Shown here: positions 1 to 64,000 of the stretch, piece after piece
How positions within the stretch are numbered: the stretch's first letter is position 1
How the letters are laid out: the number at the start of each line of letters is the position of its first letter
IMG/VR virus record: IMGVR_UViG_3300047157_000146
DNA: 64,000 nucleotides
Direction: 5' to 3' (one strand)
DNA from: an uncultured virus (IMG/VR IMGVR_UViG_3300047157_000146)
Taxonomy: Duplodnaviria; Heunggongvirae; Uroviricota; Caudoviricetes
Position numbers and translations under genes: made by a program
The notes under the pieces: model-generated
Seen by the model: the letters and a program-made list of their open reading frames with translations, nothing else
The model's database searches: none
Told to the model about the DNA's origin: nothing

Positions 1-190
1 GAATGAAAGGTAGATTACAGAGGAATTCTAAAATGCCAATTCATTTTTCACTAGAGGAACAGAATTCTAAGGAAGATGTTAATAGTGAAAACCTTGAGAG
101 AATGGCAGGGGCCGTGACTACTACTGCTCCAGCACATGCTAAATTATTCAAACCCGCATACCGTACTAGAAAGAAAAGGAAGGATGAGTA

Positions 191-1165
191 ATGCCTAAAG
201 ATGTGAATAAGAATACTGCCAGCATCGGTGACGCTGTTATCGAAACCGTTGGTGGAGTTATCAAATTCAAGAAAGATTTTGAGGCTTGGGAGAAAAAATG
301 CAGGGGTGCAAATTCCGGCATGAAGAAGGGTTCTTTATTGTACGCAGTTGAAAACCATGTCACTAGTCCTAGAAGGGGTTCTCCTAATGATGGAAATTCC
401 GGGGCACATACCATGCTTAGAAGAATTAGGAAGATGTTAGTTGACAGGGCTAATGGAATCTTTTACGAAGAAGATGCTGAAACTCTAGAAGCGATTGTTA
501 ATGACCTAGAAGGACTAAAAGACGATGCTAGTTTGAATCCTCAAAATATTGTATTTTCAATTCCTAAGAAGTTTAATGCTAAGACCGGCTCGTATGCTAG
601 AGGTGTAGAAATGGAAAAGGTCTACGGCCACTACCTTTCTACCTTCTACTCTAAGAAATATGGTACTGCCGATAGACAAAAAGATGGGTGGGTTAGTGAT
701 AAAGAAAACACCGCTACTCCGCCAATTTACCAAGCACTTTATGGCGGAAATTTAGTTCCCGTTGGATTGGTTGATGTTTTAAATAAAGCAATTGAAGATA
801 TTGACGACCAAAACTACATCGCTACGATTAGAACTTCTAAACCTGCCAAAACTCTCCAAAGCATTCCGGATTTTAAAACGAGATTGGGTCGTGCTATTAA
901 CTCGGCAAAAACCGAAGAGGGAGTAAGTACTTCTAAAGTTATGAGGCTAATGTCCGGTAAATCATTCAAGGTTCCACCTACAGGCAAGGCACAAAAGATG
1001 CTATCTAGATACATGAAAGTTCCCGACTTAGGAGGAACCATTACTGAATTCACAATCGAGTTGACTCCGGCTAAGACTCGTAAATTGATTAAAGATTACA
1101 TGGGTTCTAACATGAGAGTAAAGGTTAGTCCGATTATTAAAAGTTGGAAGGAAGTGTTGCTATGA
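191..1165 (+). CDS. Hypothetical protein (324 aa), ends in SWKEVLL motif
   Basis: Long ORF; C-terminus IIKSWKEVLL resembles the leader shared by downstream genes; stop overlaps next ATG (ATGA). Confidence 0.6.
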   Translation: MPKDVNKNTASIGDAVIETVGGVIKFKKDFEAWEKKCRGANSGMKKGSLLYAVENHVTSPRRGSPNDGNSGAHTMLRRIRKMLVDRANGIFYEEDAETLEAIVNDLEGLKDDASLNPQNIVFSIPKKFNAKTGSYARGVEMEKVYGHYLSTFYSKKYGTADRQKDGWVSDKENTATPPIYQALYGGNLVPVGLVDVLNKAIEDIDDQNYIATIRTSKPAKTLQSIPDFKTRLGRAINSAKTEEGVSTSKVMRLMSGKSFKVPPTGKAQKMLSRYMKVPDLGGTITEFTIELTPAKTRKLIKDYMGSNMRVKVSPIIKSWKEVLL

Positions 1166-1593
1166 CATGGAAAAGTATATTGAAAAAGGACAAAATAGAG
1201 AAAGCACCATTTGGTAGATTTAAAAGGGATAAAACTCCTGCTGAACCTAAACTTACTGGTAATCAACAGAATGCTATTGAACTTGCTAAACAAAGAATGC
1301 ATCATATAGTTACTCAATTTAAAAATGACCCTGAGTTTCAAAAAGCAGGAAAATTTGCTATTAAAGTAAATACTCAAGATATACCAAAAGGCACAGATGG
1401 AAGCGACGGATATGGAAAAAAGAGAGGGTTGGTATATGATTTGAACCATTATGAAGGTAAGTTTGATGCTAATTTTATCGCAACTCATGGCATTCCCGAA
1501 TTAGAAAAATTAGGCTTTAAAGTTGAAAGAATGGGAGATATGATTCAAGCCTCAAAAGGCGACTCTAATGCTCAAAGAAAATTTGGAATATAA
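1162..1593 (+). CDS. Hypothetical cassette protein with MTWKSILK leader
   Basis: ATG 1162 overlaps upstream TGA; shared leader motif. Confidence 0.65.
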   Translation: MTWKSILKKDKIEKAPFGRFKRDKTPAEPKLTGNQQNAIELAKQRMHHIVTQFKNDPEFQKAGKFAIKVNTQDIPKGTDGSDGYGKKRGLVYDLNHYEGKFDANFIATHGIPELEKLGFKVERMGDMIQASKGDSNAQRKFGI

Positions 1594-1594
1594 A

Positions 1595-1885
1595 AAGGTG
1601 AATAATATGACATGGAAAGACGAGATTAAGAAATCAGAAAAAATTGATTTTTCATTTTTAGAAAGAGAGAAAGGCCACGCTAAAAAGGAGTTTACCCGAA
1701 CTTTGCGTGATTGGGCAGATGCAATTGATAACGGATATAAAGATAAGTTGTTTGAACATGAATCATCAAAAGAGGCTATTACAATGGTTATGAGAGGTCT
1801 TAGATTAATACGGACAAAAAATAGACTTTTTTATGCTACCCTTGAGAGAGAGAAAACGGAAGGTGAATAATATGACTTGGGAAGA
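1595..1885 (+). repeat. Gene-junction direct repeat AAGGTGAATAATATGACWTGGRAAGA (1595-1620, 1860-1885)
   Basis: 24/26 identical by eye; TATGACATGGAAA also shared between 1161-1173 and 1606-1618. Confidence 0.8.
1607..1870 (+). CDS. Hypothetical cassette protein with MTWKDEIKK leader
   Basis: AGGTGA RBS upstream of ATG 1607; shared leader. Confidence 0.65.
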   Translation: MTWKDEIKKSEKIDFSFLEREKGHAKKEFTRTLRDWADAIDNGYKDKLFEHESSKEAITMVMRGLRLIRTKNRLFYATLEREKTEGE

Positions 1886-2117
1886 TATACTAAAAGAAAT
1901 GACTCTAGATGAAATAGAGGAAATCGTTGGAAAGACGGGAAGTTTAGATGAACTGATTGAAATGATTGAAAAGAAGTTCGCAGTGAAGACTAAGATGATT
2001 TCAAGTTCTTCCTCTTCTCCTATGATTGGATTCTCCATACCTATCTATGTTTCACTAGAGATGGTTGGAAATAAGACCGAAGAATTTGAAATTATTAGTA
2101 CAGGTGTGCAGAAATGA
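1872..2117 (+). CDS. Hypothetical cassette protein with MTWEDILK leader
   Basis: AGGTGA RBS, ATG 1872; shared leader. Confidence 0.65.
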   Translation: MTWEDILKEMTLDEIEEIVGKTGSLDELIEMIEKKFAVKTKMISSSSSSPMIGFSIPIYVSLEMVGNKTEEFEIISTGVQK

Positions 2118-2893
2118 GTTGGAAATATATACTAAAAAGAGTTGACTACAACGACTTAGATGATGGTAGTAAAAGCCGAATTGCACATGCCCTAACCGGA
2201 GATGAAGTATATTTTGAATTGACTGATTTATACGGGGATTTTCCTCTTTACGGTGTAGAATCTATGGATGATTTACCTAAAGGAATGGGTTTCCCTAAAC
2301 ACTTTAAATTATATTCCGAAGGTGATATGGAAATATCTGAAGAGCAAGGAGAATACCCATCTCTTTACACAAACATTAGCGTCTATGTTAAAAATCCTAA
2401 CGACAAAAAAGAATCATATTATTTGGGTCATTTTAAGGAAGAACAAAACATTGCAGATTTAGAGCATATTCTAAGAGATAATCAAGATTTGGCTACTCTT
2501 CAAGAACTAATGTTAGTTCCGGATTTCAAGTTTGCTTCATGGAAGAATACATTTATGGATGCAGACTACAACAAACTAGTTGCCTATCTAAAAGAAACTA
2601 ACAAATGGGAAAAGATTAGCCACATCGAAGATAAAATGATGAAACTTCCCAAAGTCAGTCACAGTAAAGAAGTTGATAACTGGCTAGAGGAAGCAGAAGA
2701 TTATGCTAGTCAAAAGTTTGAACAGTCTTATTCTAGAGATGATGAATCGTCTATAGGAACGGCTCAAGAGTTTTACAAACTTCTAGAATATTTGAGAACA
2801 AATAAGGAAACTTCGTGGAACGAAAGTGATTTGAAAAGAAAATTCCCTACGGCTATGTTGATTGTTTCGGAAACTTTAGGCGGACTACCATAA
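2114..2893 (+). CDS. Hypothetical acidic cassette protein with MSWKYILK leader
   Basis: 259-aa ORF, ATGA overlap, shared leader. Confidence 0.65.
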   Translation: MSWKYILKRVDYNDLDDGSKSRIAHALTGDEVYFELTDLYGDFPLYGVESMDDLPKGMGFPKHFKLYSEGDMEISEEQGEYPSLYTNISVYVKNPNDKKESYYLGHFKEEQNIADLEHILRDNQDLATLQELMLVPDFKFASWKNTFMDADYNKLVAYLKETNKWEKISHIEDKMMKLPKVSHSKEVDNWLEEAEDYASQKFEQSYSRDDESSIGTAQEFYKLLEYLRTNKETSWNESDLKRKFPTAMLIVSETLGGLP

Positions 2894-2903
2894 GGTGATT
2901 ACA

Positions 2904-3567
2904 ATGAGAAGAAAGAGTTGTGCCTTTTGTCAACACAGTGATGTTGATTCCATGGAGGCCGACTTAGAATCCCTTACTATTACTCCCGATGAATTAGATG
3001 CAAGGAACAACTGGAGAAGCGGAACTGCGGCCCAACATCAAAGAAATCACATGGGAGAATATGTGCAACAGCAGTAATCCAAAGTGTGCAAGTTATGTGT
3101 AGACCCAATGAGGGAAGACACTATGAGAAGGCAATTACAAGGGTAATATCACAAGTGAGGTCATTTCTTCCGCTTGGACCTCTCTAAAACACAGGTGCAA
3201 CGCCACATGTTAAGCACCACTTTACAGCCCATTGGTACAGCAATCTGCGGCGGCTATGATAGCGAAAAAGGAAGTAAATGAGGTTGATTTGCTATCAAAT
3301 AACATTCAATTGCTAGATGATAAATTCACCGAGACTTGTTCATTAGATATGATTTAGATGCTAAGAGAGATTGATAGTCTTACTAAGTTCGCAAGAGAAG
3401 TTCGGGAGTCTTTGAAAGTACCTGATGGAGTTCAAAGGAAAACTTGTCCACAAGCGACAAGATACAATTATTGTCGCACAGATGCAGGTTGTTCAAGAAG
3501 TGTTAGCACAGAACAATCCGGAGATTTGGCTTGATATTAAAAGAAAATGCAGGAGAGATTACAATGA
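2904..3567 (+). CDS. Frameshifted CxxC/HTH-containing protein, possibly terminase small subunit (indels probably assembly errors)
   Basis: Starts MRRKSCAFCQH; continues across frames (SALDLSKTQVQRH; KGKLVHKRQDTIIVAQMQVVQEVLAQNNPEIWLDIK) and ends KMQERLQ*. TerS call is weak, from position and HTH-like character only. Confidence 0.4.
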
Positions 3568-3929
3568 GTTGGAAAAAAATAGTTAAAAGAAAAAGCAAAA
3601 AACTTAATGTCGAAGATAGTAATATTTTTAATAAGTTTGTAAAAGACTTAACAGATGGTTTAATTGATAGAGAATTACAAGACCATTTAAGCAGAACAAC
3701 TTCCGACGACCCGCAATATAAAAATCACGAAATTGCTCTCAAAGAAGTTTTGTATGATGATTTATCTGACAATATTGCAGACAGATTAGCAGACGCTATT
3801 GAAACAGTAGTTTTCAAAGAAGGAAGAATAGATTATGATGATAATGCCTCATCATCGGGCATACTCGTTTTAATTGAAGCAATAGATAAAAATGAGAAAG
3901 AATTAGAATCTAAAAATTTAGAATGGTGA
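3564..3929 (+). CDS. Cassette 1, hypothetical (MSWKKIVK leader)
   Basis: ATG inside repeat copy 1. Confidence 0.7.
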   Translation: MSWKKIVKRKSKKLNVEDSNIFNKFVKDLTDGLIDRELQDHLSRTTSDDPQYKNHEIALKEVLYDDLSDNIADRLADAIETVVFKEGRIDYDDNASSSGILVLIEAIDKNEKELESKNLEW

Positions 3930-3942
3930 AGGAGAGATTACA

Positions 3943-4347
3943 ATGAGTTGGAAAAAAATATTGAAAGCATACAAATTCGGAGAGGACATTCCTTTTATTT
4001 ATGTCATTCCTGCCTTTCCCTTTGAAACAGGCGGAACTTTTGTTGATAAAGCAAAAGACCCTAAATATCAAGAACAGTATGAGTTTCTTAAAGAAACCTT
4101 TAAAATTACAGGAGAAGAAATGCTTGACATTGAAGGTGATTTAATGAGAGTGGCAACATTTGCTTTACACTTTGGAGAAAAGTATAAAGGAACATTTTGT
4201 ATGAAGCATAATTATGGCCCTATTGATACTTGGTATGATTGTGGAAAATGCTTAAAGGAATCTAAGAATGGTGAAAGAGATAGCATAGACTTAGAACACT
4301 CTAGGCTAACGGCTAAACAAGCATTTGATAAGTTTAGAACAAACTAG
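3943..4347 (+). CDS. Cassette 2, hypothetical with Cys cluster (C..CGKC) (MSWKKILK leader)
   Basis: ATG inside repeat copy 2. Confidence 0.7.
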   Translation: MSWKKILKAYKFGEDIPFIYVIPAFPFETGGTFVDKAKDPKYQEQYEFLKETFKITGEEMLDIEGDLMRVATFALHFGEKYKGTFCMKHNYGPIDTWYDCGKCLKESKNGERDSIDLEHSRLTAKQAFDKFRTN

Positions 4348-4358
4348 GAGAGATTACA

Positions 4359-4676
4359 ATGAGTTGGGAAGACATATTGAAAAATGCTTGGTATGTTAGA
4401 GATGGAGATGCCCCTTTGCACGACCATGTTCACGAACTACTTTTCTTTATGGCTTACAATGAAGACCCTAAATTAAAACAAGCAGGTGAGGCTTTATTGA
4501 ATAAATTTGATGAATACTATGAAAGGGTAGAGGATAAAGATAAGTTAAATGACCTTTACTCTCCCGAATTTTTTAGTTTTCAAAGCAACTTAAAGAAACT
4601 CGCAAAGGCAGTTACTTCAAAGATGGGATTAAGAGAACAGTATTTGCATTTGATTGAAGCAAAGAGATTGATGTAG
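4359..4676 (+). CDS. Cassette 3, hypothetical helical protein (MSWEDILK leader)
   Basis: ATG inside repeat copy 3. Confidence 0.7.
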   Translation: MSWEDILKNAWYVRDGDAPLHDHVHELLFFMAYNEDPKLKQAGEALLNKFDEYYERVEDKDKLNDLYSPEFFSFQSNLKKLAKAVTSKMGLREQYLHLIEAKRLM

Positions 4677-4687
4677 GAGAGATTACA

Positions 4688-4936
4688 ATGAGTTGGAAAG
4701 ACCTAGTTAAGGGAGAGAAAGAATACTCATTCTATCTCGGACAAATTGAAAAGATAGAAAAAATGCTAGAAAGACTGTATGAAGATATAGAAAAATCCGC
4801 TATTGAAATGAATAAAAAAACAGGCTTACCAATAGAACAGGCAAGAAACATAATTAAAAATGTGCAAGAAGGCACTATTGATGAAATAGAAAAAACACTT
4901 GAAGAATTTAAACAAAAATTAGAAAGGTCATTCTAG
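4688..4936 (+). CDS. Cassette 4, coiled-coil hypothetical (MSWKDLVK leader)
   Basis: ATG inside repeat copy 4. Confidence 0.7.
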   Translation: MSWKDLVKGEKEYSFYLGQIEKIEKMLERLYEDIEKSAIEMNKKTGLPIEQARNIIKNVQEGTIDEIEKTLEEFKQKLERSF

Positions 4937-4947
4937 GAGAGATTATA

Positions 4948-5208
4948 ATGAGTTGGGAAGATATTATTAAAAGGCCAAGTGAAGAGGAAGTGAGAAGTGA
5001 TGCTCAACGAAACGCAGATGAATTAAACAAGCCCGTTTACTTATTTCAAAGTGCATTAAATAGTCAGTGGTTGTTTTATGACGAGCCGCCTAAAGACAAT
5101 ATTAAATATGAAACAATTTATCCTACTAATCCTACTGTTAGAATAGAAGAGGGTGCAAAATTCTCAGAGGCGTTTCGAGAAACGGAAGGAATGGACACTA
5201 GTAAGTAA
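4948..5208 (+). CDS. Cassette 5, hypothetical (MSWEDIIK leader)
   Basis: ATG inside repeat copy 5. Confidence 0.7.
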   Translation: MSWEDIIKRPSEEEVRSDAQRNADELNKPVYLFQSALNSQWLFYDEPPKDNIKYETIYPTNPTVRIEEGAKFSEAFRETEGMDTSK

Positions 5209-5222
5209 AAGGAGAGGTTACA

Positions 5223-5705
5223 ATTAGTTGGCAAAGTATTTTGAAAGCCCCATATTCTGTTGGTGGAACAGAAACCTCTTTTTTATATCAAGGAAGCCAA
5301 TTAGAAGAAGATACAGGTTATTGGACTCCTTATTATAATCAAGCAGTTGTTTATGCAGTTTATGGTTCAGAAGCAAATATAAAAAAACCCATGAAAAATG
5401 TGGGAAAACCTACCATAAAACAAGCAAAAGAAACTAAAGAAAATATTGATTTGAAAGATGACCCCGAAAAAACAATGGCGGGTATGGGTAAGTTAGATTA
5501 TACTTTAGTTTCCGATAAAGTAGTCAAAGACGCAATAGATGAATTAATTGGAGAATTAGAGTTTATTGGTTACGATGATTTTGAAAGTAATGGAGTTAAT
5601 TATGCTTCACCCGAACAGTTTAATCAAATAATGGAAACTACTGCACAGTTCTATTCAAACGAAGAAAGAATACAACACGCTAAGAAAATGCAGGAGAGAA
5701 TATAA
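5223..5705 (+). CDS. Cassette 6, hypothetical; leader (I)SWQSILK with ATT in place of ATG
   Basis: Repeat copy 6 reads ATT AGT TGG CAA AGT ATT TTG AAA, in frame with ORF 5241..5705. Confidence 0.55.
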   Translation: MSWQSILKAPYSVGGTETSFLYQGSQLEEDTGYWTPYYNQAVVYAVYGSEANIKKPMKNVGKPTIKQAKETKENIDLKDDPEKTMAGMGKLDYTLVSDKVVKDAIDELIGELEFIGYDDFESNGVNYASPEQFNQIMETTAQFYSNEERIQHAKKMQERI

Positions 5706-5866
5706 TGAGTTGGAAAAGTGTTCTCAAAAGACAAACCAAACTCCCTAAAGAACTTACAGAAGGCGCTACCGTATCTACAATTCCAGCAGAAGAGTGGGGA
5801 AATGAACCCAAGAAAACCCCACCGTCGAAGGAAGATGCTACAGCCCGTCAGAAAAAGTTAGATTGA
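5705..5866 (+). CDS. Cassette 7, 53-aa hypothetical (MSWKSVLKRQTKL...), absent from ORF track
   Basis: Hand-translated from ATG in repeat copy 7 to TGA 5864-5866. Confidence 0.6.
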   Translation: MSWKSVLKRQTKLPKELTEGATVSTIPAEEWGNEPKKTPPSKEDATARQKKLD

Positions 5867-5915
5867 CAGTTCATTTATTATAGAGTGGACTATTGCCTTT
5901 ATTCGGGGAAACGAT

Positions 5916-7868
5916 ATGACAATAAAAAAACAGGCATCTCATCGTAGCGAAAACATTGCCGGTGTTCCTTATACCCCTCGTACACTATTTAGAGCCTTAG
6001 CAAGAGAAGGTGGAGAGGAGCCTTTGATTGCCCATCTACAACAAAAGGGACAAAGAGGGCCTAGTGGAGATGCTAGTAAAATAATGGATGCTTTGAAAAC
6101 CATTACAATTAGTGGTGGTGTTCGTTCATCGGTTAGTGATGCCCTCAAAAATCAAGAAGAATTTACTAGCGTCATTGAACCCCTTGCTGAAAAACTAGGA
6201 ATGAAACCTACCAAACTAAGGCGAATTTTGACTCCAAAAATAGCCATGCTATTTCAAGCACAACCGAAGGCTGAAAGCAATGCTGAGTTCTTCAAAAGAA
6301 TTACCAATGATGGTCTTAATGAAGAAGACATAGACAAGTTAATGACTTATGTTTTGAATGATGATGCTCAAAACCTATCAAGAGAACTAGGCAAGGCAAA
6401 CATAGACAAGTATGTTTTAATTGAAAGCATTGAAGACTATTATGGTTCTTTAAGGAATTCTAAACCACAAAGCGATGAAGAGTTTGAATCCTCGGCACAA
6501 GTTTCTTGGTTAAGATACAAAGCAACCTACAGTGTTGGGAAAGATAGACCTAAAGGTAATCCGAAAGGTGCAGGTAAAAGAACTGGATTTATTCTATTGG
6601 AAGAATTAGACGATAATGATAGTGTCAAGGAAAGAGAGGCTCAAGTTAGAGAGGCTATAGAAGAAAACCAAGACTTGACAGACTTCGATAGAGTAATTTA
6701 CGAAATAGAATATCCTCCTGTTTATGAAAAAATGTTTGGAAAGAGAGATATAAAAATGACTTTAGAAAATGACCAAGAATTAGCCCCTAAGTCTGGCCTT
6801 ACTAGGTCGGATGTAGTAATTTACATAGAAAGAATATCTTCTATGAAAAAGAAGTCCCTCCTCCTACCTAAGTTGGGAGTTCATTCGGTAGTCTCTACTT
6901 TTTTCAGTAGCAATACAATCAATCCAGTCCTACTAAAACTACTAAACTATGAAGGTACAGAAGTAGTTGATTCTATTTTAAATTCTATAATTCAATCTTA
7001 TTATATTCCAAATATTGACATTGCAGAAATATTTCAAAATTTAGATTTCAAGGGGAGAAAGGAATGGGTAAAAATAGAAGCAGAAGATGATAGAATCGAA
7101 AATTATTATCTTAGAGATGATTTGTGGAATGTAATAGAACCCCTAATTACCGGAGAATGGAACAACATAGAAAATTGGACTAATAAATTAACCGAAGAAA
7201 TTAGAGGGGATATAGAAGATTCTATAGAAGACCTATCGAGCGACTTTATGGATAAAGTCGATATAAGGGGGGGTCTTGTCAAAATTCCAAGAAAGGATGG
7301 AAACGCCACAATTGACTTCGTTGAAATCATAGAAGAAAATATTCATACTATAGAATCCCTGAATTCTTTGCCTTCTTCAAGTTCAGTAAAAAATCCAGTG
7401 GTGGCTAGAACATTAGAGAGTCCCATAAACAGGCAAATTTTCGCTCTATTTGCTGAAAAAATTGAAGGCAAGGGTGATGTAGATGCCAAGGGAGTATTTG
7501 AATTTGATGAGTCTGCTATGGATGCTGCTTACGGCGGGAGATTAGAACCTGCTAAAGGGTTGGCTATACTAACTAATTTTTCTTATTTATTAGATGATTC
7601 TATAGAACCTCTCGCTATCAATTTAGATAAGTCAATAGATAAATACATCGAAACTGCTGACCGAAAACTGCTAACTGAAATTGAAGGCGATATTGAAAAC
7701 TTTAGGATAAACTTAGGAAAGTCATTACAAAGAGTCATTAATACCTTAGTAGAAGGAGTAGAAAATAAACTACAAGATATATCTTCTAGATTTAGATTTT
7801 ATGTCAATGAAGTTGGACAGGAATTATATGATGAATTGACTGACAGTGGATTAATGGAGGAAGCATAA
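5916..7868 (+). CDS. Large acidic hypothetical protein (650 aa), possible internal virion protein
   Basis: Long ORF, no recognised motif, in head-gene region. Confidence 0.55.
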   Translation: MTIKKQASHRSENIAGVPYTPRTLFRALAREGGEEPLIAHLQQKGQRGPSGDASKIMDALKTITISGGVRSSVSDALKNQEEFTSVIEPLAEKLGMKPTKLRRILTPKIAMLFQAQPKAESNAEFFKRITNDGLNEEDIDKLMTYVLNDDAQNLSRELGKANIDKYVLIESIEDYYGSLRNSKPQSDEEFESSAQVSWLRYKATYSVGKDRPKGNPKGAGKRTGFILLEELDDNDSVKEREAQVREAIEENQDLTDFDRVIYEIEYPPVYEKMFGKRDIKMTLENDQELAPKSGLTRSDVVIYIERISSMKKKSLLLPKLGVHSVVSTFFSSNTINPVLLKLLNYEGTEVVDSILNSIIQSYYIPNIDIAEIFQNLDFKGRKEWVKIEAEDDRIENYYLRDDLWNVIEPLITGEWNNIENWTNKLTEEIRGDIEDSIEDLSSDFMDKVDIRGGLVKIPRKDGNATIDFVEIIEENIHTIESLNSLPSSSSVKNPVVARTLESPINRQIFALFAEKIEGKGDVDAKGVFEFDESAMDAAYGGRLEPAKGLAILTNFSYLLDDSIEPLAINLDKSIDKYIETADRKLLTEIEGDIENFRINLGKSLQRVINTLVEGVENKLQDISSRFRFYVNEVGQELYDELTDSGLMEEA

Positions 7869-10318
7869 TGGGATTTAAAGAAGACTTAGAGCAAGCATTT
7901 GCGAATAAAAAAAATACTGCTTTTCAAAAGGCAAATCTAAATCCTTCTCCTAGGAAAGTCATAAAAAGAATAGTGAATAATCTGTTTAATGAGTTAAAAA
8001 TAAAATATAGAGAAGAAGATTCCGTTGCCGGAGCAACTGAGATGAAAGATGCTGAAAGAGCAGTATTTAGGTCTGCATACAAAGAATACAAGCAATTGGA
8101 GCAACAAAACTATGATGATTTAGTTCCAGAAATTGTAACGCAAGGTAAAGATAGAGGTAAAGTTGTTGATGAAGAAGTTAGGGAAGAAGATGAGAACCTT
8201 CGCATCAATAAAATATTATCTAGAATATTTAGAAACATTACAATTAGAGGAAAGGCCATTACTTTAGAGGTTCTCAATGAAACTTTTTCCAAGGAAGATA
8301 TTTCCATAAAAAATTCATATCGAGGAAGAGAACCATCTTATTCTTCGGATAGAGTTAGAGAAAAAATAACAGAGGACGATACCTTAGATTTAGAAAAGGT
8401 AATGCCACTTTTAGAAAAAGTATTTGAAGGGATAGACAGGTATTATGATGAAGGTTCAGTTGACGGAGATATAATTTCAATAGACATAAAAGATGATGTG
8501 GCTTCATTTATTGGAAACGAACCTTACATCAAACCAAGCAAAAGAAAAGCAATTTATTCTTCTTGGAAATCGGTAGCGGCAAAGCACAAAGATGTGTATG
8601 AATCAGTTAAGGCACTAAAAAAGGCACTTGGTTCTAATTCTAAATCTGCAAAACTAAACTCAGCAAATGAAATTTTTAACAACAGTGGTCAATATGTTGT
8701 AGAATTTAAATCGGCTAAAGTAAAAGAACAAAAGGCGAGTTCTGCAATTTTTACTCTAATTGAAAGGCTAGAGGCTGGTAAAATAGCAATAGAAGAAGAG
8801 GGTATTGGTGTTGATGGAGATTCTAATTACTACACTGAGATTCTTGAAACTGAGGTTCTTGATTCAAGAACTGTTAAAGAAATCAATAACTTAGCATCAA
8901 AAAACATGGACCCATTGGGATACAGTTATTTGACTAAATACACTCATGGTATTCTAACCGATGCAACTGAATTAGATGAACTATCGGAACTAGCCGAGGC
9001 CGCCAAAGAGTTATATGGATTTGATTCCGAACAAGAAGTACAAGAATTACAGAATGCGTTGGATAAAATGGGACAAATAAAGCCGGTTTCGGGCAAGTAT
9101 TTTTTACCTATACAGATTACTTTGGACGGAAATATTTCTAGGCTATTTGGACCTACATTAGAGGCAGAAGAAATAATAGAAGATGAAATGACAGGTAATA
9201 TTATCACTAGAGAAAAAAATCCTACAAAAATTTCCGGAGTAATAAAGTCACTACTTTCAGCACTAGAAGATATTTTGATGGAACAGAAAATGACTACTGG
9301 ACAGACTGTTGTGGCCTCAAGAGGAGGACAATCGGGTATTACGGGCAAAAGAGGCTATGTAGATGATAGTTACATATCTTCATACCCTTCTGTAAAGGGT
9401 AAACCTAAAAAATTCGATGCTGAGATAGAAGGTAAAATTAAGGATGTCCTATCTGCTCTAGATGAATATTTATACAAACCTCTTCTAAATCCGGCTATGA
9501 CATTAGACTTAGATTTTAGAATTAAAGGTTTTTCTTCCTTCAAATCTATTAGAACTATGAGTTCTAGTGATTTTTCTAGAGCATACAACACACTAACTAA
9601 CAACGCCAACAGTAGAAGAGGTCGCTTGTTTAGAAATGACGATTTAAAAAACATTAGAGGCTTTTTAAAATCCATCAATACTCCTAATATAGATGTCAAT
9701 AATGTAATAGAAGAGGCTAATAAATTGACTTTCACAATAAAGAGGTTGTTTAGAGATAGACAAGTAATGAAACAATACAAAGAAGAAATGGCGGCATTCA
9801 TAGGTATTTTAAATCTTAGAAGCGACAAACAAACTAGAGAGATGAAGTTTCAAGGAATTACCATACCCTCTACTACAGAAGAAGCAATGGGAGATGAAAC
9901 TAGACCGTCTAGGGCTAGAATAGAAGCAACTAGCCTTACAGTTATGGCCACACTTAAGGAGTTTTTATTAGATGAAGCAAACCAAACTCAAATAAGTTCC
10001 AAAGGTTCAGTGACTGCTAAGGAAATTAAAACGATATTGAATGAATTAAGAAAGTCCGATATGGAAGAAAAAATCTTGGAGATACATGACTCTCTTAGAA
10101 TACTCAAGGGCTTGCCTGTTTATTATGGGCAGGGTTCTATATCTTCCATTGATGATATGGATTCAATCATTACCTCTTCTAGAGAAAAGTTCAACCTAGA
10201 TTTAACCTCGATGGATGTTGTAAAGATGGTTGAAGAGGTGGATTCCTTCTCTAATATTTCATCGAATGTTGGCGTTTCCGAAGAAGTAGTTTATTTTGTC
10301 AAGGCTAATTTTAGGTGA
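7868..10318 (+). CDS. Large charged hypothetical protein (816 aa) with small C-terminal HTH-like domain
   Basis: Long ORF; C-terminal SFSNISSNVGVSEEVVYFVKANFR is HTH-like. Confidence 0.55.
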   Translation: MGFKEDLEQAFANKKNTAFQKANLNPSPRKVIKRIVNNLFNELKIKYREEDSVAGATEMKDAERAVFRSAYKEYKQLEQQNYDDLVPEIVTQGKDRGKVVDEEVREEDENLRINKILSRIFRNITIRGKAITLEVLNETFSKEDISIKNSYRGREPSYSSDRVREKITEDDTLDLEKVMPLLEKVFEGIDRYYDEGSVDGDIISIDIKDDVASFIGNEPYIKPSKRKAIYSSWKSVAAKHKDVYESVKALKKALGSNSKSAKLNSANEIFNNSGQYVVEFKSAKVKEQKASSAIFTLIERLEAGKIAIEEEGIGVDGDSNYYTEILETEVLDSRTVKEINNLASKNMDPLGYSYLTKYTHGILTDATELDELSELAEAAKELYGFDSEQEVQELQNALDKMGQIKPVSGKYFLPIQITLDGNISRLFGPTLEAEEIIEDEMTGNIITREKNPTKISGVIKSLLSALEDILMEQKMTTGQTVVASRGGQSGITGKRGYVDDSYISSYPSVKGKPKKFDAEIEGKIKDVLSALDEYLYKPLLNPAMTLDLDFRIKGFSSFKSIRTMSSSDFSRAYNTLTNNANSRRGRLFRNDDLKNIRGFLKSINTPNIDVNNVIEEANKLTFTIKRLFRDRQVMKQYKEEMAAFIGILNLRSDKQTREMKFQGITIPSTTEEAMGDETRPSRARIEATSLTVMATLKEFLLDEANQTQISSKGSVTAKEIKTILNELRKSDMEEKILEIHDSLRILKGLPVYYGQGSISSIDDMDSIITSSREKFNLDLTSMDVVKMVEEVDSFSNISSNVGVSEEVVYFVKANFR

Positions 10319-10323
10319 TTAAC

Positions 10324-10677
10324 ATGAGTTGGAAAGAGATATTAAAGTTTGAAACTAAAAAAACTCTACTACAACGATATGAAGATTTAAAAATAGTAAT
10401 TATTGAAGGAATTGAAAAATTCGGTGGGACTTTTGGAAGTGAAGAAGAACCAAAAACTATAGCAGGTAGGCTCGCCTCGATTAAAAAAATACTAGATGAA
10501 GAAGATTATGAGGGGACAAAAGATGAATTATTTTCCCAAATGTATAAGCATATTTCAAAATTAGAAGATAAATTTTATTATTGGTCCATTGATGAGAGTA
10601 TTGACCTTAGACAGTCGCTAGCCAATTTATTTTTGGCGTATAAAAGAAAAATTATCTTCATAAAAGAACAGGAATGA
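10324..10677 (+). CDS. Hypothetical with MSWKEILK leader
   Basis: AGGTGA RBS, ATG 10324, shared leader. Confidence 0.65.
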   Translation: MSWKEILKFETKKTLLQRYEDLKIVIIEGIEKFGGTFGSEEEPKTIAGRLASIKKILDEEDYEGTKDELFSQMYKHISKLEDKFYYWSIDESIDLRQSLANLFLAYKRKIIFIKEQE

Positions 10678-12107
10678 TTGATTTTATGGAAATAAATAGT
10701 CTAAACTTAGAACGACAAATGGACTTAGAATTATCTAAGAATTCATTTCCTTATTTCTTTGAAAATGTTCTAGGTTGGGATTTCGCAAAGCACCAACAAG
10801 AATGGCTTGAGTTAATGGGGCAAACCCAAAGAACAGTAATCATTTGTAGTCGGGGTCACGGAAAGTCTGTCTTCATGCACTCATGGGTTGTTTGGAATTT
10901 AATATTTAGACCACCCCCATATCAAATGCTTTACATTTCATCTAACCAAAAGCAGACAATGGTTCACATGAGGGACATTGACAAGGTATTCAATAACCCT
11001 ACAATTAAGCATTTTAAACCTGCTAAGGGTTGGGCTATTGGGAATATTACCCTCACTAATGGTAATCAAATTCTTGAGCGTTCTGTTGGTTCACAGATTC
11101 GTGGTCTTCACCCTCAAGAGATTATTATTGACGACCCTTTGAAAGAGTTTAGTTTAACCGCAATCCAAAAGGTTACTGATTGGTTTTATGGTGACATGAT
11201 TCCTACTCTTCATCACTCCGCTTCTCTTCGAGTTATTGGAACCCCTTTTAGTTACACAGATATTTACACTCAACTAGAAGAGAACGAAGCCTACACAGTT
11301 AGAAAATACCCCTGTTTTAACTCTCTTAATGAACCCCTTTGGCCTAACCGTTGGGACTATGATGCTCTCATGGCTAGGAAGGCAGAAATAGGTTCTCTTA
11401 AATTCACAAGAGAATATCTTTGTGTTCCAGTATCTACAGGTACTTCCCTATTCAATCCTGAATATCTAGAGAGGGCTAAGGATAAAAATTTGGTGTTGAA
11501 GCCCACTCGTAGAGAGGGATACAAATACTATGTCGGTATTGACCCCGCTATTTCTACAGATGGCGACTACAATGTAATCACGGTATTAGAAGTAGATGAG
11601 AACGATAACAAAAATGTTGTTTATGTTGACAGGGCCAAGAATGTAGAATTTAGAGATAACTTACAGAAGGTTAGACTCATAGGAAAAATATTCCAACCCG
11701 AAGTAATTCTGTTTGAAACCAATGTATTCGCTAAATCATTTACGCAGGAACTTAGAAATATTTCCGATTTAAATGTCCATGATTTTAATACTACTAGAAA
11801 GAAGAAGCAAGATATTATTTTGAATCTACAGATGAACTTTGAGAATGAAAAGATACATCTACCTTATGCTAATGAAGAAAGTAGAAGAGTTACTTCTGCT
11901 TTAATTGAAGAACTTTCTATGTTTTCTATTACCTCCAAGGGTAAGTTTGAGGGAGTTGGAGCGCACGACGATATGGTAATGAGTTTAGCATTGGCTAATG
12001 CTGCTACTAAGACCATCAGTGAAAACTTCTTATTGTTAGATGATTTGGGGATATTTGATGCGCCTATGAATAATAGGGGCATGGGTATAATGGGATTAAA
12101 CTTTTGA
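10674..12107 (+). CDS. terL: Terminase large subunit
   Basis: Walker A SRGHGKS, Walker B IIIDD, coupling motif GTP, nuclease GIDPA and HDDMVMS. Confidence 0.95.
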   Translation: MIDFMEINSLNLERQMDLELSKNSFPYFFENVLGWDFAKHQQEWLELMGQTQRTVIICSRGHGKSVFMHSWVVWNLIFRPPPYQMLYISSNQKQTMVHMRDIDKVFNNPTIKHFKPAKGWAIGNITLTNGNQILERSVGSQIRGLHPQEIIIDDPLKEFSLTAIQKVTDWFYGDMIPTLHHSASLRVIGTPFSYTDIYTQLEENEAYTVRKYPCFNSLNEPLWPNRWDYDALMARKAEIGSLKFTREYLCVPVSTGTSLFNPEYLERAKDKNLVLKPTRREGYKYYVGIDPAISTDGDYNVITVLEVDENDNKNVVYVDRAKNVEFRDNLQKVRLIGKIFQPEVILFETNVFAKSFTQELRNISDLNVHDFNTTRKKKQDIILNLQMNFENEKIHLPYANEESRRVTSALIEELSMFSITSKGKFEGVGAHDDMVMSLALANAATKTISENFLLLDDLGIFDAPMNNRGMGIMGLNF

Positions 12108-12116
12108 GGGAAAATT

Positions 12117-13733
12117 ATGCCAACACCGGACGAACTGAGAGAGGCTAGTACTAGATTAGAACAAGTCGCCGTTTTAGAAGAAGAAGCGGAGAAGGATTTA
12201 GAGGAGGCTAAGAACTTACTAGGCGATGAGATTGCTCTTAGTCTATCGAATGAATTTTCTATTTTCTCAGAACACGAATTGGTTTCTAAAATTTCTACAG
12301 AATTCAAACTCAACGCTTCTCAAGCAAAAAAGCACATTGAATCATTTCCTAAGAAACAGATGTATTATGGAGAAGAAGTTCCAGATATAGTTAAGACTCT
12401 AAGAAAACAGCGTAGGAGTCTAAAGGGAGAATCTAGAGATAGAATGACCAAGAGTATAGATGCTATAATTGATGGATACTCCGAACATATTACAAAATGT
12501 GTCAAGAGTATTTATTGGTTAAATCCATATCAACAACCTTTTATGAAAATGAAGTTTGATGAGAATGACCTTCTAAAGTTACACAGTATGAAAGAAGCAT
12601 CTCAAAGAAGGAAAGTCATCGACTCAATATGCAAATATTGGGAAGCAGAATTAGATTTGAAAGATACTAGTTATGGAAAGCAATACTCATTGCTATCTAA
12701 AGAAATGAATTTGGCTAAGAGGGAGTTTAGGAAGCACATCAAAGAGGTATCATCTTCTTCTCTTAAGAAATCAATTAAGGAAGAAACTAGAGAGTATATC
12801 GTAAAGCAAGTCAAAGATAATCAAGGAATATCTGCGAGGGAACTACATGATAGGATGCCTTCTAAATTATACGATAGAAATTCATGGCACTCTATTTCTA
12901 AGATGGCTAAGTCTTTAGAAGTCACTTCCGTTTCGGGAAGATACTTCTCTTTAGATTCGGAAATAAAAAAGAATGTTTGGGCTTATACTGCCGCATTTAT
13001 TGACTCGGATGGCTACATTACTATGGATAGAAATCATAACCCTAGAGTTGGACTAGTAGCCACAGGAGATAGAGGTAAGGCGTTTATGACTGAAATACAC
13101 AAGGCATTGGGAGGTATTGGTAAATTACACTTAGACCAAAAATCTCCACAAGACACACGACCAGTCAATAGACTAAACTTCTATTCTCAAAGTGATGTTA
13201 CAGAATTATTAACCAAGTGTTTGCCTCACTTTAGAATGAAGAAGGGGAATGCTAATCTTCTATTGGAACTTATTAGAATGAAGAAATCTTACAAGAAAGC
13301 AGAATGGTACAAAACCCGTTGTAATGAAATTTTCAAGTTAATGAAATGGGAGAATCACAAAGACCATGTGGGTTTTGATTTTGCTAAGGAAGGCATCTAT
13401 GTAGACGACATTTCAAAATACCAAGACAATTGTAAAATGTCTGTTATGGATGAAATGGAAAACATTGGTGGAATCATTGCTAAGAAAGAATTTGGAGATA
13501 CTTCATTCAAAGTCTATTATAACAAGGTTAAACGCATATTAAAACAGACTACTATGGACAAGGAAGACGAGGACATTATCATGTCTTTTTTAGATGCTGG
13601 TATGAAAGACGAAGAAAGCAGTGAAGACGAAATGACAATGATTAGTTCTGGTTTTGCTAAAAACAAAATTGAAGAAATTTTGACTAAGTATGGCAAAAAC
13701 GAAAAGCAACTATTTAGAAGAGAGAATGCTTAG
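12117..13733 (+). CDS. Protein with LAGLIDADG endonuclease-like domain and long N-terminal helical/wHTH region
   Basis: YTAAFIDSDGYI motif, then typical LPHFRMKK..A..LLE segment; ISARELHDRM wHTH-like. Confidence 0.7.
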   Translation: MPTPDELREASTRLEQVAVLEEEAEKDLEEAKNLLGDEIALSLSNEFSIFSEHELVSKISTEFKLNASQAKKHIESFPKKQMYYGEEVPDIVKTLRKQRRSLKGESRDRMTKSIDAIIDGYSEHITKCVKSIYWLNPYQQPFMKMKFDENDLLKLHSMKEASQRRKVIDSICKYWEAELDLKDTSYGKQYSLLSKEMNLAKREFRKHIKEVSSSSLKKSIKEETREYIVKQVKDNQGISARELHDRMPSKLYDRNSWHSISKMAKSLEVTSVSGRYFSLDSEIKKNVWAYTAAFIDSDGYITMDRNHNPRVGLVATGDRGKAFMTEIHKALGGIGKLHLDQKSPQDTRPVNRLNFYSQSDVTELLTKCLPHFRMKKGNANLLLELIRMKKSYKKAEWYKTRCNEIFKLMKWENHKDHVGFDFAKEGIYVDDISKYQDNCKMSVMDEMENIGGIIAKKEFGDTSFKVYYNKVKRILKQTTMDKEDEDIIMSFLDAGMKDEESSEDEMTMISSGFAKNKIEEILTKYGKNEKQLFRRENA

Positions 13734-13741
13734 GTGATTAT

Positions 13742-13861
13742 TTGGAATACTGTACCAAATGTTATACATGCGATGTTATAGATTTAAGACCATTTGGATA
13801 CTGCAAAGAATGTTGGGAGGTGAAAGGAAATGACTTGGCAAGAGATTCTCAAGAAAGATAG
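13742..13861 (+). CDS. 39-aa zinc-finger peptide (MEYCTKCYTC...YCKECW)
   Basis: Hand-translated; TTG start after AGGTGA; two CxxC motifs. Confidence 0.5.
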   Translation: MEYCTKCYTCDVIDLRPFGYCKECWEVKGNDLARDSQER

Positions 13862-14066
13862 TAGAAGCAAAAGGAAAGTCCCTAAGCATACCTACAAGGC
13901 CCCCAAAGGAGTCTATAGCAATCCCAGTCTTAGAGAGAAAATACACAGAAGACTATGGGCCAAGAAAACTCACGGTACTGGAAAATACAAATGGTCTGCT
14001 AGAAAATCTCAAGAGTTGAATAGACTTTACCAAAAGGAAGGTGGTGGCTTTGTCAACAAGAAGTAG
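13830..14066 (+). CDS. Small basic protein, DUF5872-like N-half, MTWQEILK leader
   Basis: YSNPSLREKI...KWSARKSQELNRLYQKEGGGF matches remembered family pattern. Confidence 0.6.
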   Translation: MTWQEILKKDSRSKRKVPKHTYKAPKGVYSNPSLREKIHRRLWAKKTHGTGKYKWSARKSQELNRLYQKEGGGFVNKK

Positions 14067-14313
14067 TTGGAAAGATGTTTTGAAGGCTTTAACAGAAGCA
14101 CAGAAAGACATGGTTGAGTGGAACAATCAAGATTGGGACAACCTTACTACAGAAGGTGGAAGGTATGGTCCTAAAACCGTAAGGGATTCCCTTACTCCCG
14201 AACAAAAAAGGCGAGAGAGTGCTAAGAAAAGAGCCGGTACTAGAAAAGGGAAACAACATGTTCCTAGAACAAAGGCTGGAAAGAAAGCCTACAAAAAAGT
14301 AGAAGGTAGATAA
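14050..14313 (+). CDS. Small basic protein, DUF5872-like C-half, SSWKDVLK leader
   Basis: QKDMVEWNNQDW...GRYGPK...LTPEQK...KKRAG..KGKQHVP; probable TTG start after GGTGG. Confidence 0.55.
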   Translation: MSTRSSWKDVLKALTEAQKDMVEWNNQDWDNLTTEGGRYGPKTVRDSLTPEQKRRESAKKRAGTRKGKQHVPRTKAGKKAYKKVEGR

Positions 14314-14314
14314 T

Positions 14315-14716
14315 ATGACTTGGAAAGACATACTAAAGGCACACTGCGGAACAGGAACAGAAAAGATGGGTAAGCCATGCAACTGTGAAGAATGTGTAAA
14401 TAAGAAATTGACACCTAAACAAAGTAAGCATTTAGATAGAAACAAAGACGGTAGAATTAGCCGTGAAGATTTTGATTTGTTAAATAAAGAAGTAAAGACT
14501 GATAAGCAAATAGAAAAAGAAATACTTGCTGAAATTGAAAAACAAGGTGGTGCTTTGGGTATGAAAAATCTCAAAAGTATTACTGACCGTAAAAATCTCA
14601 TAAGGGTTCTTAACGCTTTAGTTAGAAGAGGAACTGTTATTCATCATAAACATGGAGATTTATACACACATGAACCAAAAAAAAGCAGTAAAAGAAGGGG
14701 GCCATTTACTGCATGA
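14315..14716 (+). CDS. Basic protein with EF-hand-like loop and wHTH, MTWKDILK leader
   Basis: LDRNKDGRISREDF (DxDxDG-type loop), CNCEEC, C-terminal wHTH-like segment. Confidence 0.6.
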   Translation: MTWKDILKAHCGTGTEKMGKPCNCEECVNKKLTPKQSKHLDRNKDGRISREDFDLLNKEVKTDKQIEKEILAEIEKQGGALGMKNLKSITDRKNLIRVLNALVRRGTVIHHKHGDLYTHEPKKSSKRRGPFTA

Positions 14717-15471
14717 GTTGGCATATCATTCTAAAGAATCTAGTTTGTCCAAGAGCAACTCAAGATTTGAAACTCAATACTAAGAATAGGGATAGGGCAG
14801 TAAAAGAAAAGCACATCCAATACGGTCCTCTCAATCTAAGCGACGAAAAGTATTGGGAAGAATACGCTAAGAAGTGGAATACTACTGCTGATGTTGCTAA
14901 GGAATCTAATTGTAGTAATTGCATTGCATTTGACATATCTCCAAGAATGGATGAGTGTATGCCACTAAATACAGATGAAGACGGTCGATTAGGCTACTGT
15001 TGGATGCACGATTTCAAATGTCATTCTGCAAGAACTTGCTACACTTGGGCTAAGGGCGGTCCAATTGATGATGATAAGACTTCTAAAGAAAACCAACTGA
15101 GGGGAGAGAGAATGAGTTGGGAAGATATTTTGCTGAAAAGAAAACCTAAATCCGGACCAAGAGAAGCGGCCCGTAAAAGAATGAAGGCTAAAGGATTAAG
15201 GGCTTTTAATTCTCCACAAAGGCTAAATGACAATTCTGACAAGTCACATCATGTTATGGCTTCCGAAGGTGGAAAATACAAATATATTAAATTTGGACAA
15301 AAGGGAGTCAAGACAAATCAAACGGCTGGACAACGAAAAGCCTTCAAATCACGACATAAGAAGAACATCAAGCGGGGTAAAATGTCTGCCGCTTATTGGG
15401 CTGATAAAGTAAAGTGGAGTCCTAGTAAAACCAAAGAAAAGAAAAACAAGAAGTGGCGTAAGGGTTCTTGA
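14713..15471 (+). CDS. Two-domain protein: Cys-rich domain plus basic SAAYWADKVKW domain, each with its own MSW leader
   Basis: MSWHIILK at 14713; in-frame MSWEDILLK at 15112 with GGAGAG RBS. Confidence 0.65.
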   Translation: MSWHIILKNLVCPRATQDLKLNTKNRDRAVKEKHIQYGPLNLSDEKYWEEYAKKWNTTADVAKESNCSNCIAFDISPRMDECMPLNTDEDGRLGYCWMHDFKCHSARTCYTWAKGGPIDDDKTSKENQLRGERMSWEDILLKRKPKSGPREAARKRMKAKGLRAFNSPQRLNDNSDKSHHVMASEGGKYKYIKFGQKGVKTNQTAGQRKAFKSRHKKNIKRGKMSAAYWADKVKWSPSKTKEKKNKKWRKGS

Positions 15472-15487
15472 TATTGAGATACGGTTA

Positions 15488-15495
15488 TTAAATAG
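15488..15495 (+). promoter_or_regulatory. Putative archaeal TATA box (TTAAATAG) upstream of portal
   Basis: 39 nt before ATG 15527; same octamer at 22666, 37 nt before protease ATG. Confidence 0.45.
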
Positions 15496-15526
15496 GCCAA
15501 TAAACAAAGAATGAGGGGGAGTTCAT

Positions 15527-17174
15527 ATGGCGGAAAAGCGAAGGTTTGGCATTAGTGGATTGTTTAGAAGGTCTACACCTAAGCCAGCAGACCGCAGGGT
15601 GTATAACATTGGGATACAGGAAAGAGAACAGTCGTATATGATGACGGCTCCAATGGTCTACAACATAACTCAACAATCTGTTATTGTCCGTACTTGTATA
15701 ACTCAATTGAAGCAAGAAATTTTCCGAAGAGGCTACATTTGGGAGAAGGCTTACGAGGCTAGATGTAATGCTTGTCAAAAGACTCATCAAAGACCTGTCA
15801 GTGAATGTGCTAGATGTGGCTCTGCTGATTTAGTGAAGCCCGACCCTAAGCAATTAGAATATGCGGAGAAGTTCATTGAAGGATATGTTAACAAGTCCGA
15901 ACAACTATTTATTGATGTTTAAAAGAATTAGAAGACGACCTAAATATTATGGACGATGCTTATATTGTTCTTGTTAAAGAATATTACTTAGATGGTAATG
16001 GTAAAATTCGAATGCACAGAATCAAAGAATTATTCGAGGCGACCCTGTGACTATGTTTATTTACGCTGATGAATTGGGAGTTAGAGGAACTAAAGGATTT
16101 ACTTGTATTAATCATAGAAGCGTATGTTGGCTACAAGAACCACATGAAAATGTACTGACTTGTGGGGGAGTACTTCACCCTGTTCATTATGTCAATAGAG
16201 CAAATGGAGAAGACCAATTCTACATTGAAGGAGAAGTGCTACACTTTAGTAAGTACAGTCCTAGTAGGCTTTATGGACACTCTCCTGTTATGACACTATT
16301 CAATCACATTATGACTCTAATTGCTATGGAAAATTATGTTAATTCTTCTTACACTAAGAGCAGAATGCCTAGAGGTTTGTTAGCAGTTCAAACTAGAAAC
16401 ATGGATTCAATGAGAGCCTTTTGGAGAGGGGTTAAAGAGAAGAATGGAAGCAAGACCCTCACTTTATTCCTGTTATGGGAATAGAAGCCGAAAACGGAAA
16501 GGGTGCAGTTGAATGGATTAAGTTCATGGACAGTCTTAAAGAAATGGAATATACATTTCAGTTAAGGATGATTTAAGAGATAGGATTTCTGCTTTCTATG
16601 GTGTTAGTAAAGTCTTCATGGCTGATAATACTACAAGTGGAGGATTAAACAATGAAGGTATGCAAATTCTTGTGACTAATCGTGCTGTTCAAATGGCACA
16701 AAATGTTTATAATAATTATGTTTTCCCATTCCTAACAAAGCAATTTGGCATAACTGATTGGAATTGAAACTACCTCCATCGGAAGAAGAAGATGAAATTG
16801 CAGGTCTTCGTAAAAGAGAAATAGAAGTTAATATTGCGGCTTCTGTTAAGAACTTAGGATTTGAAGTTGATATGGATGAAGATGGTAATTTTACCTTCAA
16901 TAAGCCGGAGCCTAAAGAGGAGCCTCCTCAAGAAGGAGAAGAGACTAAAGCACAATCCGGTATGGGTGGTTTAGCAGGGTCTAACTTCGACCAAAGAGAT
17001 ATTGATGAGATGAATAGAGAAATGTTAGAGGGAGGAAGTAAGCCTCAAGAGAATCCCGCTACCACAAGAAATAAACCATCCATGAGCGTAGGCCCCGATA
17101 AGCGAATGACTGGATTGCCTACGGATGCTGGAAATCAAAATGTAGATAGAAGAAGTGAAAGGAGAATACCATAA
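15527..17174 (+). CDS. Portal protein with zinc-ribbon insertion(s); broken by several indels (probably assembly errors)
   Basis: Fragments 15527-15922, 16047-16484, 16758-17174; VLHFSKYSPSRLYGHSP, MPRGLL and ISAFYGV segments typical of HK97-type portals; position after TerL. Confidence 0.8.
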
Positions 17175-17398
17175 TGACAGAAGACATAGCACAAAAAGAA
17201 AGAAGACTAGCAAAGGAATTAGCACAGGTCCGTTCTCAACGAGCCGCAGATGATAGAACTACTAAGAAATCTAGGGACTATTCTGTAGGGGGACTACCGC
17301 CCGATACTACACACCGCCCTACTAGAAGTAGTGCTGATACCCCCGATGTAGTTCAACTACCTGCTAAGAAAAGAAGAAGGACAGAAAACAAGTGGTGA
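17174..17398 (+). CDS. Small basic hypothetical protein
   Basis: Translationally coupled ORF. Confidence 0.5.
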   Translation: MTEDIAQKERRLAKELAQVRSQRAADDRTTKKSRDYSVGGLPPDTTHRPTRSSADTPDVVQLPAKKRRRTENKW

Positions 17399-19362
17399 TT
17401 TCTTTGCTTCTTTTGAAAGTGGACCTTACCGAATCTGAAAAAGAGAGATTTGAGAAACTAGTAAAAGAGGGCTTAAAAGCGGCTAAGGCTCTCTCTAAGA
17501 ATTTTAAGTTTAAAACTAAAGAAGTTAAGAAACCATATTCACATTCTGTATTGGTCAAACCTAATGACTATGCAAAGCAAGAAGATATTCTTGTGAATGA
17601 TTTGAGAGATACTCTTATTGAAAATAATTTGGATTTGGATTTGGATGATGTATATTTTGATGGACAAGGTAATTTGGATTTGAATAGGGCATATTTTAAT
17701 GCGTTAAATGAGGTTGAAGATACTGATGCTGAAATTTCTTTTCTACTTAGAAAATATACTAAGACTCTAGATGAGGAAGGTAAGAAAGAAGCCAAGATGC
17801 TATTTACACAAAAGGATGGAATAGAAGATTTGAGTAAGGACTTGAAAACACAAGTAGGGGAACTCAATAAGGTAGTAAAGAAAAATCTTGAGATAAGAGT
17901 TGCCGCTTACATCAAACTAATGAAAGAAGAATTAGCCGCCGTTAAAGTAAAAACTAAGGATGAAATTGCCAATCCTTTCTCCGAAAAAGAAGTTGCTAAA
18001 CCGATGAAAAAAGACTCTATTCTAAACTATTACTACAAGAATAAAAAAGAAAATATAGAAGATACATTAGAAACTATAAAGAAACTAATTAGCAAGATTA
18101 AAGTTACTAAAAAAACAGAAAACATTTCCGATAAAGAAATAGCAGATATTGGAATGAAAGAAACCCTATTAAAAAATCTTAGAGATATTTATGACTATCT
18201 TAGTAGGTCTAGAGAGATTAGACCTGTAGGTACTACTAAAGTAGGCGAAAAGGAAGTATCAAATAAAGATACTAATTTAGAAAGACACAAGTTTGATTTA
18301 AACAGATTGTCTAATAACTTATCTAAAACTGTAGTGCAGTTTGACGGAGAAGAAACATTGCTAGATGAAATTAATAAACTAAAGGTGTTGTTAGGCAACC
18401 CTAAAGAATTCTTTGAAAAGGAATTAAAGGTGAAGAAAATGACTTTATCCACCACTACAAAAATAGCCGAGGCTATCAAATATAAAGGAAGTTTGGCAAA
18501 ATATATTAGAGAAACTTTATTAGAACAAGATGAAAACGCTACAAGAAACAGAAATACCAATATTGGAAAACAAATGGAAAAAATATTTGGTAGAGAAGTT
18601 AGAAAAATGCCTAGTAGAATTCGTTTATTTGAGGAAGTAAAGGAAAATTCTAGAAATATTACAAAGAAGGATGTTAAAAACAGTAGGTTTGTAGATTTTC
18701 AATCGAAAAGTAAGGCAATTGAAATTGGGCTTGATTCTACCGAAAAATACAATGAAATGTTTTCTGGGTATAGTGAATTGATAAAAAATGGAAAGGCGAT
18801 TAATGAAGAACTGAATAAGTATGTAGATAAAAGGAGTTTATTTGATTACTTCTTAGACTATGTGGCTTCAAAGGGTTCAAAAGGATATTCTAAATCTAAA
18901 CAAAAAAGAATAAAACAGATAAATAAATTAACTGATGAATTAAAAATAGACAGTTTGAAAAAAATCGCTAAGTTGAAAAAAGAAAGTCCTTTGTTTAAAA
19001 AATATGGAGTGGACAAATTACAAAATCGACTGCTTTCCGATTATGATGCAATAGAAGAGGCCATTGATGAAATGCAAACTAGGGGTATTACTAGTGTAGA
19101 AAGCATGGAAAGGATGGGTGTAGATTTTACTAGTCCGGAAGATATTGTTGATTACTTTATTGGAAAAATTGATTCTACTTATTTCCCAAGAATCCGCCCT
19201 ACCTTTTATCCAATGTCCGAGGGACAAAATAAAAGAATAACTATTTTGATAACTAGAAATATATTAAAAATCATGACAAAGTTAGGAGTAGAGAGCAACT
19301 TTTCCGAAGAAGAAAGAGCAACAATTCTACAAAGATTAGCACAAAATGAGGAGGAAGAATAA
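17392..19362 (+). CDS. Large Lys/Glu-rich coiled-coil hypothetical protein (656 aa)
   Basis: Long ORF in head module. Confidence 0.55.
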   Translation: MVISLLLLKVDLTESEKERFEKLVKEGLKAAKALSKNFKFKTKEVKKPYSHSVLVKPNDYAKQEDILVNDLRDTLIENNLDLDLDDVYFDGQGNLDLNRAYFNALNEVEDTDAEISFLLRKYTKTLDEEGKKEAKMLFTQKDGIEDLSKDLKTQVGELNKVVKKNLEIRVAAYIKLMKEELAAVKVKTKDEIANPFSEKEVAKPMKKDSILNYYYKNKKENIEDTLETIKKLISKIKVTKKTENISDKEIADIGMKETLLKNLRDIYDYLSRSREIRPVGTTKVGEKEVSNKDTNLERHKFDLNRLSNNLSKTVVQFDGEETLLDEINKLKVLLGNPKEFFEKELKVKKMTLSTTTKIAEAIKYKGSLAKYIRETLLEQDENATRNRNTNIGKQMEKIFGREVRKMPSRIRLFEEVKENSRNITKKDVKNSRFVDFQSKSKAIEIGLDSTEKYNEMFSGYSELIKNGKAINEELNKYVDKRSLFDYFLDYVASKGSKGYSKSKQKRIKQINKLTDELKIDSLKKIAKLKKESPLFKKYGVDKLQNRLLSDYDAIEEAIDEMQTRGITSVESMERMGVDFTSPEDIVDYFIGKIDSTYFPRIRPTFYPMSEGQNKRITILITRNILKIMTKLGVESNFSEEERATILQRLAQNEEEE

Positions 19363-19715
19363 TGTGGGAAAGAATACTAAAACAACCTGATATGATAGAA
19401 AAAGAAAACAGTCCAATTTTGGACTCACTAGATGAAAAGAAGAGAAAGCGATTGAAGAAGACTCTACAATCAGCAGAACCAACCGAATACTTTGGCCAAG
19501 ATTTCACTCGAATGGGTGAACTTATTGACATGCTAAGAGAATTAGATTTGGTCAAATCCGATGATAAGATGAAAAAGAAGTTCGACGGTATTGACGAAAG
19601 GAACATTGATATGGTGGCCCTATCTAGCAAACTTCGTAAGGAGTACGAAGTCTTGTATCGCCAACTACGAGAAGTCGTATATCCAAAGAGAAAGGGGGAC
19701 TTGAGAGATGAGTGA
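19362..19715 (+). CDS. Hypothetical with MWERILK leader
   Basis: GAGGAGG RBS; leader variant. Confidence 0.65.
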   Translation: MWERILKQPDMIEKENSPILDSLDEKKRKRLKKTLQSAEPTEYFGQDFTRMGELIDMLRELDLVKSDDKMKKKFDGIDERNIDMVALSSKLRKEYEVLYRQLREVVYPKRKGDLRDE

Positions 19716-19935
19716 AAATAATGAAGACATGCTGATTATTCTAAAGGAATTAGTTGGTAGAATTAAGACTCTAGAACAAGCGGTCTATAACAAAGATAAC
19801 TTACTTATGAAGTCGGGACTTGTCGTTGTTAATGGCCCTACTCCATCTATGTCAAACCAATCTGTGCCGGATGCTGATGCTATCCATAAGATGAGTTGGA
19901 ATGATATTGAAAAGTTCGTAAATGGGAGGAACTGA
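19708..19935 (+). CDS. Small coiled-coil protein ending MSWNDIEK (scaffold-like C-terminus)
   Basis: C-terminus parallels that of the protease/scaffold. Confidence 0.6.
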   Translation: MSENNEDMLIILKELVGRIKTLEQAVYNKDNLLMKSGLVVVNGPTPSMSNQSVPDADAIHKMSWNDIEKFVNGRN

Positions 19936-19936
19936 T

Positions 19937-20170
19937 ATGCCGGAAAAAATGACAGAAGAGGAAGCACAAATTAGTCGAGCAATTAGATTGGTCCGTAAAG
20001 CAAAGGAAATTCTTCAAGAAGAAGATAAGAACAGAATGCCTTACGATTCGGAAGAAGATAAAGAAGCGAAAGTGAAGAAACCCAAGGCAGAAAAAGACGA
20101 TACTAAGATTGAGAACAACACAGGTACTCATTCCGGATATGGTCTTGCTGGAGATACTAACGACGCTTGA
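19937..20170 (+). CDS. Small charged hypothetical protein
   Basis: GGAGGA RBS before ATG 19937. Confidence 0.5.
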   Translation: MPEKMTEEEAQISRAIRLVRKAKEILQEEDKNRMPYDSEEDKEAKVKKPKAEKDDTKIENNTGTHSGYGLAGDTNDA

Positions 20171-22665
20171 GTGATTCGATGGCGACCACTGGACTAATGT
20201 TCGAGAAGGATAAGGCTCCCTTATCTAATGAGATTTTATCTCTCTTCGAGGAAACTAGAGTCGCTTATTTATCTGCAAGAAGTGACCCCAAAGAGTATGG
20301 GGGTCGCTGGAGAAATATACTTGAGAAGATTAAAGAATCGTATGATAGTCTTAGTCCTCTTGGTAAAGAACTCAAGGAATATTTAGATGAGCGTCACCTT
20401 GAATCCGATGATGCAGGTAGTCCTACAAGTGGCTCTGCTAAAATTATCTATGATTCTGTTAAGCAAATGCGATTCGACTCCGAGAATGTCAACGACCCAT
20501 TCTCTAAGAAAATGAAAGGGAATGTACTAGAATCTCTACTATCAAATGTAGATGTTTTTATGAAGTTCATTCACTATGCGATTAGAAGCGGTGATGATGC
20601 ACTATCTTCTAAACTCTATAATGAATTAGAATATCAAGGTGATGAAATAACTGATGGTTTGGAAGGACTAGATTTAGCATTAGATGATGTTCCTCTATTT
20701 GTCATTGAACACTACGGCGACGATAAAGATAGTAAGAAGGTTAATTCTAAATTCAAGAGTGCGCTAAAAGAACTCAAGAAAGTATTTTTAGCCGGACACT
20801 CCGAAGAAGACTGGAGTAAATTAGTTGGAGTAGAATTAAAGAAGGCAGAAAAGTCCGAGGAAGAGAAGGCTATCTCTAACTTCTTAACTCCTAACAAACC
20901 AATGTACCGCATCTTCGATATTGAAGATATGAATGAATTGATGGGATTCTCCGGAGATTATGTCGTACAAGAAAAGTACGATGGAATGAGAATACAAATT
21001 CATAAGATTGATGATAAGGTTGAAATCTTTTCATTTAACGGCAAGGACATTACTGAAAAATGTACTGAACAAGTAGCAGAAATGAAAAAGAAATCTTATG
21101 GTGACTGTATTCTAGATGCAGAACTAATTCTATTCGATGGCGATAAAGCCCTACATAGAGCAGATACAGTTGCTCATGTATTCAAGAATAAATATCCCGA
21201 AGCAAAACTAAGAGCGCATGTTTTCGACATAATGCGACATGAAGAAAAGAACTTGATGGATGATGAATTACAGATTAGAATTAACATTCTATTCAATAAT
21301 TACTCGGCCAAGTCTTCCGATGCCATTGCATTCCCCTCTAAGAAAGATACTAGAATTGCAGATTCTTTGAAAGATATAGAAGAATATGCCAAGGAAATAA
21401 TGGAGATGCCTACTGCCGAGGGAGTAGTCATTAAAGACCTAACTTCTACTTATTTCGTAGGAACTAAGAAAAATCCAAAGTGGGTTAAGTGGAAGAAATT
21501 TGTAGATTTAGATATGCTAGTTCTAGATAAGAAGTCTACTAAGTCCGGCCTATTCTCTTATTCATTAGGGGCTGGTCCCGTTCTAGAAGAAGGAAAGCAT
21601 ATAGTAGAAATGGATAACAAACTATACATGAATGTAGGTAAGGCACTAAATACCAAGATAGATGTTAAGGTTGGAGAAATTATTAGAGTCAAGGTAGATG
21701 AGGTAAAGGAGTCGGATGGTAGATTTACTCTATATTCTGCCAAAGTAATCGAAGTTCCGGAAGCCGCTACTCCCGATAAGATTGTGACTTTAGAATTATT
21801 ATCCAAGGATACTAAACCTTCTTTGAAGTACAAAGTGGAAGCACTAAAAAAAGGAATAACAATTACTGATAACATACATGGTAGTGCTACTTTAATTGCT
21901 AAGAGCATGGATGGATTTACAATTTACGGATTTAATGAAAATAATCTAATGTCGAAGAATGCTATTGCAGACTTAGATATGTGGAAACAAGAAGCGGAGA
22001 TGGCTCTAAAAACTATTCAAGGAGAATTAAGAGCGGCTATTAAGCAGTTTGTAAAAGAAAAAGGCAAACCACAAACTATAGGAGATTTGCACAATTTTTT
22101 GGCTGGTAATCACGCAGGAGATTATGAATCCGTTTTAGAAAGCGACAAGAATAGACTTGGTTCTTGGGTACAAGCCTCGAATGCAATGTCATACAGTAAT
22201 GGTAAAATTTTTGTTGACGGTAATGAAATTCAAAAGGAGTCGGAAAAAGCAGAATTTAAAGTCTATTCTAGAAAGGATGGAAACTTAGACTTTATTGTAA
22301 ATTACAAAGGAGAGAACCTGTCTTGGTATATTGACCTAGACTCCGATGATGATATATTCTCCTTGTTTGGTAAGGCTACTAAGTTCCCTGCTCAAATCTC
22401 TACAAATGTTTCAAAGGAAAAACTAATTGACCTTGGAGATGTAGAAATGGGAGTACAAAGACATGGATACCATGAATATATTCTAAATGGAAATAAGTTT
22501 GAAACTAAGATTCACTTTAGAGTAGTCCCTGTGGAAGGTAAAGATATGTGGTTAGCGTGGACTGGATATGAGCAGAAACCGGTAGATAAGGATACTGACG
22601 AAGGTATTTGGAATATTTATGAAGATAAGTTCAAAGACTTAAAATACACTAAACAACCGAACTAG
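20167..22665 (+). CDS. lig: ATP-dependent DNA ligase with long N- and C-terminal extensions
   Basis: Motif I EKYDGMR, III LDAELI, IIIa VFDIM, IV EGVVIK, V WVKWKK, followed by OB-fold. Confidence 0.9.
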   Translation: MSDSMATTGLMFEKDKAPLSNEILSLFEETRVAYLSARSDPKEYGGRWRNILEKIKESYDSLSPLGKELKEYLDERHLESDDAGSPTSGSAKIIYDSVKQMRFDSENVNDPFSKKMKGNVLESLLSNVDVFMKFIHYAIRSGDDALSSKLYNELEYQGDEITDGLEGLDLALDDVPLFVIEHYGDDKDSKKVNSKFKSALKELKKVFLAGHSEEDWSKLVGVELKKAEKSEEEKAISNFLTPNKPMYRIFDIEDMNELMGFSGDYVVQEKYDGMRIQIHKIDDKVEIFSFNGKDITEKCTEQVAEMKKKSYGDCILDAELILFDGDKALHRADTVAHVFKNKYPEAKLRAHVFDIMRHEEKNLMDDELQIRINILFNNYSAKSSDAIAFPSKKDTRIADSLKDIEEYAKEIMEMPTAEGVVIKDLTSTYFVGTKKNPKWVKWKKFVDLDMLVLDKKSTKSGLFSYSLGAGPVLEEGKHIVEMDNKLYMNVGKALNTKIDVKVGEIIRVKVDEVKESDGRFTLYSAKVIEVPEAATPDKIVTLELLSKDTKPSLKYKVEALKKGITITDNIHGSATLIAKSMDGFTIYGFNENNLMSKNAIADLDMWKQEAEMALKTIQGELRAAIKQFVKEKGKPQTIGDLHNFLAGNHAGDYESVLESDKNRLGSWVQASNAMSYSNGKIFVDGNEIQKESEKAEFKVYSRKDGNLDFIVNYKGENLSWYIDLDSDDDIFSLFGKATKFPAQISTNVSKEKLIDLGDVEMGVQRHGYHEYILNGNKFETKIHFRVVPVEGKDMWLAWTGYEQKPVDKDTDEGIWNIYEDKFKDLKYTKQPN

Positions 22666-22673
22666 TTAAATAG
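22666..22673 (+). promoter_or_regulatory. Putative TATA box (TTAAATAG) upstream of prohead protease
   Basis: Identical to 15488 octamer; 37 nt upstream of ATG 22703. Confidence 0.45.
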
Positions 22674-22702
22674 TGTATTTGGTACAAGACGGCTTGAGCA
22701 TC

Positions 22703-23881
22703 ATGTCTACGATTATGTCTGCAATGGAGGAGAATGACTTCTCCATCTTGAAGGCATCGAATGATGATTTAATGATTGGCGGCTATGCTTCTATCGAAAT
22801 GGTAGATAAGCAAAATGATTTAATCACTCTCAAAGCCTTAAATGAGGCAGTTAAAAAATTCATGGAACACAATAAGTTCCGCAATGTTATGACTAATCAC
22901 TCCAATGTTCAAGTTGGAGAAGTAGTTGAATCTCATAGAGATAGTAATGGAAAACTATGGAAGACCCAAGTAGATGATGTTGGGTTCTTCGTAGTAATTA
23001 AATTAAGAGATGATATTGAAAAAGCAAAGGAAATAAACCGAGGAATTCGCAAAGGGTCATTGAGGTCTTTTAGCATAGGTGGACAAGCACTACAAAAAGT
23101 GAAGAAACACCACGATGAATTAGGGGAGTATAGTGAGATAAGCAAACTAGAACTCCACGAAGTCACAATATGCGAAAAGGGAATCAACCCCGAAGCGAGG
23201 TTCGACATATTAAAGGAGGACAAAAAAATGAACAAACTAGAAAAAGCATTGGCTGAACTTGACACTCTACTTGAGGAAGTCAATACGCTACGAAAAGAAG
23301 AAGAAGAACCGTCAATGGAGCGAGGCGCACCTCACCCATTGGACGAGAAGATGGAAGAAATGATGGATACTGAGGAAGAGTCTATGGAATACATGGATGA
23401 TGAAAAGAAGGCCACTACTCTTGACGGAAACGACGACACTAACCTTGGTGGAGCAGGTGAACCTATGGAACAAGCCGGGGCACAAGCAAAGAAGGAAGGA
23501 ATGGTTTCTAAGCACTTTGCTAACGACGAGTTTAGAACTCTTAACCTAAGCGTTCCAAACATTGAGAAGGCTTACGAGCAATACCGAGCAGAACAACTTG
23601 AGAAGATGGGACTCGAAACTCTCGAAGAAACCTTCGCTAAGAGATTCGCTTCGGAAGAAACTAACCGAGCAGACATGGTTGCTAAGGCAGAATACGATGC
23701 ACAATCCGAAATCGCACGACTTAACGCAGAGTTCTCCGAACTCCGTAAGTCACTTACAGAAGAAAAGAACACAATTCGCAAGGCTACAGAAGCCGCAACA
23801 ACAACTAAGGTTTTCTCAACAGAAGAGATTGCTGACATGAGTTGGAGCGATATTCATAAGGCCGTTGGCGGAAACATTTGA
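22703..23881 (+). CDS. Prohead protease (HK97-type) fused to C-terminal scaffold
   Basis: IGGYAS, VDKQND, MTNH (His), RSFSIGG (Ser), LHEVTI...NPEA; acidic coiled-coil C-half; directly upstream of MCP. Confidence 0.9.
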   Translation: MSTIMSAMEENDFSILKASNDDLMIGGYASIEMVDKQNDLITLKALNEAVKKFMEHNKFRNVMTNHSNVQVGEVVESHRDSNGKLWKTQVDDVGFFVVIKLRDDIEKAKEINRGIRKGSLRSFSIGGQALQKVKKHHDELGEYSEISKLELHEVTICEKGINPEARFDILKEDKKMNKLEKALAELDTLLEEVNTLRKEEEEPSMERGAPHPLDEKMEEMMDTEEESMEYMDDEKKATTLDGNDDTNLGGAGEPMEQAGAQAKKEGMVSKHFANDEFRTLNLSVPNIEKAYEQYRAEQLEKMGLETLEETFAKRFASEETNRADMVAKAEYDAQSEIARLNAEFSELRKSLTEEKNTIRKATEAATTTKVFSTEEIADMSWSDIHKAVGGNI

Positions 23882-23891
23882 GGTGAATTAA

Positions 23892-25241
23892 ATGGGATAC
23901 ATTAACACAATAAGAGATTTAGAAGCGGCGACATACGGACTACCTGCCTTTGGCGGAAACTCCGTATTGAAACAAGCAGGTGCAGTTCAAGGACTACACA
24001 CTGCACACGACATTGCAGATGCTGGAGCAAGCGGCCTAACCGGTATTGGAACCACAACTGGTTTCTACAACCAACTTTACGGACAGAAAGTTTGGTCAAT
24101 GCTAAACCGAGAAGTAAATGCTCTCGCTATGCTAGCAAAGCGACCTTATACTTCATCCGGTTGGAGAATTCTTAAGAGCCGACCGTTTGGTGGTTCGGAC
24201 TCTAAACTTGCAGTTGATATTACTGGCGATACTACTGGCAGTGGAGTTGTTGGAATTGGTGGCTCTGCGCCACACGCTGACCAAATTGGTGGTGTTCCAG
24301 AAAACGCAGGACTTTCTACTGCGGCTGACGGACTTGGCTCTATGGCCCCAACTTACGCTCAACTCTTTATGAGTCCTAAGACCATTGCACATCAGTTCGA
24401 TATTTCCGAACTCGCAATGGAAATGGCTCAAATTGATGATGGACTCGGTGATATTCGGGCTATTATCCGTGAAGACATGGGTAAGGCACACGCAGAAGCA
24501 CAAAACAAGATGCTCCTTATGCCTCTTGGTGCTTACGGTGAAACTTCGGCTCTAGCAAACATTGAGCGAAACTACACTTCTTTGATGAAGGTTGTTTCAA
24601 GCCGAGCAGAACTTCTTGCTGGTGATTCTACTGTTCTTTGGACTGATGCGGCTAGCGCAACAAACAACCTTGGTAAAATCTTCGGTGATGAGCGACACAG
24701 TGCCGCCTCATTCCTTGATGCAGAAGTTGACTTTAACAGTTCTTACGCCGCATCTTCGGTTCGACCACTAACTCTTACTTTGCTTAACAACATGATTCGC
24801 AACTTGAGAATTGCTGGCGGTTCTCCAAAGGTTATCTTGACTGGATACGATACTATCCAAGCAATTGCAGATTTGCTACAATCTCAAGAGAGATTCATGG
24901 ACCGTAAGGAAATTATTCCTACTCATAACGGTGTTCGTGGTATTAAGGGTGCAGAAGTTGGTTTCCGTGTGGCAACCTACTACGACATTCCATTGATTCC
25001 TGTTAAGGACATGGCATCGACACTCAATGCTTCCGATAGTGGAATTAGCGACTTGTTGTTCTTGGACACTGACCATCTATGGCTCTCTGTTCTTAAGCCG
25101 ACTCAATACTTTGAAGACGGTGTTTCTAACGGAAACCCATTCGGTGTGGGACGACTCGGCAACCAAGCACTTTACCGAACCATTGGTGAAGTTGGTTGTT
25201 CGTTCTTTAAGGGACAAGGCAAGATTACCAATGTGGCTTGA
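23892..25241 (+). CDS. Major capsid protein (HK97 fold)
   Basis: 449 aa after protease; PKTIAHQFDISE, YDIPLIP, LLFLDTDHL, GKITN pattern; biased high-expression codons. Confidence 0.85.
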   Translation: MGYINTIRDLEAATYGLPAFGGNSVLKQAGAVQGLHTAHDIADAGASGLTGIGTTTGFYNQLYGQKVWSMLNREVNALAMLAKRPYTSSGWRILKSRPFGGSDSKLAVDITGDTTGSGVVGIGGSAPHADQIGGVPENAGLSTAADGLGSMAPTYAQLFMSPKTIAHQFDISELAMEMAQIDDGLGDIRAIIREDMGKAHAEAQNKMLLMPLGAYGETSALANIERNYTSLMKVVSSRAELLAGDSTVLWTDAASATNNLGKIFGDERHSAASFLDAEVDFNSSYAASSVRPLTLTLLNNMIRNLRIAGGSPKVILTGYDTIQAIADLLQSQERFMDRKEIIPTHNGVRGIKGAEVGFRVATYYDIPLIPVKDMASTLNASDSGISDLLFLDTDHLWLSVLKPTQYFEDGVSNGNPFGVGRLGNQALYRTIGEVGCSFFKGQGKITNVA

Positions 25242-25250
25242 GGTGGTAAA

Positions 25251-25844
25251 GTGACAAATACTGTTACTTTAATCGCTGACCATAAAGGTATAGCAAAGCC
25301 ATTCGTTGTGGGACACCAATATGTTTCACTAGCGAGTGTTGCTGTTTCGTCTTACCGAACAGGTTCCCCTGCTACTGCCGCTAGTCAAACAATTACTGCG
25401 GCTGATGCTGACCCTGACACGCTAACAAGAGGTGCTGGTAGTTATCTTACTGACGGCTTTGCCGCAGGTGACTATGTGACTATTCTCGGCTCTGCGTCGG
25501 GAAACAACTCACAAGTCTTTGAGATTGGTTCGCTAAGTGCAACTGTTCTAACTGCATCGGGACCAACTGCTCTTTCCGCTAACTCCGGCGACGCAGATGA
25601 ACAAGTTCTCCATGTTGGTGAAAAACTATTGGCGGCTGACTTTGGTTTGGCATCCTTTACACAAGTTGAGGTTTCTAACCCATCTTTGTTGGATGCTAAC
25701 TGGATTGTTGGTGACATTAGTTCGGACGGTACATACTGCTACCTTTACTGCTTTACTCTTGGCTCGGCGGCTAACACTGCCGGAGTTAAGGCTCTAGCAG
25801 ACGACTTGGGAACTCTACGAGTTCGTGCAACAGGACTTCTTTGA
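25251..25844 (+). CDS. Putative capsid decoration/structural protein
   Basis: Ala/Ser/Thr-rich beta protein directly after MCP. Confidence 0.45.
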   Translation: MTNTVTLIADHKGIAKPFVVGHQYVSLASVAVSSYRTGSPATAASQTITAADADPDTLTRGAGSYLTDGFAAGDYVTILGSASGNNSQVFEIGSLSATVLTASGPTALSANSGDADEQVLHVGEKLLAADFGLASFTQVEVSNPSLLDANWIVGDISSDGTYCYLYCFTLGSAANTAGVKALADDLGTLRVRATGLL

Positions 25845-25853
25845 GGTGTTTGT

Positions 25854-26246
25854 TTGGCAACCATCCGTTTAAGCGAGTCTTGTAAGGTTCCAACCTTGCG
25901 ACTACGAAACGGAGTAGAGGGTTTTATGGAAGTAACGAAGGTCGAAGACATTAAAATCTCGGCCTTCGTTGCTTCACATTACATCGGTGGTAAGAACTGT
26001 ATAGTTAAATTTACTTCCGAGGATAGAGAGGATATCGAAAAATTACCTAGCCGTGAAAAGGCAATTCTTTCCAAGTACCTTAGACTCCCCGAAGAAGCAT
26101 TAGTTAATGCTCTAGCCCCACTACCTCCTAAGAAAACAGTTCCGGAGAAGTTGAAGGCTACTGCAAAGAAGGCTACTACAAAGAAGTCAACTTCTAAGAA
26201 AACTACTTCCAAGAAAGAAGTTCCTAAGATTACCAAAGACGAGTGA
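25854..26246 (+). CDS. Hypothetical with Lys/Thr/Ala-rich basic tail
   Basis: ORF; KATAKKATTKKSTSKK tail. Confidence 0.5.
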   Translation: MATIRLSESCKVPTLRLRNGVEGFMEVTKVEDIKISAFVASHYIGGKNCIVKFTSEDREDIEKLPSREKAILSKYLRLPEEALVNALAPLPPKKTVPEKLKATAKKATTKKSTSKKTTSKKEVPKITKDE

Positions 26247-26299
26247 TTGCACAACCTTCATTAAGAGGGGCTAATTACCAACATCTAAGAAGTGATGTT

Positions 26300-26599
26300 A
26301 TGGCAGATACATGCAGAAGCAGTGGAGTCCTTGGGGCAAGCGCAATAATTTCTAAGACGCAATGCAGATTGAAAAGCATTCACGCTAATATTGTTATTGC
26401 TGGTAATGCGGCAGTGACCATTAAAGTGTTTGATGGACAGGACAATACCGGTACGGAAATTGCTAGAATCCACAATACGACTACAGGACAATACAATCTA
26501 GAATATGATATGCACGGTGTGTTATGCACTAGCGGTATATTCTTGGAAATAGCAGAAGCCGGCTCTTCCACTGCACATATTTCAGTGGAATTTAATTGA
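26300..26599 (+). CDS. Small beta-rich putative virion protein
   Basis: ATG 26300; TTAAGAG 39 nt upstream. Confidence 0.5.
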   Translation: MADTCRSSGVLGASAIISKTQCRLKSIHANIVIAGNAAVTIKVFDGQDNTGTEIARIHNTTTGQYNLEYDMHGVLCTSGIFLEIAEAGSSTAHISVEFN

Positions 26600-26608
26600 G
26601 GTGGTTAA

Positions 26609-27007
26609 TTGCCAGCATTGAATCACGACACTCGATTGATTATGACTATCCTATTCGTAGGTACAGTTAGTGGAGCGAATGTTTTCTTCTACGCTAAATT
26701 CGGTTTGAACTTCCCATATACCATTCTAATGCACGGTGTATTGTTTGGGTTGATTACAGTAGGAGCCGTTATGGTAATGAAAGCACTATTCGATTTGGCT
26801 CTTAATGATAAAATTGAGATGTGGCTTTTGGACCGAAGAATTACTGCTTATTGGCAAAGAATTGCTAAGGATGAGCAACAAAGAAAGAAGATGCAAGACT
26901 CTTTGAAGACATTTCAAAGCGAAAATCAAACTACTAGAATACCCCAAATTGCTCCGCAATATGAAACTGAGGGAGTTTCAGCCGATTTCTTAGCCACCCT
27001 ACAATGA
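26609..27007 (+). CDS. Membrane protein (2 predicted TM helices plus coiled coil)
   Basis: Two hydrophobic segments at N-terminus. Confidence 0.6.
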   Translation: MPALNHDTRLIMTILFVGTVSGANVFFYAKFGLNFPYTILMHGVLFGLITVGAVMVMKALFDLALNDKIEMWLLDRRITAYWQRIAKDEQQRKKMQDSLKTFQSENQTTRIPQIAPQYETEGVSADFLATLQ

Positions 27008-27016
27008 GGTGGTTAA

Positions 27017-27247
27017 ATGGTTCTTGGCGACATAATGGGTTTTAGTGACTCCGACTACGCTTATAATCAACAAAGAGCACATTCTGCTGACTTATTTTTT
27101 ATCAAAATGAGAGCATGGTTTTGGGGCGGTTGCTCCACACTATTTTTCTTTCTAGTTGGTAATATTCTAGGAGTCGTTTTAGATATTAGCGTAATGGGCT
27201 GGATTGTAGATAAGACTTTAGGGTTTTGGAATTATCTATGGCATTGA
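27017..27247 (+). CDS. Small membrane protein
   Basis: Hydrophobic TLFFFLVGNILGVVL segment. Confidence 0.55.
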   Translation: MVLGDIMGFSDSDYAYNQQRAHSADLFFIKMRAWFWGGCSTLFFFLVGNILGVVLDISVMGWIVDKTLGFWNYLWH

Positions 27248-27919
27248 GTGATTAGTATGTCTGTTCTAGCCGGTTTTGCTGTGGTTTGTATTGAGGCTAC
27301 AGTTGCCTTTTATAAGAAAGTCCATGCAATAAATTTTGGTATTTATGGTGCAACTATGGTAGGTAAAACTACCTTACATCATCAACTAAGAACAAGAGGG
27401 GAAGTTCCCGAAATAAGAGAAAGAACAGTTGGTAGACAAAGGGCTAGCCGTAAAACAATAAAATTAGATGGAGATACTCACACACTAAAAACGGCTGATA
27501 TGGGCGGTGAGGCAATCTATTGGAGAGAATGGATGCAAGATATGAAGAGTAGAAAGGTAAAATATGTTATCTTTGTAATCGACCATAGACATTTAGATTC
27601 TCCATCAAATTTAGACCATCAACTTGCATGGAAGTTTTTAGTTGATGCTATTTGTAGCAGAAATTGGCCCAATGGTAAAAAGAAAAAGAATACAGATTAT
27701 CCTCTAGCCGTTGGTATTTGGGCTAACAAATATGACATTTGGGGAGATAAATACAAAGAAGAAGTAGATATTTCTAATCATTCTATTTTCGCTCCATTTA
27801 AATACGGGATGCAACAGTTAAACGATAGGGGAATACCAACTTACAAGTATATCGTTTCCGCTAAATCACAGCCGGAAATGGTCTATAGAGGCGTTACTAC
27901 AATGATAAAGGATTACTGA
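27248..27919 (+). CDS. Arf/Ras-like small GTPase with hydrophobic N-terminus
   Basis: G1 GATMVGKT, G2 T, G3 DMGG, G4 NKYD, G5 SAK. Confidence 0.85.
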   Translation: MISMSVLAGFAVVCIEATVAFYKKVHAINFGIYGATMVGKTTLHHQLRTRGEVPEIRERTVGRQRASRKTIKLDGDTHTLKTADMGGEAIYWREWMQDMKSRKVKYVIFVIDHRHLDSPSNLDHQLAWKFLVDAICSRNWPNGKKKKNTDYPLAVGIWANKYDIWGDKYKEEVDISNHSIFAPFKYGMQQLNDRGIPTYKYIVSAKSQPEMVYRGVTTMIKDY

Positions 27920-27923
27920 TATT

Positions 27924-28328
27924 ATGTGGCAAGATATACTAAAGCAAAATCCCATTTCTAATATAGTTATTAGAGGGAATAGTGTGACTGCTATATACCT
28001 AGACCCTAAAAGCAAAGAAAAATTAAAAATGAATGTTAATATTCATGAAGATTCTTTAGACGGTAATATTGTAGATAAAGAAGGAGTTCAATTAACAAGA
28101 GCCTTTGCCGAAAAAATAGACGATGATGTTTTTCAAGCAAGAGATGTTAGTACAAAAACTGAATTTATGAGAAGAGGATATGCTGAAAACCTATATCATT
28201 TGATTGCCTATGCTTTAAGCAACCAAAACTATGATTTTGTTGGAGATATTGGACAAAGCGGGGAAGCAGATAATATGTGGAATAAAAATTCAACTTATGG
28301 CTCATGGGATATTCCTGAATATATGTGA
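27924..28328 (+). CDS. GNAT-like protein with MWQDILK leader
   Basis: RRGYAENLY (acetyl-CoA-binding-like) and QSGEADNMW. Confidence 0.5.
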   Translation: MWQDILKQNPISNIVIRGNSVTAIYLDPKSKEKLKMNVNIHEDSLDGNIVDKEGVQLTRAFAEKIDDDVFQARDVSTKTEFMRRGYAENLYHLIAYALSNQNYDFVGDIGQSGEADNMWNKNSTYGSWDIPEYM

Positions 28329-28366
28329 TAGAAACCTATACAAAGAAAGGAAAACGAGGAATAACT

Positions 28367-28996
28367 ATGTTTCAACAGCCCAACCTAATCGCCAACAATC
28401 CTAGCATTGCTAGTTCTTTCTTGCCTCCTCTAATGAGCGCAAGAGCCGCAGGTCCAGTTTCCGAATATTCTTTCGTGCAGATTAAACCAAAGAAGATGCT
28501 GAAAGAGATTACCAAGGTACTCAATGCAGAAAAAAAGAAATTCTTATTCATCAAGTATGGCTGGAAATTTAATTTAAAAGACCGTTGTGTTGTCTGCGGT
28601 GTTCATCATATTTGGGAGAGCGGAGATTACATGCGCCCCCCTATCCCACTAAGCCATGTGACTAAAGGCAGACCAATGCGAGGTACTTACTGTCCCAAAC
28701 ATGCTACACATCACAGACAAATGGAAATGCTACAACAACAAATACTAGCAGACGAGCATGGCTTGGATTTTAAAGCATTTATTCCAAGACCAAAAATGCC
28801 CCAAGTTTTATCTAAGGGGCCACTTACCACCTTATCAAAGGCCGATGTTGTTTCGCTAGTTGGCGTAGGTTGGATAATCACTCCCCCTACCCCTACTACG
28901 GATGAAAATAAACTAGAAGAAGTACTACGACTAACAAACGAAATAAGAATATCTAGCGAGCGATTGAATACCATAGTGACTAAAGGTGATGAATGA
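28367..28996 (+). CDS. Zn-binding, Pro-rich hypothetical protein
   Basis: CVVC...CPKH; GAGG RBS before ATG 28367. Confidence 0.55.
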   Translation: MFQQPNLIANNPSIASSFLPPLMSARAAGPVSEYSFVQIKPKKMLKEITKVLNAEKKKFLFIKYGWKFNLKDRCVVCGVHHIWESGDYMRPPIPLSHVTKGRPMRGTYCPKHATHHRQMEMLQQQILADEHGLDFKAFIPRPKMPQVLSKGPLTTLSKADVVSLVGVGWIITPPTPTTDENKLEEVLRLTNEIRISSERLNTIVTKGDE

Positions 28997-29643
28997 TGGG
29001 CGTATTTGGAACGAGCAACGGAGCAGTATTAGGTGCAGTTCAGGCACAAAATGATACTCAATTTAAGACGGTCAATAATCTTCTGTCTTTACAAGAAAAC
29101 CATGTGGAAGAGTTCTTCCAATATCACGGTGAACAATTCTTGTCTAGTCTAGAGCAGTTGATGGAAGATGTAATTGATAGAAGTGTTAGTAAAATGCTAA
29201 CCAAACTAGAGTTTTATCAAGATTCTACAACTGGAAACATGAAGGTCAGCAGTGATAGCCTAAGAGAATATGAGAAAATTACTCAAGAGAATATTGACTT
29301 GGATATGAATGCTATATTGAACTCGGCTATTAACAGCGAAATTATCAATCAAAGAAAGATGGCTAAACAACAATACCTAGAGTCACAAGGATTTAACGGA
29401 GCGTCTAATCCAGCACAAGGAATGCCACAACAACCAATTCAACAAGGTACATATGGAGCGACAGGATTAGCAATGAACAATGGAAGCGGCTACCCTATTC
29501 CTCCTAGTGGACAAGACAACTATGGTAGGCCATATTGGATTGACCCAAGTACAGGACAAATGAGTTATGAGCCTCCACAAAGCGGTCTACATCTAGCCCA
29601 AAAAGCGCAGAAATTAGCGGCTTGGGGCAAGTGGTTAATGTGA
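28993..29643 (+). CDS. Hypothetical with Gln/Gly/Pro-rich linker and WW-like C-terminal motif
   Basis: GRPYWIDPSTGQMSYEPP. Confidence 0.5.
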   Translation: MMGVFGTSNGAVLGAVQAQNDTQFKTVNNLLSLQENHVEEFFQYHGEQFLSSLEQLMEDVIDRSVSKMLTKLEFYQDSTTGNMKVSSDSLREYEKITQENIDLDMNAILNSAINSEIINQRKMAKQQYLESQGFNGASNPAQGMPQQPIQQGTYGATGLAMNNGSGYPIPPSGQDNYGRPYWIDPSTGQMSYEPPQSGLHLAQKAQKLAAWGKWLM

Positions 29644-29655
29644 AGGTGATTTGCA

Positions 29656-31290
29656 TTGGTCAACTTTCAACTAAGTAATACTGCGACTTATAGCCTAGAT
29701 AAAAACTCTAAAGAGTTAGAAAAAACTATTGCTAAGTATATTTTTTCGGAATATATAAAAGACGATAGTTTATCAAATTTTTTGGGTAATATTGACCGTC
29801 TTAGTGGAACAGAAGAAAATTTTAAACAATTTGTTTCTAGATTAGATGAAATTATTGTCGATTTAGAAACAAGAACTATTGCTAGTATTGTGAATGATGA
29901 AGACTATGGAATAAAAAATCTTTTAGATTTTACAGACGAAGGTTATCCGGATAATGAAGGCTTATCTCCAATAGACCCTAGTCTATTGAATTATTCTATT
30001 ATAGATTTAGATAACCCTAATATAATGAAAAAGGTATCGGGTTTTGGTTCATTTGCCACATACAGTAGTCCTACTGTAGAAGACTTGCCGCTCACAGATG
30101 AGGAAAGAAAAACGATGACTGATGAACAAATTGAAGAAATTGAAAGTAGAGAATATGCCAATTTGGGCAGGATTTTATTAGAAGCAGTGAAAAGTAGTGA
30201 TGTAGAAAAAGCCGAGGGGAAGTTTAAAAAAGATTACGCCAAATCAATAGAGGTTAAAACGAAAGATACAGTTCGTCTAAGAGATAGAGAGGTGGCTCCT
30301 ATTAAATTAAATGTAGATTTAGAAAATAAATTTGATTATTTGAAAACTCTAGGTATTTCTGAAATAGTAAGAAGAAAAACTAAAACACAAAAAATAGTAG
30401 CAATTGCTGACATTACTGATGCTAAGGGGGCTTTAGATAATGCCGCAAAAGAATTATTTTCCGAAAACATTGAAGCGAAGGGGGGCCTAAAAGGCAAAGA
30501 TGAATTAGTAAATAATATACAATTGAATGCAGACTCTATTGCTAAAATTATTCTTCTTATTGTACCTTCTGTTCTAGATGTAGATATTAAAAATAAATTG
30601 ACACTAAAAATTTCTTTTTCTAGTAAAGGGGATAGAAAAATAAAGGAAGAAAAATCGCACAATTTTATTACAGACGGACTTAAAAAATTTAAGAAAAGTA
30701 TTGATGAGAGTAATTCCGTAAACTACAAAGAGAGAGTTAGCGGTCTTTACAAAAAATTAGAAAAAATAAACAATAGACGAGAGGACTCTCTATTAAATGA
30801 CGAAGATTTAAAGGAAGCAAAAGAAGTCTATAAAAACCTGAAAAAACTTGATAGCGCATGGACGGAAGTTAGAAGAATGGATGATAAATCAGCAGTGAAT
30901 TTTATGTCTGTTGGTTTTACAGACGCTATTCCTAAAGAAGTATCAGAGGTAGCCGGATTTAATGAGGTTTTTTTTGAAATATTGCACACTTATACAGAAC
31001 TAAAGTTCACACAAGAACCTAATTTAAAATTCAAAGACTCAGGGGATAAAGAACAGCGTCGGGGCCTGAAGATTAGAACAGAAAGACCATTAAATAGAGG
31101 AAAGGAAGAAGAAATAGCAGAATATTCCAATAGAATGGCTAGTTATGGTCTTCCTCATCTAAAATTGTGGGGCGGATATAAAGATAACAATACACAAAGA
31201 GGAGTTGTTTCCGACTTTATTAATGAAATATTAGGTCACTATGATGACTTAGAAGAAGAATTAGCAGAACTAAAAGAGAAGGTGATATAA
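29656..31290 (+). CDS. Large charged hypothetical protein (544 aa)
   Basis: Long ORF. Confidence 0.5.
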   Translation: MVNFQLSNTATYSLDKNSKELEKTIAKYIFSEYIKDDSLSNFLGNIDRLSGTEENFKQFVSRLDEIIVDLETRTIASIVNDEDYGIKNLLDFTDEGYPDNEGLSPIDPSLLNYSIIDLDNPNIMKKVSGFGSFATYSSPTVEDLPLTDEERKTMTDEQIEEIESREYANLGRILLEAVKSSDVEKAEGKFKKDYAKSIEVKTKDTVRLRDREVAPIKLNVDLENKFDYLKTLGISEIVRRKTKTQKIVAIADITDAKGALDNAAKELFSENIEAKGGLKGKDELVNNIQLNADSIAKIILLIVPSVLDVDIKNKLTLKISFSSKGDRKIKEEKSHNFITDGLKKFKKSIDESNSVNYKERVSGLYKKLEKINNRREDSLLNDEDLKEAKEVYKNLKKLDSAWTEVRRMDDKSAVNFMSVGFTDAIPKEVSEVAGFNEVFFEILHTYTELKFTQEPNLKFKDSGDKEQRRGLKIRTERPLNRGKEEEIAEYSNRMASYGLPHLKLWGGYKDNNTQRGVVSDFINEILGHYDDLEEELAELKEKVI

Positions 31291-32594
31291 TGCCCGTAGC
31301 ATCCTCCCCCAGTGACTATACCTCAATTAACCCAAACTATGCTACAGGTCAAGGTTTCTATACAGATATTGGAGCAGTATCGGATTTACTACAGGTGACT
31401 CCATTTACTTCCGGTACTAATCCATCAGCCGCTCAAGTCGGCTCAATCATTAAGAGAATAGAAGGGATGGTTGATGAGAAAATTAACCGTTCTTATCGAC
31501 CTATTATTTGGAAGAATGAGTTCAAGGACTTTGAATTTACCCGCCATCCTATTATGTCTTATTACGGAGGATATGTAGGATTCGTACAACTACAACAGAT
31601 GAAGATTAGAAAAATTGTAAGTCTAAGAGTTTGGGAAGGAAACGCCTATCGAGAGTTGGCTTCGGCTCAAGGCTCGATTACTCTTCTAGAAAATTTTAGA
31701 GATATTCATTCTCTTATTTTCCAACTACCTAACAGTGGGGTTTCTTTTGAACTGTTAGCAGAAAACGATGTTTCCGCTTTAGCAAACGATGAGTTTTGTA
31801 CTACCTTCGGAATAAAGACCACTAATAATGAAATTGTTGATTTGATTAACGAAAAGTTTCCCTCGAACACCTCTCAATTTACAGGAGCAACTGCTTCAAA
31901 GGAACTATCATCTAGTAATCTCAATATTTCCGATTTCTTCTTCTCGCAGAAAGACGACCAAGATGGTACTAAGGTCTTAATTTCATCTCTACTATCCGGT
32001 GATGATGGAGCAGGTTGTTCACTAAAGGCTACTATTCAACAGTCCTGTACTACTAGTAATACAAGCACTAGTTTAACCGTAGCCGATTCTAGTAAATTAG
32101 CAGTAGATATGGAAGTCACAGGAACTAACATTCCTTCTTCTACTACTATTTCTTCTATTGATACTTCAACTACTGTCACTCTTTCTAAAGCCGCTACGGG
32201 TTCTGCATCAAGCACACTAACTTTTACCACTACCAATGAAATCCCTACAGTCTGTTCTATTGTCGCTTTTACTGACAAAGAAGATATGAAGCGTTTAGGA
32301 GACTTTTGGATGATGAGCGACGATGGAAGAATCTTCTTTTTGAAGAAGTATCCTTATCATAATAAGAACTCAATCATTGTTTCTTATGTTGCTGGTGATG
32401 GAAGAGTACCTTCTACAGTTCACGAAGCCACTACCAAATTAGTTGCGGCAGAAATTCTACGACATGACGACCAAACAATAATGATTGCTGAAACCGGAGC
32501 AAACATATCAGCGAAAGAAAAGTACGATTTACTTCGTGCAGAAGGGATGGCTCTTATTGATGGTAAGAAAGACTTAGTGTATATGTTGGATTGA
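31290..32594 (+). CDS. Head-tail adaptor-like protein with inserted beta module
   Basis: YTDIGAVSDLL...IIKRIEGMVD...IIVSYVAG...VPSTVHEATTKLVA typical of gp6/gp15-like connectors. Confidence 0.6.
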   Translation: MPVASSPSDYTSINPNYATGQGFYTDIGAVSDLLQVTPFTSGTNPSAAQVGSIIKRIEGMVDEKINRSYRPIIWKNEFKDFEFTRHPIMSYYGGYVGFVQLQQMKIRKIVSLRVWEGNAYRELASAQGSITLLENFRDIHSLIFQLPNSGVSFELLAENDVSALANDEFCTTFGIKTTNNEIVDLINEKFPSNTSQFTGATASKELSSSNLNISDFFFSQKDDQDGTKVLISSLLSGDDGAGCSLKATIQQSCTTSNTSTSLTVADSSKLAVDMEVTGTNIPSSTTISSIDTSTTVTLSKAATGSASSTLTFTTTNEIPTVCSIVAFTDKEDMKRLGDFWMMSDDGRIFFLKKYPYHNKNSIIVSYVAGDGRVPSTVHEATTKLVAAEILRHDDQTIMIAETGANISAKEKYDLLRAEGMALIDGKKDLVYMLD

Positions 32595-33107
32595 TATGTG
32601 GAAAAAAATATTAAAAAATAACAGTGGTGGTAAAACCCACATTCCTTATCACACTAAAGTAGAATTTATGAATGGTTTGTATCGGGAACTTGTTGATACA
32701 ATAGAAAGAAAGGAAGGACTTGAGGGTTTTGAGTTCAGCAATGGAATGATTTATTTTCCTAATTACATATTGAGTTTTAACCCAAATGTTGGTCGTCATA
32801 ATGACGACTTTATATCAAAACCATTTAAAGAAATACAAATAACATTAGATGTAGATTGGTATGATTTGTGGTATAGAGGGTTTGAAGACGAAATAAATGA
32901 AATTGCTGATAATTTTGGCGAAGAATACAGATTAAAAGCAGAAGACCAAGGCGTTTATCCTGTCTATGAATACAACGCAGGTTCTCACAATAAAGAAAAC
33001 GGTACAATTAGTGTGTTTTCAAAAACCTCTAATTTATTCATTGAGTCCTTGATTAAAAACATTCATAAAAAAATAGAAGTTAAATTTGACGGAAGGGATT
33101 GATATGT
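32588..33107 (+). repeat. 12-bp direct repeat GGATTGATATGT (32588-32599, 33096-33107)
   Basis: Exact match; each copy contains upstream TGA and downstream ATG. Confidence 0.75.
32596..33102 (+). CDS. Inserted hypothetical gene with MWKKILK leader
   Basis: Flanked by 12-bp direct repeats. Confidence 0.6.
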   Translation: MWKKILKNNSGGKTHIPYHTKVEFMNGLYRELVDTIERKEGLEGFEFSNGMIYFPNYILSFNPNVGRHNDDFISKPFKEIQITLDVDWYDLWYRGFEDEINEIADNFGEEYRLKAEDQGVYPVYEYNAGSHNKENGTISVFSKTSNLFIESLIKNIHKKIEVKFDGRD

Positions 33108-33295
33108 TGAAGATTACTGAAACCCTAAACTCTTTGATAGATAAACACAAAGAGCGTCAATTAGAAATGGAAAGGGTTTCCACTATTCTAGGAATAGACA
33201 TTTCTTTCTCGGATGAAGAATTGGCTAGGTTTATCGAAGAGGATTTAGAAAGAGCAATCTCTAAATCAATAATGGAGGAAATGGTCTATGGATGA
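33104..33295 (+). CDS. Small hypothetical neck-region protein
   Basis: ATG inside second 12-bp repeat. Confidence 0.5.
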   Translation: MLKITETLNSLIDKHKERQLEMERVSTILGIDISFSDEELARFIEEDLERAISKSIMEEMVYG

Positions 33296-34007
33296 AGTCA
33301 CTCTAATTCTAGATTTGCTTGATAACAATTGGTCTTCTTCTGCCACTACTCTAAACCAAGCAGGTACTATTCCAGTGGCATTGCCTAAGCCAAACTTAAT
33401 TGATGTTAGAACTTTAGAAAAGGGACAGGGTGCTAGATATGACCTTTCTAGCAAAGATGTTATCATAGTTTTTGAAGATGGCAACACCATAGAATATCCT
33501 ACGGTTCTTTATGATGTTCGCAATGAAACTTACACTTTCACTTTACACCTCCGTTGTATTCACGATGAGAGGTCCGTTGGTACTTCACTCACGGGTTCGG
33601 GAGGAGCATACACAACAGGCAGTACCAACATGACCCTTACTTCAACTTCGGGTATCGCAGTAGGCATGGAGGTTACAGGTACGGGAATCCCAGATGGTAC
33701 AACAGTATCCAGTATCACGAATAGCACTACTCTTGTTCTATCGGCTACACCAACTAAAGCAAGAACTGGGCAGTCGATTAAGTTCAATTCAAGAGATTCT
33801 AATTACGGAAGAGATAGGTTAAGGTCTTTATACTTGATACTTCGTCATGCACTTGAGAGCAAACGACGGGGTTATACTGCAAGCGATGGTTCATGCTTTA
33901 GTTTATTAGAAGTTGGAAATCGAAGCGAAGCAAATGACAGAAAGAAACGACTCTTTGGATATAAAGTGACATTAACGGCAAAGAGATACGCACAGACAAT
34001 CCCCTAG
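33288..34007 (+). CDS. Tail terminator/completion-like protein with inserted beta module
   Basis: Directly upstream of tail tube gene; positional inference. Confidence 0.5.
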   Translation: MDEVTLILDLLDNNWSSSATTLNQAGTIPVALPKPNLIDVRTLEKGQGARYDLSSKDVIIVFEDGNTIEYPTVLYDVRNETYTFTLHLRCIHDERSVGTSLTGSGGAYTTGSTNMTLTSTSGIAVGMEVTGTGIPDGTTVSSITNSTTLVLSATPTKARTGQSIKFNSRDSNYGRDRLRSLYLILRHALESKRRGYTASDGSCFSLLEVGNRSEANDRKKRLFGYKVTLTAKRYAQTIP

Positions 34008-34034
34008 TAAGTTTGTAAAAGGGAGAGGGATTTT

Positions 34035-36278
34035 ATGACGAACAATAATATATTTTTAGGAAGCGGTGCATCGGTGACATTTGTTCCCGAAGTTGATTTT
34101 ACATTTAGAAGCAGTGGAAATGTGACTGATAGCGGAACTACGGTCACTCTAAATACAGAAAATGTTGACACAGGTAAATTCCTTTTCGTGAATAATCTCT
34201 ACCAAGGTTGTACTTTAGAGTACTACGCTGGAGGCCGTACTGCTAATCCAGCCTCTTCTTCTGCTAGTGGTACAATAGGAAGTGCCACTGTCACAACTGC
34301 TGGAACTCTAGTCACTGCGGCTCAAGCAATTATAGAAAATGCCGCAATCACTGGCCTTGGAAGTTTTGCTTCTACTGGAGCAGAAGTCCACCTATCTCCT
34401 TCTGCTCATTCAGCCGCTATCACTATGGCGGCGGCTACGGGTAGTGCGGCTAATTATCAACAGGCATTTATTACTGTTAATATCGCTTCGGCTTCGGGAG
34501 ATAACACCTTAGGTATTTGTTTTGATGCTAATTCGGCGGCTGTTAAGTCAACTTCTGACTTTGATGAGGCGATAGTGGTTAGCATTTCTAATTCATCTAC
34601 TGCTATCCAAGCGGCTACTGCAATTCAAACAGCATTAAGTGGAGTAAATAGTGTTTCGGTCACAAGAGTAGGGGCCAAATTAACAATCACTAACACCACA
34701 GGCGGATATGTTGGTGGCGGAGATATGTTGGCTATGGCTGACAATGTAGGTGCGGTAACAGACTTTGGTACTTTGAGTGACGATGTTAACGGTGGAGTAG
34801 TTTCACTAGGAGATGCTACTATTATCAATGCTGGTTCTAGTGTTTCGGGAGCAGATAGCCTTACCTTATCTGTTGCTGGTACTAATCCAGTGATTGCCTT
34901 TACTACTACTGGGGCTGGAGATGTTGTGACTTCTCCTACTTCAATCCATAGAATAACCTCGAACACTTCTACCACTTTTACATTTTCTCCAGCAATTACT
35001 ACTACAGTTAGTGACTCTGCTGACTTTTTCGTACTAAAGAGATATGGCGCACCATTACCTGCTCCAGCAACTTCGTCGGTCAAGCGTCTAGCGGCAGACA
35101 ATTGGTTAGGTGTTGTCGATTCACTAACTTTCCCCGAAAATGAAATAGAAAATAAGCAAGTCAATCTTATGGTTGGTGGTTCTAGAAACTACACATACCA
35201 ATACAAAGGAATCGAAACCGCAGGGGCTACTGATTTAGGAGTCATGGCAAATCACGGTGCTTGGCTTTACTATTTCTTTGGTAAGGCTACTGTTAGTGCT
35301 ACTTTGGATGCTACTGATAATGCGGCGAGTGATATTGCGGCTGATACTGCGGATAAGTTCTATCTAAACCCCGACAGAAGTTCAACAGGAAACCATAGAC
35401 AGGCTCCACTATTCTATCGCTCTATTGGTACTATTCTTACTCCTCCTGTTTCTGCTTTAGACGACCAACATACTGACTTAGATGTACTAACTGCTCCTAC
35501 AGGAACGGCTACTTCTATCACTAATCCAATCACTTACACAATGACAGAAGAAGATGGAGATAATCTACCATCGTTCTCTTTAGAACAATCCTTTTCTAAA
35601 CTCTCATCTAGTAATACCTACAGAACTGAAACGGCTAACGAGGATGAAACGGAAAACTTCGTTAGAATTGCTAGAGGAAACCGAGTCAATACTCTCAACC
35701 TTACTGCTAACGAAAACGAAGAACTCAAGATGAGTATGAACTGCATGGTTCGTTCAATTCACAACCTAGAGAAGACTGAATCCTACGAGGCTAGAAGGGG
35801 AGTCACTGCTGAAACTTCTTTCATCAACTATGATTCTACTAATTCTTTCCGAGAACCATTCTTCTTCTCCGATGGACAAATTAAGATGTTCGGACAATCG
35901 TTCTTGAAGATTACTAGTTTCAGCCTAGCCATGAATAATACGCTTACTGATAAGCGATTCATTGGAATTGGAAGTCGAGGAGTTAAGGATGCTATTCCAG
36001 CACAAAGAACTTACGAAATGACTTTCAGTGCTATGGTCACTGATGATGCAATGTATAACGAACTAGTCAATACTTCGGAAACTACAGATAGCCAAGTTGA
36101 ATTAGTTTTCACAAAGGGCAACCAAGAAAAGATTACTCTCAAGTTTAGCAACTATTTCCTAACTTCTAACTCTTGGCCTATGCCGGAAGACAAAGGGGCA
36201 GTGACTATTGAAGGCACTATTCAAGCAAGAAGTTTGCATACCTGTGAGGTCATAACACATTGGATTTTACAAGGATGA
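34035..36278 (+). CDS. Tail tube protein with large Ala/Thr/Ser-rich decoration insert
   Basis: LPSFSLEQ, RVNTLNLT, ITSFSLAMNNTL tube-like segments; precedes chaperone pair and TMP. Confidence 0.7.
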   Translation: MTNNNIFLGSGASVTFVPEVDFTFRSSGNVTDSGTTVTLNTENVDTGKFLFVNNLYQGCTLEYYAGGRTANPASSSASGTIGSATVTTAGTLVTAAQAIIENAAITGLGSFASTGAEVHLSPSAHSAAITMAAATGSAANYQQAFITVNIASASGDNTLGICFDANSAAVKSTSDFDEAIVVSISNSSTAIQAATAIQTALSGVNSVSVTRVGAKLTITNTTGGYVGGGDMLAMADNVGAVTDFGTLSDDVNGGVVSLGDATIINAGSSVSGADSLTLSVAGTNPVIAFTTTGAGDVVTSPTSIHRITSNTSTTFTFSPAITTTVSDSADFFVLKRYGAPLPAPATSSVKRLAADNWLGVVDSLTFPENEIENKQVNLMVGGSRNYTYQYKGIETAGATDLGVMANHGAWLYYFFGKATVSATLDATDNAASDIAADTADKFYLNPDRSSTGNHRQAPLFYRSIGTILTPPVSALDDQHTDLDVLTAPTGTATSITNPITYTMTEEDGDNLPSFSLEQSFSKLSSSNTYRTETANEDETENFVRIARGNRVNTLNLTANENEELKMSMNCMVRSIHNLEKTESYEARRGVTAETSFINYDSTNSFREPFFFSDGQIKMFGQSFLKITSFSLAMNNTLTDKRFIGIGSRGVKDAIPAQRTYEMTFSAMVTDDAMYNELVNTSETTDSQVELVFTKGNQEKITLKFSNYFLTSNSWPMPEDKGAVTIEGTIQARSLHTCEVITHWILQG

Positions 36279-36333
36279 GTATATTCCACCAACACCGTTT
36301 GTTTGTTTGTTGGTTTTGAAGGTGGAGAAAACT

Positions 36334-36699
36334 ATGGAGAAAAATACCGTAAAAAATAAGAGTGTATTATTTGCACTACAAGAAGAGAAGTGTCACGAAT
36401 TAAGAGTGTCACCGGAAAGCGACGAATACCTTAAGGTTTGGATTAGAGAACCTACATGGCTAGAAGTAGAACAGGCCATGACTTCTCTAATGAACATTGA
36501 TGCCAAGACACAAAGTTTTGACATTGACCTAAATGGAATGTACCGCTACCTAGTAGAGAAGTTTGTTGTTCGTACAGAACCAAGTCTATCTACTCTAGAA
36601 CTAATTAGACTCACGCCGTATATCGGCTCACAACTGAAAGAAGTGCTACCTAATCCAATGGAAGCACTAGCAGAGGATTCAGCAAAAAACGAAGAGTGA
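36334..36699 (+). CDS. Tail assembly chaperone (G-like)
   Basis: Between tail tube and TMP; ends at slippery site. Confidence 0.75.
   Translation: MEKNTVKNKSVLFALQEEKCHELRVSPESDEYLKVWIREPTWLEVEQAMTSLMNIDAKTQSFDIDLNGMYRYLVEKFVVRTEPSLSTLELIRLTPYIGSQLKEVLPNPMEALAEDSAKNEE
36684..36690 (+). promoter_or_regulatory. -1 programmed ribosomal frameshift heptamer A AAA AAC
   Basis: In-frame X XXY YYZ; -1 shift enters ORF 36696..36902. Confidence 0.8.
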
Positions 36700-36902
36700 G
36701 AGATGCCCTTAATGGTAGGAGTAAAGACCCTGCTATGGCATCTCTCTTAATCACCTATACATTGTCCAGCGCATTATCAATAAGCCCCTTAGAAGTGATG
36801 CAAATGCCAGCAAGTATGGTGATGGACTTTTTGTATATACACAGGAATGTAGAAGAACTTAAAGCCGAAGCCATGAACAAGGAAATGAATAAGGTGAAGT
36901 GA
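36696..36902 (+). CDS. Frameshift extension of tail chaperone (GT-like)
   Basis: Open -1 frame from slippery site; ISPLEVMQMP motif. Confidence 0.7.
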   Translation: MRDALNGRSKDPAMASLLITYTLSSALSISPLEVMQMPASMVMDFLYIHRNVEELKAEAMNKEMNKVK

Positions 36903-36906
36903 TAGC

Positions 36907-38421
36907 ATGGCTGAATTAAATTTGGAAAAAATCAACAACAATATGTATGGTTTAGTCCAAATTCAAAAAGAGATGCTTACTATTCTAAGAGCATCTAGTA
37001 CTGCTATGAAAGTACAAAGCAAAGCAATGGAAACTTTGGGAGAATCTGCTAAAGAAGCATCCAAAAACACAGACGAATTACAAACTAGATTGGGTAGATT
37101 CATCGAAAAAAAATTAAGAGCGACTAGCGGAGCCGCCGGAATTTTCCACAAGTTGATGTACGGAGTCCCCGGCTATTTCATCTTTAAAAATCGTATGGAT
37201 ACCTTGTTATCCGGTATTGATAAATTCATAATGCAACCGCTTTCGGGTAATAAAAAGGAGGGTTTTCTTAATAAGGTTCTCTATGGGGTTGGTGGTTCTT
37301 TTAGGAAATCTAAAGACCAATTATTGACTCTAAATTCTTTGGTAAGAGATGGGCCACAATTGATGCAAGGCCCTGCTCCTAAAGGTGGATTTAGAAACCC
37401 TAATACTGGTAGGTTTGAATCTAGACCAGAATTAAACTTAATGACTTGGATTACTAAATCAAAATTAGGATTATTTGTTTCTAAGAGCATGCACGAATTG
37501 AAAAAACAAGGAAGATGGAGCAGATTTAAGAATAAATTAGCCGCTAAAGGAAAATCGTTTATATCATTCTTACAAAAAGGCAGACTATTTTTTGCCGCAG
37601 CATTATTAGTTTTTGCTAAAGTGGCCTTTGCAGTATTAGCCGGATTAGTTGCACTATTTTTCTTAGTTAAAATAATTAAAGGATTAGGGGTCAGTGGAAA
37701 ATCTTTAGAAAATTGGGCTAAGGGAATGCTTACTGTTGTAATGGGGGGCCTTATTATGATTGGTAATGGTATTGGTAGAGTCATAGATGGAGCGACTATG
37801 ATGTATGATGCTATATTTGGAGATGGAACCTTGACCGATTTAATAGACGGATTTTTAGAAACTATGAACGGGCTTTTAGAGATATTTGGAGGAATACTGC
37901 TCATATTGTTTTCTCCTATTTTGGGAGCAATAGAAACAAAGTTAGGGGATTATGGTAAAAATATCGAGGAAAAGGTGACAGCAGTGATAAATTTATTTGG
38001 CCTTGTTTTAGTTGGTTTGGGTGTAATTGTTGCTACTGTTGTTCTTATTGTGGCTTTGGTTTCTGCTAGTATTGCTATTTTAACGGCATTACCGATTATT
38101 ATAGGTGGTCTTTTAATTGCCGCAATTGGATTATTCCTTGCGAAAATAAACCCATTCGCTAACGGTGGTGTGACTAAGAGCGGCCTCTCTTTAGTTGGAG
38201 AAAGAGGGCCGGAACTAGTAAGACTACCAAAGGGGAGCCGAGTACATTCTAACCAAGAATCTAGAAAAATGGTTAGCAGTGGAGGAAATAATATCACTGT
38301 CAATATTAACGGAAGAGTTGGGTCTTCCGATAGTGAATTAAGAATCATAGCACAGAAGGTTGGTAAGATGATTAACAAGGAAATTAACAGAACGACTTCC
38401 TCTAGAAGTTTAGGAGCATGA
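36907..38421 (+). CDS. Tape measure protein (504 aa, with hydrophobic segments)
   Basis: After chaperones; C-terminal FANGG...LVGERGPEL motif. Confidence 0.85.
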   Translation: MAELNLEKINNNMYGLVQIQKEMLTILRASSTAMKVQSKAMETLGESAKEASKNTDELQTRLGRFIEKKLRATSGAAGIFHKLMYGVPGYFIFKNRMDTLLSGIDKFIMQPLSGNKKEGFLNKVLYGVGGSFRKSKDQLLTLNSLVRDGPQLMQGPAPKGGFRNPNTGRFESRPELNLMTWITKSKLGLFVSKSMHELKKQGRWSRFKNKLAAKGKSFISFLQKGRLFFAAALLVFAKVAFAVLAGLVALFFLVKIIKGLGVSGKSLENWAKGMLTVVMGGLIMIGNGIGRVIDGATMMYDAIFGDGTLTDLIDGFLETMNGLLEIFGGILLILFSPILGAIETKLGDYGKNIEEKVTAVINLFGLVLVGLGVIVATVVLIVALVSASIAILTALPIIIGGLLIAAIGLFLAKINPFANGGVTKSGLSLVGERGPELVRLPKGSRVHSNQESRKMVSSGGNNITVNINGRVGSSDSELRIIAQKVGKMINKEINRTTSSRSLGA

Positions 38422-38425
38422 TAAT

Positions 38426-39097
38426 ATGAGCGCACTAGACCATGTAGTATTCTTGAAATTTGGGGCATATGAAACTGCTGATTTGTCTATTAACACTATT
38501 CCATTAAAGGTTACTAGTTTGAGCATTAGCACTAACAAGACTATTCCCTCCCTTGAAGTACCTCTATCGGGGGCTTTATCAGGAGAATCAATAACAGCCG
38601 CACTAGACTTAGGTATGGCTTCTAAGAGCGTGAGTCTACAAGGTTTCATTACAGAACAGGCTATCAATAAGAAATGGAATGGGCTGGCTACAGAAGATGA
38701 AGGCCCTAGGACTTACACTCCAATTGAAATAGCACAAATGATTCATTCTAGCGTAGATTCTACTGGACTACAAACATTCCAATCTATTAATGAATTAGTT
38801 TTTCTTTATGATTCTAAAGTTGGAGAGGATGGTAATTCTAGAACTGCGGTTTCTATACCATTTAACTACGCTTCTAGAGGGGAAGGCGGTAAGTTAGACA
38901 ACTACGGAACTTCGAGTAGAGTAGTGAAAAGTTTCCCAACTGCTAGTACTGACGAAGGAATGAAAGGATTCATTAGAAGTTTTGAAACTACAATAGACTC
39001 GGAAACTATTGATGTGAGTTTTAGTATGCAATTTGAAATCGCAGAAGTGTTCCCCGATGGCAAGGTTGCCACCAAATTAGCAGACGCTCTTTCGTGA
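38426..39097 (+). CDS. Distal tail protein-like
   Basis: Immediately after TMP. Confidence 0.5.
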   Translation: MSALDHVVFLKFGAYETADLSINTIPLKVTSLSISTNKTIPSLEVPLSGALSGESITAALDLGMASKSVSLQGFITEQAINKKWNGLATEDEGPRTYTPIEIAQMIHSSVDSTGLQTFQSINELVFLYDSKVGEDGNSRTAVSIPFNYASRGEGGKLDNYGTSSRVVKSFPTASTDEGMKGFIRSFETTIDSETIDVSFSMQFEIAEVFPDGKVATKLADALS

Positions 39098-39106
39098 GGT
39101 GAAATT

Positions 39107-40267
39107 ATGTATCGAGTATTAACAGGAAAGCAACGAAGTCTAGTCTTCCCTGTAATGTGTAATGGTCATGTCAAAATAGACTATTATGATAATATTGCTA
39201 TAGGTGCAGATGCTAGTATTGGAAGTAGTGACGATGTAATCTATGGCCCTTGGTCGTTAGACGACGCTTTTACTATCGAGGCTACTGTGACACCCTATGA
39301 CATAAATGGATTCGGAAGACATAGCGTAGGCAGTTTAACAGGCGTGGCTACTGATTCGGGAAAGGTGATGCCAGCCATAGATAAAGATGTGACTCAAACA
39401 GATTATATTTCTAATTATTATTTGGCTGAAACTGCAAAACATACACATGAGATGAGAATATTTCATAGTAGTAAGGCGCAACTTTCTTTGATAAATACCA
39501 CTTTGCATAATGAAAATCAACCAGCAGAATACAAAATTAAATTTTCTGTCACACTAGGCACTACTACTCAAAACCTAGAAACTTCCGCCCTAATTTTACC
39601 TTCTAGTGGAATCAATTGGCCCCTCTTAAGTCACACTTCGGGAGGTCAGTATGGTAGCGGTATTTTAGATTCAAAGGGGAAATACACTCATGTTTTTGCT
39701 AAAACAACAAAATCAAGTGGAAATAGTGGAACTACTTTGGTCTTTCTTTCTACTGCAAATAATATACTACACGAAGACCAAGAACTATTCATACAAAATG
39801 GATTCGGTTTTACTTCCATAGGAAAGGTTGCCGCCACTCCATCATCTTCTTCCGGAGATTCTTTTGCCGTGACTTTAGATACTTCCCAATCTACTGCATT
39901 AAATTCAACAAACCTATTTATCAAAGCACCAATGAATCCATCTTATGTTGACGGATTATTTCACATAGCCGCTACCTATGATTCAGATAGTAAGATAATG
40001 AAAATTTATTTTAACAACAGTGAAGTAGCAAGTGCTACTCATTCGGGAAGTGGAACCTTTGCTATGGATAAAGAAGATTTATTTTTAGGTGCTAACGGTA
40101 GTGGGGCTACTGGTCAAAATAGTGCAACTACTAACAAACAATTCATGGGAGAGTTTCACGAATTTGCTATGAGTAGAGGTACTAGAAATAAATTTAATGT
40201 CAATAATTTAACCCCTAGATTTGCAGATACTGTACTTTATTTTAGATTCGAGGAGATAGACCAATGA
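39107..40267 (+). CDS. Tail protein with LamG/concanavalin-like domain
   Basis: FTIEATV, FHIAATYD, MKIYFN, LFLGAN, FMGEFHEF. Confidence 0.75.
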   Translation: MYRVLTGKQRSLVFPVMCNGHVKIDYYDNIAIGADASIGSSDDVIYGPWSLDDAFTIEATVTPYDINGFGRHSVGSLTGVATDSGKVMPAIDKDVTQTDYISNYYLAETAKHTHEMRIFHSSKAQLSLINTTLHNENQPAEYKIKFSVTLGTTTQNLETSALILPSSGINWPLLSHTSGGQYGSGILDSKGKYTHVFAKTTKSSGNSGTTLVFLSTANNILHEDQELFIQNGFGFTSIGKVAATPSSSSGDSFAVTLDTSQSTALNSTNLFIKAPMNPSYVDGLFHIAATYDSDSKIMKIYFNNSEVASATHSGSGTFAMDKEDLFLGANGSGATGQNSATTNKQFMGEFHEFAMSRGTRNKFNVNNLTPRFADTVLYFRFEEIDQ

Positions 40268-43200
40268 CAGTTTATGTGATGCGTAAAGGTACTACGATAA
40301 ATCCTACTGTAGAAGCCACTTTAGCAAACGCAGGAAACAATGTCAACTTTGATTGCCCCACAAATCCTATTATTCACGATACGCTTACTTGTACTGATAC
40401 TCATAGAATGTTCACTTACATTTCTACTGATGATTCTAACAATGACACCTTTGTTCAGCAATTACAAGGTTCGGATTCTGCTGGTACTCAATATTCTAAT
40501 TTAGAAAATACTGAAGGGTATAAAATAAAGTGCTACGATAGTATTACGGAAGAAGGTATTCGTCTAAATTCTACTGCTAGTGACCACAACTATTATGTTT
40601 TGATAAACTCGGATAATGGATTAACTCACCACTTTGCTAGAATTACACAATTTACCACTGACGATATTTCGGGAGATAGTTTTGAATTTGAGCCAAGGCT
40701 AGGTTCTTCTATTACTAAGAATACTAAATTCATGGTGTTCAAAGGAGATGATGAAGACGAATCTACTATAGTGGCGGTAAGTAGCGGTATTCTTGCTACT
40801 GAGATTAGGGCCGGTAGCACTACCTACAGAATGAATAAATCATTGCTATGTTCTAAACCCCTATTTTACTTTCACAATTCTAGACTAGATAAGAAGAATC
40901 AACTTGACCACAATAAAAAATATTATGTCAAATATGCTTCTTCTCAAATGAGCAGTGATACTATTAATTCATTTGTAACAAATACATTCATCACTTCTCA
41001 AGATTATGGATTCTCGATTAAAGACTATAGCAAGTTTAACATCAAAACTACACTTGTTGATAATCTAAAAACACTAGACGACCCTAGTACTAGTAATTAT
41101 AGCAGTACTAAACAGACTTCTAATGAAGGATTGACATTAGCGAATAATGACTTCACAGATTATGATGAATCGTTTTACCATGCTAGGCGTGACGACGACA
41201 ATGTGAAATCCGCTCTCAATCTAGTTGGCCCATATCGGTATCTTCACTACGGTTATTCTCCCGAAACGGCCAACGAAGCCCCTATGGTTCTTAGCACCAA
41301 TTTGAAAGAATCATTTGGCGGGAGGGGGGGTTATGCGGAGTCAAAAATTGTAGACACCTCCCGAATCATGTCCTCAAAGGTAGGAGAGTTTGAGGCTTTT
41401 AGAGTTCGACAGCAACAGCATAGAGGTGAGTTCTTTGAATGGTTCCCACTCAAGGCGACAGTGAAAGCAAATGTCACAGGAAATGAGTACACATTTACTA
41501 CAGAAGAAGGATATGATTTAGCAAATTTGTTATCAGCAAATGATGAAGTTATGGTAGGTTCTAGAGTAGTTAGATTAGCATCTAGTAGTCCGATAGATTC
41601 TTTCAATACTAGTGCATTTACACAAGACATTACTTTCACCTCCAGTTCTAGATTAGATAGTGAAAGTTCCTTTTCTACATCTTCCTATACATTGAACGCA
41701 GGTGATAGACTATACCGCAGGGCTTTTAGTTCATCTAAGAGCAATCTACTTACTACTTTTTCTTTCGTGGAAGGTAGAGAAAGCCAACTAAGAATAGTTT
41801 TCTTGGATAAGAACTATGCTGGACTTGAAGCAACCGTGACGAGTTCAAGTAAAAAACAAAAATATTTGACCCTATCTTTTACTAATGCTGAGGTTAGAAA
41901 ATCTGCTACAGAATTCACTTCCTTAGAATATATTTCCGGACAATATATTATTGAAGTAGAAAGATTTAACGGAGAAATAGAACAAATAGAAATAGACAAG
42001 AACATGGGCATGAGTACCATGACTATTTCCGGTAGAGATAATTATTCAAAACTAATCTCTCCAATAGTAAATCGTAATTCTAATTTCTCCGAAGATATAA
42101 TTTATTCAACTAGAAGCCCACACAATAAGTTAGAACTAGTCGGAGTTTTGGACAGTGGTGGAGATTTACTTTTTAGCAGTAAAGCCTTTGTTTTGACTGG
42201 TTTATTTACCAATTTAGTGGATAAAAAACTATTTGTAAAATACACAAATGGTGTGGTAGCGTACATAGGAGAGGGAGCAAATACGACAATAAACCTTCCA
42301 GATGTAGGAAAAACTACTGTATCTTTGAAAAATTTACCCTTGGCTGAAGCAAAAAGCACTGCTACAAATAATGAAATACAACTATGGAAAGAAGTAGAAA
42401 CAAATTACATTCTCAATAAAGCCTTATCTTCAAACAATAAACTACCCACTTTTGCTACTAGTCTAGGAGGAAACAGTGACAAGGGACTACTTTTCAGCAG
42501 TGGCGAAAAACCAGATGGTACTTTATTGAGTGGAAGTACTACTTCTAGAACTTCCGGCGTTGATAGTAATGCTGTTGGTTTTCACATACAGCACCCTACT
42601 TCGATAGGTAAAGAAGAAGCATTTCAAGCCAAACTAAGTGATGGAGGTACAAATTATGAAACTTTTGAAACAGTCAATACCTTGATTGATTTTACTGTTT
42701 TGAACACCTCTACTGTAGATGGAAAAACCACCATAGAATTAGCCCCTTATTTTCCAGTGACCCTAGGAAGAGTAGACCACAACGATTACGATACTTACGA
42801 TACGACATTAACCACAATAGGTATTACTACGGGGAGTGATAGTGGTTTCGATATTACTGGTAAAAAATATTTAGATATTACTCCATCTAGTACTTCTACT
42901 ATTAAAGCAGTAGCGGGTGTAGGATTGCCTATTTATTTGAGTTCTGTATTTGTAGGATATTGTACCCAAGTAGTATGCTATAATACAATTTCAAGCGGCG
43001 CAGATACTTGGAGAATTTTCTTGGATAGGCCGGTGAATAATTTCAGTTCCGGAGAAACTATTTCCACATTAGGGTTCACAACTGCGGTCAACAACCAGTA
43101 TTCTGGAAAAAATACTCACAATTTGTATCTAGTAAATGGAGAACATTTGCATGGAGGTAAGATGGTGACGCTATTGAATTCCCTATATGGAGTAGAAACG

Positions 43201-46200
43201 GGAGTTGACTACAGTGCCGATGATATGCAGAAGCCAACTTACTACAATTATATTAGGCCAACTACGGCACTAACTCACGAATTGGTTCATACCTATGTTG
43301 AAAAATATGGGGTTCCTCTTTACAAAATAAACCATATTGAGAAAGGAATTTTCAATAGAAAAACCCAAGCAATCGCCAGTGAATACCACACTACTAACGC
43401 CACCACAGCAGAAAAAGAAGAGGTCGGTAGGGCTTCCGATGCTAATTACTATGACGGTAGTAGTTCTGTTCAATACTATGCCTCGGCTTACAAAATGAAT
43501 CAAGGAAGAAGTTCTACCGCTTTAGAAAAGATACCTAGTAGATTTAGAGAAACTTCTCATTTGCATTTGCCGGTTGAAGAAAGAGGATACTTCCCCGCTA
43601 GCGGTTCACTGTTTTGGGATTATGTCATACACGAAGCAAGTCACACTAGAGATAAGGTTCTAACTTCTCACGACCCTACATTAGGTGGCAGGGTTAAATC
43701 TAACTTCTACATTAAAGATTTCTTGGAACAACTAGACCCAAAGACTGCTAGACTCTTCTTATTTGCGACTTCGGACTTATTACCATACAGTAGTTTAAGA
43801 GATGATAGTTTGTTCTACTCTAATAGAGATTTGAAAAACTTTAGTCTATATTTGTTGAACAAACCAACCGAAGATACTACTTCCGATAAACACTCCAAGT
43901 ATGGGGGTGCTGGAAAGGCGAAGAAATACTTAGACAGTGATTATGATACAGCGGCCATTCTAGAATACGATGTAGAAGACATTACTAAAATGACCACTTT
44001 TGGTTTAATGAGATTAACCGAGGTATTGTTCGACTCAAATATGAATCAAATAAATCCGGAACATCTACCAGATAAAAAGAAAACAATGAGAGTTTTCAAT
44101 TATCACTATTATGAATTTACAGATTTAGGAGTGACTTTTGGCGTTGTTGATTCCGCCAATACTATACTCACTAGTTCAGATGTTAGCGCAGACCTACCAG
44201 CCAATACTATTATTTGTGATAGTGATGGAAACATGATTGGAGAAGTTTCTAGTGTTTCGACTACTACAATTACTCTAAAGAATTTGTATGCAGGAGATTC
44301 TACTAGAAAGGTAGTTCGTACAACGAGTTCGGGAGGATTTGCTACGGGTAATTTATTCAAGGCAGTTAAACACCAAGCCGCATTTAGTGGACACGGAGAT
44401 GCACAAAATGTCAACAAACTAGATGGTTCTATACAACCCCTCGTTGCTTTATTTCATGGTGGGAATTATTCTAGTGACGCTTTCACGGATGAGGCAGGTC
44501 AAGCATTTAATGTGGGAACTACAATTGCTGGACACGAAAGCCACTTGGCTTTGCCTATGATAATTAGGAACATTACTTTTGATTCGGAACAACACAACGG
44601 ACACTCTAGCCTTCTTCTTAAGCAATATAATGACCTAAAACTACACACTCTTGCTCCGGGAATTACTGGAGCCGCTCCCACTTCTTTCTTGAAGAGTGGA
44701 ATGGTGGGTATAGTCCTTGATAGATTTGATATTTCCGGAGGCGATACTTTGTCCAGTGCTGGTACAATAATGCCTCCAATTAAAAATGCACATCTAAGAG
44801 AGTACAGTGCTACAGGCAAAAACTTTACAATTGTCAACTACGGCATGGCTACTAGACCTAACCGATTTGCTTCCACTAAATTAGATGATAATAATGGTAG
44901 TGATGCAGATACTTCATCTGTTACTACAGACGCAGAAGGAATATATTTAGGATTTAAATTGAGGATAAAATTGCCCACTAAGGATTCAAGTCCTAGTGGG
45001 CCTTCGGGAACAACTCATTACAAATATATTCTAAACTCTAGCACCTATCCATATTTAGATTATGTGAAAGACTTAACAGGTTGTTATTTGGCCTCGGAAG
45101 CAGGTACAGAATACGCAACAGGAACAGCAGTAGCGCAACCTGCTATTGATGCAGATGCTCAACAACATAGTATGCAGAATGTTTCTCCTACCTTTTTAGG
45201 ATATGTCGTTTCCCATGAAATAGACAGTGGTAACAGCACTAAAAGACACATTTTGATACTAGACCAAGAATTAACTGCGGGATATTACAGAGTCATGCAA
45301 CCCAACGAAACCTGTACTTATGAATACACTCCTAGCAGAATTAAACTGAATACACTATCTTCGGAATATACTAAGATGCCATATAAAGATGAAACTTATT
45401 CGGCTACTCAAGACTATCATATTAAGGTGGAGTCTACTCACGATAGGTCGCTAAATGGTTCCTTTGAAAATGTAGGTCACAATGAAGGGGTTTTATCTAT
45501 GTACTGTACTATAGATTTAGATGGAAAAATTCCAACAGGTACTACAGAACATATTGTATCTAGAAGTCCACTAGGAGGTGTGTATCAATTCGCTAATATG
45601 ACAACTAAGAAGGCAGAAATACCTTCAACACTATGCGTCAGCGATGGTAATACTACCTTCAAAACATCGACTGAAATAGATTGGCTAGGAACAGGAGATA
45701 GTGAAACCATAGGAAGAGGACTTACTATTACATTTGGAGAACATAAGTTGACTAAGGGTGTGGTTTCAGTATCAGATACTATTACTATTACTACGAATAA
45801 GAACTTAAAAGGAAAACCAATTCGTGCTGTTATAGGTGCGGGAGTCACTATTGGAGAAGAAACAGAAACTCTCATCAATAATCTCTTTGAAGAGAATGAC
45901 ATAGAATTCACTACTAGTTATACTGACGACTATCCGCTAATTGTAGCACCTAATCTAAAAGGAGTAGATTTATTCTCCGCAATCAACTACTTAATTGAAA
46001 AGAAGAACAAGCAATTAATTTATGATAATGACAAATTCTCAATTAAGGACCAAAAGGATTCAGCCTTTTCACCGAAGATAAAAATTACTGATATGAATAA
46101 CGATTTACAAATTGTGAACTTTAGTCAATCCGATGTTCTCTTTGACTTCTACAATGAGGTCAGGGTCTATTCTAAAGATAAGGTGGCAGTTAGAAAGAAC

Positions 46201-46761
46201 GGAACTAGTATTCGTAAGAGAGGAAGAAAGGTACTGGAAGTCAACGACGATAGTTTGTCTACTCAAGAAGAAGTAGATAGTAGGGCATATAATCTACTAA
46301 GATTACATTCTAGTTCTAACAAGAAGGTTTCCTTAGAATTAGGTCATAGAAATTTAGGACAAATAAGGCCCTCAGATGTTATTGAATTAGAAATACTACA
46401 AGAAGGAATTGCTTCTTCTAATTATGTCATTTTAGAAATGGAACATACTCAAATTGGTACTGTCAAATTAGAACTTGGTAAATTCACTAAAGGAATGACT
46501 GATAGATTTGCTGAAATATTGAAAAATAATAAAAAGATAGAGGCAAATGCAAGAAGCGAGGCTTTCAACAGTGTTCGTACTTCAAGGGATTATTTTGGAA
46601 AAGTAGGTATCACTGAAAGAAAGGTAATCGTCAAGAAGAGAGCCAACGCAAGCGCAAACTCTTTCAATCTTGGGTTTGAGCAGACTCTAGGATTCGCCTT
46701 AAATTTGGGGCTATCAACCGGCGGAAATACGCTTACAACTATACTGGAGGAAGAATTTTGA
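40264..46761 (+). CDS. Giant tail tip/baseplate hub protein (2165 aa)
   Basis: Hub-like segments (FNGEIEQI...MTISGRD; YNEVRVY...IRPSDVIEL) with long inserts. Confidence 0.65.
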   Translation: MTVYVMRKGTTINPTVEATLANAGNNVNFDCPTNPIIHDTLTCTDTHRMFTYISTDDSNNDTFVQQLQGSDSAGTQYSNLENTEGYKIKCYDSITEEGIRLNSTASDHNYYVLINSDNGLTHHFARITQFTTDDISGDSFEFEPRLGSSITKNTKFMVFKGDDEDESTIVAVSSGILATEIRAGSTTYRMNKSLLCSKPLFYFHNSRLDKKNQLDHNKKYYVKYASSQMSSDTINSFVTNTFITSQDYGFSIKDYSKFNIKTTLVDNLKTLDDPSTSNYSSTKQTSNEGLTLANNDFTDYDESFYHARRDDDNVKSALNLVGPYRYLHYGYSPETANEAPMVLSTNLKESFGGRGGYAESKIVDTSRIMSSKVGEFEAFRVRQQQHRGEFFEWFPLKATVKANVTGNEYTFTTEEGYDLANLLSANDEVMVGSRVVRLASSSPIDSFNTSAFTQDITFTSSSRLDSESSFSTSSYTLNAGDRLYRRAFSSSKSNLLTTFSFVEGRESQLRIVFLDKNYAGLEATVTSSSKKQKYLTLSFTNAEVRKSATEFTSLEYISGQYIIEVERFNGEIEQIEIDKNMGMSTMTISGRDNYSKLISPIVNRNSNFSEDIIYSTRSPHNKLELVGVLDSGGDLLFSSKAFVLTGLFTNLVDKKLFVKYTNGVVAYIGEGANTTINLPDVGKTTVSLKNLPLAEAKSTATNNEIQLWKEVETNYILNKALSSNNKLPTFATSLGGNSDKGLLFSSGEKPDGTLLSGSTTSRTSGVDSNAVGFHIQHPTSIGKEEAFQAKLSDGGTNYETFETVNTLIDFTVLNTSTVDGKTTIELAPYFPVTLGRVDHNDYDTYDTTLTTIGITTGSDSGFDITGKKYLDITPSSTSTIKAVAGVGLPIYLSSVFVGYCTQVVCYNTISSGADTWRIFLDRPVNNFSSGETISTLGFTTAVNNQYSGKNTHNLYLVNGEHLHGGKMVTLLNSLYGVETGVDYSADDMQKPTYYNYIRPTTALTHELVHTYVEKYGVPLYKINHIEKGIFNRKTQAIASEYHTTNATTAEKEEVGRASDANYYDGSSSVQYYASAYKMNQGRSSTALEKIPSRFRETSHLHLPVEERGYFPASGSLFWDYVIHEASHTRDKVLTSHDPTLGGRVKSNFYIKDFLEQLDPKTARLFLFATSDLLPYSSLRDDSLFYSNRDLKNFSLYLLNKPTEDTTSDKHSKYGGAGKAKKYLDSDYDTAAILEYDVEDITKMTTFGLMRLTEVLFDSNMNQINPEHLPDKKKTMRVFNYHYYEFTDLGVTFGVVDSANTILTSSDVSADLPANTIICDSDGNMIGEVSSVSTTTITLKNLYAGDSTRKVVRTTSSGGFATGNLFKAVKHQAAFSGHGDAQNVNKLDGSIQPLVALFHGGNYSSDAFTDEAGQAFNVGTTIAGHESHLALPMIIRNITFDSEQHNGHSSLLLKQYNDLKLHTLAPGITGAAPTSFLKSGMVGIVLDRFDISGGDTLSSAGTIMPPIKNAHLREYSATGKNFTIVNYGMATRPNRFASTKLDDNNGSDADTSSVTTDAEGIYLGFKLRIKLPTKDSSPSGPSGTTHYKYILNSSTYPYLDYVKDLTGCYLASEAGTEYATGTAVAQPAIDADAQQHSMQNVSPTFLGYVVSHEIDSGNSTKRHILILDQELTAGYYRVMQPNETCTYEYTPSRIKLNTLSSEYTKMPYKDETYSATQDYHIKVESTHDRSLNGSFENVGHNEGVLSMYCTIDLDGKIPTGTTEHIVSRSPLGGVYQFANMTTKKAEIPSTLCVSDGNTTFKTSTEIDWLGTGDSETIGRGLTITFGEHKLTKGVVSVSDTITITTNKNLKGKPIRAVIGAGVTIGEETETLINNLFEENDIEFTTSYTDDYPLIVAPNLKGVDLFSAINYLIEKKNKQLIYDNDKFSIKDQKDSAFSPKIKITDMNNDLQIVNFSQSDVLFDFYNEVRVYSKDKVAVRKNGTSIRKRGRKVLEVNDDSLSTQEEVDSRAYNLLRLHSSSNKKVSLELGHRNLGQIRPSDVIELEILQEGIASSNYVILEMEHTQIGTVKLELGKFTKGMTDRFAEILKNNKKIEANARSEAFNSVRTSRDYFGKVGITERKVIVKKRANASANSFNLGFEQTLGFALNLGLSTGGNTLTTILEEEF

Positions 46762-47129
46762 TAGTAGATTCCGTTAGAGAAAGCCTTGCCTTACACTTGA
46801 AAACAGTATTTACAAAGGCTAAGGTAGGGGTAGGGGGGAACTCTACTGACCCATCAGTAACCGATTTAGATGTACCTATTTACAGTATTTCTGCTTCTTC
46901 TTCTACTAGCGAAGGAAATGTCATAGATTTCAAATTCACTCTTTTGGGTTCTTCTGTAGCAGGGTACACGATAAGAGAAATAGGTATCTTCAATAAGGCA
47001 TATACCAATCTAGCAGGAGCAAGCATAAGTGCATACACAGAGATGTTATCTAGAATTACATTCGACGGAATAGGGCCTTTTGCCTCCGGAGAAGAAATTG
47101 ATTTTTACATTACCATAGAGGTTGAGTGA
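46758..47129 (+). CDS. Baseplate/tail-collar protein
   Basis: GVGGNSTDPS..DL and IREIGIF pattern of fibre-attachment proteins. Confidence 0.55.
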   Translation: MIVDSVRESLALHLKTVFTKAKVGVGGNSTDPSVTDLDVPIYSISASSSTSEGNVIDFKFTLLGSSVAGYTIREIGIFNKAYTNLAGASISAYTEMLSRITFDGIGPFASGEEIDFYITIEVE

Positions 47130-48708
47130 CATGACAGACAGCAGAAATATAGGACAGTACAGTAGATTCCATTCTAATCCCGCAGGTAGTGGATTAGTTG
47201 ATGGTGTAGATTTTCCCCACAGCGGGTTGCTTAAGGCGTTATCAGTAGGGTTGCAGAACAGTTATGCTATTCTAAACGGAACTACAGCAGACGCAACTAA
47301 GAACTTTAGTATCGTACAAACAAACTCCAGTGGAAATACGCAATTCGTAGTGAGAGCAGGTAAAGTCATTAGAGATGGAAAACTAATGCCAGAAATTGCT
47401 ACTGCTACTTTCACTCAAGGAACTCCTTCTACCTTCGATGAACCAACCACCGGCAACTCATACTTCGTCTTAGTAGTGACTAGTGATTCGACAAATGTAT
47501 TGGCGATTAGAGGAGATAAGGCAGATACTGATGTAGTGCCGCAACTAACGGCAGGTGATATTCCTGTTGCTATAATTAAATTAGATAAAGGGGGAACTGT
47601 AGATGGCAGGGCCATTCAATATTTGACTACGGCTAAGAGCGAGAACTCAATCAGTATAGGATATGATGCTGGCAGTACCACCTATACAGAAGCAAGTGCA
47701 ATTACTGGGACTAGTGAGGGGTTATTCATTTCCGGCATAGGAACGGCTACTGTTGAAGGTGCTGATAAAGTTTTAATTCAAGATACTAACGCTGTGGGAG
47801 TTAATGATGTAATTAAATCGGTTACTGTTCAATCTATTGCTGACCTAGCACCACAAGGAGATATTACTGGCGTAACTGCCGGTGATGGTTTAACTGGTGG
47901 AGGAAATAGCGGGGCTGTAACATTAGCCGTTGGTGTTGATGATTCTACTATTGAAATTAATTCCGATGCTTTAAGATTAAAGGACAGTGGAGTGACAGTT
48001 GGAAAGATGGCCGCTAATTCTGTTGATTCTGACCAATATGTAGACGGTTCTGTTGACAACATACATTTAGCAAGTGGAATAGATGCAGTTAAAATTGCTG
48101 ATGGTACAGTCACTAATGAAGAATTTCAAAGAATAAATACTCTTACTTCAAACGCACAAACACAATTAAACACTAAATTACAAGTGGGACAGTTTAGTAT
48201 GTGGATTCCGGCAGAAGCAATAAGCCCCCAATCAGTAAATCCTTGTGGTAGTTTAACAACAACTGCTAACGCTAACGCTACTCAACCTGATTTTAGAACT
48301 TTAGCATTCGACGCAGGTACTGATGAATTTGCTCAATTTTCAATTGCTATGCCTAAAATGTGGAACGAAGGAACGGTTTTATTTACTTTTTATTGGACTC
48401 ATGTTGGTAGTGCAGGTAATGATGTAATTTGGACTATTGCTGGAACTTCTGTTTCTAATGATGAAGCCATAGGGGGAGTTATTTTCGGAACTGCTGTTAA
48501 TTATCAAGATACAGCACTAGACGCTAAAGATTTGCATATTGTCAGTAGCGATAGTGCTCTCACTATTGCAGGTAGTCCCGCAGTAGGAGATGTTTGCTTT
48601 TTCCAAATATCAAGAGATGCTAATAATGGTAATGATGATTTCGCTAGTGATGCTTTGCTTATTGGTGTTAAGATGAAATACACCGTTGACGGATTAAATG
48701 ATGAGTGA
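47122..48708 (+). CDS. Tail fibre protein
   Basis: GDITGVTAGDGLTGGG, VDDSTIE and DSGVTVGKMAANSV fibre-shaft motifs. Confidence 0.7.
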   Translation: MSDMTDSRNIGQYSRFHSNPAGSGLVDGVDFPHSGLLKALSVGLQNSYAILNGTTADATKNFSIVQTNSSGNTQFVVRAGKVIRDGKLMPEIATATFTQGTPSTFDEPTTGNSYFVLVVTSDSTNVLAIRGDKADTDVVPQLTAGDIPVAIIKLDKGGTVDGRAIQYLTTAKSENSISIGYDAGSTTYTEASAITGTSEGLFISGIGTATVEGADKVLIQDTNAVGVNDVIKSVTVQSIADLAPQGDITGVTAGDGLTGGGNSGAVTLAVGVDDSTIEINSDALRLKDSGVTVGKMAANSVDSDQYVDGSVDNIHLASGIDAVKIADGTVTNEEFQRINTLTSNAQTQLNTKLQVGQFSMWIPAEAISPQSVNPCGSLTTTANANATQPDFRTLAFDAGTDEFAQFSIAMPKMWNEGTVLFTFYWTHVGSAGNDVIWTIAGTSVSNDEAIGGVIFGTAVNYQDTALDAKDLHIVSSDSALTIAGSPAVGDVCFFQISRDANNGNDDFASDALLIGVKMKYTVDGLNDE

Positions 48709-49733
48709 TTAAGATGTGGATAAGTAGAGTATCGGGAATGGGGTCTTATGCGAATAGGACTACCCCTGTAAATACTAATCTTTACAATTTGGCTTCTGTA
48801 AAATCTATCCATGAAACTAATTCTAATACGGGTGTTGGAATAAATTTTAATGCAGGTGCGGCTAATTCGGCTTGGATGACAGGTGTTCAAGTAATAGGGA
48901 CTGACATGTATATTTCAAATAGAGGGAATGGCAACTCTTTTGATAGTACAGATGTTTTCATTACAAAAATAGCAATAAGTTCTACCGGAAATGGTGCTGT
49001 GGTTGACCAAAATGCGGCAGGTTTAGGACTAAACAGTTGTGATGGATTCGGACTTAATGATGATGCCACCAAGATTATATTTGCTGATTTTCATGGTAAT
49101 CAAGTAAGAAGTGGAACAGTGAATTCTAGTTTAGCCATAACTCTCAATGGTAGTGCTTTAAATGCAGGTGGTGGAGTGAGATTTGCTAGATGGAATAATG
49201 ACGGTTCTAAGTATTATTTTGGTTATGGTACATCGGGTGGAAATAGTATAATTAAACAATATACTGCTGGAACTAATTACATAGTGACTTCCAGCGACAG
49301 TGCTGGAACTTCACAAACTCTATCAATAGGGGCGGCTAGTGATTTAGTTTTCAATAGTGATGGAAGTAAAATGTATATTCCTGACGCACTAACCGCCGAA
49401 GTTTTTGAATACGATTTGTCTACACCTTACGATATTTCAACAGAAACATTAGTTACTACTTTAGACATAAGAAGTTTCTTTACTAATAGTAGTAGTTCTA
49501 CTAATTCTCCTTGGAGGCCAGCAAGTAGTAGTAGCAGTACGCCGTGGATTTCCGGTATATCTTGGAATGATGATGGAAGTAAGTTTTATGTTATTAGTTT
49601 ATGGGGAACTACAATAGGCCCCCCTTCGCTTCAATCTAAGGTTAGCGGTACGCTCAATCCTACCCCTACGGTCACAGGAGAGGGTGGGGCTAGAACTAAT
49701 ACTATGCCAATAATTGAGTTTAGAGTACAATGA
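48705..49733 (+). CDS. Beta-propeller protein, candidate receptor-binding/adhesin
   Basis: Repeated blades LNDDATKI, WNNDGSKY, FNSDGSKM, WNDDGSKF; YDLSTPYDIST. Confidence 0.6.
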   Translation: MIKMWISRVSGMGSYANRTTPVNTNLYNLASVKSIHETNSNTGVGINFNAGAANSAWMTGVQVIGTDMYISNRGNGNSFDSTDVFITKIAISSTGNGAVVDQNAAGLGLNSCDGFGLNDDATKIIFADFHGNQVRSGTVNSSLAITLNGSALNAGGGVRFARWNNDGSKYYFGYGTSGGNSIIKQYTAGTNYIVTSSDSAGTSQTLSIGAASDLVFNSDGSKMYIPDALTAEVFEYDLSTPYDISTETLVTTLDIRSFFTNSSSSTNSPWRPASSSSSTPWISGISWNDDGSKFYVISLWGTTIGPPSLQSKVSGTLNPTPTVTGEGGARTNTMPIIEFRVQ

Positions 49734-49837
49734 GATTTAAAGAAACTATAGTAGAGGTTTTGCTTTTTATAATAGCACTATCTTATTTCTTTTTTCTTTG
49801 GATAGGGCCGACACTAATTGGAAACCGCTATTCTTAA
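49730..49837 (+). CDS. 35-aa single-TM peptide
   Basis: Hand-translated MRFKETIVEVLLFIIALSYFFFLWIGPTLIGNRYS; ATGA overlap. Confidence 0.4.
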   Translation: MRFKETIVEVLLFIIALSYFFFLWIGPTLIGNRYS

Positions 49838-49886
49838 AAAAAATACTATTTTTTAAAATGACTTCCGAGTATCAGAAAAAATCCAT

Positions 49887-49937
49887 AAAAAAAATGGCCA
49901 CTCGATTCGCCCCAAAATAGAGCGAGTCGAGTGACCA
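49887..49937 (-). terminator. Hairpin plus U-tract at convergence of the two arms
   Basis: Imperfect stem TGGCCACTCGATTCGC / GCGAGTCGAGTGACCA; A8 run at 49887-49894 gives U-tract on - strand. Confidence 0.6.
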
Positions 49938-49939
49938 AA

Positions 49940-50071
49940 TTATTTCCAAATGTATCCGCATGAGCGGCATTCCCACAACTTTACCTTCTTATCCGAGCCT
50001 AGATAGAAACCTTGTAGCCTAAGTGCAATAGTGGATTCACCACATTTAGAACACTTCTGCTTTAGCGTCAT
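49940..50071 (-). CDS. 43-aa zinc ribbon resembling TFS/TFIIS C-terminal domain
   Basis: Hand-translated MTLKQKCSKCGESTIALRLQGFYLGSDKKVKLWECRSCGYIWK. Confidence 0.6.
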   Translation of the reverse strand: MTLKQKCSKCGESTIALRLQGFYLGSDKKVKLWECRSCGYIWK

Positions 50072-50220
50072 TTCTTTTCTTCTGCGCTGTCTTTCATTAG
50101 CCGTTGCATGTATTCCTCAACGCTTTGTTCTGTTAGGTTCGAGCCGCCAAAAGCGGCAAAGAACAACAGAATTACAACGATAAGAAAAGCAAACAAACCA
50201 ATCCATTCCCATGTATCCAT
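50068..50220 (-). CDS. 50-aa single-TM protein
   Basis: Hand-translated MDTWEWIGLFAFLIVVILLFFAAFGG...; coupled at both ends. Confidence 0.55.
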   Translation of the reverse strand: MDTWEWIGLFAFLIVVILLFFAAFGGSNLTEQSVEEYMQRLMKDSAEEKK

Positions 50221-50831
50221 CACCAATCAACCTCCATATCTAAAAATTCTTCTTTCTCTATTGAGAATGCTTTTACTAAACCATTCTCTTGACCATGCTT
50301 CCAAAGGTCATATACAATTTGAGTATCCTTCATGCAATACTCTACAACCTCTTCATATCTACCCATCTTCCAAAGTTTAGGTGCGTCTGCGCTTTCCATC
50401 AACTTGTCCTGTTTCAAAGTATTTTCTGCTAAATTCTGCAACTTGAATCTCTCTCCGAAATTGCTAGTCAAGTAGCGGCTAGTGTCAATGTATTGTTTAT
50501 TATCCAAATACTTTCTAACACAATATATGTCTAAGGAGTTCTTTAAGATAGGTAAATCAAACGCACCTATGTTGTGGCCCAATAGAAGACCTCCTTCTTC
50601 TTGGTGCTTTTCCAAATCGTACTTCAACTCCGACATATCTTTTACGCTAAATCCGGACTTGGTTAGAGTATCTACGCTATCTCCTACTTCTTCTTTGGAG
50701 AGATAGACTGTGCCATTTGACCCATCCCAAGTTGCTACAGTAGATACTTGGAACATGTGGGTATTGCCAAACCCACCTATCTCATGGGACATATTCTTAG
50801 TTTCTATGTCCAATGCTAGTACACTAGACAT
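50220..50831 (-). CDS. DEDD/RNase H-like 3'-5' exonuclease
   Basis: LDIET, GHNIGAFD, YCMKD. Confidence 0.8.
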   Translation of the reverse strand: MSSVLALDIETKNMSHEIGGFGNTHMFQVSTVATWDGSNGTVYLSKEEVGDSVDTLTKSGFSVKDMSELKYDLEKHQEEGGLLLGHNIGAFDLPILKNSLDIYCVRKYLDNKQYIDTSRYLTSNFGERFKLQNLAENTLKQDKLMESADAPKLWKMGRYEEVVEYCMKDTQIVYDLWKHGQENGLVKAFSIEKEEFLDMEVDW

Positions 50832-50835
50832 GCAA

Positions 50836-51069
50836 TCACTTACCGCCATCGGTAGCCCAAAGTTTGTTGATTTTTTCCGTAGTAGGGTCAGCCTTAGTTT
50901 CTTCTTCGCCAATGCTTCTCTTTAGGAAAGCAACAATGTTCATGTTTCCTACCGTAATCATGGTAGAACATTCCCATCCTTCTTCGCCGTATGTATTCAA
51001 CGCTTCAATGATAACTTTCGGTCCTTTTGTCACATCGAAAACGATGAATGTATTTTCGTATTTTTTCAT
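50836..51069 (-). CDS. DUF4177-like small protein
   Basis: MKKYE...LNTYGEEGWE...AFLKR. Confidence 0.65.
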   Translation of the reverse strand: MKKYENTFIVFDVTKGPKVIIEALNTYGEEGWECSTMITVGNMNIVAFLKRSIGEEETKADPTTEKINKLWATDGGK

Positions 51070-52649
51070 TTTCTTTCACCTTCTTTCTTTAGTCTAACGA
51101 ATACTGCTCGGTTGTCTTTTGTTTCCTCAAAATATCCTTCGACTTTTTCCCAATGATTGTAGACGGTTGCTGGACTTACATTTTTTGTATTTCGATAGTT
51201 CTCCAACATAAATTTCTTTGGAACCCAACCGTCTACATCTTTGATTCTACGAACTTGAGTTTTCTTCAAATTTTCATAGACTTCCAAATATCCCGCTCCA
51301 ATCGTTTTTGCCATACCGGACTTAGTGACCCGTAGGCTTTGAGCAAACCACGAAATCAATGATTTATAGCAGTTGCGGATAATAAAAGCAGATTGATTGA
51401 CATTTCTAGCAGTGACTACAAACTGCTTCTTAGGGTCTTTTATGTCCTTGGCTTCGACTACAGAACATAGGTAGGCAATCCTACCCATCATTATGTTCAT
51501 CCTTGTTAAGAAGGTTCTAGCGGCTTCTCTAGTTAGTCCCTCTTCGGCCTTCACCATTCTTCTTAGGTCGTGCATTCTCAAGCGCATAGCATCTCGGAAA
51601 TCCGGTCCTCTTCGGACTACTTTGGTAGCATTGGGTCCTTCTATCTCATTCCCTTGTTCGTCGTACTTAGCAGTTGAGAGATAGCGGGCCTGTGTTAATT
51701 TGTAAATCTCGAATAGTTCTTCTGTGTATTTCTCAATAGGCAGATTAACATCTTCAAATGTTCCGAAGTTATCAACAATCATTTCATCAATTTCATCCTT
51801 AATATATTCGGGTACTTTCCAAATATACACAGTTGCTCTTTGGAATAATCCTGTTTCTGTAATTGCCTTATCTAGTTCATCCGGAGGAAAGGTAGTTGCC
51901 ATAATAGAACGCTCGGAATGGCATTCTACTACTGGACCTTCCTTCAATTTCTTAGTAATTACTTGAGAAGAACCACCAAGAGAATTCATTAGAGTATTCA
52001 AATAAGTGACAATTGAATTCTTGTGTTGTGTCTTACTGAAAACTCCGGAGTTAGTGAACTCATCCCATCGGGCTAAACCGTGTCCATCCAAAGAACCCTT
52101 GACAGGTTCCCATACTTCATCTCCAATTTCAACATCTACATTTTCTTCTGCAAAGGCTTCATTAGCAATTACTATTTTTTGGTATCCAATCAAAGCCGCA
52201 TCAGTGTACTCAACAACTTCAAAGTTATCAAATTGTTCTAGTTTATCGTGCGGTCCTATGTACTTGTGTTCCCTATAACTGTGGTGTGCGTTAATCTTAT
52301 CCCATAGTCCCTTTGAAACAGGAATTACAAAATTCATCAATTCACTCTTTCCAGTACCGGAGGTTTGAATCCAAATAAAATGTACTCTAGAATCTATGAT
52401 AGAGGATTTAATTGGTATCCTAACAAAACCTTTGCACATTTGTCCGACTAGTACTAAGGCAGTCATGGCCGCAGGTATTTCATTGTAGTGAGAAACATTG
52501 GTCGCTTCCTTTACCCATCCTTCTAAGAATTTAGGTAATTTAGTATCTCCTATAATTCTATCCGGTTGTTCTCTCACTTCTTCCGTAGGAAGGGCGTGTA
52601 ATTCTTCGTCTTTGTATTCGGGGGTTGTCACCCAATCTTCATCATTCAT
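51066..52649 (-). CDS. AAA+ ATPase, putative replicative helicase (MCM-like)
   Basis: Walker A SGTGKS, Walker B RWDEF, arginine finger GLFQR. Confidence 0.65.
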   Translation of the reverse strand: MNDEDWVTTPEYKDEELHALPTEEVREQPDRIIGDTKLPKFLEGWVKEATNVSHYNEIPAAMTALVLVGQMCKGFVRIPIKSSIIDSRVHFIWIQTSGTGKSELMNFVIPVSKGLWDKINAHHSYREHKYIGPHDKLEQFDNFEVVEYTDAALIGYQKIVIANEAFAEENVDVEIGDEVWEPVKGSLDGHGLARWDEFTNSGVFSKTQHKNSIVTYLNTLMNSLGGSSQVITKKLKEGPVVECHSERSIMATTFPPDELDKAITETGLFQRATVYIWKVPEYIKDEIDEMIVDNFGTFEDVNLPIEKYTEELFEIYKLTQARYLSTAKYDEQGNEIEGPNATKVVRRGPDFRDAMRLRMHDLRRMVKAEEGLTREAARTFLTRMNIMMGRIAYLCSVVEAKDIKDPKKQFVVTARNVNQSAFIIRNCYKSLISWFAQSLRVTKSGMAKTIGAGYLEVYENLKKTQVRRIKDVDGWVPKKFMLENYRNTKNVSPATVYNHWEKVEGYFEETKDNRAVFVRLKKEGERK

Positions 52650-53341
52650 ATTGTCACCTTATCTTCTGTGTTTAGGACTTCGAGTACTCTTTCAGCAAGG
52701 GTAAGTCCAAATCCCTCTACTGCTTTTATTTCGGATAGTTTAGCATAGGATATTTCAATAACAGAACCAAATTTCTTCAAAAGGGCTTTGGCTTTCTTTA
52801 CTGAAATTCCTTTAATTGAAGTCAGTACATCAACTCTCATATCATCAGTTGCTATCCTCTTTATCAACTGAGGATTCAATGAGGGTCTTTCTATCGGCTT
52901 CATCTTACAAATAGTTGTAATTATTAAAGAGGCTTCTATTTCACTAGGAACCCAAAAGGCTCTAGTGTCTGTATCTAAGGTAATTCTACCTATGGCTCCT
53001 AAGAATCTTCTTCTTAGGTTATGTTTGCTAAAAACGAAGTTAGTTTTCTTAGAGTTATCTACTAGAGATTGAATATCTTTTTCTAAATCACCATAGATAA
53101 TTACTATGTTGTGTTTGTAATGTCGGTCCATGTTGTCTATTTGAGTCCAAATTCTTTTGTTTAGAATTGACTGAATAAAGTCAAGACAAGACTTTGCTTC
53201 AAAACAAACATCGTCAAAAACATAGTCTCCTACTTCTATCCACTTCTTCTCATTTGGTATTCCTAGGGAATCTGCTTTTTTGATAACTAAATCAACTAAC
53301 TTAGAGCCTTTTCTTTCCCGACTATCTATAGTCAACATCAT
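52646..53341 (-). CDS. ERCC4/XPF-family nuclease with HhH motifs
   Basis: IDSRE, GDYV, FEAKS, IKGIS and VEGFG HhH motifs. Confidence 0.85.
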   Translation of the reverse strand: MMLTIDSRERKGSKLVDLVIKKADSLGIPNEKKWIEVGDYVFDDVCFEAKSCLDFIQSILNKRIWTQIDNMDRHYKHNIVIIYGDLEKDIQSLVDNSKKTNFVFSKHNLRRRFLGAIGRITLDTDTRAFWVPSEIEASLIITTICKMKPIERPSLNPQLIKRIATDDMRVDVLTSIKGISVKKAKALLKKFGSVIEISYAKLSEIKAVEGFGLTLAERVLEVLNTEDKVTI

Positions 53342-53718
53342 TCCAACTCCAACTTTTGTTGCTTGGAGTCTTGGTTTATAGATGTGGTGAGAACTTTTGT
53401 TTCTTTGTCAGTATAACCCCATACATAATCTATGAAATCGAAGAGCAACCAATCGGGCCACTCTTTAGGATATTGATTTCCTTCATCATTCCATCTCTTA
53501 GGGGAGAACCCAAAAGTCCCCATTATCTTATTTTCAAATCTCCAAAAGACTTGTCTTCCTTCCATTCTAACTTCCCATTTCCAAGCGGATAAAATAACAG
53601 GGGCGGGGTCTTCTTGTTCTCCTTCATCATAATAAGAAGGGCCATATATCATTTGATTCCATTTTGTTTCTTCGTATTTCATTTCTTTTCCTCCAAATAG
53701 TCGGGGTATCTCCAACAT
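53338..53718 (-). CDS. Hypothetical Trp-rich protein
   Basis: ORF; true start probably MKYEET. Confidence 0.45.
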   Translation of the reverse strand: MLEIPRLFGGKEMKYEETKWNQMIYGPSYYDEGEQEDPAPVILSAWKWEVRMEGRQVFWRFENKIMGTFGFSPKRWNDEGNQYPKEWPDWLLFDFIDYVWGYTDKETKVLTTSINQDSKQQKLELE

Positions 53719-54725
53719 TTACCAGCACAATACCCTTCGGGTATTAACTTGGTTTTACAGTTGGGAGTATTGTAATTACCATACACGGTAAATTTTGCAT
53801 GTTTTCTTGTTGTTGCCTTATCCCAATCAAGCCAAACTTCATCGGAACTAGCAATCTTTTCTATCTCATCTACAATAGTATTGAGTATTGATTCTTTTTG
53901 TTTTTGGTCTTTCAAATCCTGTCTTCCTGTTAGCAAATCTCGGAACCAAGATACCAAATAGACTCTGGCCATGTGCGAAGGATTCTCAACCATTATAGCA
54001 TTGTAGATGCAGGGGAGAACAGGGAGCGAACCCTCAACAACTACAGGCTCAATTTCCCCTTCGACTTCATTCATGGGGGGTGCGGAAGGCCATACTGCTA
54101 ACTTGCTACCGGAGAACTCCATAGGGACAAGACGGGGGGCCATAGCCAAATCTAGTATGTGGTCGATTCCCTTCTCTATATCTTCTTCAAAGATTGGGAT
54201 ACAATAGTAGGGGATGCCGTGTCCATTGTCGCTGGCTAGATTTACAGTATTTGGTACTCTTCTTAGTCTAGTAGTTTGACCTACTCTTTCATCTAAAGTT
54301 AGTGAATAAGGTTTTTGTTTTTGTAAGTAATCTCTTACTTCTCTAAAATAAAACTGTAGGTTTCTTGGTTCATCGGTCACTTCTCCAAAGACAAACAAGT
54401 GGAACCCTCTTCCGGAAAAGAAGATAGTGTGTTTGGTATCACCAATGTAATTCAAAGTATCCTTTAAATCTGCATAAGCATACCAAATACCATCTTCCCC
54501 ATGAGCATCAAAGTCAAAGAATACTCTATCTAGGATAACAGAAGATTCCACCTTTGCTGTTTCTGCAAACTTAGCAAAGTCGTAGACTGTAGTGTAGACA
54601 TTGGTTCTATTATTGTGACTTCTCACAAACTCAATGTAGTCACTCTTCTTCTGCACTATTCTTCTTTTCATCTGTGGGGCGTTCTTGATGTGACTTCCCG
54701 CCCACACTTCTCTCGGATATTTCAT
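53679..54725 (-). CDS. Archaeo-eukaryotic primase catalytic subunit fused to PriL-like Fe-S domain
   Basis: FDFD, FSGRGFH, RLRRVPNT; C-terminal LPC...PNC...YC...KC. Confidence 0.85.
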   Translation of the reverse strand: MKYPREVWAGSHIKNAPQMKRRIVQKKSDYIEFVRSHNNRTNVYTTVYDFAKFAETAKVESSVILDRVFFDFDAHGEDGIWYAYADLKDTLNYIGDTKHTIFFSGRGFHLFVFGEVTDEPRNLQFYFREVRDYLQKQKPYSLTLDERVGQTTRLRRVPNTVNLASDNGHGIPYYCIPIFEEDIEKGIDHILDLAMAPRLVPMEFSGSKLAVWPSAPPMNEVEGEIEPVVVEGSLPVLPCIYNAIMVENPSHMARVYLVSWFRDLLTGRQDLKDQKQKESILNTIVDEIEKIASSDEVWLDWDKATTRKHAKFTVYGNYNTPNCKTKLIPEGYCAGKCWRYPDYLEEKK

Positions 54726-55005
54726 TTTTATTTCCTCCAAAATCAATCTTTGCTGTTTGTAGCATTTTAGTAAAAACTTCTGCAATCATTCCAGTTAATT
54801 CTATTTTAACTGCTTTCTTCATACTCTCTTCATAGGTTTTAGAAGGATAAACTTCCGCATCTCTAACTAAAGAAAACCTATCCATTAAATTCATTTCATG
54901 GTAAATCTCATCGCCTAGTGCAGAAATAGTGCTTCTTAAATTAGAGAGTTCCGAGAAAGACCAATCTCTATTTCTAACAATATCTTCTATCATTTCTTCA
55001 TTCAT
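54640..55005 (-). CDS. Hypothetical protein
   Basis: ORF. Confidence 0.45.
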   Translation of the reverse strand: MNEEMIEDIVRNRDWSFSELSNLRSTISALGDEIYHEMNLMDRFSLVRDAEVYPSKTYEESMKKAVKIELTGMIAEVFTKMLQTAKIDFGGNKNEISERSVGGKSHQERPTDEKKNSAEEE

Positions 55006-55110
55006 CTAATCTCTCCAAACGATTTAGTAATGGTACTGCGTATTGCCCATATCCTAAAGAATGTAAAATAGTAATTGCATCTAAAGCAATTCTCTTGGCA
55101 TTATCTTCCA

Positions 55111-56028
55111 TCATAGCCACCCGCTATCTTGTGCCGCATCACAAAGTCCAAAGAAGGAACAGTGTGTGCAAGTCTTGTAGTAAAACTTAGTCTCAAATAT
55201 TTTTTGCTCGTAAGCGTGAATCAACTTAGCAATGTTTTTCATAACTCCATTTACATTATTCACACGGTATCTGCTAGTAGCGTCTTCGCAGTGGAAATGA
55301 TTAGAGATTGGATAATACCAAGCCCAATGACTAACAGGAATATTGGGTTCCAATCCAGCCTGTTTCAAAACCAAATCGCTAGAGTTCTCAATTAGAATTT
55401 TGTAAAATGCCATTTCTTTTCTCATAGAAGTTGCTTTGTAGTCTTTCCAAGGTCCAGTCTTAAATTCCATAGGAATGTAACCATTACCTTCTTTGAAAAT
55501 CCTATCAATAATTCCTTGGAGATGCACAACATAATCTCTACTAAGAGGGTAGTCGGGGTTTTGGTCAGCACGAATTACTATTTCGCAATCAAACTTACCT
55601 TCATTACAAGCAGGTAAAAACTCGTCTAATTTTTCATCACTTCTAGCATCGACAAATCGTTGTGCTTCAAAAGCAATAATGGTTTGGTAGTCGTCCGAGT
55701 AATCATCTAGTGGAAATAAGGTTGAGCAATAGTCAACAACTTCACTATGGGTCATATCTTCTGCCTTTTTAATGTCAAAGTCATTAAAGAAATCTTCTCT
55801 AGCATTGTGCATGATAGTTCCTTTACGCATGGCTTCTGTTTGGTCTTGCGGTAGCCTCTTAACATAACTGAACTCATACTTCTTTGGACACCAATCGAAG
55901 GTTCCGAGAGAAGACTTGCTTATCTTCAATATAGGTTCTGTAGGGTCGTCTGTGTTTTCCGGCATAAACTTGTAAGTGTAGTCTGCCATCGCTTCTATTT
56001 CTATTTCATAATCTGTTTTATCGGTCAT
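55111..56028 (-). CDS. Cas4-like PD-(D/E)XK exonuclease with Fe-S cysteines
   Basis: WCPKK, GIIDRI, EFKTG, CTHCSFFGLC. Confidence 0.85.
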   Translation of the reverse strand: MTDKTDYEIEIEAMADYTYKFMPENTDDPTEPILKISKSSLGTFDWCPKKYEFSYVKRLPQDQTEAMRKGTIMHNAREDFFNDFDIKKAEDMTHSEVVDYCSTLFPLDDYSDDYQTIIAFEAQRFVDARSDEKLDEFLPACNEGKFDCEIVIRADQNPDYPLSRDYVVHLQGIIDRIFKEGNGYIPMEFKTGPWKDYKATSMRKEMAFYKILIENSSDLVLKQAGLEPNIPVSHWAWYYPISNHFHCEDATSRYRVNNVNGVMKNIAKLIHAYEQKIFETKFYYKTCTHCSFFGLCDAAQDSGWL

Positions 56029-56030
56029 AA

Positions 56031-56915
56031 TTACCACCATTCATCGAATTTTCTTTGCTGTGTTTTTATTTTTTTAGTGTCCCAACCCATAGCATCGAAA
56101 ATGGGCTGGACTTTACTCACTACTTGTTCGGCGTAGTGGGGCCAATCTGGTTCAAAACCCTCTATCTCGGAAAAAGTATTTCCGGAAACATAAGTTGCTT
56201 CCTTACGAACACCGCTTAGTGGGTCAGTAAAGAAACCTCTTGGTCTTATTCTTAGGAAGACATAAGAATCTTCAAAGGTAATATTTCTTTCTTGCATAGA
56301 GTACAACACCCCTACAATACCTTCGCTAATTGTTGGCTTCTTCCCTTTGGTTGTTAAGAAAGTAGATGGATGCTTGGCGCATTTGCTACAATAGAACTCA
56401 CCATCAGTCCAAGAAATTTCCCTAATGTCGTACTTCTTATTACAGGTACACTTTACTTGGAATCTTTCTTTCTTTAGTCTAGTTCTTTTTGCTACTTCTC
56501 GGAAATCAATTTCCCCACTCAGTACTTTGACATAAGAAGACTTAGCATATTCGACTATTTCTTGCTCCGATTTTCCGGAAACCCACATATTTAGGGCTAC
56601 TGTTTGAACTTCTTTTGCCATTACTGTCTCGGAAATTCTCTTAGAAGTAAATCCTGTTAGGGTAAATTTAGGTTCCTCTAACCAAACTCCATCTTCCCAA
56701 GAAATCAATCCGGCATTTCTATTCTTTGTGATTCCTACGCCTAATGATTCAAAGTATTTCTCAAATTCTAGAATAACAGGGTGTTCTTCTAGACCTAGTA
56801 AATTAGGAAAGATAGTTCTAACTTCTTCATTTATTTTTTCAAGAGATGAAAAAGCCGACTCTATAGAATCTACCTTGACATAGATTGAGTCTGTGTGTCC
56901 ATAAACTACTTCCAT
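56031..56915 (-). CDS. polB: Family B DNA polymerase, C-terminal part of split gene
   Basis: Motif C YGHTDS, LEFEK, KNRNAG, C-terminal PIP-like QRKFDEWW. Confidence 0.85.
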   Translation of the reverse strand: MEVVYGHTDSIYVKVDSIESAFSSLEKINEEVRTIFPNLLGLEEHPVILEFEKYFESLGVGITKNRNAGLISWEDGVWLEEPKFTLTGFTSKRISETVMAKEVQTVALNMWVSGKSEQEIVEYAKSSYVKVLSGEIDFREVAKRTRLKKERFQVKCTCNKKYDIREISWTDGEFYCSKCAKHPSTFLTTKGKKPTISEGIVGVLYSMQERNITFEDSYVFLRIRPRGFFTDPLSGVRKEATYVSGNTFSEIEGFEPDWPHYAEQVVSKVQPIFDAMGWDTKKIKTQQRKFDEWW

Positions 56916-56916
56916 A

Positions 56917-57988
56917 TCATTCACTTCCGAAAACATTTTCCCAACTAAAACTTTCATTGTTTTGCTTGGAAGTTTTTATAGCCCATTTAACATCATAATA
57001 GCACTTATCAAGATACCAAATAAGAGTCACTAGCCAAATGAACATCAGTGCAAATACTAGAAGAGTTAGAATCAAAGTACCACCACTAATAAGGTGACGA
57101 TAGTAGCAATGTTGACAATGTTGACCATCATCAAAATCTTATTGCTTCTCTTGACATTAGCCAGTAGTTCGCTGAGTGTTCCGTTTGTTGTTTTTTGTAC
57201 TTCTATCAATTCATCTAAATTAAACATTTTTCATTCCTCTTCTATTTTTATTCACTACAGTTGACCTGTAGTGTTTTACATAGCACGCAAAGCAGTATTT
57301 TTTAGAAGGATGAGTAGTCCTAACTAATTTTCTACATCTAGTGCATCTATTCATTTACTACCACCTTTGATAGTTCTAGGGCGATAATTCCCACTATTTT
57401 AATCATTCTTCTTCACCTGTAATTTCCTTAATGATTCTTTCTGCTTCACATAACTTACAGTGATATTTGCTTTGAAACTCCGGTCTATGTATCATTGGTT
57501 TTACGCACTTCATCTTTCCATCACCCTTCTAATATCGAATGTCTTCTTTTCTAAGAATAAGTAATTTGTGCAAAGGACTAGTAATGGCATCCGGCAGACT
57601 TTTTTGCCATCTATTTCAATCTCTATAATATCTCTTTCTACTTTATCTTTAGAAGAGTCTGTGGTAATGTAATAGTGTATGTAGTCGTAATCTTCTAATT
57701 CTTCATGTAAAAGAAAATAGTCGGAATCTTCATTCATTGTATAGTGGTTCATCCTTCCATCTCCTTTACTATCCATGCCAACACACCATAAACAGGATTA
57801 GCACCATAAACACACCAACCAAAATTACTTCTATCATTTTTAGTTTCGTACGCAGACATTTCTTCTGCACTCCAACGATATAAACATGGTCTGTAAAAAG
57901 GAATATCGCCTGTTTTTTCTTCGGCTTCTAGTAATACAATTTTTCCTAAGCCTTCATGTGGTGGTAATTTACTTAATTGTGAACTCAT
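56917..57988 (-). other. Cluster of about seven tightly coupled small ORFs between the polB halves
   Basis: 57749-57988, 57510-57752, 57403-57513 (CxxC), a 19-codon ORF, 57220-57354 (two CxxC), 57072-57227 (TM), 56917-57075 (TM); partly hand-translated. Confidence 0.6.
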
Positions 57989-58000
57989 CCTTCCATCTCC
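57510..58000 (-). repeat. 16-bp junction repeat GGAGATGGAAGGATGA (57985-58000, 57749-57764 exact; 57510-57525 with 2 mismatches)
   Basis: Copy 1 is the 3' end of polB-N; each copy holds RBS and overlapping ATGA. Confidence 0.85.
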
Positions 58001-59757
58001 CTTGCTGTAAATGCGGCCTTACGAATAGCCTCTCTTGCACTAGCAGTAATGCTAGCGGCTAGGTCTACATTCGCCCAACCGAATCCCTTGAAGGCAAGGA
58101 TACCATAGAAGGAAGCCATCAAACGCTTTACAGCCATTTGGTTGTTGTTCCACTTAACGACAGCCTCCTTATCTCCAGCCTTCCTAGCCTCCTTCATGTA
58201 CTTCTTGTACTCGCCTCTCAACTCTTTCAAGTCGATAAGGGAGCGAGGCAATAATCCCAATTTGTCAGTCTTGAAATAACGCATATCTTTCTCGTAGTCT
58301 TCTGCTACAGGTTGTAGATTCTGTGGAGTATTCAAGTCAGCACTGAATAGCGTTGGCTCTTCTGTAAGAGTTTCAAACGAGATATTCCTAGCAATAATCA
58401 TACTAGGATAAAGACCAGCAAAATCAAAGGCGGCTACATTATAATGCAATCCGTTAGTACCTTCGTCAGTAGGATTGTAAATCATAGCACCCGAATAAGA
58501 TAGGCTTGCTCCGCACTTCTTACACTCTCTTAGTGTCTTCTCGTTTGGATTCTTATGACTACACTTATCGCAGACTTTGAACTTAGGCTTCTCTCCAGTT
58601 GGGGCTTTCCACCAAGCGTTTCTCATAAAGTAGATTGAACCCATGTTAGAAGCAAAGAAGCAAGCATCGAAAGGAGCAATTAGTAATCGCTGTAAAGAAA
58701 GAATGGCTTCACTACAGAAGTTAGTTTCATCAATCTTTACTAGCAGTTCTACATCTATCAAAGCATACTTCAAGTAGGCTTGAGTGTCTTCTAGCCAGCC
58801 TCTACGATAAAACTCGTTAGCATCTTCAAATTTAGTTTCCTTAGATTTACCTTCACCGAATAATGCAGTAGAAACATAATCTAGAGATAGGCTAGGTAGT
58901 GTGCCTTTCTGTGCATCATTCCACTGTCTTTCAAAAGCCATATCTAAGTTTAGGGTAATTCTACCTCGGATAGGTTGAGCAGTAGCATGATAGCCATTCT
59001 CCTCTTTCGTAAATCTTACCTTACCATCCTTGACCTTTATTCCATCAACAACTCCTAATGGAGAAATAATGCTAGGGTCAATATCGTAAAAGGCACATCT
59101 AGAAAACAACTTAGGAAGGTCAGCCCAATTACCAAACCATGCAATTAACATGTCGGGGTCTTTAACCATCATAGTTCCCATAAAGTTTTCAAGCATGTCT
59201 TTTTCAGTATCAAATACTCTTAATGTTGAGTCAGTTCTTCTTTTTTTATTTTCAAAAAGTTTATCATGTGATAAAATTAATTTATGCTCATTCATTCTTT
59301 TAGGAAACCATACCCATTGGTAGTAGTCCTCATCGTAATTATCATACATTACAATAGTAGTAATCTTATCGTGGTGTTCTCCACCTTGTTGCCATTCCAT
59401 ATCCCAATACCACTTACGCATATCGTACTCTTTGATTTCTTCTAATCGGTCTACACAATATCTGTAGGTGTAAGGCACATCAGCCTCGTAAGTTCTAGAA
59501 AAGGTATTCTTCAAATTCCTCAAGTCTTCCGGCATTTCTGCATAGACTTTCTTCAATCGAGTACCTTCGAGATTAACCCAATCGCCTCTCTCGTATTCTA
59601 TTTCCCTAGTAATGTACTTACTAGGCTGGTAAGTAGGTGGTTCCTTACTAGTCTCTTCCACAAAAAAGTATGGGCGAAACGGAATAGTAGAACTGTGCTT
59701 AGTACCATCTTCTCTCCACGATAAATAAATATTTGAATTGTTATGTGAGATTATCAT
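57985..59757 (-). CDS. polB: Family B DNA polymerase, N-terminal part (exonuclease plus motifs A and B)
   Basis: ExoI WDME, ExoIII YALID, motif A DFAGLYPS, motif B KRLMASFYG. Confidence 0.9.
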   Translation of the reverse strand: MIISHNNSNIYLSWREDGTKHSSTIPFRPYFFVEETSKEPPTYQPSKYITREIEYERGDWVNLEGTRLKKVYAEMPEDLRNLKNTFSRTYEADVPYTYRYCVDRLEEIKEYDMRKWYWDMEWQQGGEHHDKITTIVMYDNYDEDYYQWVWFPKRMNEHKLILSHDKLFENKKRRTDSTLRVFDTEKDMLENFMGTMMVKDPDMLIAWFGNWADLPKLFSRCAFYDIDPSIISPLGVVDGIKVKDGKVRFTKEENGYHATAQPIRGRITLNLDMAFERQWNDAQKGTLPSLSLDYVSTALFGEGKSKETKFEDANEFYRRGWLEDTQAYLKYALIDVELLVKIDETNFCSEAILSLQRLLIAPFDACFFASNMGSIYFMRNAWWKAPTGEKPKFKVCDKCSHKNPNEKTLRECKKCGASLSYSGAMIYNPTDEGTNGLHYNVAAFDFAGLYPSMIIARNISFETLTEEPTLFSADLNTPQNLQPVAEDYEKDMRYFKTDKLGLLPRSLIDLKELRGEYKKYMKEARKAGDKEAVVKWNNNQMAVKRLMASFYGILAFKGFGWANVDLAASITASAREAIRKAAFTAREMEG

Positions 59758-59761
59758 TTAA

Positions 59762-60595
59762 TCACTCTTCTAGTCTTGGCGTTTTAATCAATAGGCGGTC
59801 TTCTCCCACCAAAAACAATGGGAAAGCATCTTTCAAATAGAACTCAATAGTTCCGCTTTTGAAGAATTTATGGATAGGTCCACTGAAAAGAACAGTGGCA
59901 GACTGTCCTGTTGAGTGTAGTAATTCTTCTGTGGTTAATTCATGTGAGTAAGACTTTCGGCCTCTATCAGTAGATGAAAAACGAACAGAAGAAGATTCTA
60001 ATGTAGGTGTATCGGAAACAGCCTTGAAGTCTATTTCATAGATTCCTGTACCCACTAACTCGCAGAACTCCATTGTCCTAGAGAACACCGTAGCGTCTAT
60101 AGATATGTGGCCTTCGTATTGTGTAGTGTTAAAGTATGGCATTCCTTCTTCTACGATTAGACGATTCATTGCAGACACTCTATGGATTACATCTAAACTA
60201 GGGTGAGCCTGTACTGTGTTTAGAGTAAATTGGTTAGCACTAGTGTCTGTAATTGTTAATCTAGTGCCACCTTCGATAGTAATCTGTCCCTTGAATTTCT
60301 TTAAGATTGGAATTATTTCCGATATTCTTAGCGTTGCATTGACGCCCAAATCCTTAGTCTGTGTCCAAACTGTATTTGCTTCTTCTTGAGAAACTTCAAC
60401 TAGAGGAATAGAAACTCTAAGAATGAAACCTGCATCGGCATTCCAAACTTCTAACGAATCATTTAGTTGCACCAAGAAAGTAAAGTCCCCAATACTATCG
60501 CCCTTAAGGCCACTAGCAACGGAGTACTTTCCAGCACCCTTCACACTTGTAATTGCATCTAGAAGTTCCTTTGATTCAACTCTAAGTTGCATCAA
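59762..60595 (-). CDS. Putative PCNA-like sliding clamp
   Basis: Size (277 aa), two-domain alpha/beta pattern, ends LLIKTPR, between clamp loader and polB; no diagnostic motif. Confidence 0.55.
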   Translation of the reverse strand: MMQLRVESKELLDAITSVKGAGKYSVASGLKGDSIGDFTFLVQLNDSLEVWNADAGFILRVSIPLVEVSQEEANTVWTQTKDLGVNATLRISEIIPILKKFKGQITIEGGTRLTITDTSANQFTLNTVQAHPSLDVIHRVSAMNRLIVEEGMPYFNTTQYEGHISIDATVFSRTMEFCELVGTGIYEIDFKAVSDTPTLESSSVRFSSTDRGRKSYSHELTTEELLHSTGQSATVLFSGPIHKFFKSGTIEFYLKDAFPLFLVGEDRLLIKTPRLEE

Positions 60596-61380
60596 ATATC
60601 ACCACTCTTAACACAGTCTAGGCCCTTCCATGTTACTTCACCTTCTCGGCTAACAGTTAGGACATTGAATCTCTTATTTAAAAGACTAGGGAAGTATTTA
60701 CTGCTCTTAACATAGGCTTCGTATTCCATTCCCTTAACAGTATTCCTTTGTGTAGTTCGTATTACACTCCAAAGATGAGAGTCCCACTTATTCCAAATTG
60801 GTTGAGGGTCTTCATCTCTAAAAGGAGGCTTGGTATGAGTGATGTAAATTTGGTCGCAGTCAATCGCCTTCGCTTCCTTTAGAACCTGCCTAAAGGGATT
60901 GTTTCGTTGCCACCAATCTTGTTGCTTTGCTGTCTTCATAGGTCGCATTCTAGCGTTCTCCATTCCCGTCATGTAAAGAGTACAGTACTCAAGCCATGTA
61001 TCAATTCCATCCCAAACAAATAGAATCTCTTCTGTCTTAGCCGCTTCTCTTGCTAGAGCAATAAATGACCTAATGTTTCCTTGTGTTTGGTATGGTAGTA
61101 GTTCACCGTCTTCTCCGTATTCTGCCGGATTGTAGATAGTAATTCTTTCAGTAGAATCGTGGTTTGCTTTCCATGTTGGTACTCCGCCATCATCTACATC
61201 TAAGTAGAAGGTTCGCTTATCAGTATCCATTGCTATTCCGCTTTTACCGGTCTTAGCATCGCCTTCTATTCCTAGTCGCATTCTCCTAGGAGCATCCTTG
61301 GCCATCTTAGTCTGTGCTAGAATCTTGGCCCTCATACTGTCAATGTCAATCTCCGTTTGTTCTTCTTTTCTTTTTTGCAT
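60592..61380 (-). CDS. RecA-fold ATPase (Sak4/AAA_24-like recombinase)
   Basis: GDAKTGKS, YLDVD, VWDGID, YITH. Confidence 0.7.
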   Translation of the reverse strand: MQKRKEEQTEIDIDSMRAKILAQTKMAKDAPRRMRLGIEGDAKTGKSGIAMDTDKRTFYLDVDDGGVPTWKANHDSTERITIYNPAEYGEDGELLPYQTQGNIRSFIALAREAAKTEEILFVWDGIDTWLEYCTLYMTGMENARMRPMKTAKQQDWWQRNNPFRQVLKEAKAIDCDQIYITHTKPPFRDEDPQPIWNKWDSHLWSVIRTTQRNTVKGMEYEAYVKSSKYFPSLLNKRFNVLTVSREGEVTWKGLDCVKSGDI

Positions 61381-61382
61381 TT

Positions 61383-61604
61383 TTATTCACCTTTCGATTT
61401 TGTCCATTCTTGGACTAGTTCTTCTACTTCTTCTTCTGTATCTAGTTGTAGTCTAGTTTCCTTATCTCCGATGTGGAGTTTAACGAAATATTTTCCGCTT
61501 TCGTAGTTCTCTTTCCATGTGATAAACTGAATATCAGTTAGGCACACTGTCCAAGTATCAGCCTTGGTAAGGAAACCGCTTTCAAAAGTAATAGTATCAC
61601 TCAT
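61383..61604 (-). CDS. Small hypothetical protein
   Basis: ORF; resembles adjacent ORF (IQFITWK vs IAHISWK). Confidence 0.5.
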   Translation of the reverse strand: MSDTITFESGFLTKADTWTVCLTDIQFITWKENYESGKYFVKLHIGDKETRLQLDTEEEVEELVQEWTKSKGE

Positions 61605-61836
61605 TAGTATTCACCCAATTAGTATAGTTGGTCGTTAGTTCGATAAATTCTTCTTCATTCATCATCTGCCGAATAGCGTCTGCATTAGAATAGATTCTAA
61701 CATCGTAGAATAATTCATCCTTTTTTACATTTTTACGCCTATCCGCAATCTTCCAAGAAATGTGAGCAATATTTCTAAAGGAAATAATAGCCCTACTTGT
61801 TTTAATCATCTTTTTAGTTATCGTTAATTTATTCAT
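61597..61836 (-). CDS. Small hypothetical protein
   Basis: ORF from MNKLTI with GGTGA RBS. Confidence 0.5.
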   Translation of the reverse strand: MNKLTITKKMIKTSRAIISFRNIAHISWKIADRRKNVKKDELFYDVRIYSNADAIRQMMNEEEFIELTTNYTNWVNTNE

Positions 61837-61927
61837 AGTTCTCACCATAGTAGTGGGCTTCGCACCCACTTGAGCAACATTGTATGGTAACTTGCTTGCA
61901 CACGCACATTAGAGTTAGTTAGCCGAC

Positions 61928-63127
61928 TCAAAACCAATCAAGGTTTTCTTCTTCGTCGTCGGCAATCTCAACGACTTGGCCTTTTCTTTCAGTAACTAAA
62001 AGACCGGACATGTTGATGGTGGATGGTTCCATGCCATCATCTCCTTCTCGCATAGAAGTACGCCCAACAACAACCACTTCGGAACCAATACCGAAGTCAA
62101 CTTCGATATGTTGAGGAACCCAACAAGTAGTCATTCCGTCAGTATCGTAATCGAAGTCTGCATTAAGGTCAGTAATGTTCAGGATTCTATTTCCGTTAGA
62201 AGTAGGGGTCATGTTCATATTACAAACCGTACCCATAGTAATCACAAACCGTTCAACTGCTGGTAGGTCGCGCTGTTCCATGTGCCTATCATCAAGAAGA
62301 GATAGAGATACTACCTTGTCGGCTAGAATACTGCTGGCTAAGTTGTAAGGAGTCATAGGAGTTTCCCGATGTGTATCTCCTTCGGGGTCTAGTTCTGCAT
62401 TGTATTCCCAACCTTCCAAAGTCTTCTTAGTGTAGCCGTAAATGTAGCCTTCTCTATTACTATCCTTAATGACCGGCATGTGGATAAACTCAAAAGTTCT
62501 TGGTAAGAATTCAACACCATTTTGATTCTTATAAGAGAAATGGTACATTTGGTAGTCAGCATCATCGCCAACCTTACCAACGAATATTCCGCTTCGGCGC
62601 ATTAGTTCCTTGGCCAGCGGCTTACCGTAGTTCTTGTTCTCTCCACCATTAGTGTACCGCTTTGTAACATCCAAAGGAATAACAATAGTTCCGTCTTCCA
62701 ATGTTTCTGCTCCGTCTGCTAGAACGCTTAGTGTTCTCGTCTGTTCTTCTCCATCGAATACTCGACTAACGGTGTATTTTCCGTCTTCTGTTTCTTCAAC
62801 TGTAGCAACAAAGCCTTCTTGATAGGCTTTGTAAGCGTCACGCTTCCATTCTTCAATCGCCCTTCGTCGGTTGTAGGCCATCATATCCCTTGGTTCTTCT
62901 AGAGAAACAAAGAACCCAAAGGCACTATCTCCCCAAGATTTACGCTCGGTATTGTTTGTTCGCTTTTTCATGCTTATCTGTTGATGAGCGTAGGCTCGCC
63001 ACAGACCCTTTGCTAGGGTCGAGTCGGTTTCTACGCCGTTCGTCTTGCATATCTCTTCAAATTTCAGTCGTGCATCCTCTTCCGAGATGCCTAACTTCTC
63101 CGCTGCTTTATTTATTTCGTTTTGCAT
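61928..63127 (-). CDS. Putative RPA-like ssDNA-binding protein (OB folds)
   Basis: C-terminal OB pattern FGIGSEVVVVGRT; acidic tail DDEEENLDWF. Confidence 0.65.
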   Translation of the reverse strand: MQNEINKAAEKLGISEEDARLKFEEICKTNGVETDSTLAKGLWRAYAHQQISMKKRTNNTERKSWGDSAFGFFVSLEEPRDMMAYNRRRAIEEWKRDAYKAYQEGFVATVEETEDGKYTVSRVFDGEEQTRTLSVLADGAETLEDGTIVIPLDVTKRYTNGGENKNYGKPLAKELMRRSGIFVGKVGDDADYQMYHFSYKNQNGVEFLPRTFEFIHMPVIKDSNREGYIYGYTKKTLEGWEYNAELDPEGDTHRETPMTPYNLASSILADKVVSLSLLDDRHMEQRDLPAVERFVITMGTVCNMNMTPTSNGNRILNITDLNADFDYDTDGMTTCWVPQHIEVDFGIGSEVVVVGRTSMREGDDGMEPSTINMSGLLVTERKGQVVEIADDEEENLDWF

Positions 63128-63139
63128 TTTTTTTACCTC

Positions 63140-64000
63140 CTATTGTAGGTTTCCCACCATCCATGATACAAGTAATTTAGGGGTCATGTTGTGGGAACGC
63201 CATTCTCCTTCTCCAATTACTCGTAGGAATTTCAGTTTTTTGTTGCTATCCATTTCCGAAGAAACGATATAATCATGCAACCCTATGCAAATCTCCTTAG
63301 TGGAGATTCCTTCATAGATTAGATTGTGTAGATTTTTCAGTGCTTCGTTTGGATTGTTATTCAATATGTTCATTGTAATTTGTTCGTACTTTTTGAGGCC
63401 CTTTTCGATTTGAGTCGTCAGTCGTATGCCGGATGCGACTGATGCCTGTAGTTCGGTAAGTGTCCTTCTCATATCACCGTTGAAGGCATATATAAACGAC
63501 CTAATTTCTTCGGGGACCGGATAATTTTCCGCCTCTAGGATTTTGACAATTGCTTCTTCAATCACTTCAAAGGTTAGGTTTTTGAAGAAGTAATTAGCAC
63601 AACGAGATTGTAGAGCATAGATAATCTTGTTTCGATTATTACAAGTAATGATGAATCGTATATTTGATTCATAACGCTCCATCAATCTCTTAAGTGCGTT
63701 TTGTGCATCATTAGTCATACCATCCATTTCATCTAACAAAACCATTCTAAATGGGACATCTCCAATAGCGGAGTCCTGTGCTATACTCTTTATTTTAGTC
63801 CTAACAGTTTCTAGCCTCCTATCATCGGAAGCATTAATCTCAAAAAAGTTAGAAGTAGAATCCTCACCTAGAAGGGCTTTTGCCAAGGCAACTGCGGCTC
63901 CTGTTTTACCAGTTCCCGAATTACCATAAAGCAAAAGGTTAGGGCATTCCTTATTCAAAACCCAATGTTCAGCATCCATGACAAAATGTTCTTGTCCCAA
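63140..64000 (-). CDS. rfcS: Replication factor C small subunit (clamp loader), 5'-truncated by window
   Basis: LLYGNSGTGKT, EINASDDR, LDEMD, AQNALKR, SRC motif. Confidence 0.93.
   Translation of the reverse strand: MGQEHFVMDAEHWVLNKECPNLLLYGNSGTGKTGAAVALAKALLGEDSTSNFFEINASDDRRLETVRTKIKSIAQDSAIGDVPFRMVLLDEMDGMTNDAQNALKRLMERYESNIRFIITCNNRNKIIYALQSRCANYFFKNLTFEVIEEAIVKILEAENYPVPEEIRSFIYAFNGDMRRTLTELQASVASGIRLTTQIEKGLKKYEQITMNILNNNPNEALKNLHNLIYEGISTKEICIGLHDYIVSSEMDSNKKLKFLRVIGEGEWRSHNMTPKLLVSWMVGNLQ

Follow-up and report, generated by a model that had tools for sequence, protein, structure and literature searches.

A shared N-terminal peptide on otherwise unrelated genes of a magrovirus-like archaeal virus as a candidate capsid-docking tag

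Why should some twenty genes of one virus begin with nearly the same eight residues? The question is raised by a 64,000-nt stretch of DNA (hereafter the window), which derives from a magrovirus-like archaeal tailed virus. Magroviruses rank among the most abundant viruses of archaea in surface seawater, and no function is known for most of their genes. Pfam and PHROG searches identified large terminase, portal and tail genes, as in a complete tailed virus. A minus-strand replication arm (50220-64000) encodes PolB, an RFC-like clamp loader, ERCC4 and PD-(D/E)XK nucleases. A megablast of positions 1-25000 against the INPHARED phage collection matched nothing. Conserved genes of the window contain frameshifts, so individual ORF limits are only partly trustworthy.

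In the window, 20 plus-strand ORFs begin M-(S/T)-W-x-x-I-L-K or M-W-x-x-I-L-K, four of these copies (at 1607, 5223, 14062 and 15112) being deviant (Table 1). The strict regular expression M[ST]?W..[ILV][ILVMH]K gave 18 matches, all on the plus strand: 16 ORF starts, the scaffold C-terminus (23837) and one spurious out-of-frame match (25231). A second expression, M.?W..[ILV][ILVM]K, gave 17 matches (7, 4 and 6 in the plus frames; 0, 0 and 0 in the minus frames), compared to a chance level of 0.19 +/- 0.46 with a maximum of 2 in 300 residue shuffles and of 0.20 in 100 triplet shuffles. A purine-rich Shine-Dalgarno-like tract lies at -18 to -4 before 18 of the 20 tags, in support of the tag ATG being the true start. 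All the tagged genes share their orientation with the head genes and are scattered among them. The initial annotation had listed 20 N-terminal and three C-terminal copies, and all of these were recovered; it had also placed the tag on the morphogenesis side and denied it to the replication arm, where we indeed found no match on the minus strand.

Table 1. Tagged ORFs, C-terminal copies and the capsid protein, with their positions in the window.
Feature	Coordinates	Strand	Evidence or remark
Tagged ORF MTWKSILK, 143 aa	1162..1593	+	regex/ORF start
Tagged ORF, deviant MTWKDEIKK, 87 aa	1607..1870	+	ORF start
Tagged ORF MTWEDILK, 81 aa	1872..2117	+	regex/ORF start
Tagged ORF MSWKYILK, 259 aa	2114..2893	+	regex/ORF start
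Tagged ORF MSWKKIVK, 121 aa; opens tandem run with near-identical GGAGAGATTACA leader	3564..3929	+	
Tagged ORF MSWKKILK, 134 aa	3943..4347	+	regex/ORF start
Tagged ORF MSWEDILK, 105 aa	4359..4676	+	regex/ORF start
Tagged ORF MSWKDLVK, 82 aa	4688..4936	+	regex/ORF start
Tagged ORF MSWEDIIK, 86 aa	4948..5208	+	regex/ORF start
Tagged ORF, deviant (ATT)SWQSILK, 160 aa; ATT replaces ATG, full Shine-Dalgarno upstream	5223..5705	+	
Tagged ORF MSWKSVLK, 53 aa	5705..5866	+	regex/ORF start
Tagged ORF MSWKEILK, 117 aa; large terminase immediately downstream	10324..10677	+	
Tagged ORF MTWQEILK, 78 aa, basic	13830..14066	+	core homologous to HTVC115P gp44
Basic ORF, deviant SSWKDVLK at 14062, no ATG; nearest start GTG 14041	14041..14313	+	
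Tagged ORF MTWKDILK, 133 aa, Cys-rich	14315..14716	+	
Tagged ORF MSWHIILK, 133 aa in relatives; window copy continues into next tagged gene	14713..15111	+	
Tagged unit, deviant MSWEDILLK (ORF-internal), 119 aa, very basic	15112..15471	+	core 69% identical to CRP-13 gp69
Tagged ORF MWERILK, 117 aa	19362..19715	+	farther matches begin MTWDF..(E)FILK
Tagged ORF MWQDILK, 134 aa	27924..28328	+	regex/ORF start
Tagged ORF MWKKILK, 168 aa	32596..33102	+	regex/ORF start
C-terminal copy KSWKEVLL, end of ORF 191-1165 (324 aa)	1139..1162	+	
75-aa helical 'mini-scaffold', ends MSWNDIEKFVNGRN	19708..19935, tail 19891-19914	+	window tail MSWNDIEK
Prohead protease (S78)-scaffold fusion, ends MSWSDIHKAVGGNI	22703..23881 (ORF 22673-23881), tail 23837-23860	+	Peptidase_S78 E 1.9e-10
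Major capsid protein, HK97-type	23892..25241	+	PHROG major head protein, E 4.5e-21; presumed docking target

The match of ORF 14041..14313 in relative G003 begins MSWRDILK. The tag at 15112 lies inside a 252-aa ORF of the window; in the closer relatives L001, L005, L009 and L012 the first half of that ORF stands alone as a 133-aa gene. A motif scan of related genomes, proposed with the initial annotation, found the tag there too. In four complete relatives the number of tagged ORFs is 11-16 each, and of the tag matches across five genomes 71 fall on the capsid strand and one on its opposite; counted as ORF starts, 67 of 279 are tagged on the capsid strand compared to 1 of 247 on the other (Fisher p 2e-19). 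In 80 related loci, 86 matches fall on the plus strand and 0 on the minus strand. The tag is thus confined to the capsid strand, with the single exception given. Seven of the 20 tagged proteins have matches in the four complete relatives, and all those matches are tagged; no tag was seen on matches to conserved proteins, namely TerL, the product of ORF 12117 and the queried head and tail proteins. A strict 24-nt form of the tag occurs in at least 133 IMG/VR stretches, while 185,579 cellular genomes gave 13 single matches in assorted bacteria and 0 in archaea. The tag is viral, not host-derived. Main texts on archaeal viruses and on capsid targeting gave no description of such a tag, and a search with the motif strings returned only frog peptides and other unrelated subjects. 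In the parts of the magrovirus main texts covered by a term search, 'N-terminal' is absent, 'motif' denotes HTH and 'scaffold' denotes the sequence scaffolds of Tara Oceans.

The tag is under selection as a peptide, not as DNA. All six leucine codons are used (CTT.28, CTA.24, TTA.23, TTG.15, CTC.08, CTG.02) at frequencies near background, isoleucine is written ATT (.49) or ATA (.41), and the third positions of the Ile and Lys codons vary. In 109 distinct tagged N-termini conservation drops sharply past the lysine, and the logo stops at residue 8. The free choice of leucine codons and this sharp end speak against conservation at the DNA level alone, a finding that the initial annotation had named as telling against its proposal. 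It is very improbable that the conserved unit acts as nucleic acid, as a translation-initiation enhancer or a gene-shuffling recombination cassette formed by the Shine-Dalgarno tract and first codons, with the peptide as a by-product. Such a role could call on the Ser-2 codon, which is AGT in 90% of tags against a background of 21% and so indicates some DNA-level constraint or shared descent at that codon, on the preference for AAA, GAA and GAT at codons 4-5, and on a near-identical GGAGAGATTACA/TATA-ATG-AGT-TGG block common to the five adjacent genes 3564-4948, which could drive gene turnover; however, the codon usage just described, the generic purine-rich Shine-Dalgarno tract, with nothing more, upstream, and the presence of the same peptide at C-termini in other sequence contexts all argue against it. 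The peptide is also a modular, portable add-on, as the initial annotation had supposed in describing a plug-in set of otherwise unrelated proteins. With the tag removed, the best E value in an all-against-all BLASTP of the 20 proteins is 0.016, and in two families the tag is a 13-14-residue addition to proteins that marine bacteriophages have untagged: pelagiphage HTVC115P gp44 matches the 13830..14066 core without the tag, and Roseobacter phage CRP-13 gp69 matches the 15112 core with the first 13 residues absent. We therefore give little credence to the idea of a single ancient family of paralogues whose members have diverged beyond recognition except in the tag, their slowest-evolving remnant. 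Their tandem arrangement and the many small helical ORFans among them would suit such a history, but these two families, the PHROG assignments to three separate families (phrog_17747, phrog_14910 and phrog_7595), and the spread of lengths (53 to 259 aa) and pI (4.5 to 11.3) do not.

Searches for the functions of the tagged proteins in Pfam, PHROGs and NCBIfam gave nothing above curated cut-offs, the PHROGs matches being to families of unknown function only, and all that the ESM Atlas returned were viral hypothetical clusters. None of the 20 tagged proteins has a membrane-like segment, their highest 19-residue hydropathy being 1.22. A secretion or membrane signal peptide was ruled out, since the hydrophobic core is absent and the tag is charged and amphipathic. 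AlphaFold2 models of the tagged protein 14713-15111 (8-row alignment) and of the capsid protein (29-row alignment) had unusably low mean pLDDT (37.5 and 34.4, respectively), and a complex prediction from the same two alignments scored 0.00 twice, which speaks neither for nor against binding. Sequence searches of the PDB with the capsid profile and the protease-scaffold returned nothing meaningful.

Related peptides stand at the C-termini of three plus-strand proteins. ORF 191-1165 ends in one, and its matches end KWDEVLRV in G001 and SWQEVIRA in G003. The mini-scaffold has relatives of 80-82 aa in G002-G004 that end M[DE]WSEIHKMVEKVGGQ, and a homologue was also aligned in G001. The third is the protease-scaffold, whose 200-aa acidic and coiled C-terminal part ends in the window with the tail MSWSDIHK. 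For the scaffold and the small helical protein together, the window has the tails MSWSDIHK and MSWNDIEK, and G002-G004 have M[DE]WSDIHK and M[DE]WSEIHK. The register M-x-W-x-(D/E)-(I/L/V)-x-(K/R) closes this protein in 78 of 78 recovered ends, with W in 78/78 and M in 77/78. Scored with a matrix built from the tags, the window's scaffold tail reached 9.3 bits compared to a tag median of 21.5 and ranked 21 among 133,266 internal 7-mers. In contrast, the sister-lineage tails DWSDIHK, SWADLNR and TWDDVHS scored about 0 bits (ranks 166-753 of 133,266), and the tags did not co-vary with the tail variants but remained W-x-x-I-L-K whatever the tail. Hence the proposal that tag and scaffold tail are the same helix holds in part: judged by sequence, the likeness appears real in this lineage and weak in sister lineages.

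We tentatively favor the view that the tag is a capsid-docking signal on a fast-changing set of cargo proteins, similar to the capsid targeting sequence of T4 or the scaffold peptide of 80alpha, although we hold it with somewhat less than even confidence. The 7-8 residues M-(x)-W-x-(D/E/S)-I-L-K can fold as a short amphipathic helix, one face of which has W, I and L, and would serve as a portable address. Magroviruses join them to the N-termini of late proteins that are small, soluble, fast-changing and unrelated in other respects, and in a few cases a version sits at the C-terminus. As the procapsid assembles, the tagged proteins may dock inside it where the tails of the protease-scaffold and mini-scaffold do, or at a related site; they would then be packaged and could exit with the DNA, and the prohead protease may remove the tag after the lysine. 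The HK97 protease cuts after Lys. We infer docking to capsid or scaffold, encapsidation, cleavage and delivery into the host from the enrichment of the tag, its strand bias, peptide selection, modularity and likeness to the scaffold tail, together with its viral nature, the soluble character of its carriers and two precedents. As described in the sources, the T4 sequence is all that is conserved among diverse internal proteins, which it brings into the scaffolding core (PMC3012670); it is found on IPI-III and Alt and is removed by the gp21 prohead protease (PMC3012670, PMC9024508). The likeness to that account lies in a short N-terminal peptide as the sole common part of diverse, fast-changing proteins, in a prohead protease and scaffold encoded by the same genome, and in procapsid loading, proposed here for the tag, with delivery alongside DNA. 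The two peptides have no sequence relation, however, the host here is archaeal, loading and cleavage are the proposed rather than the known fate, and related copies occur at C-termini, that of the scaffold included. T4 gp21 belongs to a Pfam family other than S78, and Pfam searches of the magrovirus protease found S78 and S78_2 only, with no gp21-type homology; the magrovirus system would thus be an analogue of the T4 system and not a member of it. The second precedent is the 80alpha scaffold gp46, which according to its description shares with the unrelated SaPI1 protein CpmB a C-terminal helix-and-hook with a RIIK motif that binds to the N-arm of the capsid protein and to the cleft lying between its A and P domains (PMC5644958). 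There, as here, a terminal peptide is common to the scaffold and a second small protein (in magroviruses the 75-82-aa helical one, with M-x-W-x-D-I-x-K), and RIIK resembles ILK in its hydrophobic-hydrophobic-Lys ending; the two known carriers of that account are both C-terminal, whereas magroviruses have about 20 N-terminal carriers, recognized so far by sequence.

Several observations sit less easily with docking in the capsid. About 20 kinds of cargo per genome, about one-fifth of the genes, would be well above the handful of tagged internal proteins in T4. Tagged ORF 10324 occupies the place expected of the small terminase, which is not a virion protein. The weak likeness of the tails outside this lineage, a mild enrichment of internal ILK, the identification of two apparent ILK sites of the protease (FSILK and FDILK) as fold strands and the AGT bias at Ser-2 also count against it.

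It is possible, if unlikely, that the tag docks another common partner without encapsidation. The partner could be the portal, the terminase, a chaperone or chaperonin of viral or host origin, or a host factor, and the tag, as a short linear motif, would bring late accessory proteins together in one complex or at one place. Selection on the peptide, its sharp boundary and an amphipathic W/I/L face would suit any docking helix, copies exist at both N- and C-termini, the scaffold-tail likeness is partial, and one tagged ORF stands in the small-terminase position; against this, among the carriers of a related peptide only the head protease-scaffold and a scaffold-like protein have a recognizable role, and the tagged genes are co-oriented and intermixed with head genes. 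Less probable still is a removable propeptide or N-terminal stability signal with no targeting role, in which a cut by a viral or host protease, or a degron, would set when late proteins are active or turned over. In 80alpha, capsid and scaffold proteins have a common N-terminal leader removed by a host protease. Here conservation stops exactly at the lysine, the scaffold has a nearly invariant I-(L/I/R)-K-(A/S) about 30 residues ahead of its end, and the capsid protein N-terminus has a conserved GGN-x-(V/L/I/M)-LK-QAG in which LK-Q is invariant. Yet a cleavage site does not account for the invariant tryptophan or for C-terminal copies such as SWKEVLL-stop, and the absence of the strict tag from archaeal genomes gives no indication of host mimicry. 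The peptides FSILK and FDILK that flank the protease domain were rejected as autocleavage sites because BLASTP pairs them with LPVFK and FGVV in the prohead protease of HVTV-1, which identifies them as conserved edge strands in the S78 fold. Internal ILK on the capsid strand is mildly enriched in the five genomes (z 1.0-2.6), a count partly contaminated by tags with in-frame upstream extensions.

Capsid docking can be taken further, to a genome-wide address code in which one 8-residue peptide would send about one-fifth of the proteome into the capsid and the head protease would clip the tag. The cargo would be small, fast-turning effectors, some captured from marine bacteriophages, and the virion would deliver proteins and DNA together into Poseidoniales cells. 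We regard this extension as doubtful, but if true archaeal viruses would gain their first known capsid-targeting system, more extensive than that of any other virus, and foreign proteins could be loaded into HK97-type shells by means of a ready-made tag of 8 residues. If the tag loads cargo at all, capsid-targeting sequences would reach from T4 and P1 to archaeal viruses, and among the loading tags known for HK97-type shells none would be shorter or more uniform. The tag marks about one-fifth of the genes, gives them a common, testable role and points to proteins possibly injected into Poseidoniales cells, for example candidate counter-defence or takeover factors; marine virion-fraction metaproteomes and co-expression can test it, with no need of a host culture. 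In encapsulins, too, a short terminal peptide, usually C-terminal, docks diverse cargo on the inner face of an HK97-fold shell, much as we propose for the tag. Whereas encapsulins lack portal, terminase and DNA, the window has large terminase, portal and tail genes, which rule out a system of that type. Among phages, the N-terminal signal of P1 DarB is described as sufficient to send anti-restriction cargo into the capsid (PMC9024508), although that account gives no consensus for the Dar N-termini, in contrast to the extreme consensus of the magrovirus tag. In the giant phages SPN3US, phiKZ and 201phi2-1, many head-internal proteins are described as carrying N-terminal propeptides with a common motif at their ends, where the prohead protease cuts; in that description the propeptides run to 20-254 residues with no common sequence past the cleavage motif (PMC10052503), and are thus long and variable where the magrovirus tag is a uniform eight residues.

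The initial annotation had placed a shared N-terminal peptide, the tag, on 20 ORFs of the window, and every one of its coordinates was confirmed in the sequence. Sixteen ORFs start with a regular tag, M-(S/T)-W-x-x-(I/L/V)-(I/L/V)-K or M-W-x-x-I-L-K; the deviant copies are listed in the table. When position 2 was left free, a regular-expression search gave 17 matches, all in + frames; shuffling the residues of the six-frame translation 300 times gave 0.19 ± 0.46. Chance does not explain the tag count. Of the 20 copies, 18 follow a purine-rich, Shine-Dalgarno (SD)-like tract at -18 to -4; translation thus probably begins at the tag ATG, even when the ORF can be extended in frame. The tagged proteins differ widely in length (53 to 259 residues) and pI (4.5 to 11.3).

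The 252-aa ORF at 14713-15471 consists of two tagged genes read through, the second unit having its own SD-like tract; the first half is a separate 133-aa gene in four closer relatives (L001, L005, L009 and L012). At 3551-4971, five adjacent tagged genes have in common a near-identical block of 21-25 nt (GGAGAGATTACA or ..TATA, then ATG AGT TGG), which could be a recombination cassette for gene turnover. An Ile codon replaces the ATG in two tagged ORFs, at window position 5223 and at position 737 of a complete or near-complete relative (G001, oriented), each with a good SD or a stop codon just before it; these are either non-canonical starts or sequence errors.

Across 955 kb from 80 related loci, the strict motif was found 86 times on the capsid strand, which carries the head and tail genes, and never on the other strand, with at least 40 codons downstream in 77 of the 86 matches. 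In each of four complete or near-complete relatives (G001-G004), tagged ORFs with 40 codons or more number 11 to 16 and lie exclusively on the capsid strand; over the same four, the regular expression matched the - strand once in total. One of the 12 matches in G001 falls within the capsid protein. N, K, D, G and I also occur at position 2, and tags are present in a more distant complete relative as well (capsid protein 64% identical). A logo of 109 distinct N-termini reads M / S,T / W / K,E,Q / D,E,S / I / L / K, and the following position is essentially random. In IMG/VR, the strict 24-nt form (M-S/T-W-K/E-D-I-L-K) occurs in at least 133 stretches, many of them on contigs of ~88-99 kb. Among 185,579 bacterial and archaeal species (one genome each) it gave 13 isolated matches, all in assorted bacteria, which by a rough estimate is about the chance level over 596 Gb. 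The tag is viral and not a host signal.

Pfam and PHROG searches placed head and tail genes on the + strand from 1 to ~49.7 kb. The - strand at 50.2-64 kb encodes a family B DNA polymerase, in two ORFs, together with an RFC-like clamp loader and two nucleases, one ERCC4 and one PD-(D/E)XK. The closest deposited phage records to the capsid protein are haloarchaeal tailed viruses, at ~24% identity. Close relatives in IMG/VR number at least 600 contigs (72-96% identity), several of which are 90-99 kb long with direct terminal repeats. Gene content has been described for magroviruses, the viruses of Marine Group II archaea, in PMC5434244 and PMC10160649. The architecture of the window matches these descriptions, and it was assigned as a magrovirus from gene content, not from a sequence match to a named magrovirus.

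Deviant tag copies and + strand genes of the window
Feature	Position	Strand	Detail
Deviant tag	1607		MTWKDEIKK
Deviant tag	5223		ATT replaces ATG
Deviant tag	14062		SSWKDVLK, without ATG
Deviant tag	15112		MSWEDILLK, inside 252-aa ORF
Large terminase	10674-12107	+	phrog_38, E 1.6e-58
Portal, in pieces	15527-17174	+	
ATP-dependent DNA ligase, 832 aa	20167-22665	+	Pfam E 3e-28
Prohead protease fused to scaffold-like C-terminal half	22673-23881	+	Pfam S78
HK97-type major capsid protein	23892-25241	+	
Tail genes	within 1 to ~49.7 kb	+	

In the four complete relatives, no more than 7 of the 20 tagged proteins were matched (E < 1e-4), and each match keeps a tag, one family in a stretched form, MTWDF..(E)FILK. 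In contrast, 12 of 16 untagged window proteins were matched, so the tagged set represents variable, accessory genes of the capsid strand. No match of those 12 proteins in the four relatives carries a tag; matches of ORF 7868 in G003 and G004 start with a Trp-less look-alike, MSMSD/EIIK or MSMSEVIK. The core of the basic product of 15112-15471 shares 69% identity with Roseobacter phage CRP-13 gp69 and 54% with a Vibrio phage protein; the two phage proteins begin 13 residues further on and have no tag. Similarly, the 13830-14066 product shares 43% identity with gp44 of pelagiphage HTVC115P, in which the first 14 residues are missing. These comparisons indicate that the tag is a modular add-on. 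Close homologues of the small basic tagged proteins (13830-15471; L101, L102, L103) occur in Roseobacter, Vibrio, cyanobacterial and Pelagibacter phages at up to 69% identity, and gene transfer appears to have taken place between marine bacteriophages and an archaeal virus.

Scaffold ends were sought in 81 sources, three of which had no scaffold ORF. All 78 recovered ends of the protease-scaffold conform to M-x-W-(S/A/G)-(D/E)-(I/L/V)-(H/N)-(K/R), with W in 78 and M in 77. A second helical protein (75 aa in the window, ORF 19708; 80-82 aa in G002-G004) has the same C-terminal peptide. Its position 2 varies with the scaffold tail from genome to genome, being S in the window and D or E in G002-G004. 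Members of the ORF 191 family have SWKEVLL, KWDEVLRV or SWQEVIRA at the C-terminus. Head-assembly proteins thus terminate in a Trp-containing peptide that shares the register of the tag. The capsid protein itself contains tag-like GWRILK (residues 90-95, 24159-24176) and LWLSVLK (residues 396-402, 25077-25097), both largely invariant among 29 relatives.

We tentatively favor a capsid-docking tag that would load small late proteins into the head, a reading predicted from sequence and one we hold with somewhat less than even confidence. The tag would form a short amphipathic helix whose W, I and L point to the same side, and serve as a portable docking tag. By docking at or near the site used by scaffold tails, it would bring small, soluble late proteins, the set of which keeps changing, into the head during assembly; it might be removed afterwards. 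A nucleic-acid-level signal could account for one oddity, Ser-2 being AGT in 90% of tags versus 21% in the background. However, conservation goes beyond the DNA sequence, whereas the initial annotation had named conservation of DNA alone as what would refute its proposal: synonymous sites vary freely at Leu (CTT.28, CTA.24, TTA.23, TTG.15, CTC.08, CTG.02), Ile (ATT.49, ATA.41) and Lys (AAA.78, AAG.22). The region upstream is a generic purine-rich ribosome-binding tract and nothing more, and we regard such a signal as very improbable. We give equally little credence to the tag being the remnant of one old paralogous family, which would have left a common peptide on diverged proteins; as first annotated, the 20 proteins are otherwise unrelated (best E 0.016 in tag-less BLASTP among them).

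The favored docking at the capsid and docking to another partner meet in the scaffold comparison. We scored tails on a tag log-odds matrix built from 58 tags and ranked them among 133,266 internal 7-mers. The window tail (MSWSDIHK) scored 9.3 bits (median for tags, 21.5) and ranked 21 of 133,266, many of the 7-mers above it being real tags read through from upstream. Sister-lineage tails scored ~0 bits (ranks 166 to 753), and tags remain W-x-x-I-L-K whatever the tail variant of the lineage. Of the original claim that tag and scaffold C-terminus are the same helix, the common register and the window score stand; the sister tails and the absence of tag-tail co-variation speak against it, and the likeness is partial. 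Another docking partner nevertheless seems unlikely to us. A removable propeptide or stability signal that targets nothing is less likely still; here the question is cleavage after I-L-K, which had been proposed from the outset and is plausible from sequence. In its favor, conservation among the 109 N-termini ends at the Lys; against it, the enrichment of internal ILK is no more than mild. An I-(L/I/R/A)-K-(A/S) motif ~30 residues before the scaffold end is nearly invariant, and residues 26-28 of the capsid protein are an invariant L-K-Q; both, like the Lys end of the tag, persist in the more distant relative G006 (54-64% identical). In herpesvirus scaffolds, a maturation site frees the capsid-binding tail, and a cut at the scaffold I-x-K-(A/S) would free the Trp tail in much the same way. 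FSILK just before the protease domain and an invariant FDILK just after it were ruled out as evidence: they align with LPVFK and FGVV of the HVTV-1 prohead protease (29% identity) and are edge strands of the fold, so their conservation needs no cleavage. In 80alpha, an RIIK hook ends an amphipathic helix and inserts into the capsid protein (PMC5644958); by analogy, I-L-K could itself belong to the docking surface.

The principle of a terminal capsid-targeting peptide is already known from T4, P1 and 80alpha. Closest among working analogues are the capsid targeting sequence of T4, the DarB signal of P1 and the common tail of 80alpha/CpmB; the magrovirus tag is homologous to none of them. Term searches of open-access main texts on magroviruses and archaeal-virus capsid targeting found no description of the tag. 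New here are the archaeal virus, a uniform 8-residue tag and its presence on about a fifth of the genes; its capsid targeting is predicted.

Relatives have an intact 546-aa portal; the portal gene of the window is colinear with it, yet contains at least four frame switches (2, 1, 3, 1, 3) at 15533-17168, which points to assembly indel errors or a decaying copy. A conserved Cys-rich gene (2889-3547) is broken up over at least three reading frames of the window; in G002-G004 it encodes 218 aa ending in AQNNPE(I/V)WL(D/E)IKKEMQERLQ, and in relatives it directly precedes the run of tagged genes. The polymerase is split at 56031-59757 (- strand) into ORFs of 590 and 308 aa, matching Pfam positions 41-196 and 219-354, respectively, with two small ORFs between them. 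The DNA ligase has long N- and C-terminal extensions and sits within the head module, with the portal region on one side and the protease on the other. Among the head-completion genes, 27248-27919 encodes a protein of 223 aa that weakly matches small GTPases (Ras/Roc/MMR_HSR1), in every case below the Pfam cut-off, and adjoins a tagged ORF.

What the first reader, a model, noticed from the sequence alone, without database searches (positions are those of the whole stretch)
3541..5866. Integron-like gene-cassette array with polarised repeat decay, anchored on the 3' end of a core gene
Seen: seven copies of AGGAGAGATTACAATGAGTTGG, 260-482 bp apart, each followed by exactly one gene. Copy 1 is the coding 3' end of the upstream gene (KMQERLQ*). 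Copies 1-4 are identical; copies 5-7 have 1, 2 and 2 mismatches. Copies 1 and 7 share a longer 36-nt block (3541-3576 vs 5682-5717, 34/36), so cassette 6 also ends KKMQERI*. I see no palindromic attC structure and no integrase in the window. Inference: genes are inserted one at a time at the anchor junction, each event duplicating RBS, start and tag. New genes would be immediately expressed and tagged, and older copies pushed distally, as in CRISPR or integron polarity.
Basis: partly seen in the sequence, partly recalled or inferred. Interest (0 to 1): 0.88.

Follow-up and report, generated by a model that had tools for sequence, protein, structure and literature searches.

The report
Tagged gene-cassette array in archaeal virus
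A marine archaeal virus carries a row of small, unrelated genes that all begin with the same ribosome-binding site and the same eight-residue protein tag, which lets related viruses swap these genes whole and probably sends their products to one common destination, possibly the virus head.

Summary
The 22-mer occurs 7 times (0, 0, 0, 0, 1, 2 and 2 mismatches; 0 expected), and one gene follows each copy.

The window is a magrovirus-like tailed archaeal virus. The repeat is a Shine-Dalgarno-like site, a spacer, and ATG AGT TGG. That is the start of a peptide tag, M-[S/T/N]-W-x-x-[I/V]-[L/I/V]-K.

About 20 window genes carry the tag, all on the + strand and none in the replication module. In related viral contigs it sits on 468 ORFs in 210 sequence clusters.

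The locus lies between a conserved 217-aa "anchor" gene, whose coding end …KMQERLQ* is the master copy of the repeat, and two large genes. It is hypervariable: 41 different arrays in 52 loci. The closest relatives carry only cassettes 3 and 7. The window's extra cassettes sit in two blocks bounded exactly by repeats.

- **Not an integron:** I found no integrase, no attC-like structure and no polarity.
- **Best reading:** cassettes move by homologous recombination at a shared start module, as at T4 PeSL sites and the T-even internal-protein locus.
- **Tag function:** the prohead protease ends in M-S-W-S-D-I-H-K in 110 of 120 homologs, which hints at capsid targeting. This is unproven.

The parts
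191..1165 (+). Conserved 324-aa protein (p324) upstream of the tagged genes. Its flexible C-terminal tail ends ...KSWKEVLL*, a tag-like motif.
   Evidence: AF2 gives pLDDT 86.4 and pTM 0.79, with tail residues 318-324 below 50. No fold match. A C-terminal [S/M]-W-x-x-[ILV]-[LVM] motif is present in 21 of 23 distinct homologs.
1162..2893 (+). Four further tagged genes: 1162-1593, 1607-1870, 1872-2117 and 2114-2893. They start MTWKSILK, MTWKDEIK, MTWEDILK and MSWKYILK.
   Evidence: Their content varies among relatives. Contigs of two runs join 2112 to 2903, skipping gene 2114-2893 exactly.
2904..3565 (+). Anchor gene, multiply frameshifted in this window. Intact homologs are 217-235 aa, start MRRKSCAFCQHSD... 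and end ...IWLDIKKKMQERLQ*, with TGA overlapping the next ATG.
   Evidence: Alignment with L067, L068 and L043. 43 distinct intact homologs. AF2 pLDDT 68, helical, with only weak HTH-type matches. No Pfam family.
3551..3572 (+). Repeat copy 1 (0 mismatches). It is the anchor's 3' end plus the start of cassette 1.
3564..3929 (+). Cassette 1, 121 aa, MSWKKIVK...
   Evidence: One weak relative among the fetched loci (L057). Absent from L067, L068 and L069.
3930..3951 (+). Repeat copy 2 (0 mismatches)
3943..4347 (+). Cassette 2, 134 aa, MSWKKILK...
   Evidence: Only 4 protein clusters in the 5.8-billion-protein collection (78-92% identity), all starting with the motif: MSWKDILK twice, MIWKNILK and MKWEDILK (position 2 is S, I or K). 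One ends ...DQERIQ, so it reads through the junction module.
4346..4367 (+). Repeat copy 3 (0 mismatches)
   Evidence: Homology with 6 loci starts at exactly 4346.
4359..4676 (+). Cassette 3, 105 aa. Shared with the closest relatives.
   Evidence: 81-97% aa identity in 5 other distinct sequences.
4675..4696 (+). Repeat copy 4 (0 mismatches)
4688..4936 (+). Cassette 4, 82 aa
   Evidence: 85% aa identity to a gene in L027, where it is also followed by a cassette-5 relative.
4935..4956 (+). Repeat copy 5 (1 mismatch)
   Evidence: L027 has a perfect copy at the same junction.
4948..5208 (+). Cassette 5, 86 aa
5210..5231 (+). Repeat copy 6 (2 mismatches, including ATG to ATT)
   Evidence: L046 has a perfect copy in front of a 96% identical cassette. 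The ATT is also present in a contig of run X2 (piece 5127-5354, 0 differences).
5223..5705 (+). Cassette 6, 160 aa if read from ATT (154 aa from TTG at 5241). Ends ...HAKKMQERI*.
   Evidence: 84-94% identical relatives in L005, L006, L009, L010 and L060, with other neighbours. The L005 copy ends KKMQERLT*.
5692..5713 (+). Repeat copy 7 (2 mismatches, which lie in the coding end of cassette 6)
5705..5866 (+). Cassette 7, 53 aa. Shared with the closest relatives.
5916..10318 (+). Two large conserved genes (650 and 816 aa) that close the array. No family match.
10324..19715 (+). Further tagged genes among the terminase and portal genes: 10324-10677, 13830-14066, 14041-14313 (tag after 9 residues), 14315-14716, 14713-15111, 15112-15471 and 19362-19715 (MWERILK).
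23837..23860 (+). M-S-W-S-D-I-H-K near the C-terminus of the prohead protease (gene 22673-23881). It matches the tag at 6 of 8 positions.
   Evidence: 110 of 120 homologs. Peptidase_S78, E 1.9e-10.
27924..28328 (+). Tagged gene in the structural module (MWQDILK)
32596..33102 (+). Tagged gene in the structural module (MWKKILK)
55111..56040 (-). PD-(D/E)XK nuclease, a candidate part of the virus's own recombination machinery
   Evidence: Pfam PDDEXK_1, E 4e-15. A role in cassette exchange is inferred.
60592..61380 (-). AAA_24-like ATPase (weak match, below the Pfam cut-off). Possibly the RadA-like ATPase reported for magroviruses.
   Evidence: E 6e-5, 23.4 bits against a cut-off of 27. Passage in PMC5434244.

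Best explanation
The window is a magrovirus-like tailed virus of marine archaea. Between a conserved 217-aa gene (the anchor) and two large conserved genes lies a hypervariable array of small, unrelated accessory genes.

Every cassette starts with the same 25-36-nt start module: a Shine-Dalgarno-like site, a fixed spacer, ATG, and the codons of an N-terminal peptide tag, M-S-W-x-x-I-L-K. In the array the upstream half of the module is a copy of the anchor's coding 3' end.

The module does two things.

1. It is the only sequence shared by neighbouring cassettes. Homologous recombination between co-infecting or sister genomes at any two modules therefore adds, deletes or swaps whole, ready-to-express genes. 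The exchange pattern is shown here; the enzymology is inferred, probably the virus's own nuclease and RadA-like functions.
2. It gives every product the same short amphipathic N-terminal peptide, which is under selection as a peptide. The most likely role of this tag is to send the products to a common site, most plausibly the inside of the procapsid, so that they travel with the DNA into the next host. That would resemble the capsid targeting sequence of T4 internal proteins. This second step is inferred and was not tested.

My odds: cassette shuffling at the start modules about 0.8; the tag as a functional peptide signal about 0.75; capsid targeting in particular about 0.4.
For: Identity of the virus:
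- Terminase, portal, S78 protease, HK97-type capsid protein, tail tube, split PolB, RFC, ERCC4 and an ATP-dependent ligase inside the structural module.
- The capsid protein's named relatives are haloarchaeal and methanogen tailed viruses.
- A ligase in the structural module and a split DNA polymerase are features reported for magroviruses (passages of PMC5434244).

The tag:
- 15 strict and about 20 loose N-terminal occurrences in the window, all on the + strand, against 0 in real genes of the - strand.
- The motif W-x-[DEN]-[IVL]-x-[KRL] occurs at N-termini 9 times against 0.026 expected.
- There are 7-14 tagged starts per genome in 5 of 5 relatives. All lie on one strand within 15-20 kb, and the reversed control pattern gives 0.

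Selection acts on the peptide. Among 348 unique tagged starts:
- codon 7 uses TTA 67, TTG 64, CTA 57, CTT 22 and CTC 20, plus Ile codons;
- codon 8 is AAA 253 and AAG 83, near the background ratio;
- W is kept in 345 of 348.

Cassettes are unrelated to one another:
- No pair among the 20 tagged window proteins is similar beyond the tag (best E 0.015).
- 210 clusters, 109 of them singletons.
- 2 of 143 cluster representatives have a Pfam hit.

Shuffling:
- L067, L068 and L069 carry only cassettes 3 and 7.
- Homology of L068 to the window runs 2903-3588, 4346-4699 and from 5688 onward.
- 14 of 16 cassette-level BLAST matches start within -4 to +2 nt of a repeat. The other 2 are cut by a locus end.
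- There are 41 distinct arrays in 52 loci, with the same cassette families at different positions and beside different neighbours.
- Metagenome contigs of two runs join 2112 to 2903 at the shared AATGAG of two start modules.

Hint at capsid targeting:
- The prohead protease carries M-[S/D]-W-[S/G]-D-I-H-K in its C-terminal tail in 110 of 120 homologs.
- p324 has a tag-like motif on a low-confidence C-terminal tail in 21 of 23 homologs.
- All tagged genes lie in or beside the head and tail gene block.
Against: - No recombination event was observed directly. Most read-level joints at the repeats have only 21-37 matching letters on one side and come from contigs of mixed relatives, so they may only show the repeat in other contexts.
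- Breakpoints at gene boundaries are also what selection against broken genes would leave behind.
- The loci were fetched with the exact 22-mer, so they are biased towards having perfect copies.
- The 5' part of the module also shows constraint at the nucleotide level. Ser2 is AGT in 207 cases against 13 TCT or TCA (background AGT 25%). Ile6 is ATA in 173 against 89 ATT (background ATA 28%). Part of the conservation may therefore serve translation or reflect common descent.
- For capsid targeting there is no proteomic, structural or binding evidence. The tag matches the protease tail at only 6 of 8 residues, with His where the tag has Leu.
- About 20 tagged proteins per genome, some over 600 aa in relatives, is a lot of cargo.
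- That the C-terminal part of the HK97 protease targets it to the capsid is recalled from Duda et al. 2013. I saw only the title, in a reference list.
- The planned MCP-cassette co-fold could not be run, so binding of the tag to the capsid protein is untested.
Confidence: 0.55

Rival explanations
1. Integron-like system. A dedicated site-specific recombinase inserts cassettes one at a time at the anchor junction, so the newest cassettes sit next to the anchor and repeats decay with distance.
For: - The array is anchored on the 3' end of a conserved gene.
- The array-specific RBS and spacer equals that coding end.
- The slot directly after the anchor is very variable among relatives.
- Many copies carry extra anchor-derived bases (ATGC) upstream, even where these are non-coding.
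Against: - No integrase or resolvase family among 62 window ORFs.
- PF00589 and PF00239 match 0 of 5 complete relatives, while the control genomes respond.
- No attC-like inverted repeats and no shared junction structure.
- Relative to the closest relatives, insertions lie at two places, not only at the anchor.
- Repeat mismatches are not graded by age.
Confidence: 0.05
2. The conserved module is purely a translation-initiation element that gives high or coupled expression in a polycistronic mRNA. On this view the peptide is incidental.
For: - Strong nucleotide conservation from -13 to +9.
- A after ATG in 92% of copies, which allows ATGA stop-start overlaps.
- AGT and ATA codon bias well above background.
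- Junction RNAs are unstructured, which suits initiation.
Against: - Free synonymous variation at codons 7 and 8 while hydrophobic-hydrophobic-Lys is kept.
- The same motif occurs at the C-terminal ends of the protease (110 of 120) and of p324 (21 of 23), where initiation plays no part.
- Tagged genes outside the array use different RBS sequences but the same peptide.
Confidence: 0.15
3. The tag is a short linear motif that brings all these proteins to some other hub. Candidates are a host factor, the membrane (amphipathic helix), a chaperone, or a protease that times their removal.
For: - W3, I6 and L7 would lie on one face of a short helix.
- The same residue pattern starts frog dermaseptins: 10 of the 11 full-text hits for WKDILK are papers on amphibian-skin or antimicrobial peptides. 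That these are membrane-binding amphipathic helices is recalled.
- The motif sits on flexible termini.
Against: - Eight residues make a weak membrane anchor.
- The strict restriction to the structural-gene block, and the presence of the motif on the prohead protease, point to assembly rather than to host take-over.
- No hub was identified.
Confidence: 0.2
4. The cassettes are old tandem duplicates of one gene. They have diverged beyond recognition except at the N-terminus.
For: All share the first 8 residues and the upstream sequence. Many are small and probably helical.
Against: - No pairwise similarity beyond the tag among 20 window proteins.
- Lengths range from 53 to 259 aa.
- Individual cassettes are 80-97% conserved between viruses, while their neighbours differ completely. 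This is exchange, not local divergence.
Confidence: 0.05

Closest known systems
PeSL-mediated modular shuffling in the hyperplastic regions of T4-type phages (Arbiol et al. 2010, PMC2839356, abstract read; Comeau et al. 2014, PMC4122927, search listing only). PeSL-like motifs were also proposed for the archaeal virus HGTV-1 (PMC3950731, passage).
   Same: - Short conserved motifs flank small ORFan genes in variable regions of a large tailed virus.
- Insertions, deletions and replacements between relatives have their ends at the motifs.
- The motif also drives expression of the gene behind it.
   Different: - A PeSL is an early promoter plus a terminator stem-loop. Here the module is an RBS, a start codon and the first eight codons. 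There is no stem-loop.
- The module puts a common peptide on every product.
- Mini-circles, shown for PeSLs, were not seen here. The available runs are contigs, which could not show them.
The internal-protein (ipI) locus and capsid targeting sequence of T-even phages (Repoila et al. 1994, recalled and not held; review passage in PMC3012670). Also the N-terminal capsid targeting signal of P1 DarB (PMC9024508).
   Same: - A polymorphic locus of otherwise unrelated small proteins that share only a short N-terminal leader.
- The genes sit with the head genes.
- The leader is a plausible site of exchange.
   Different: - The sequence of the tag is unrelated to the T4 CTS (recalled).
- Encapsidation, cleavage and injection are unproven here.
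- Far more genes per genome carry the tag (about 20), and the hosts are archaea.
Integrons (intI, attI, attC cassettes)
   Same: A one-way array of promoterless single-gene cassettes next to a fixed anchor, with content varying between relatives.
   Different: No integrase, no attC structure and no insertion polarity.
Encapsulin cargo-loading peptides (recalled)
   Same: A short terminal peptide shared by unrelated cargo proteins could dock on the inner face of an HK97-fold shell.
   Different: The sequence is different and usually C-terminal, and nothing was tested here. This is a functional analogy only.

Membership tests
Integron | Adjacent tyrosine recombinase (IntI) | tested here: not met
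   No Phage_integrase hit in 62 window ORFs. PF00589 matches 0 of 5 complete relatives, while 14 of 14 control genomes respond. The window is only 64 kb of a genome of roughly 90 kb, so the rest of this genome is unseen.
Integron | attC sites: imperfect inverted repeats at cassette ends that fold as single strands | tested here: not met
   No inverted repeats beside the repeats. Six of 7 junctions fold no better than shuffles.
Integron | Insertion at attI, so that new cassettes lie proximal | tested here: not met
   The extra cassettes lie both before cassette 3 and between cassettes 3 and 7, relative to L067, L068 and L069.
PeSL-type modular shuffling (T4-type hyperplastic regions) | Conserved short motif flanking ORFans, with indel ends at the motif between relatives | tested here: met
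PeSL-type modular shuffling (T4-type hyperplastic regions) | Motif made of a promoter plus a terminator stem-loop | tested here: not met
   No stem-loop. The motif is an RBS plus start plus codons 1-8. Archaeal promoter elements were not searched for.
PeSL-type modular shuffling (T4-type hyperplastic regions) | Mini-circles formed by exchange between neighbouring motifs | not testable with these tools
   Only contigs of the runs could be laid.
CTS-tagged internal proteins (T-even ip locus) | Diverse proteins that share only a short N-terminal leader, in a locus polymorphic between relatives | tested here: met
CTS-tagged internal proteins (T-even ip locus) | Leader directs the protein into the prohead and is cut off by the prohead protease | not testable with these tools
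The only evidence is the tag-like motif on the protease tail.
Magroviruses (Magrovirales, viruses of Poseidoniales) | Tailed-virus structural module related to haloviruses, an archaeal-type replisome, an ATP-dependent ligase inside the structural module, and a split PolB in group B1 | tested here: met
   Features as described in PMC5434244 (passages). Relatives are 65-99 kb seawater viral contigs. No phylogeny was made, so the group assignment is approximate.

The most novel reading that the evidence does not exclude
Magroviruses may use one eight-residue N-terminal peptide as a universal cargo-loading signal. The same motif that ends the prohead protease would take any of more than 200 unrelated ORFan proteins into the procapsid, to be delivered with the DNA. 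Because the DNA encoding the signal, together with the RBS in front of it, is also the recombination site, new cargo genes are plug-and-play. One crossover would give a captured ORF its expression signal, its address label and its mobility. This would be a natural, evolvable protein-delivery system in one of the most abundant groups of archaeal viruses in the surface ocean.
Probability: 0.3. Interest if true: 0.85.

Novelty: new variant of a known kind. Interest (0 to 1): 0.7.

Why it matters
Magroviruses are described as dominant archaeal viruses of the surface ocean (PMC5434244, passage). They have no cultured host, and most of their genes are unannotated.

This locus shows a simple rule behind part of that dark matter. 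About 40% of the + strand genes in the window share one start module and one peptide tag. The most variable part of the genome is built from such genes.

What it offers:
- A sequence handle, the tag, for finding the accessory gene pool of these viruses in any metagenome.
- A concrete, testable hypothesis for where the products go.
- An example in archaeal viruses of motif-mediated modular shuffling in which the motif lies inside the coding sequence.

If the tag proves to be a capsid-loading signal, it could also be used to package foreign proteins.

In-print check: I found no description of the tag or the array in the main text of three magrovirus papers. A full-text search for the peptide strings also found none. 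Supplements were not examined.

Tried and rejected
- **Whole genome of the window:** none is held, so the rest of this genome could not be searched.
- **Earlier findings:** The search of earlier findings returned nothing.
- **Co-fold of the tag with the capsid protein:** Complex prediction with the MCP alignment A3 and the cassette-3 alignment A4 was not available.
- **Anchor protein:**
  - No Pfam family.
  - PHROG hits only at E of 0.004 or worse.
  - PDB profile search best E 0.33.
  - Foldseek best E 1.3, to HTH regulators.
  - No similarity to HVTV-1 gp108 (E 4.4).
  - A small-terminase-like role, suggested by HTH plus coiled coil, remains a guess.
- **p324:** no Foldseek match. VIA-align best Z is 8.6, to generic helical proteins. 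The ESM Atlas gave no usable hit.
- **Known RNA families:** Rfam on 1-20000 gave 0 matches.
- **Promoter scan:** the bacterial promoter and terminator scan is not informative for an archaeal virus.
- **Laid contigs:**
  - Parts of the window without cover in the four runs are 2170-2403 and 4042-4275. Cover of 3106-3339 is very low.
  - Short-sided joints are 3575 to 4348, 3581 to 5209, 3588 to 4673, 1894 to 4943, 4971 to 1594 and 5179 to 4935. Their ends lie at repeats, but they may simply be relatives that share the repeat. I do not count them as evidence.
- **Crossovers inside the tag:** tag positions 4-5 differ more than gene bodies (0.16 against 0.077 per site over 25 clusters). This is driven by the cassette-3 family and by weak constraint at those positions, so it is inconclusive.
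- **Papers not held:** Repoila 1994 and Duda 2013. A search for a description of the HK97 protease targeting signal found nothing useful.

Full report
**1. The observation**

The pattern AGGAGAGATTACAATGAGTTGG has exactly seven matches in the window at up to 3 mismatches. They start at 3551, 3930, 4346, 4675, 4935, 5210 and 5692, with 0, 0, 0, 0, 1, 2 and 2 mismatches. All are on the + strand, and none of 100 shuffles gave a match.

Each copy ends in ATG AGT TGG and opens one ORF, of 121, 134, 105, 82, 86, 160 and 53 aa. The longer block 3541-3576 against 5682-5717 is 34 of 36 identical.

- No inverted repeats lie beside the copies.
- Six of seven junction RNAs fold no better than shuffles, and the structures are not shared.
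- No Rfam family matches in 1-20000.
- No integrase family appears among 62 ORFs.

**2. What the window is**

Pfam and PHROG hits give the following genes:

| Gene | Coordinates |
|---|---|
| Large terminase | 10674-12107 |
| Portal fragments | 15527-17174 |
| HK97-family prohead protease | 22673-23881 |
| Major capsid protein | 23892-25241 |
| Tail tube | 34035-36278 |
| Tape-measure-like protein | 36907-38421 |
| ATP-dependent DNA ligase, inside the structural block | 20167-22665 |

On the other strand lie a PolB in two pieces, RFC, an ERCC4 nuclease and a PD-(D/E)XK nuclease.

The capsid protein's only named relatives in the phage collection are tailed viruses of Haloarcula, Methanomassiliicoccales and Methanofastidiosa (11 records, all below 25% identity). 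It has 840 relatives at E of 1e-20 or better in metagenomes, many from ocean surveys.

A ligase embedded in the structural module, split DNA polymerase genes (group B1), RFC and a RadA-like ATPase are the features described for magroviruses (PMC5434244, passages). I therefore treat the window as a magrovirus-like virus of marine group II archaea. I made no tree.

**3. The repeat is a start module with a peptide tag, and it is not limited to seven genes**

Tagged genes in the window:
- A strict search for [MLIV][ST]W..[ILVM][ILVM]K in six frames finds 15 places. All are on the + strand and at ORF starts. They include 1162, 1872, 2114, 10324, 13830, 14315, 14713 and 15112.
- A looser search adds 1607, 14068, 19362 (MWERILK), 27924 (MWQDILK) and 32596 (MWKKILK).
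- In total, about 20 of roughly 48 + strand genes carry the tag, and none of 12 - strand genes.

Consensus of the module:
- The exact 22-mer occurs in 66 stretches on 57 IMG/VR contigs of 23-185 kb.
- In these loci plus the window I count 468 tagged ORFs. Overlapping loci are included.
- Aligning 354 unique start contexts gives AGGAGaGATTAcA ATG A(G/C/A)T TGG aAA GAt AT(A/T) nTn AAA.
- Conservation runs from -13 to +23 and vanishes further upstream.
- These loci were found with the 22-mer, so they are biased towards having perfect copies.

Distribution in relatives:
- In five relatives, four of them 100% complete by CheckV, a degenerate tag pattern hits 7-14 times per genome.
- The hits are always on one strand, inside 15-20 kb around the terminase and portal genes.
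- The reversed control pattern gives 0 hits.

**4. Peptide or nucleotide constraint?**

Both are present (348 unique starts).

Evidence for selection on the peptide:
- Trp3 is TGG in 345 of 348.
- Position 7 uses TTA 67, TTG 64, CTA 57, CTT 22, CTC 20, ATT 44, ATC 17 and ATA 16. That is any codon for a hydrophobic residue.
- Lys8 is AAA 253 and AAG 83, close to the background ratio of 67 to 33.

Evidence for constraint on the nucleotides, or for common descent of the 5' part:
- Ser2 is AGT 207 times against 13 TCT or TCA (background AGT 25%).
- Ile6 is ATA 173 against ATT 89 (background ATA 28%).
- The base after ATG is A in 92% of copies, which allows ATGA stop-start overlaps.

Tagged genes outside the array use other RBS sequences, such as AGGTGATTAAC and GGAGGTGAAAGGAA, but the same peptide.

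**5. The anchor**

The region 2904-3565 is homologous to a 217-aa gene that is intact in relatives.
- There are 43 distinct intact sequences at 43-100% identity.
- They start MRRKSCAFCQHSD... and end ...IWLDIKKKMQERLQ*, or close variants of these.
- The stop codon TGA overlaps the next ATG.

In this window the gene carries many indels and stop codons between about 3060 and 3545. The frame that reads KKMQERLQ* is closed just upstream.

The array-specific sequence AGGAGAGATTACA is this coding end, CAG GAG AGA TTA CAA TGA, copied in front of the cassettes. This holds even where it is non-coding.

Conversely, some cassettes read into the module:
- Cassette 6 ends KKMQERI* here and KKMQERLT* in L005.
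- One cassette-2 homolog ends DQERIQ.

The function of the anchor protein is unknown:
- It has two CxxC pairs, an HTH-like stretch and long helices (AF2 pLDDT 68).
- Fold matches are weak and only to HTH regulators.
- No family was found.

**6. Relatives: gain, loss and replacement at the repeats**

The three loci that encode the closest relatives of the 650-aa protein (61-63% aa identity) show the order anchor, cassette 3, cassette 7, large gene. The window has cassettes 1-2 before cassette 3, and cassettes 4-6 between 3 and 7.

BLAST of L068 against the window matches 2903-3588, 4346-4699 and 5688-6757. The unmatched blocks are bounded by repeats 1 and 3, and by repeats 4 and 7.

Against all loci:
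- 47 matches to the anchor end 16-60 nt after the start of repeat 1.
- 14 of 16 cassette-level matches begin within -4 to +2 nt of a repeat start.
- The other two are cut by a locus end.

The window's cassettes turn up elsewhere in other company:
- Cassettes 4 and 5 lie together in L027.
- Cassette 6 occurs in L005, L006, L009, L010, L046 and L060, between unrelated genes.
- Cassette 3 sits behind three different neighbours.

A heuristic parse finds 58 loci with an anchor homolog, 52 of them with an array closed by an ORF of 450 aa or more. These 52 hold 41 different arrays of 1-10 cassettes. Some loci overlap on one contig.

The cassettes are not recognisable paralogs:
- No pair among 20 tagged window proteins is similar beyond the tag (best E 0.015).
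- There are 210 clusters, 109 of them singletons.
- 2 of 143 cluster representatives have any Pfam hit at E of 1e-4 or better: one pentapeptide-repeat protein and one DUF5754.
- Cassette 2 has only four relatives among 5.8 billion protein clusters. All begin with the motif, though position 2 is S, I or K.

**7. Population data**

Twenty runs from 14 studies, labelled seawater, marine or viral metagenomes, hold part of 2800-6300. Contigs of four runs were laid on 1000-8000.
- Contigs of X1, X2 and X3 reproduce 4346-8000 with 0-1 differences. This includes the variant copies 5-7 and the ATT start of cassette 6, so these are not window-specific errors. X1 may be the source sample.
- Contigs of X2 and X5 join 2112 to 2903, with 48 and 119 letters on the shorter side. 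This removes gene 2114-2893 exactly, at the AATGAG shared by two start modules. It is the arrangement seen in L068.
- Many further joints and loose ends sit at repeats (4346, 3575-3588, 4935-4943, 5208-5209). Their sides are short, so I do not count them.
- Relatives in X2, X3 and X5 lack the extra bases that break the anchor frame in the window.

**8. Mechanism of exchange**

- No tyrosine or serine recombinase family is found in the window.
- None is found in 0 of 5 complete relatives, with positive controls.
- There is no attC-like element.
- Insertions are not confined to the anchor side.
- The mismatches of copies 5-7 are not an age series.

What remains is ordinary homologous recombination at 25-36-nt modules that every cassette shares. 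The virus encodes nucleases and, by the literature, a RadA-like ATPase. This is an inference from the pattern, not an observed event.

The closest precedent is PeSL-mediated shuffling in T4-type phages (PMC2839356, abstract). That mechanism has also been suggested for the archaeal virus HGTV-1 (PMC3950731, passage). The difference is that the motif here is translational and partly coding.

**9. What the tag may do**

The motif W-x-[DEN]-[IVL]-x-[KRL] occurs 15 times in 60 window proteins against 1.7 in shuffles. Nine are at N-termini (0.026 expected). Two lie within the last 25 residues (0.15 expected; the largest count in 500 shuffles was 2).

The two C-terminal cases are conserved proteins:
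- **p324:** the motif K-S-W-x-[ED]-[ILV]-[LVM] sits on a tail with pLDDT below 50, in 21 of 23 homologs.
- **Prohead protease:** its tail reads ...A-[DE]-M-[SD]-W-[SG]-D-I-H-K-x-V-G-G-N-I* in 110 of the 120 best homologs. This equals the tag MSWKDILK at six of eight positions, including the Met-Ser.

From memory (Duda, Oh and Hendrix 2013; only the title seen), the C-terminal part of the HK97 protease is what takes it into the procapsid.

Three further points fit a capsid-targeting role:
- The tagged genes are restricted to the structural block.
[quoted passage not shown] Taken together, this makes capsid targeting the best single guess, at about 0.4. Alternatives are listed under the rival explanations.

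**10. Verdict**

The finding is real and more general than stated. It is not an integron. It is a recombinationally shuffled cassette array whose shared unit is a start module that also encodes a family-wide peptide tag.

In kind it is a new variant of known phage mechanisms: motif-mediated modular shuffling and leader-tagged internal proteins. I found no description of it for magroviruses in the main text of PMC5434244, PMC11706807 or PMC10160649, nor in a full-text search for the peptide strings. Supplements were not read.

Noticed in passing
window 15527-17174: The portal gene is broken into at least four frame segments (frames 2, 1, 3, 1, 3) relative to the intact 547-aa portal of L068, at 68-95% aa identity per segment. 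The anchor gene at 2904-3565 is similarly frameshifted. Neighbouring genes such as the terminase and the 538-aa protein are intact. This may be a defective genome or local assembly error. The laid contigs did not confirm the window's version of the anchor.
   Followed up: partly
L075 46300-49000 (halovirus HVTV-1, genes 159-172): A related archaeal tailed virus has its own array of about 14 tiny overlapping genes (36-77 aa). Their C-termini share ...F-W-D-x-R-[LM]..., encoded by a repeated junction TTCTGGGAC..GGAGG..ATGA that also holds the RBS and start of the next gene. Several carry CxxC near the N-terminus, so they may be paralogs. Junction-module arrays may be widespread in archaeal tailed viruses.
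   Followed up: partly
window 56031-59757 (- strand): Family B DNA polymerase lies in two ORFs (590 aa and 308 aa), with about 1 kb between them (56957-57985). This matches the 'split DNAP genes' reported for magrovirus group B1. I did not examine what lies in the gap.
   Followed up: no
window 191-1165: p324 gives a confident AF2 model (pLDDT 86, pTM 0.79). It has no convincing match in the PDB by Foldseek or VIA-align (best Z 8.6, generic helices), so it may be a new fold.
   Followed up: partly
window 40264-46761: A 2165-aa ORF in the tail region has no Pfam or PHROG family.
   Followed up: no
L062 9873-10637 (- strand): One tagged protein (254 aa) carries pentapeptide repeats (E 3e-11). 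This fold is known from DNA-mimic proteins (recalled), and is one of only 2 Pfam hits among 143 tagged cluster representatives.
   Followed up: no
window 2882-2905: The anchor gene's own start region, GGTGATTACAATGAGAAGA, shares GATTACAATGAG with the repeat. The anchor therefore also sits behind a start module, and the 2112-to-2903 joint seen in metagenome contigs lies in it.
   Followed up: partly
window 3564-3929: Cassette 1 has a sub-threshold Pfam match to Sp-CxC, a small protein of CxC ATPase-based DNA modification systems (E 3e-4, 21 bits against a cut-off of 27.5).
   Followed up: no
window 12117-13733: A 538-aa gene directly after the terminase has a weak HNH-endonuclease PHROG match (E 9e-5). 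This recalls the nuclease genes inserted in magrovirus structural modules.
   Followed up: no

Follow-up and report, generated by a model that had tools for sequence, protein, structure and literature searches.

Duplicated translation-initiation junctions flank optional small genes in the split DNA polymerase gene of a magrovirus-like marine virus

Integron arrays consist of unrelated promoterless ORFs set apart by one short site that recurs as an imperfect inverted repeat, and a tyrosine-recombinase integrase is encoded alongside. How small genes of unassigned function enter the packed, translationally coupled operons of viruses without breaking them is a standing question, on which several described systems bear. 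The PeSLs of T4-type phages consist of a sigma70-like early promoter and a stem-loop terminator, are alike throughout the genome, and are transcriptionally insulating (Arbiol et al., 2010, PMC2839356). The Botstein-Campbell linkers, as outlined in the available text of the same paper, are short conserved sequences at module boundaries that allow divergent modules to be exchanged with correct placement and regulation (PMC2839356). Split genes are found in T4-related phages, namely gene 43 of Aeromonas phages 25 and 44RR and nrdA of Aeh1 (Edgell et al., 2010, PMC2988022, citing Petrov et al., 2010), and the split DNA polymerase of the group B magroviruses has been published (Philosof et al., 2017, PMC5434244). 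In the literature searched, whose scope left out most subscription journals, no prior junction duplication at phage gene insertions was found.

The DNA considered here, a stretch of 64,000 nucleotides (hereafter the window), comes from an uncultured marine archaeal-type virus. Counting was done on this 64-kb window and on fetched related loci (designated by L numbers), with gene calls made as a simple ORF chain. The window encodes a head-tailed gene set (terminase, S78 prohead protease, SU10-type capsid protein and tail tube) and an archaeal-type replication set (ATP-dependent ligase, RFC-type clamp loader, ERCC4/HhH nuclease and PD-(D/E)XK nuclease); both nucleases and an AAA_24-type ATPase are encoded next to polB. 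It resembles a group-B magrovirus-like head-tailed virus, a name taken from gene content and the split only, and shares with the group B magroviruses the head-tailed character, the archaeal-type replication module and a family-B polymerase split within its catalytic domain (PMC5434244). The available text of that paper, supplements aside, marks the region between the halves and does not describe variable ORF content or junction repeats there.

The region of interest is a hyperplastic gap inside the split family-B polymerase gene of this magrovirus-type virus, and all of its genes lie on the minus strand (Table 1). By its profile matches, polB-N is predicted to be the N-terminal part of a family-B DNA polymerase, comprising the exonuclease and the first part of the polymerase domain: it matches DNA_pol_B_exo1 and positions 41-196 of the 453 of the Pfam DNA_pol_B profile, and covers 17-554 of 856 of PHROG 262. 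polB-C matches positions 219-354 of the same Pfam profile, and most likely starts with MEVVYGHTDS at 56915, as in relatives. In terms of the profile, the split lies between positions 196 and 219, just before YGHTDS, and the halves are separated in 63 of the 63 related loci that hold both. An intein or split intein was rejected, since the halves carry only DNA_pol_B and exonuclease domains and meet the gap with the ends AREMEG and MEVVYGHTDS; a group I or group II intron was likewise rejected, the stretch 55500-60000 having 0 Rfam matches at E <= 1. No GenBank phage matched 55900-59800 at the DNA level.

None of the six listed gap ORFs of the window matched a family, nuclease or other, in Pfam or PHROGs. 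In relatives, ORF36 is widespread as the first of the core genes behind polB-N, which it follows directly in L005 and L018; ORF51 is the most widespread single gap gene, and the 19-aa micro-ORF aligns across close relatives. For ORF80, an 88-aa version starting at 57776 (mechanical ORF 57510..57776) is unlikely, as the relatives in L008 and L010 start at the ATGA Met, and the Met at 57752 is most likely the true start. Among the loci compared, ORF80 homologues are confined to L094-L096 and L008/L010, and the gene is missing from L002 and L005.

Table 1. Coordinates of the polymerase halves, gap genes and junction copies in the window.
Feature	Coordinates	Strand	Description
polB-N	57985..59757	-	590 aa; ends ...AAFTAREMEG
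J1	57985-58000	-	GGAGATGGAAGGATGA (16 nt); 3' end of polB-N
ORF79	57749..57988	-	79 aa; start inside J1, stop inside J2; ends ...AWIVKEMEG
J2	57749-57764	-	GGAGATGGAAGGATGA, identical to J1; stop of ORF79 and start of ORF80
ORF80	57510..57752	-	80 aa, MNHYT...; most likely starts at ATGA of J2; ends ...DIRRVMER
J3	57510-57525	-	GGTGATGGAAAGATGA, 2 mismatches vs J1/J2; stop of ORF80 and start of ORF36
ORF36	57403..57513	-	MKCVKP...TGEEE; small CxxC protein; cluster C03, 19 loci
19-aa micro-ORF	57347..57406	-	MIKIVGIIALELSKVVVNE; bridges ORF36 and ORF44, start and stop overlapping
ORF44	57220..57354	-	Small, two CxxC pairs, zinc-ribbon-like; cluster C04, 14 loci
ORF51	57072..57227	-	Small, hydrophobic C-terminus; cluster C01, 40 loci
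ORF52	56917..57075	-	Small, hydrophobic N-terminus; other sequence in L001, L002 and L010
polB-C	56031..56915	-	Predicted rest of polymerase domain; mechanical ORF extends to 56957

Three junction copies lie at the polB-N side of the gap. J1 has an SD-like GGAG and, after a spacer of 8 nt, the ATG of ORF79, which overlaps the TGA of polB-N; at each of the three junctions an ATGA joins the ATG of the next ORF to the TGA stop of the preceding one. A repeat search (family D11) extends the similarity of J1 and J2 to 30 nt (57985-58014) at 83% identity. The fourth junction, formed by the ORF36 tail (ACAGGTGAAGAAGAATGA), and the later ones are unlike J1-J3, as is the sequence of the repeat at 3.5 kb (AGGAGAGATTACAATGAGTTGG). 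The preliminary description had read these features correctly: the identical 16 nt ending polB-N and the next ORF, the third ORF ending RVMER with 2 mismatches, the lack of the repeat at later junctions, and its difference from the 3.5-kb repeat are all found as reported, and its view that the signature is separable from the MSW tag agrees with a count of 0 gap ORFs starting MSW in the window. The J1-type pattern, with up to 3 mismatches, occurs 7 times in the window against 0.59 expected, and 0 of 100 shuffles reach 7. Among the 4005 tail pairs formed by the 90 chained ORFs of the window, polB-N/ORF79 ranks first (19/21, with an exact run of 16), and the three best pairs all fall inside the polB-N/ORF79/ORF80 triad, the best unrelated pair reaching 16/21.

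Matches of this kind might be expected by chance under the constraints of a ribosome-binding site and ATGA, a possibility that the preliminary description had itself raised and that does not hold up. Counted over unique tail pairs of relatives, which are phylogenetically non-independent, a match of at least 17/21 nt was found in 13 of 1007 adjacent pairs against 14 of 8990 non-adjacent ones, and exact runs of at least 16 in 6 adjacent and 0 non-adjacent pairs. The share of pairs at >=16/21 is down to 0.8% at separation 2 and to about 0-0.5% farther away. Adjacent genes remain enriched when an SD core and NTGA are required in both tails (>=17/21 in 11/142 adjacent vs 11/1237 non-adjacent pairs; Fisher p = 2.5e-6), and 5 of these 11 non-adjacent matches are at separation 2. 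Under that requirement, the adjacency excess is 9-fold at >=17/21 and 45-fold at >=19/21. The J1/J2 match is not due to chance.

Gene content in the gap is variable rather than invariant. The inter-polB gap measures 537-2383 nt in 63 related loci, and 54 ORF clusters were distinguished in 54 distinct gaps. Relatives whose polB-N is 92-93% identical carry neither of the two repeat-bounded ORFs (L005), ORF79 only (L002), ORF80 only (L008 and L010) or, like the window, both (L001). L010 reads ...GGATGA followed by ACCACTAT directly behind polB-N, so that the presence or absence of ORF79 amounts to a 236-bp indel bounded exactly by the 16-nt repeat; the check proposed in the preliminary description, a comparison of relatives for variable ORF content bounded by this repeat, thus came out in its favour. 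The boundaries of indels between close relatives were scored by maximal segment against a random-placement null, exact-slide scoring missing mismatched repeats (k = 2 for ORF79). A boundary repeat score of at least 12 was obtained for 14 of 59 inserted segments, compared with 0.04% of 2836 random placements; the remaining 45 rows score below 12, and the signature is thus present in only about a quarter of the indels. By our reading of the list, the 14 rows represent 11 distinct events, of which all 11 boundary repeats contain an SD-like core and 10 end 0-7 nt past the start codon. Two of the signature events lie away from polB (L017 at 383 and L004 at 1653), and among the cargo of boundary-repeat indels are a DNA methylase of the N6/N4 type (L018) and a GIY-YIG-like gene (L051).

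Junctions of other sequence show this signature too, which bears out the earlier proposal of a process that is not specific to a single att sequence. Copies of ACAGGTGAAGAAGAATGA flank ORF66 in L002/L081, copies of GGCGTGGAGGTGAAGG[T/C]GTGA flank a DNA methylase in L018, and copies of GCGAGAGGTGAAGAAGAATGA flank the ORF79 homologue in L093/L125. Behind ORF106, one and the same slot holds alternative cargo, either an ORF79 homologue or, in L126, the unrelated ORF176, with 16 nt of the ORF106 tail repeated in its own. L093 also carries four copies of GGAGGTGACGGC[G/A]TGA at a spacing of 122-131 nt. Spacers vary freely between clades and junction types and match within a locus, and rare variants are common to neighbours, such as a TAA form in L045, a TTTGA form in L075 and the GG form of the window.

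The ORF79 family provides the clearest case of a conserved body with a local tail. It comprises proteins of 77-82 aa in 18 homologous clusters, all of marine sequences that carry neither a name nor a Pfam family; its body (Q4 to V74) is conserved as coding sequence and both ends are variable. ORF79 has no Pfam or PHROG family and no PDB structural match at E <= 0.001; the AlphaFold prediction was good in one of five models (pLDDT 81.5; 48-61 in the others), and the Atlas scores were below 0.9. With a 79-aa product lacking any family or structural match, and a body coding from Q4 to V74, a transposon with target-site duplication was rejected on coding content. The gene is missing from L005, L008 and L010, and occurs also in viruses with an unsplit polB. 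At identical amino acids, ORF79 homologues use the same codon as the window copy in 76-93% of cases in 5 of 6 compared (87% in L083, 90% in L084, 79% in L093 and 76% in L087) and in 60% in L090; the corresponding share for the adjacent polB-N is 51-54% in the divergent L083, L084 and L090. Judged from such sequence comparisons, the family is conserved and laterally mobile.

The tail of ORF79 equals the local upstream tail over 16 nt in the window, 16 in L084 and 18 in L107, and in L084 it mirrors both positions where the polB-N tail of that locus differs from that of the window. In L093/L125, which have an unsplit polymerase, the tail is of the ARGEEE type, unlike that of the window, and is identical (21/21) to that of the upstream ORF106. 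In the contexts of L087/L119, L115/L120 and L118, the tails of ORF79 homologues are unlike the upstream tail (8-12 of 21). Between L125 and L127, J1 and J2 are 21/21 and the flanks 95-99% identical, and the ORF79 body and the next ORF are only 77 and 57% identical, respectively. Junction identity can therefore not be read as a simple measure of how recent an insertion is; J2 has been kept despite 23% divergence of the ORF79 body, and part of the identity must come from selection or gene conversion.

On balance, we consider it probable, with modest confidence, that recombination over short homologies, at translation-initiation junctions present in duplicate, shuffles the optional genes, through viral enzymes rather than an integrase. 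The unit of a slot is an optional ORF between two copies of an SD core, a 6-8-nt spacer and an NTGA start/stop overlap, the left copy being the 3' end of the upstream gene. As read from the sequence, the left copy would supply the SD and start to the incoming ORF, and the right copy would supply its stop and restore the SD and start of the downstream gene, so that a cassette would be expression-ready and the coupling unbroken. ORFs would be gained, lost and swapped through short-homology recombination or template switching at the junctions, by the virus's own recombination and replication enzymes and with no integrase. A Pfam scan of 82 ORFs of the window, itself part of the genome, gave no match to an integrase, transposase or recombinase family. 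As to the copy-making step, we infer that an ORF body arriving at a new junction would cross over at microhomologies common to all junctions, on the left at the start/stop overlap and on the right at the SD, the target serving as template for the stretch between the two crossovers. The two copies could later recombine with each other, which would delete the ORF or keep the copies alike. The covariation of tails with their own versus other-clade polB-N, ranked over 60 unique pairs, gave mixed ranks and no overall support. The preliminary interpretation is in this sense partly supported: the insertion process that it proposed is a candidate source of the copies, whose similarity could alternatively stem from recombination between pre-existing copies, from gene conversion or from selection on the initiation region.

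Less likely, though the strongest of the competing explanations, is that the junctions are borne by the cassettes, each ORF carrying a 3' junction that was made once in some lineage and then spread by homologous recombination in conserved flanks (to the left the 3' end of polB-N, to the right the core gap genes), with no copying of the target at each arrival. Tails of ORFs inserted after polB-N frequently resemble the polB-N tails of other clades as much as, or more than, their own: those in L013, L025, L028 and L083 match the polB-N of other clades at 19-21/21 and their own at 16-18 (21/21 against 18/21 in L025), and this proximity to the tails of other clades fits cassettes travelling with a junction made elsewhere. 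The conservation of the last 120 nt of polB-N in DNA across clades (third-position consensus frequency 0.61-0.81) would provide the required flank, and junctions of the VEVTA type are met again in viruses as different as those of L093, L008 and L018. However, this explanation leaves unaccounted for that the ORF79 tail is of the polB-N type behind polB-N and of the ARGEEE type behind ORF106, and that L084 mirrors both variant positions of its own polB-N tail; it also still requires one founding duplication per junction type.

Turnover by free-standing homing endonucleases, through which breaks at the polB split and repair from co-infecting genomes would bring about gain, loss and co-conversion of nearby ORFs and leave the repeats as by-products of microhomology repair, we regard as quite improbable. 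In some relatives, the place immediately behind polB-N is taken by a gene for an HNH endonuclease (L053; PF01844, E = 1.4e-6), for a GIY-YIG-like MUG113/T5orf172 protein (L051) or for a protein with a CoiA N-terminal domain (L054), and in Aeromonas phage 25 a seg endonuclease resides in the split gene 43 (Edgell et al., 2010, PMC2988022). Yet no nuclease is among the six listed gap ORFs of the window, the HNH insertion has a boundary repeat of only 9 nt, and an imperfect one, and the signature also turns up at junctions distant from polB and where polB is unsplit. Finally, convergent selection without any copying, towards the same optimal initiation region or a common translational regulator, is the least probable explanation. 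In its favour, every boundary repeat is an initiation region that includes an SD core, clades retain AAGGAG in the polB-N tail even at synonymous positions, J2 has stayed constant against a diverging ORF79 body, and the RNAs of the three junctions show no more folding than shuffled sequences (z = +1.67, +1.17 and +0.10), as expected where initiation is efficient. The adjacency excess and the rare variants common to neighbours argue against selection as the sole cause, as do spacers that are free between clades and junction types and match within a locus.

Under the preferred reading of short-homology shuffling, we rate the slots as probable kin, by analogy, of linker- and PeSL-type modular shuffling. 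Like the PeSL cassettes, as far as the available text of that paper describes them, they hold optional ORFs of unassigned function in hyperplastic regions, flanked by short copies of a regulatory motif; close relatives show insertions, deletions and replacements bounded by the motif, as is the case here; and no dedicated integrase is known, the phage recombination system being invoked and the cassette arriving expression-ready (PMC2839356). In contrast to a PeSL, the slot motif is an SD, a spacer and a start/stop overlap lying partly inside the upstream coding sequence, has no stem-loop, differs by locus and in several cases is the local upstream 3' end. PeSL mini-circles have been demonstrated (PMC2839356); the contigs of the 4 runs considered here, a form of data that loses rare variants, listed none. 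The L125 and L127 pair is linker-like, with identical junctions (21/21) around modules of 57-77% identity and flanks of 95-99%, but the junctions measure only 16-21 nt and are tandemly duplicated around single small ORFs.

The split itself is like that of gene 43 in that a family-B polymerase is encoded as two genes, the insert differs between relatives and in some of them includes a free-standing homing endonuclease gene (PMC2988022). Unlike the gene 43 inserts outlined in that text, the window gap consists of six listed small ORFs and the 19-aa micro-ORF, with no endonuclease gene, and several of its junctions carry copies of the polB-N tail. The GGAGGTGACGGC[G/A]TGA array of L093 and the 3.5-kb array of the window recall integrons in having a recurring site, which, unlike that of integrons, is not an imperfect inverted repeat, varies between loci and has no accompanying integrase among the 82 window ORFs.

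The signature suggests an answer to the question of how coupled operons admit new genes: with the initiation junction duplicated, the incoming ORF and the downstream gene would both be translated, and clean loss would later be possible. It is visible in hundreds of public contigs from an abundant group of uncultured marine viruses and marks mobile cargo such as ORF79, the DNA methylase and nucleases. It also offers a rule to search for slots elsewhere, namely the same 16-21 nt at both ends of an ORF, ending at the start/stop overlap. A broader generalization is tentative, and we would hold it rather doubtful: magrovirus-type viruses may possess recombinase-independent cassettes in which the initiation junction of any targeted gene pair serves as att site, ORF bodies lacking SD, start and stop being spliced between the copies to build arrays of unrelated small genes. 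The same cassette process may have created the polymerase split, which bears on the origin of this split in an essential gene and on its status as a hot spot. A consensus of ATG-RAA-GTA is common to the three sense codons that close polB-N and the three that open polB-C, and at least 8 of the 9 positions are identical in 17 of 49 distinct pairs; if true, the whole polB gap would be one old insertion flanked by a 9-nt duplication. The distance from the conserved REA to YGHTDS is 20 residues in the split polymerase and 19 in two unsplit homologues, and a three-codon duplication is therefore not directly supported.

Public sequencing runs bear on the arrangement in the window. Of 24 runs listed as contigs, four were examined (X3, X5, X9 and X12), and the J1-J2 arrangement is present in independent assemblies, with contigs spanning both copies in X3 (record 10, 57403-58300) and X12 (record 5, 57619-58300). 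The contigs of the four runs, a form of data that drops rare forms, listed no joint skipping ORF79 and no back-joint from J2 to J1; they listed a single joint, in one X5 contig, which leaves out 56949-57071. Loose contig ends accumulate at 57403, 57517, 57071, 56915 and 56878, that is, at or near gene junctions.

The window codes for a terminase, an S78 prohead protease, an SU10-type capsid protein and a tail tube protein, together with an ATP-dependent DNA ligase, an RFC-type clamp loader, an ERCC4/HhH nuclease and a PD-(D/E)XK nuclease; no DNA match to it was found among GenBank phages, and relatives of polB-N are encoded on 560 IMG/VR stretches. Its family-B DNA polymerase is encoded as two pieces, polB-N and polB-C, and every gene from 50 to 64 kb lies on the minus strand. 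By gene set and split polymerase, rather than by tree position, the window appears to match the group B magroviruses, for which both were described (Philosof et al., 2017; PMC5434244) and which are assigned there to Marine Group II archaea. The polymerase split is thus already known; the accessible part of that paper holds no description of gap contents or junction repeats. A 145-aa ORF at 16047-16484 (+) gives a weak Phage_portal match (27.6 bits, cut-off 39.1; profile positions 107-188 of 321). The large ORFs around it yielded no complete portal match; the portal may be encoded by a divergent or fragmented gene.

The gap between the polymerase halves holds small ORFs, named by their lengths in amino acids. 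The six listed, leaving aside a 19-aa micro-ORF that aligns across close relatives, matched no Pfam or PHROGs family, and Rfam gave no match within 55500-60000. Relatives and reading frame indicate MEVVYGHTDS at 56915 as the probable true start of polB-C.

Polymerase pieces and gap ORFs of the window, cargo of the polB gap in related loci (L-numbers), and M(S/T)W-type gene starts of the window
Feature	Position	Strand	Remarks
polB-N, 590 aa	57985..59757	-	Pfam DNA_pol_B positions 41-196 of 453, plus exonuclease domain; PHROG 262 positions 17-554 of 856
ORF79	57749..57988	-	first gap ORF after polB-N
ORF80	57510..57752	-	second gap ORF; 88 aa in mechanical listing
ORF36	57403..57513	-	begins MKC; CxxC
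micro-ORF, 19 aa	57347..57406	-	hydrophobic, MIKIVGIIALELSKVVVNE; joins ORF36 to ORF44 via overlapping start/stop
ORF44	57220..57354	-	two CxxC pairs
ORF51	57072..57227	-	hydrophobic C-terminus
ORF52	56917..57075	-	hydrophobic N-terminus
polB-C	56031..56957	-	DNA_pol_B positions 219-354
N6/N4 DNA methylase	L018 8466-9242		polB-gap cargo
HNH endonuclease	L053 4411-5142		polB-gap cargo
GIY-YIG-like MUG113/T5orf172 protein	L051 7654-8241		polB-gap cargo
protein with CoiA N-terminal domain	L054 2835-3725		polB-gap cargo
M(S/T)W-type gene starts	1594, 1859, 2113, 10311, 13817, 14302, 15095, 27908, 32599	+	

GGAGATGGAAGGATGA occurs exactly at 57985-58000, where polB-N ends (AREMEG*), and at 57749-57764, where ORF79 ends (VKEMEG*), confirming the identical 16 nt reported in the preliminary description; GGTGATGGAAAGATGA at 57510-57525 closes ORF80 (RVMER*), and the junction that follows, ACAGGTGAAGAAGAATGA, is different, as had also been stated of later junctions. 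At all three junctions the TGA is overlapped by the ATG of the following ORF, and the similarity of the polB-N/ORF79 junction pair extends to 30 nt, at 83% identity. With at most 3 mismatches, the pattern has 7 matches against 0.59 expected. When 90 ORFs of the window were chained and the 3' ends (tails) of all pairs compared, polB-N/ORF79 ranked first among 4005 (19/21, including an exact run of 16); the top three all fell within the polB-N/ORF79/ORF80 triad, and the best unrelated pair reached 16/21. Two further near-matches to the 16-mer lie at 53335-53350 and 53483-53498 (-); one, GGAGTTGGAATGATGT, lies where a 126-aa ORF meets the ERCC4 nuclease gene, and the second is AGAGATGGAATGATGA.

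Across all loci, tails alike in at least 17/21 positions were found in 13/1007 unique adjacent gene pairs versus 14/8990 non-adjacent ones, and exact runs of at least 16 in 6 versus 0, the pairs counted being phylogenetically non-independent and the gene calls our own ORF chain. This excess fades with gene separation. Constraints on the ribosome-binding site and ATGA, proposed as a possible refutation, do not account for it, as the adjacency excess remains when both tails must hold a Shine-Dalgarno (SD) core and a start codon overlapping the stop (NTGA): at least 17/21 in 11/142 adjacent versus 11/1237 non-adjacent pairs (odds ratio 9.4, p = 2.5e-6; five of these 11 non-adjacent pairs at separation 2), and at least 19/21 in 5/142 versus 1/1237. 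By our reading, polB-N-like tails occur on ORFs of about nine unrelated BLAST clusters. The junction repeat is real, chance being excluded by the match count, the ranking among 4005 pairs and the adjacency tests. An assembly artefact is unlikely, because the repeat is only 16 nt long and contigs of other public runs span the copies ending polB-N and ORF79.

Gap content varies among relatives. In the 63 fetched loci with both halves, these lie 537 to 2383 nt apart. The 276 ORFs of the 54 distinct gaps fall into 54 BLAST clusters; many are rare and a few widespread (the types of ORF51, in 40 loci, ORF36, in 19, and ORF44, in 14). At 92-93% polB-N identity all four states occur: L005 has neither ORF79 nor ORF80, L002 has ORF79 only, L008 and L010 have ORF80 only, and the window and L001 have both. 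The polB-N tail of L010 runs directly into ACCACTAT..., the ORF80 start, so the window differs by a 236-bp unit consisting of ORF79 and one 16-mer copy; variable content bounded by the repeat is thus what the relatives display. All locus pairs with flanks at least 85% identical yielded 59 distinct inserted segments, whose boundary repeats (match +1, mismatch -2) were compared with 2836 random placements. Scores of at least 12 were reached in 14/59 segments versus 0.04% of placements, and of at least 10 in 16 segments versus 0.11%; the remaining 45/59 rows have no boundary repeat scoring at least 12. By our reading of the list, the 14 rows are 11 distinct events, two of them kilobases distant from polB; an SD-like core is present in 11/11 boundary repeats, and 10/11 end 0-7 nt past the start codon. 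Contigs of four public runs depart from the window at 56878, 56915, 57071, 57403 and 57517, then continue in other sequence; these points lie at or near gene junctions, which suggests that population variants differ cassette by cassette.

The ORF79 family comprises 77-82-aa proteins known from marine metagenomes only, with a highly conserved body (Q4..V74), flanked by residues 2-3 and a C-terminal 3-9 residues that vary by context. At identical amino acids, the same codon as in the window was used in ORF79 and polB-N (last 300 codons) at rates of 93% and 94% in L081, 87% and 52% in L083, 90% and 54% in L084, and 60% and 51% in L090; L093 and L087, viruses with an unsplit polymerase merely about 30-40% identical, gave 79% and 76% for ORF79 alone. 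Codon rates and unsplit contexts therefore argue that, for most lineages, ORF79 moved laterally, much later than its neighbours diverged. Its tail copies that of the local upstream gene in the window (16 nt), in L107 (18 nt) and in L084 (16 nt, including both positions at which the L084 polB-N tail differs from the window's). In L093/L125 its upstream neighbour is an unrelated 106-aa gene, and the two share the ending GCGAGAGGTGAAGAAGAATGA (21/21), whereas in L087/L119, L115/L120 and L118 its tail is unlike the upstream one (8-12 of 21).

Other cargo and other junction sequences behave likewise. An unrelated 176-aa ORF replaces ORF79 behind the 106-aa gene in L126, and its tail repeats 16 nt from that of the gene upstream. 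Between L125 and L127, flanks are 95-99% identical and both junction copies 21/21, versus 77% for the ORF79 body and 57% for the next small ORF; conservation of the copy ending ORF79 implies that selection or conversion helps to hold copies alike. L093 carries at 86-482 four copies of GGAGGTGACGGC[G/A]TGA, spaced 122-131 nt, between unrelated ORFs of about 41-44 aa that each end VEVTA. Three junctions of this type, GGAGGTGACGG[C/A]GTGA, bound three extra gap ORFs in L008 (7979-8581), and GGCGTGGAGGTGAAGG[T/C]GTGA flanks the L018 methylase.

As read from these sequences, the left copy supplies SD and start for the incoming ORF, and the right copy its stop and the restored SD and start of the downstream gene; comparison of loci places the breakpoints of gains, losses and swaps at these junctions. 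Short-homology recombination or template switching would generate the events, probably using as microhomologies the start/stop overlap and SD common to every junction, and the virus may itself provide the enzymes. polB has nucleases and an AAA_24-type ATPase as neighbours, and the 82 window ORFs scanned gave no match to an integrase or transposase family. Later recombination between copies could delete an ORF or homogenise them. The preliminary interpretation, that insertion copies whichever gene junction is targeted, is largely upheld by the comparative tests; the copying step itself we infer, and the signature marks part of the indels only (45/59 rows without).

Tails of inserted ORFs covary weakly with their own polB-N tail, so cassettes also travel with a junction made elsewhere. 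As a rival explanation, the spread of cassette-borne junctions by ordinary homologous recombination is unlikely. Turnover driven by a homing endonuclease is still less probable; Aeromonas phages 25 and 44RR are known to have polymerase genes divided by inserts that vary, some of them carrying genes for homing endonucleases (PMC2988022). Pure convergence toward an optimal initiation region is the least credible.

Among known systems, the nearest to this junction copying is the modular shuffling that PeSLs mediate in T4-type phages (PMC2839356), with the older linker-sequence idea. The linker there is a promoter-terminator, whereas here it is a translational junction, partly inside the upstream gene, locus-specific and sometimes the target's own 3' end. 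The literature searched, with subscription journals mostly outside it, gave no account of junctions being duplicated on either side of inserted phage ORFs. The probable junction-copy shuffling, seen in an abundant uncultured virus group, belongs to a kind of modular shuffling that is already known.

Across relatives, the three sense codons that close polB-N (57988-57996) and the three that open polB-C (56907-56915) (-) have the consensus ATG-RAA-GTA in common, at least 8/9 identical in 17/49 distinct pairs, and may be a remnant of duplication at the split's origin; when the halves are aligned to unsplit homologues, just one residue is in surplus. The other repeat of the preliminary description, at 3541-5740 (+), comprises six copies of AGGAGAGATTACAATGAGTTGG between ORFs all beginning MSW(K/E); the first and last have a longer stretch in common (AAGAAAATGCAGGAGAGA), and one, at about 5225, has the start codon ATT, not ATG. 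M(S/T)W(K/E/Q)(D/E)I(L/I)K starts many structural-half genes behind similar ribosome-binding sites and may be an N-terminal tag common to unrelated proteins; one extra ORF of L008 begins VSW (GTGAGTTGG), with first codons as in the MSW tag.
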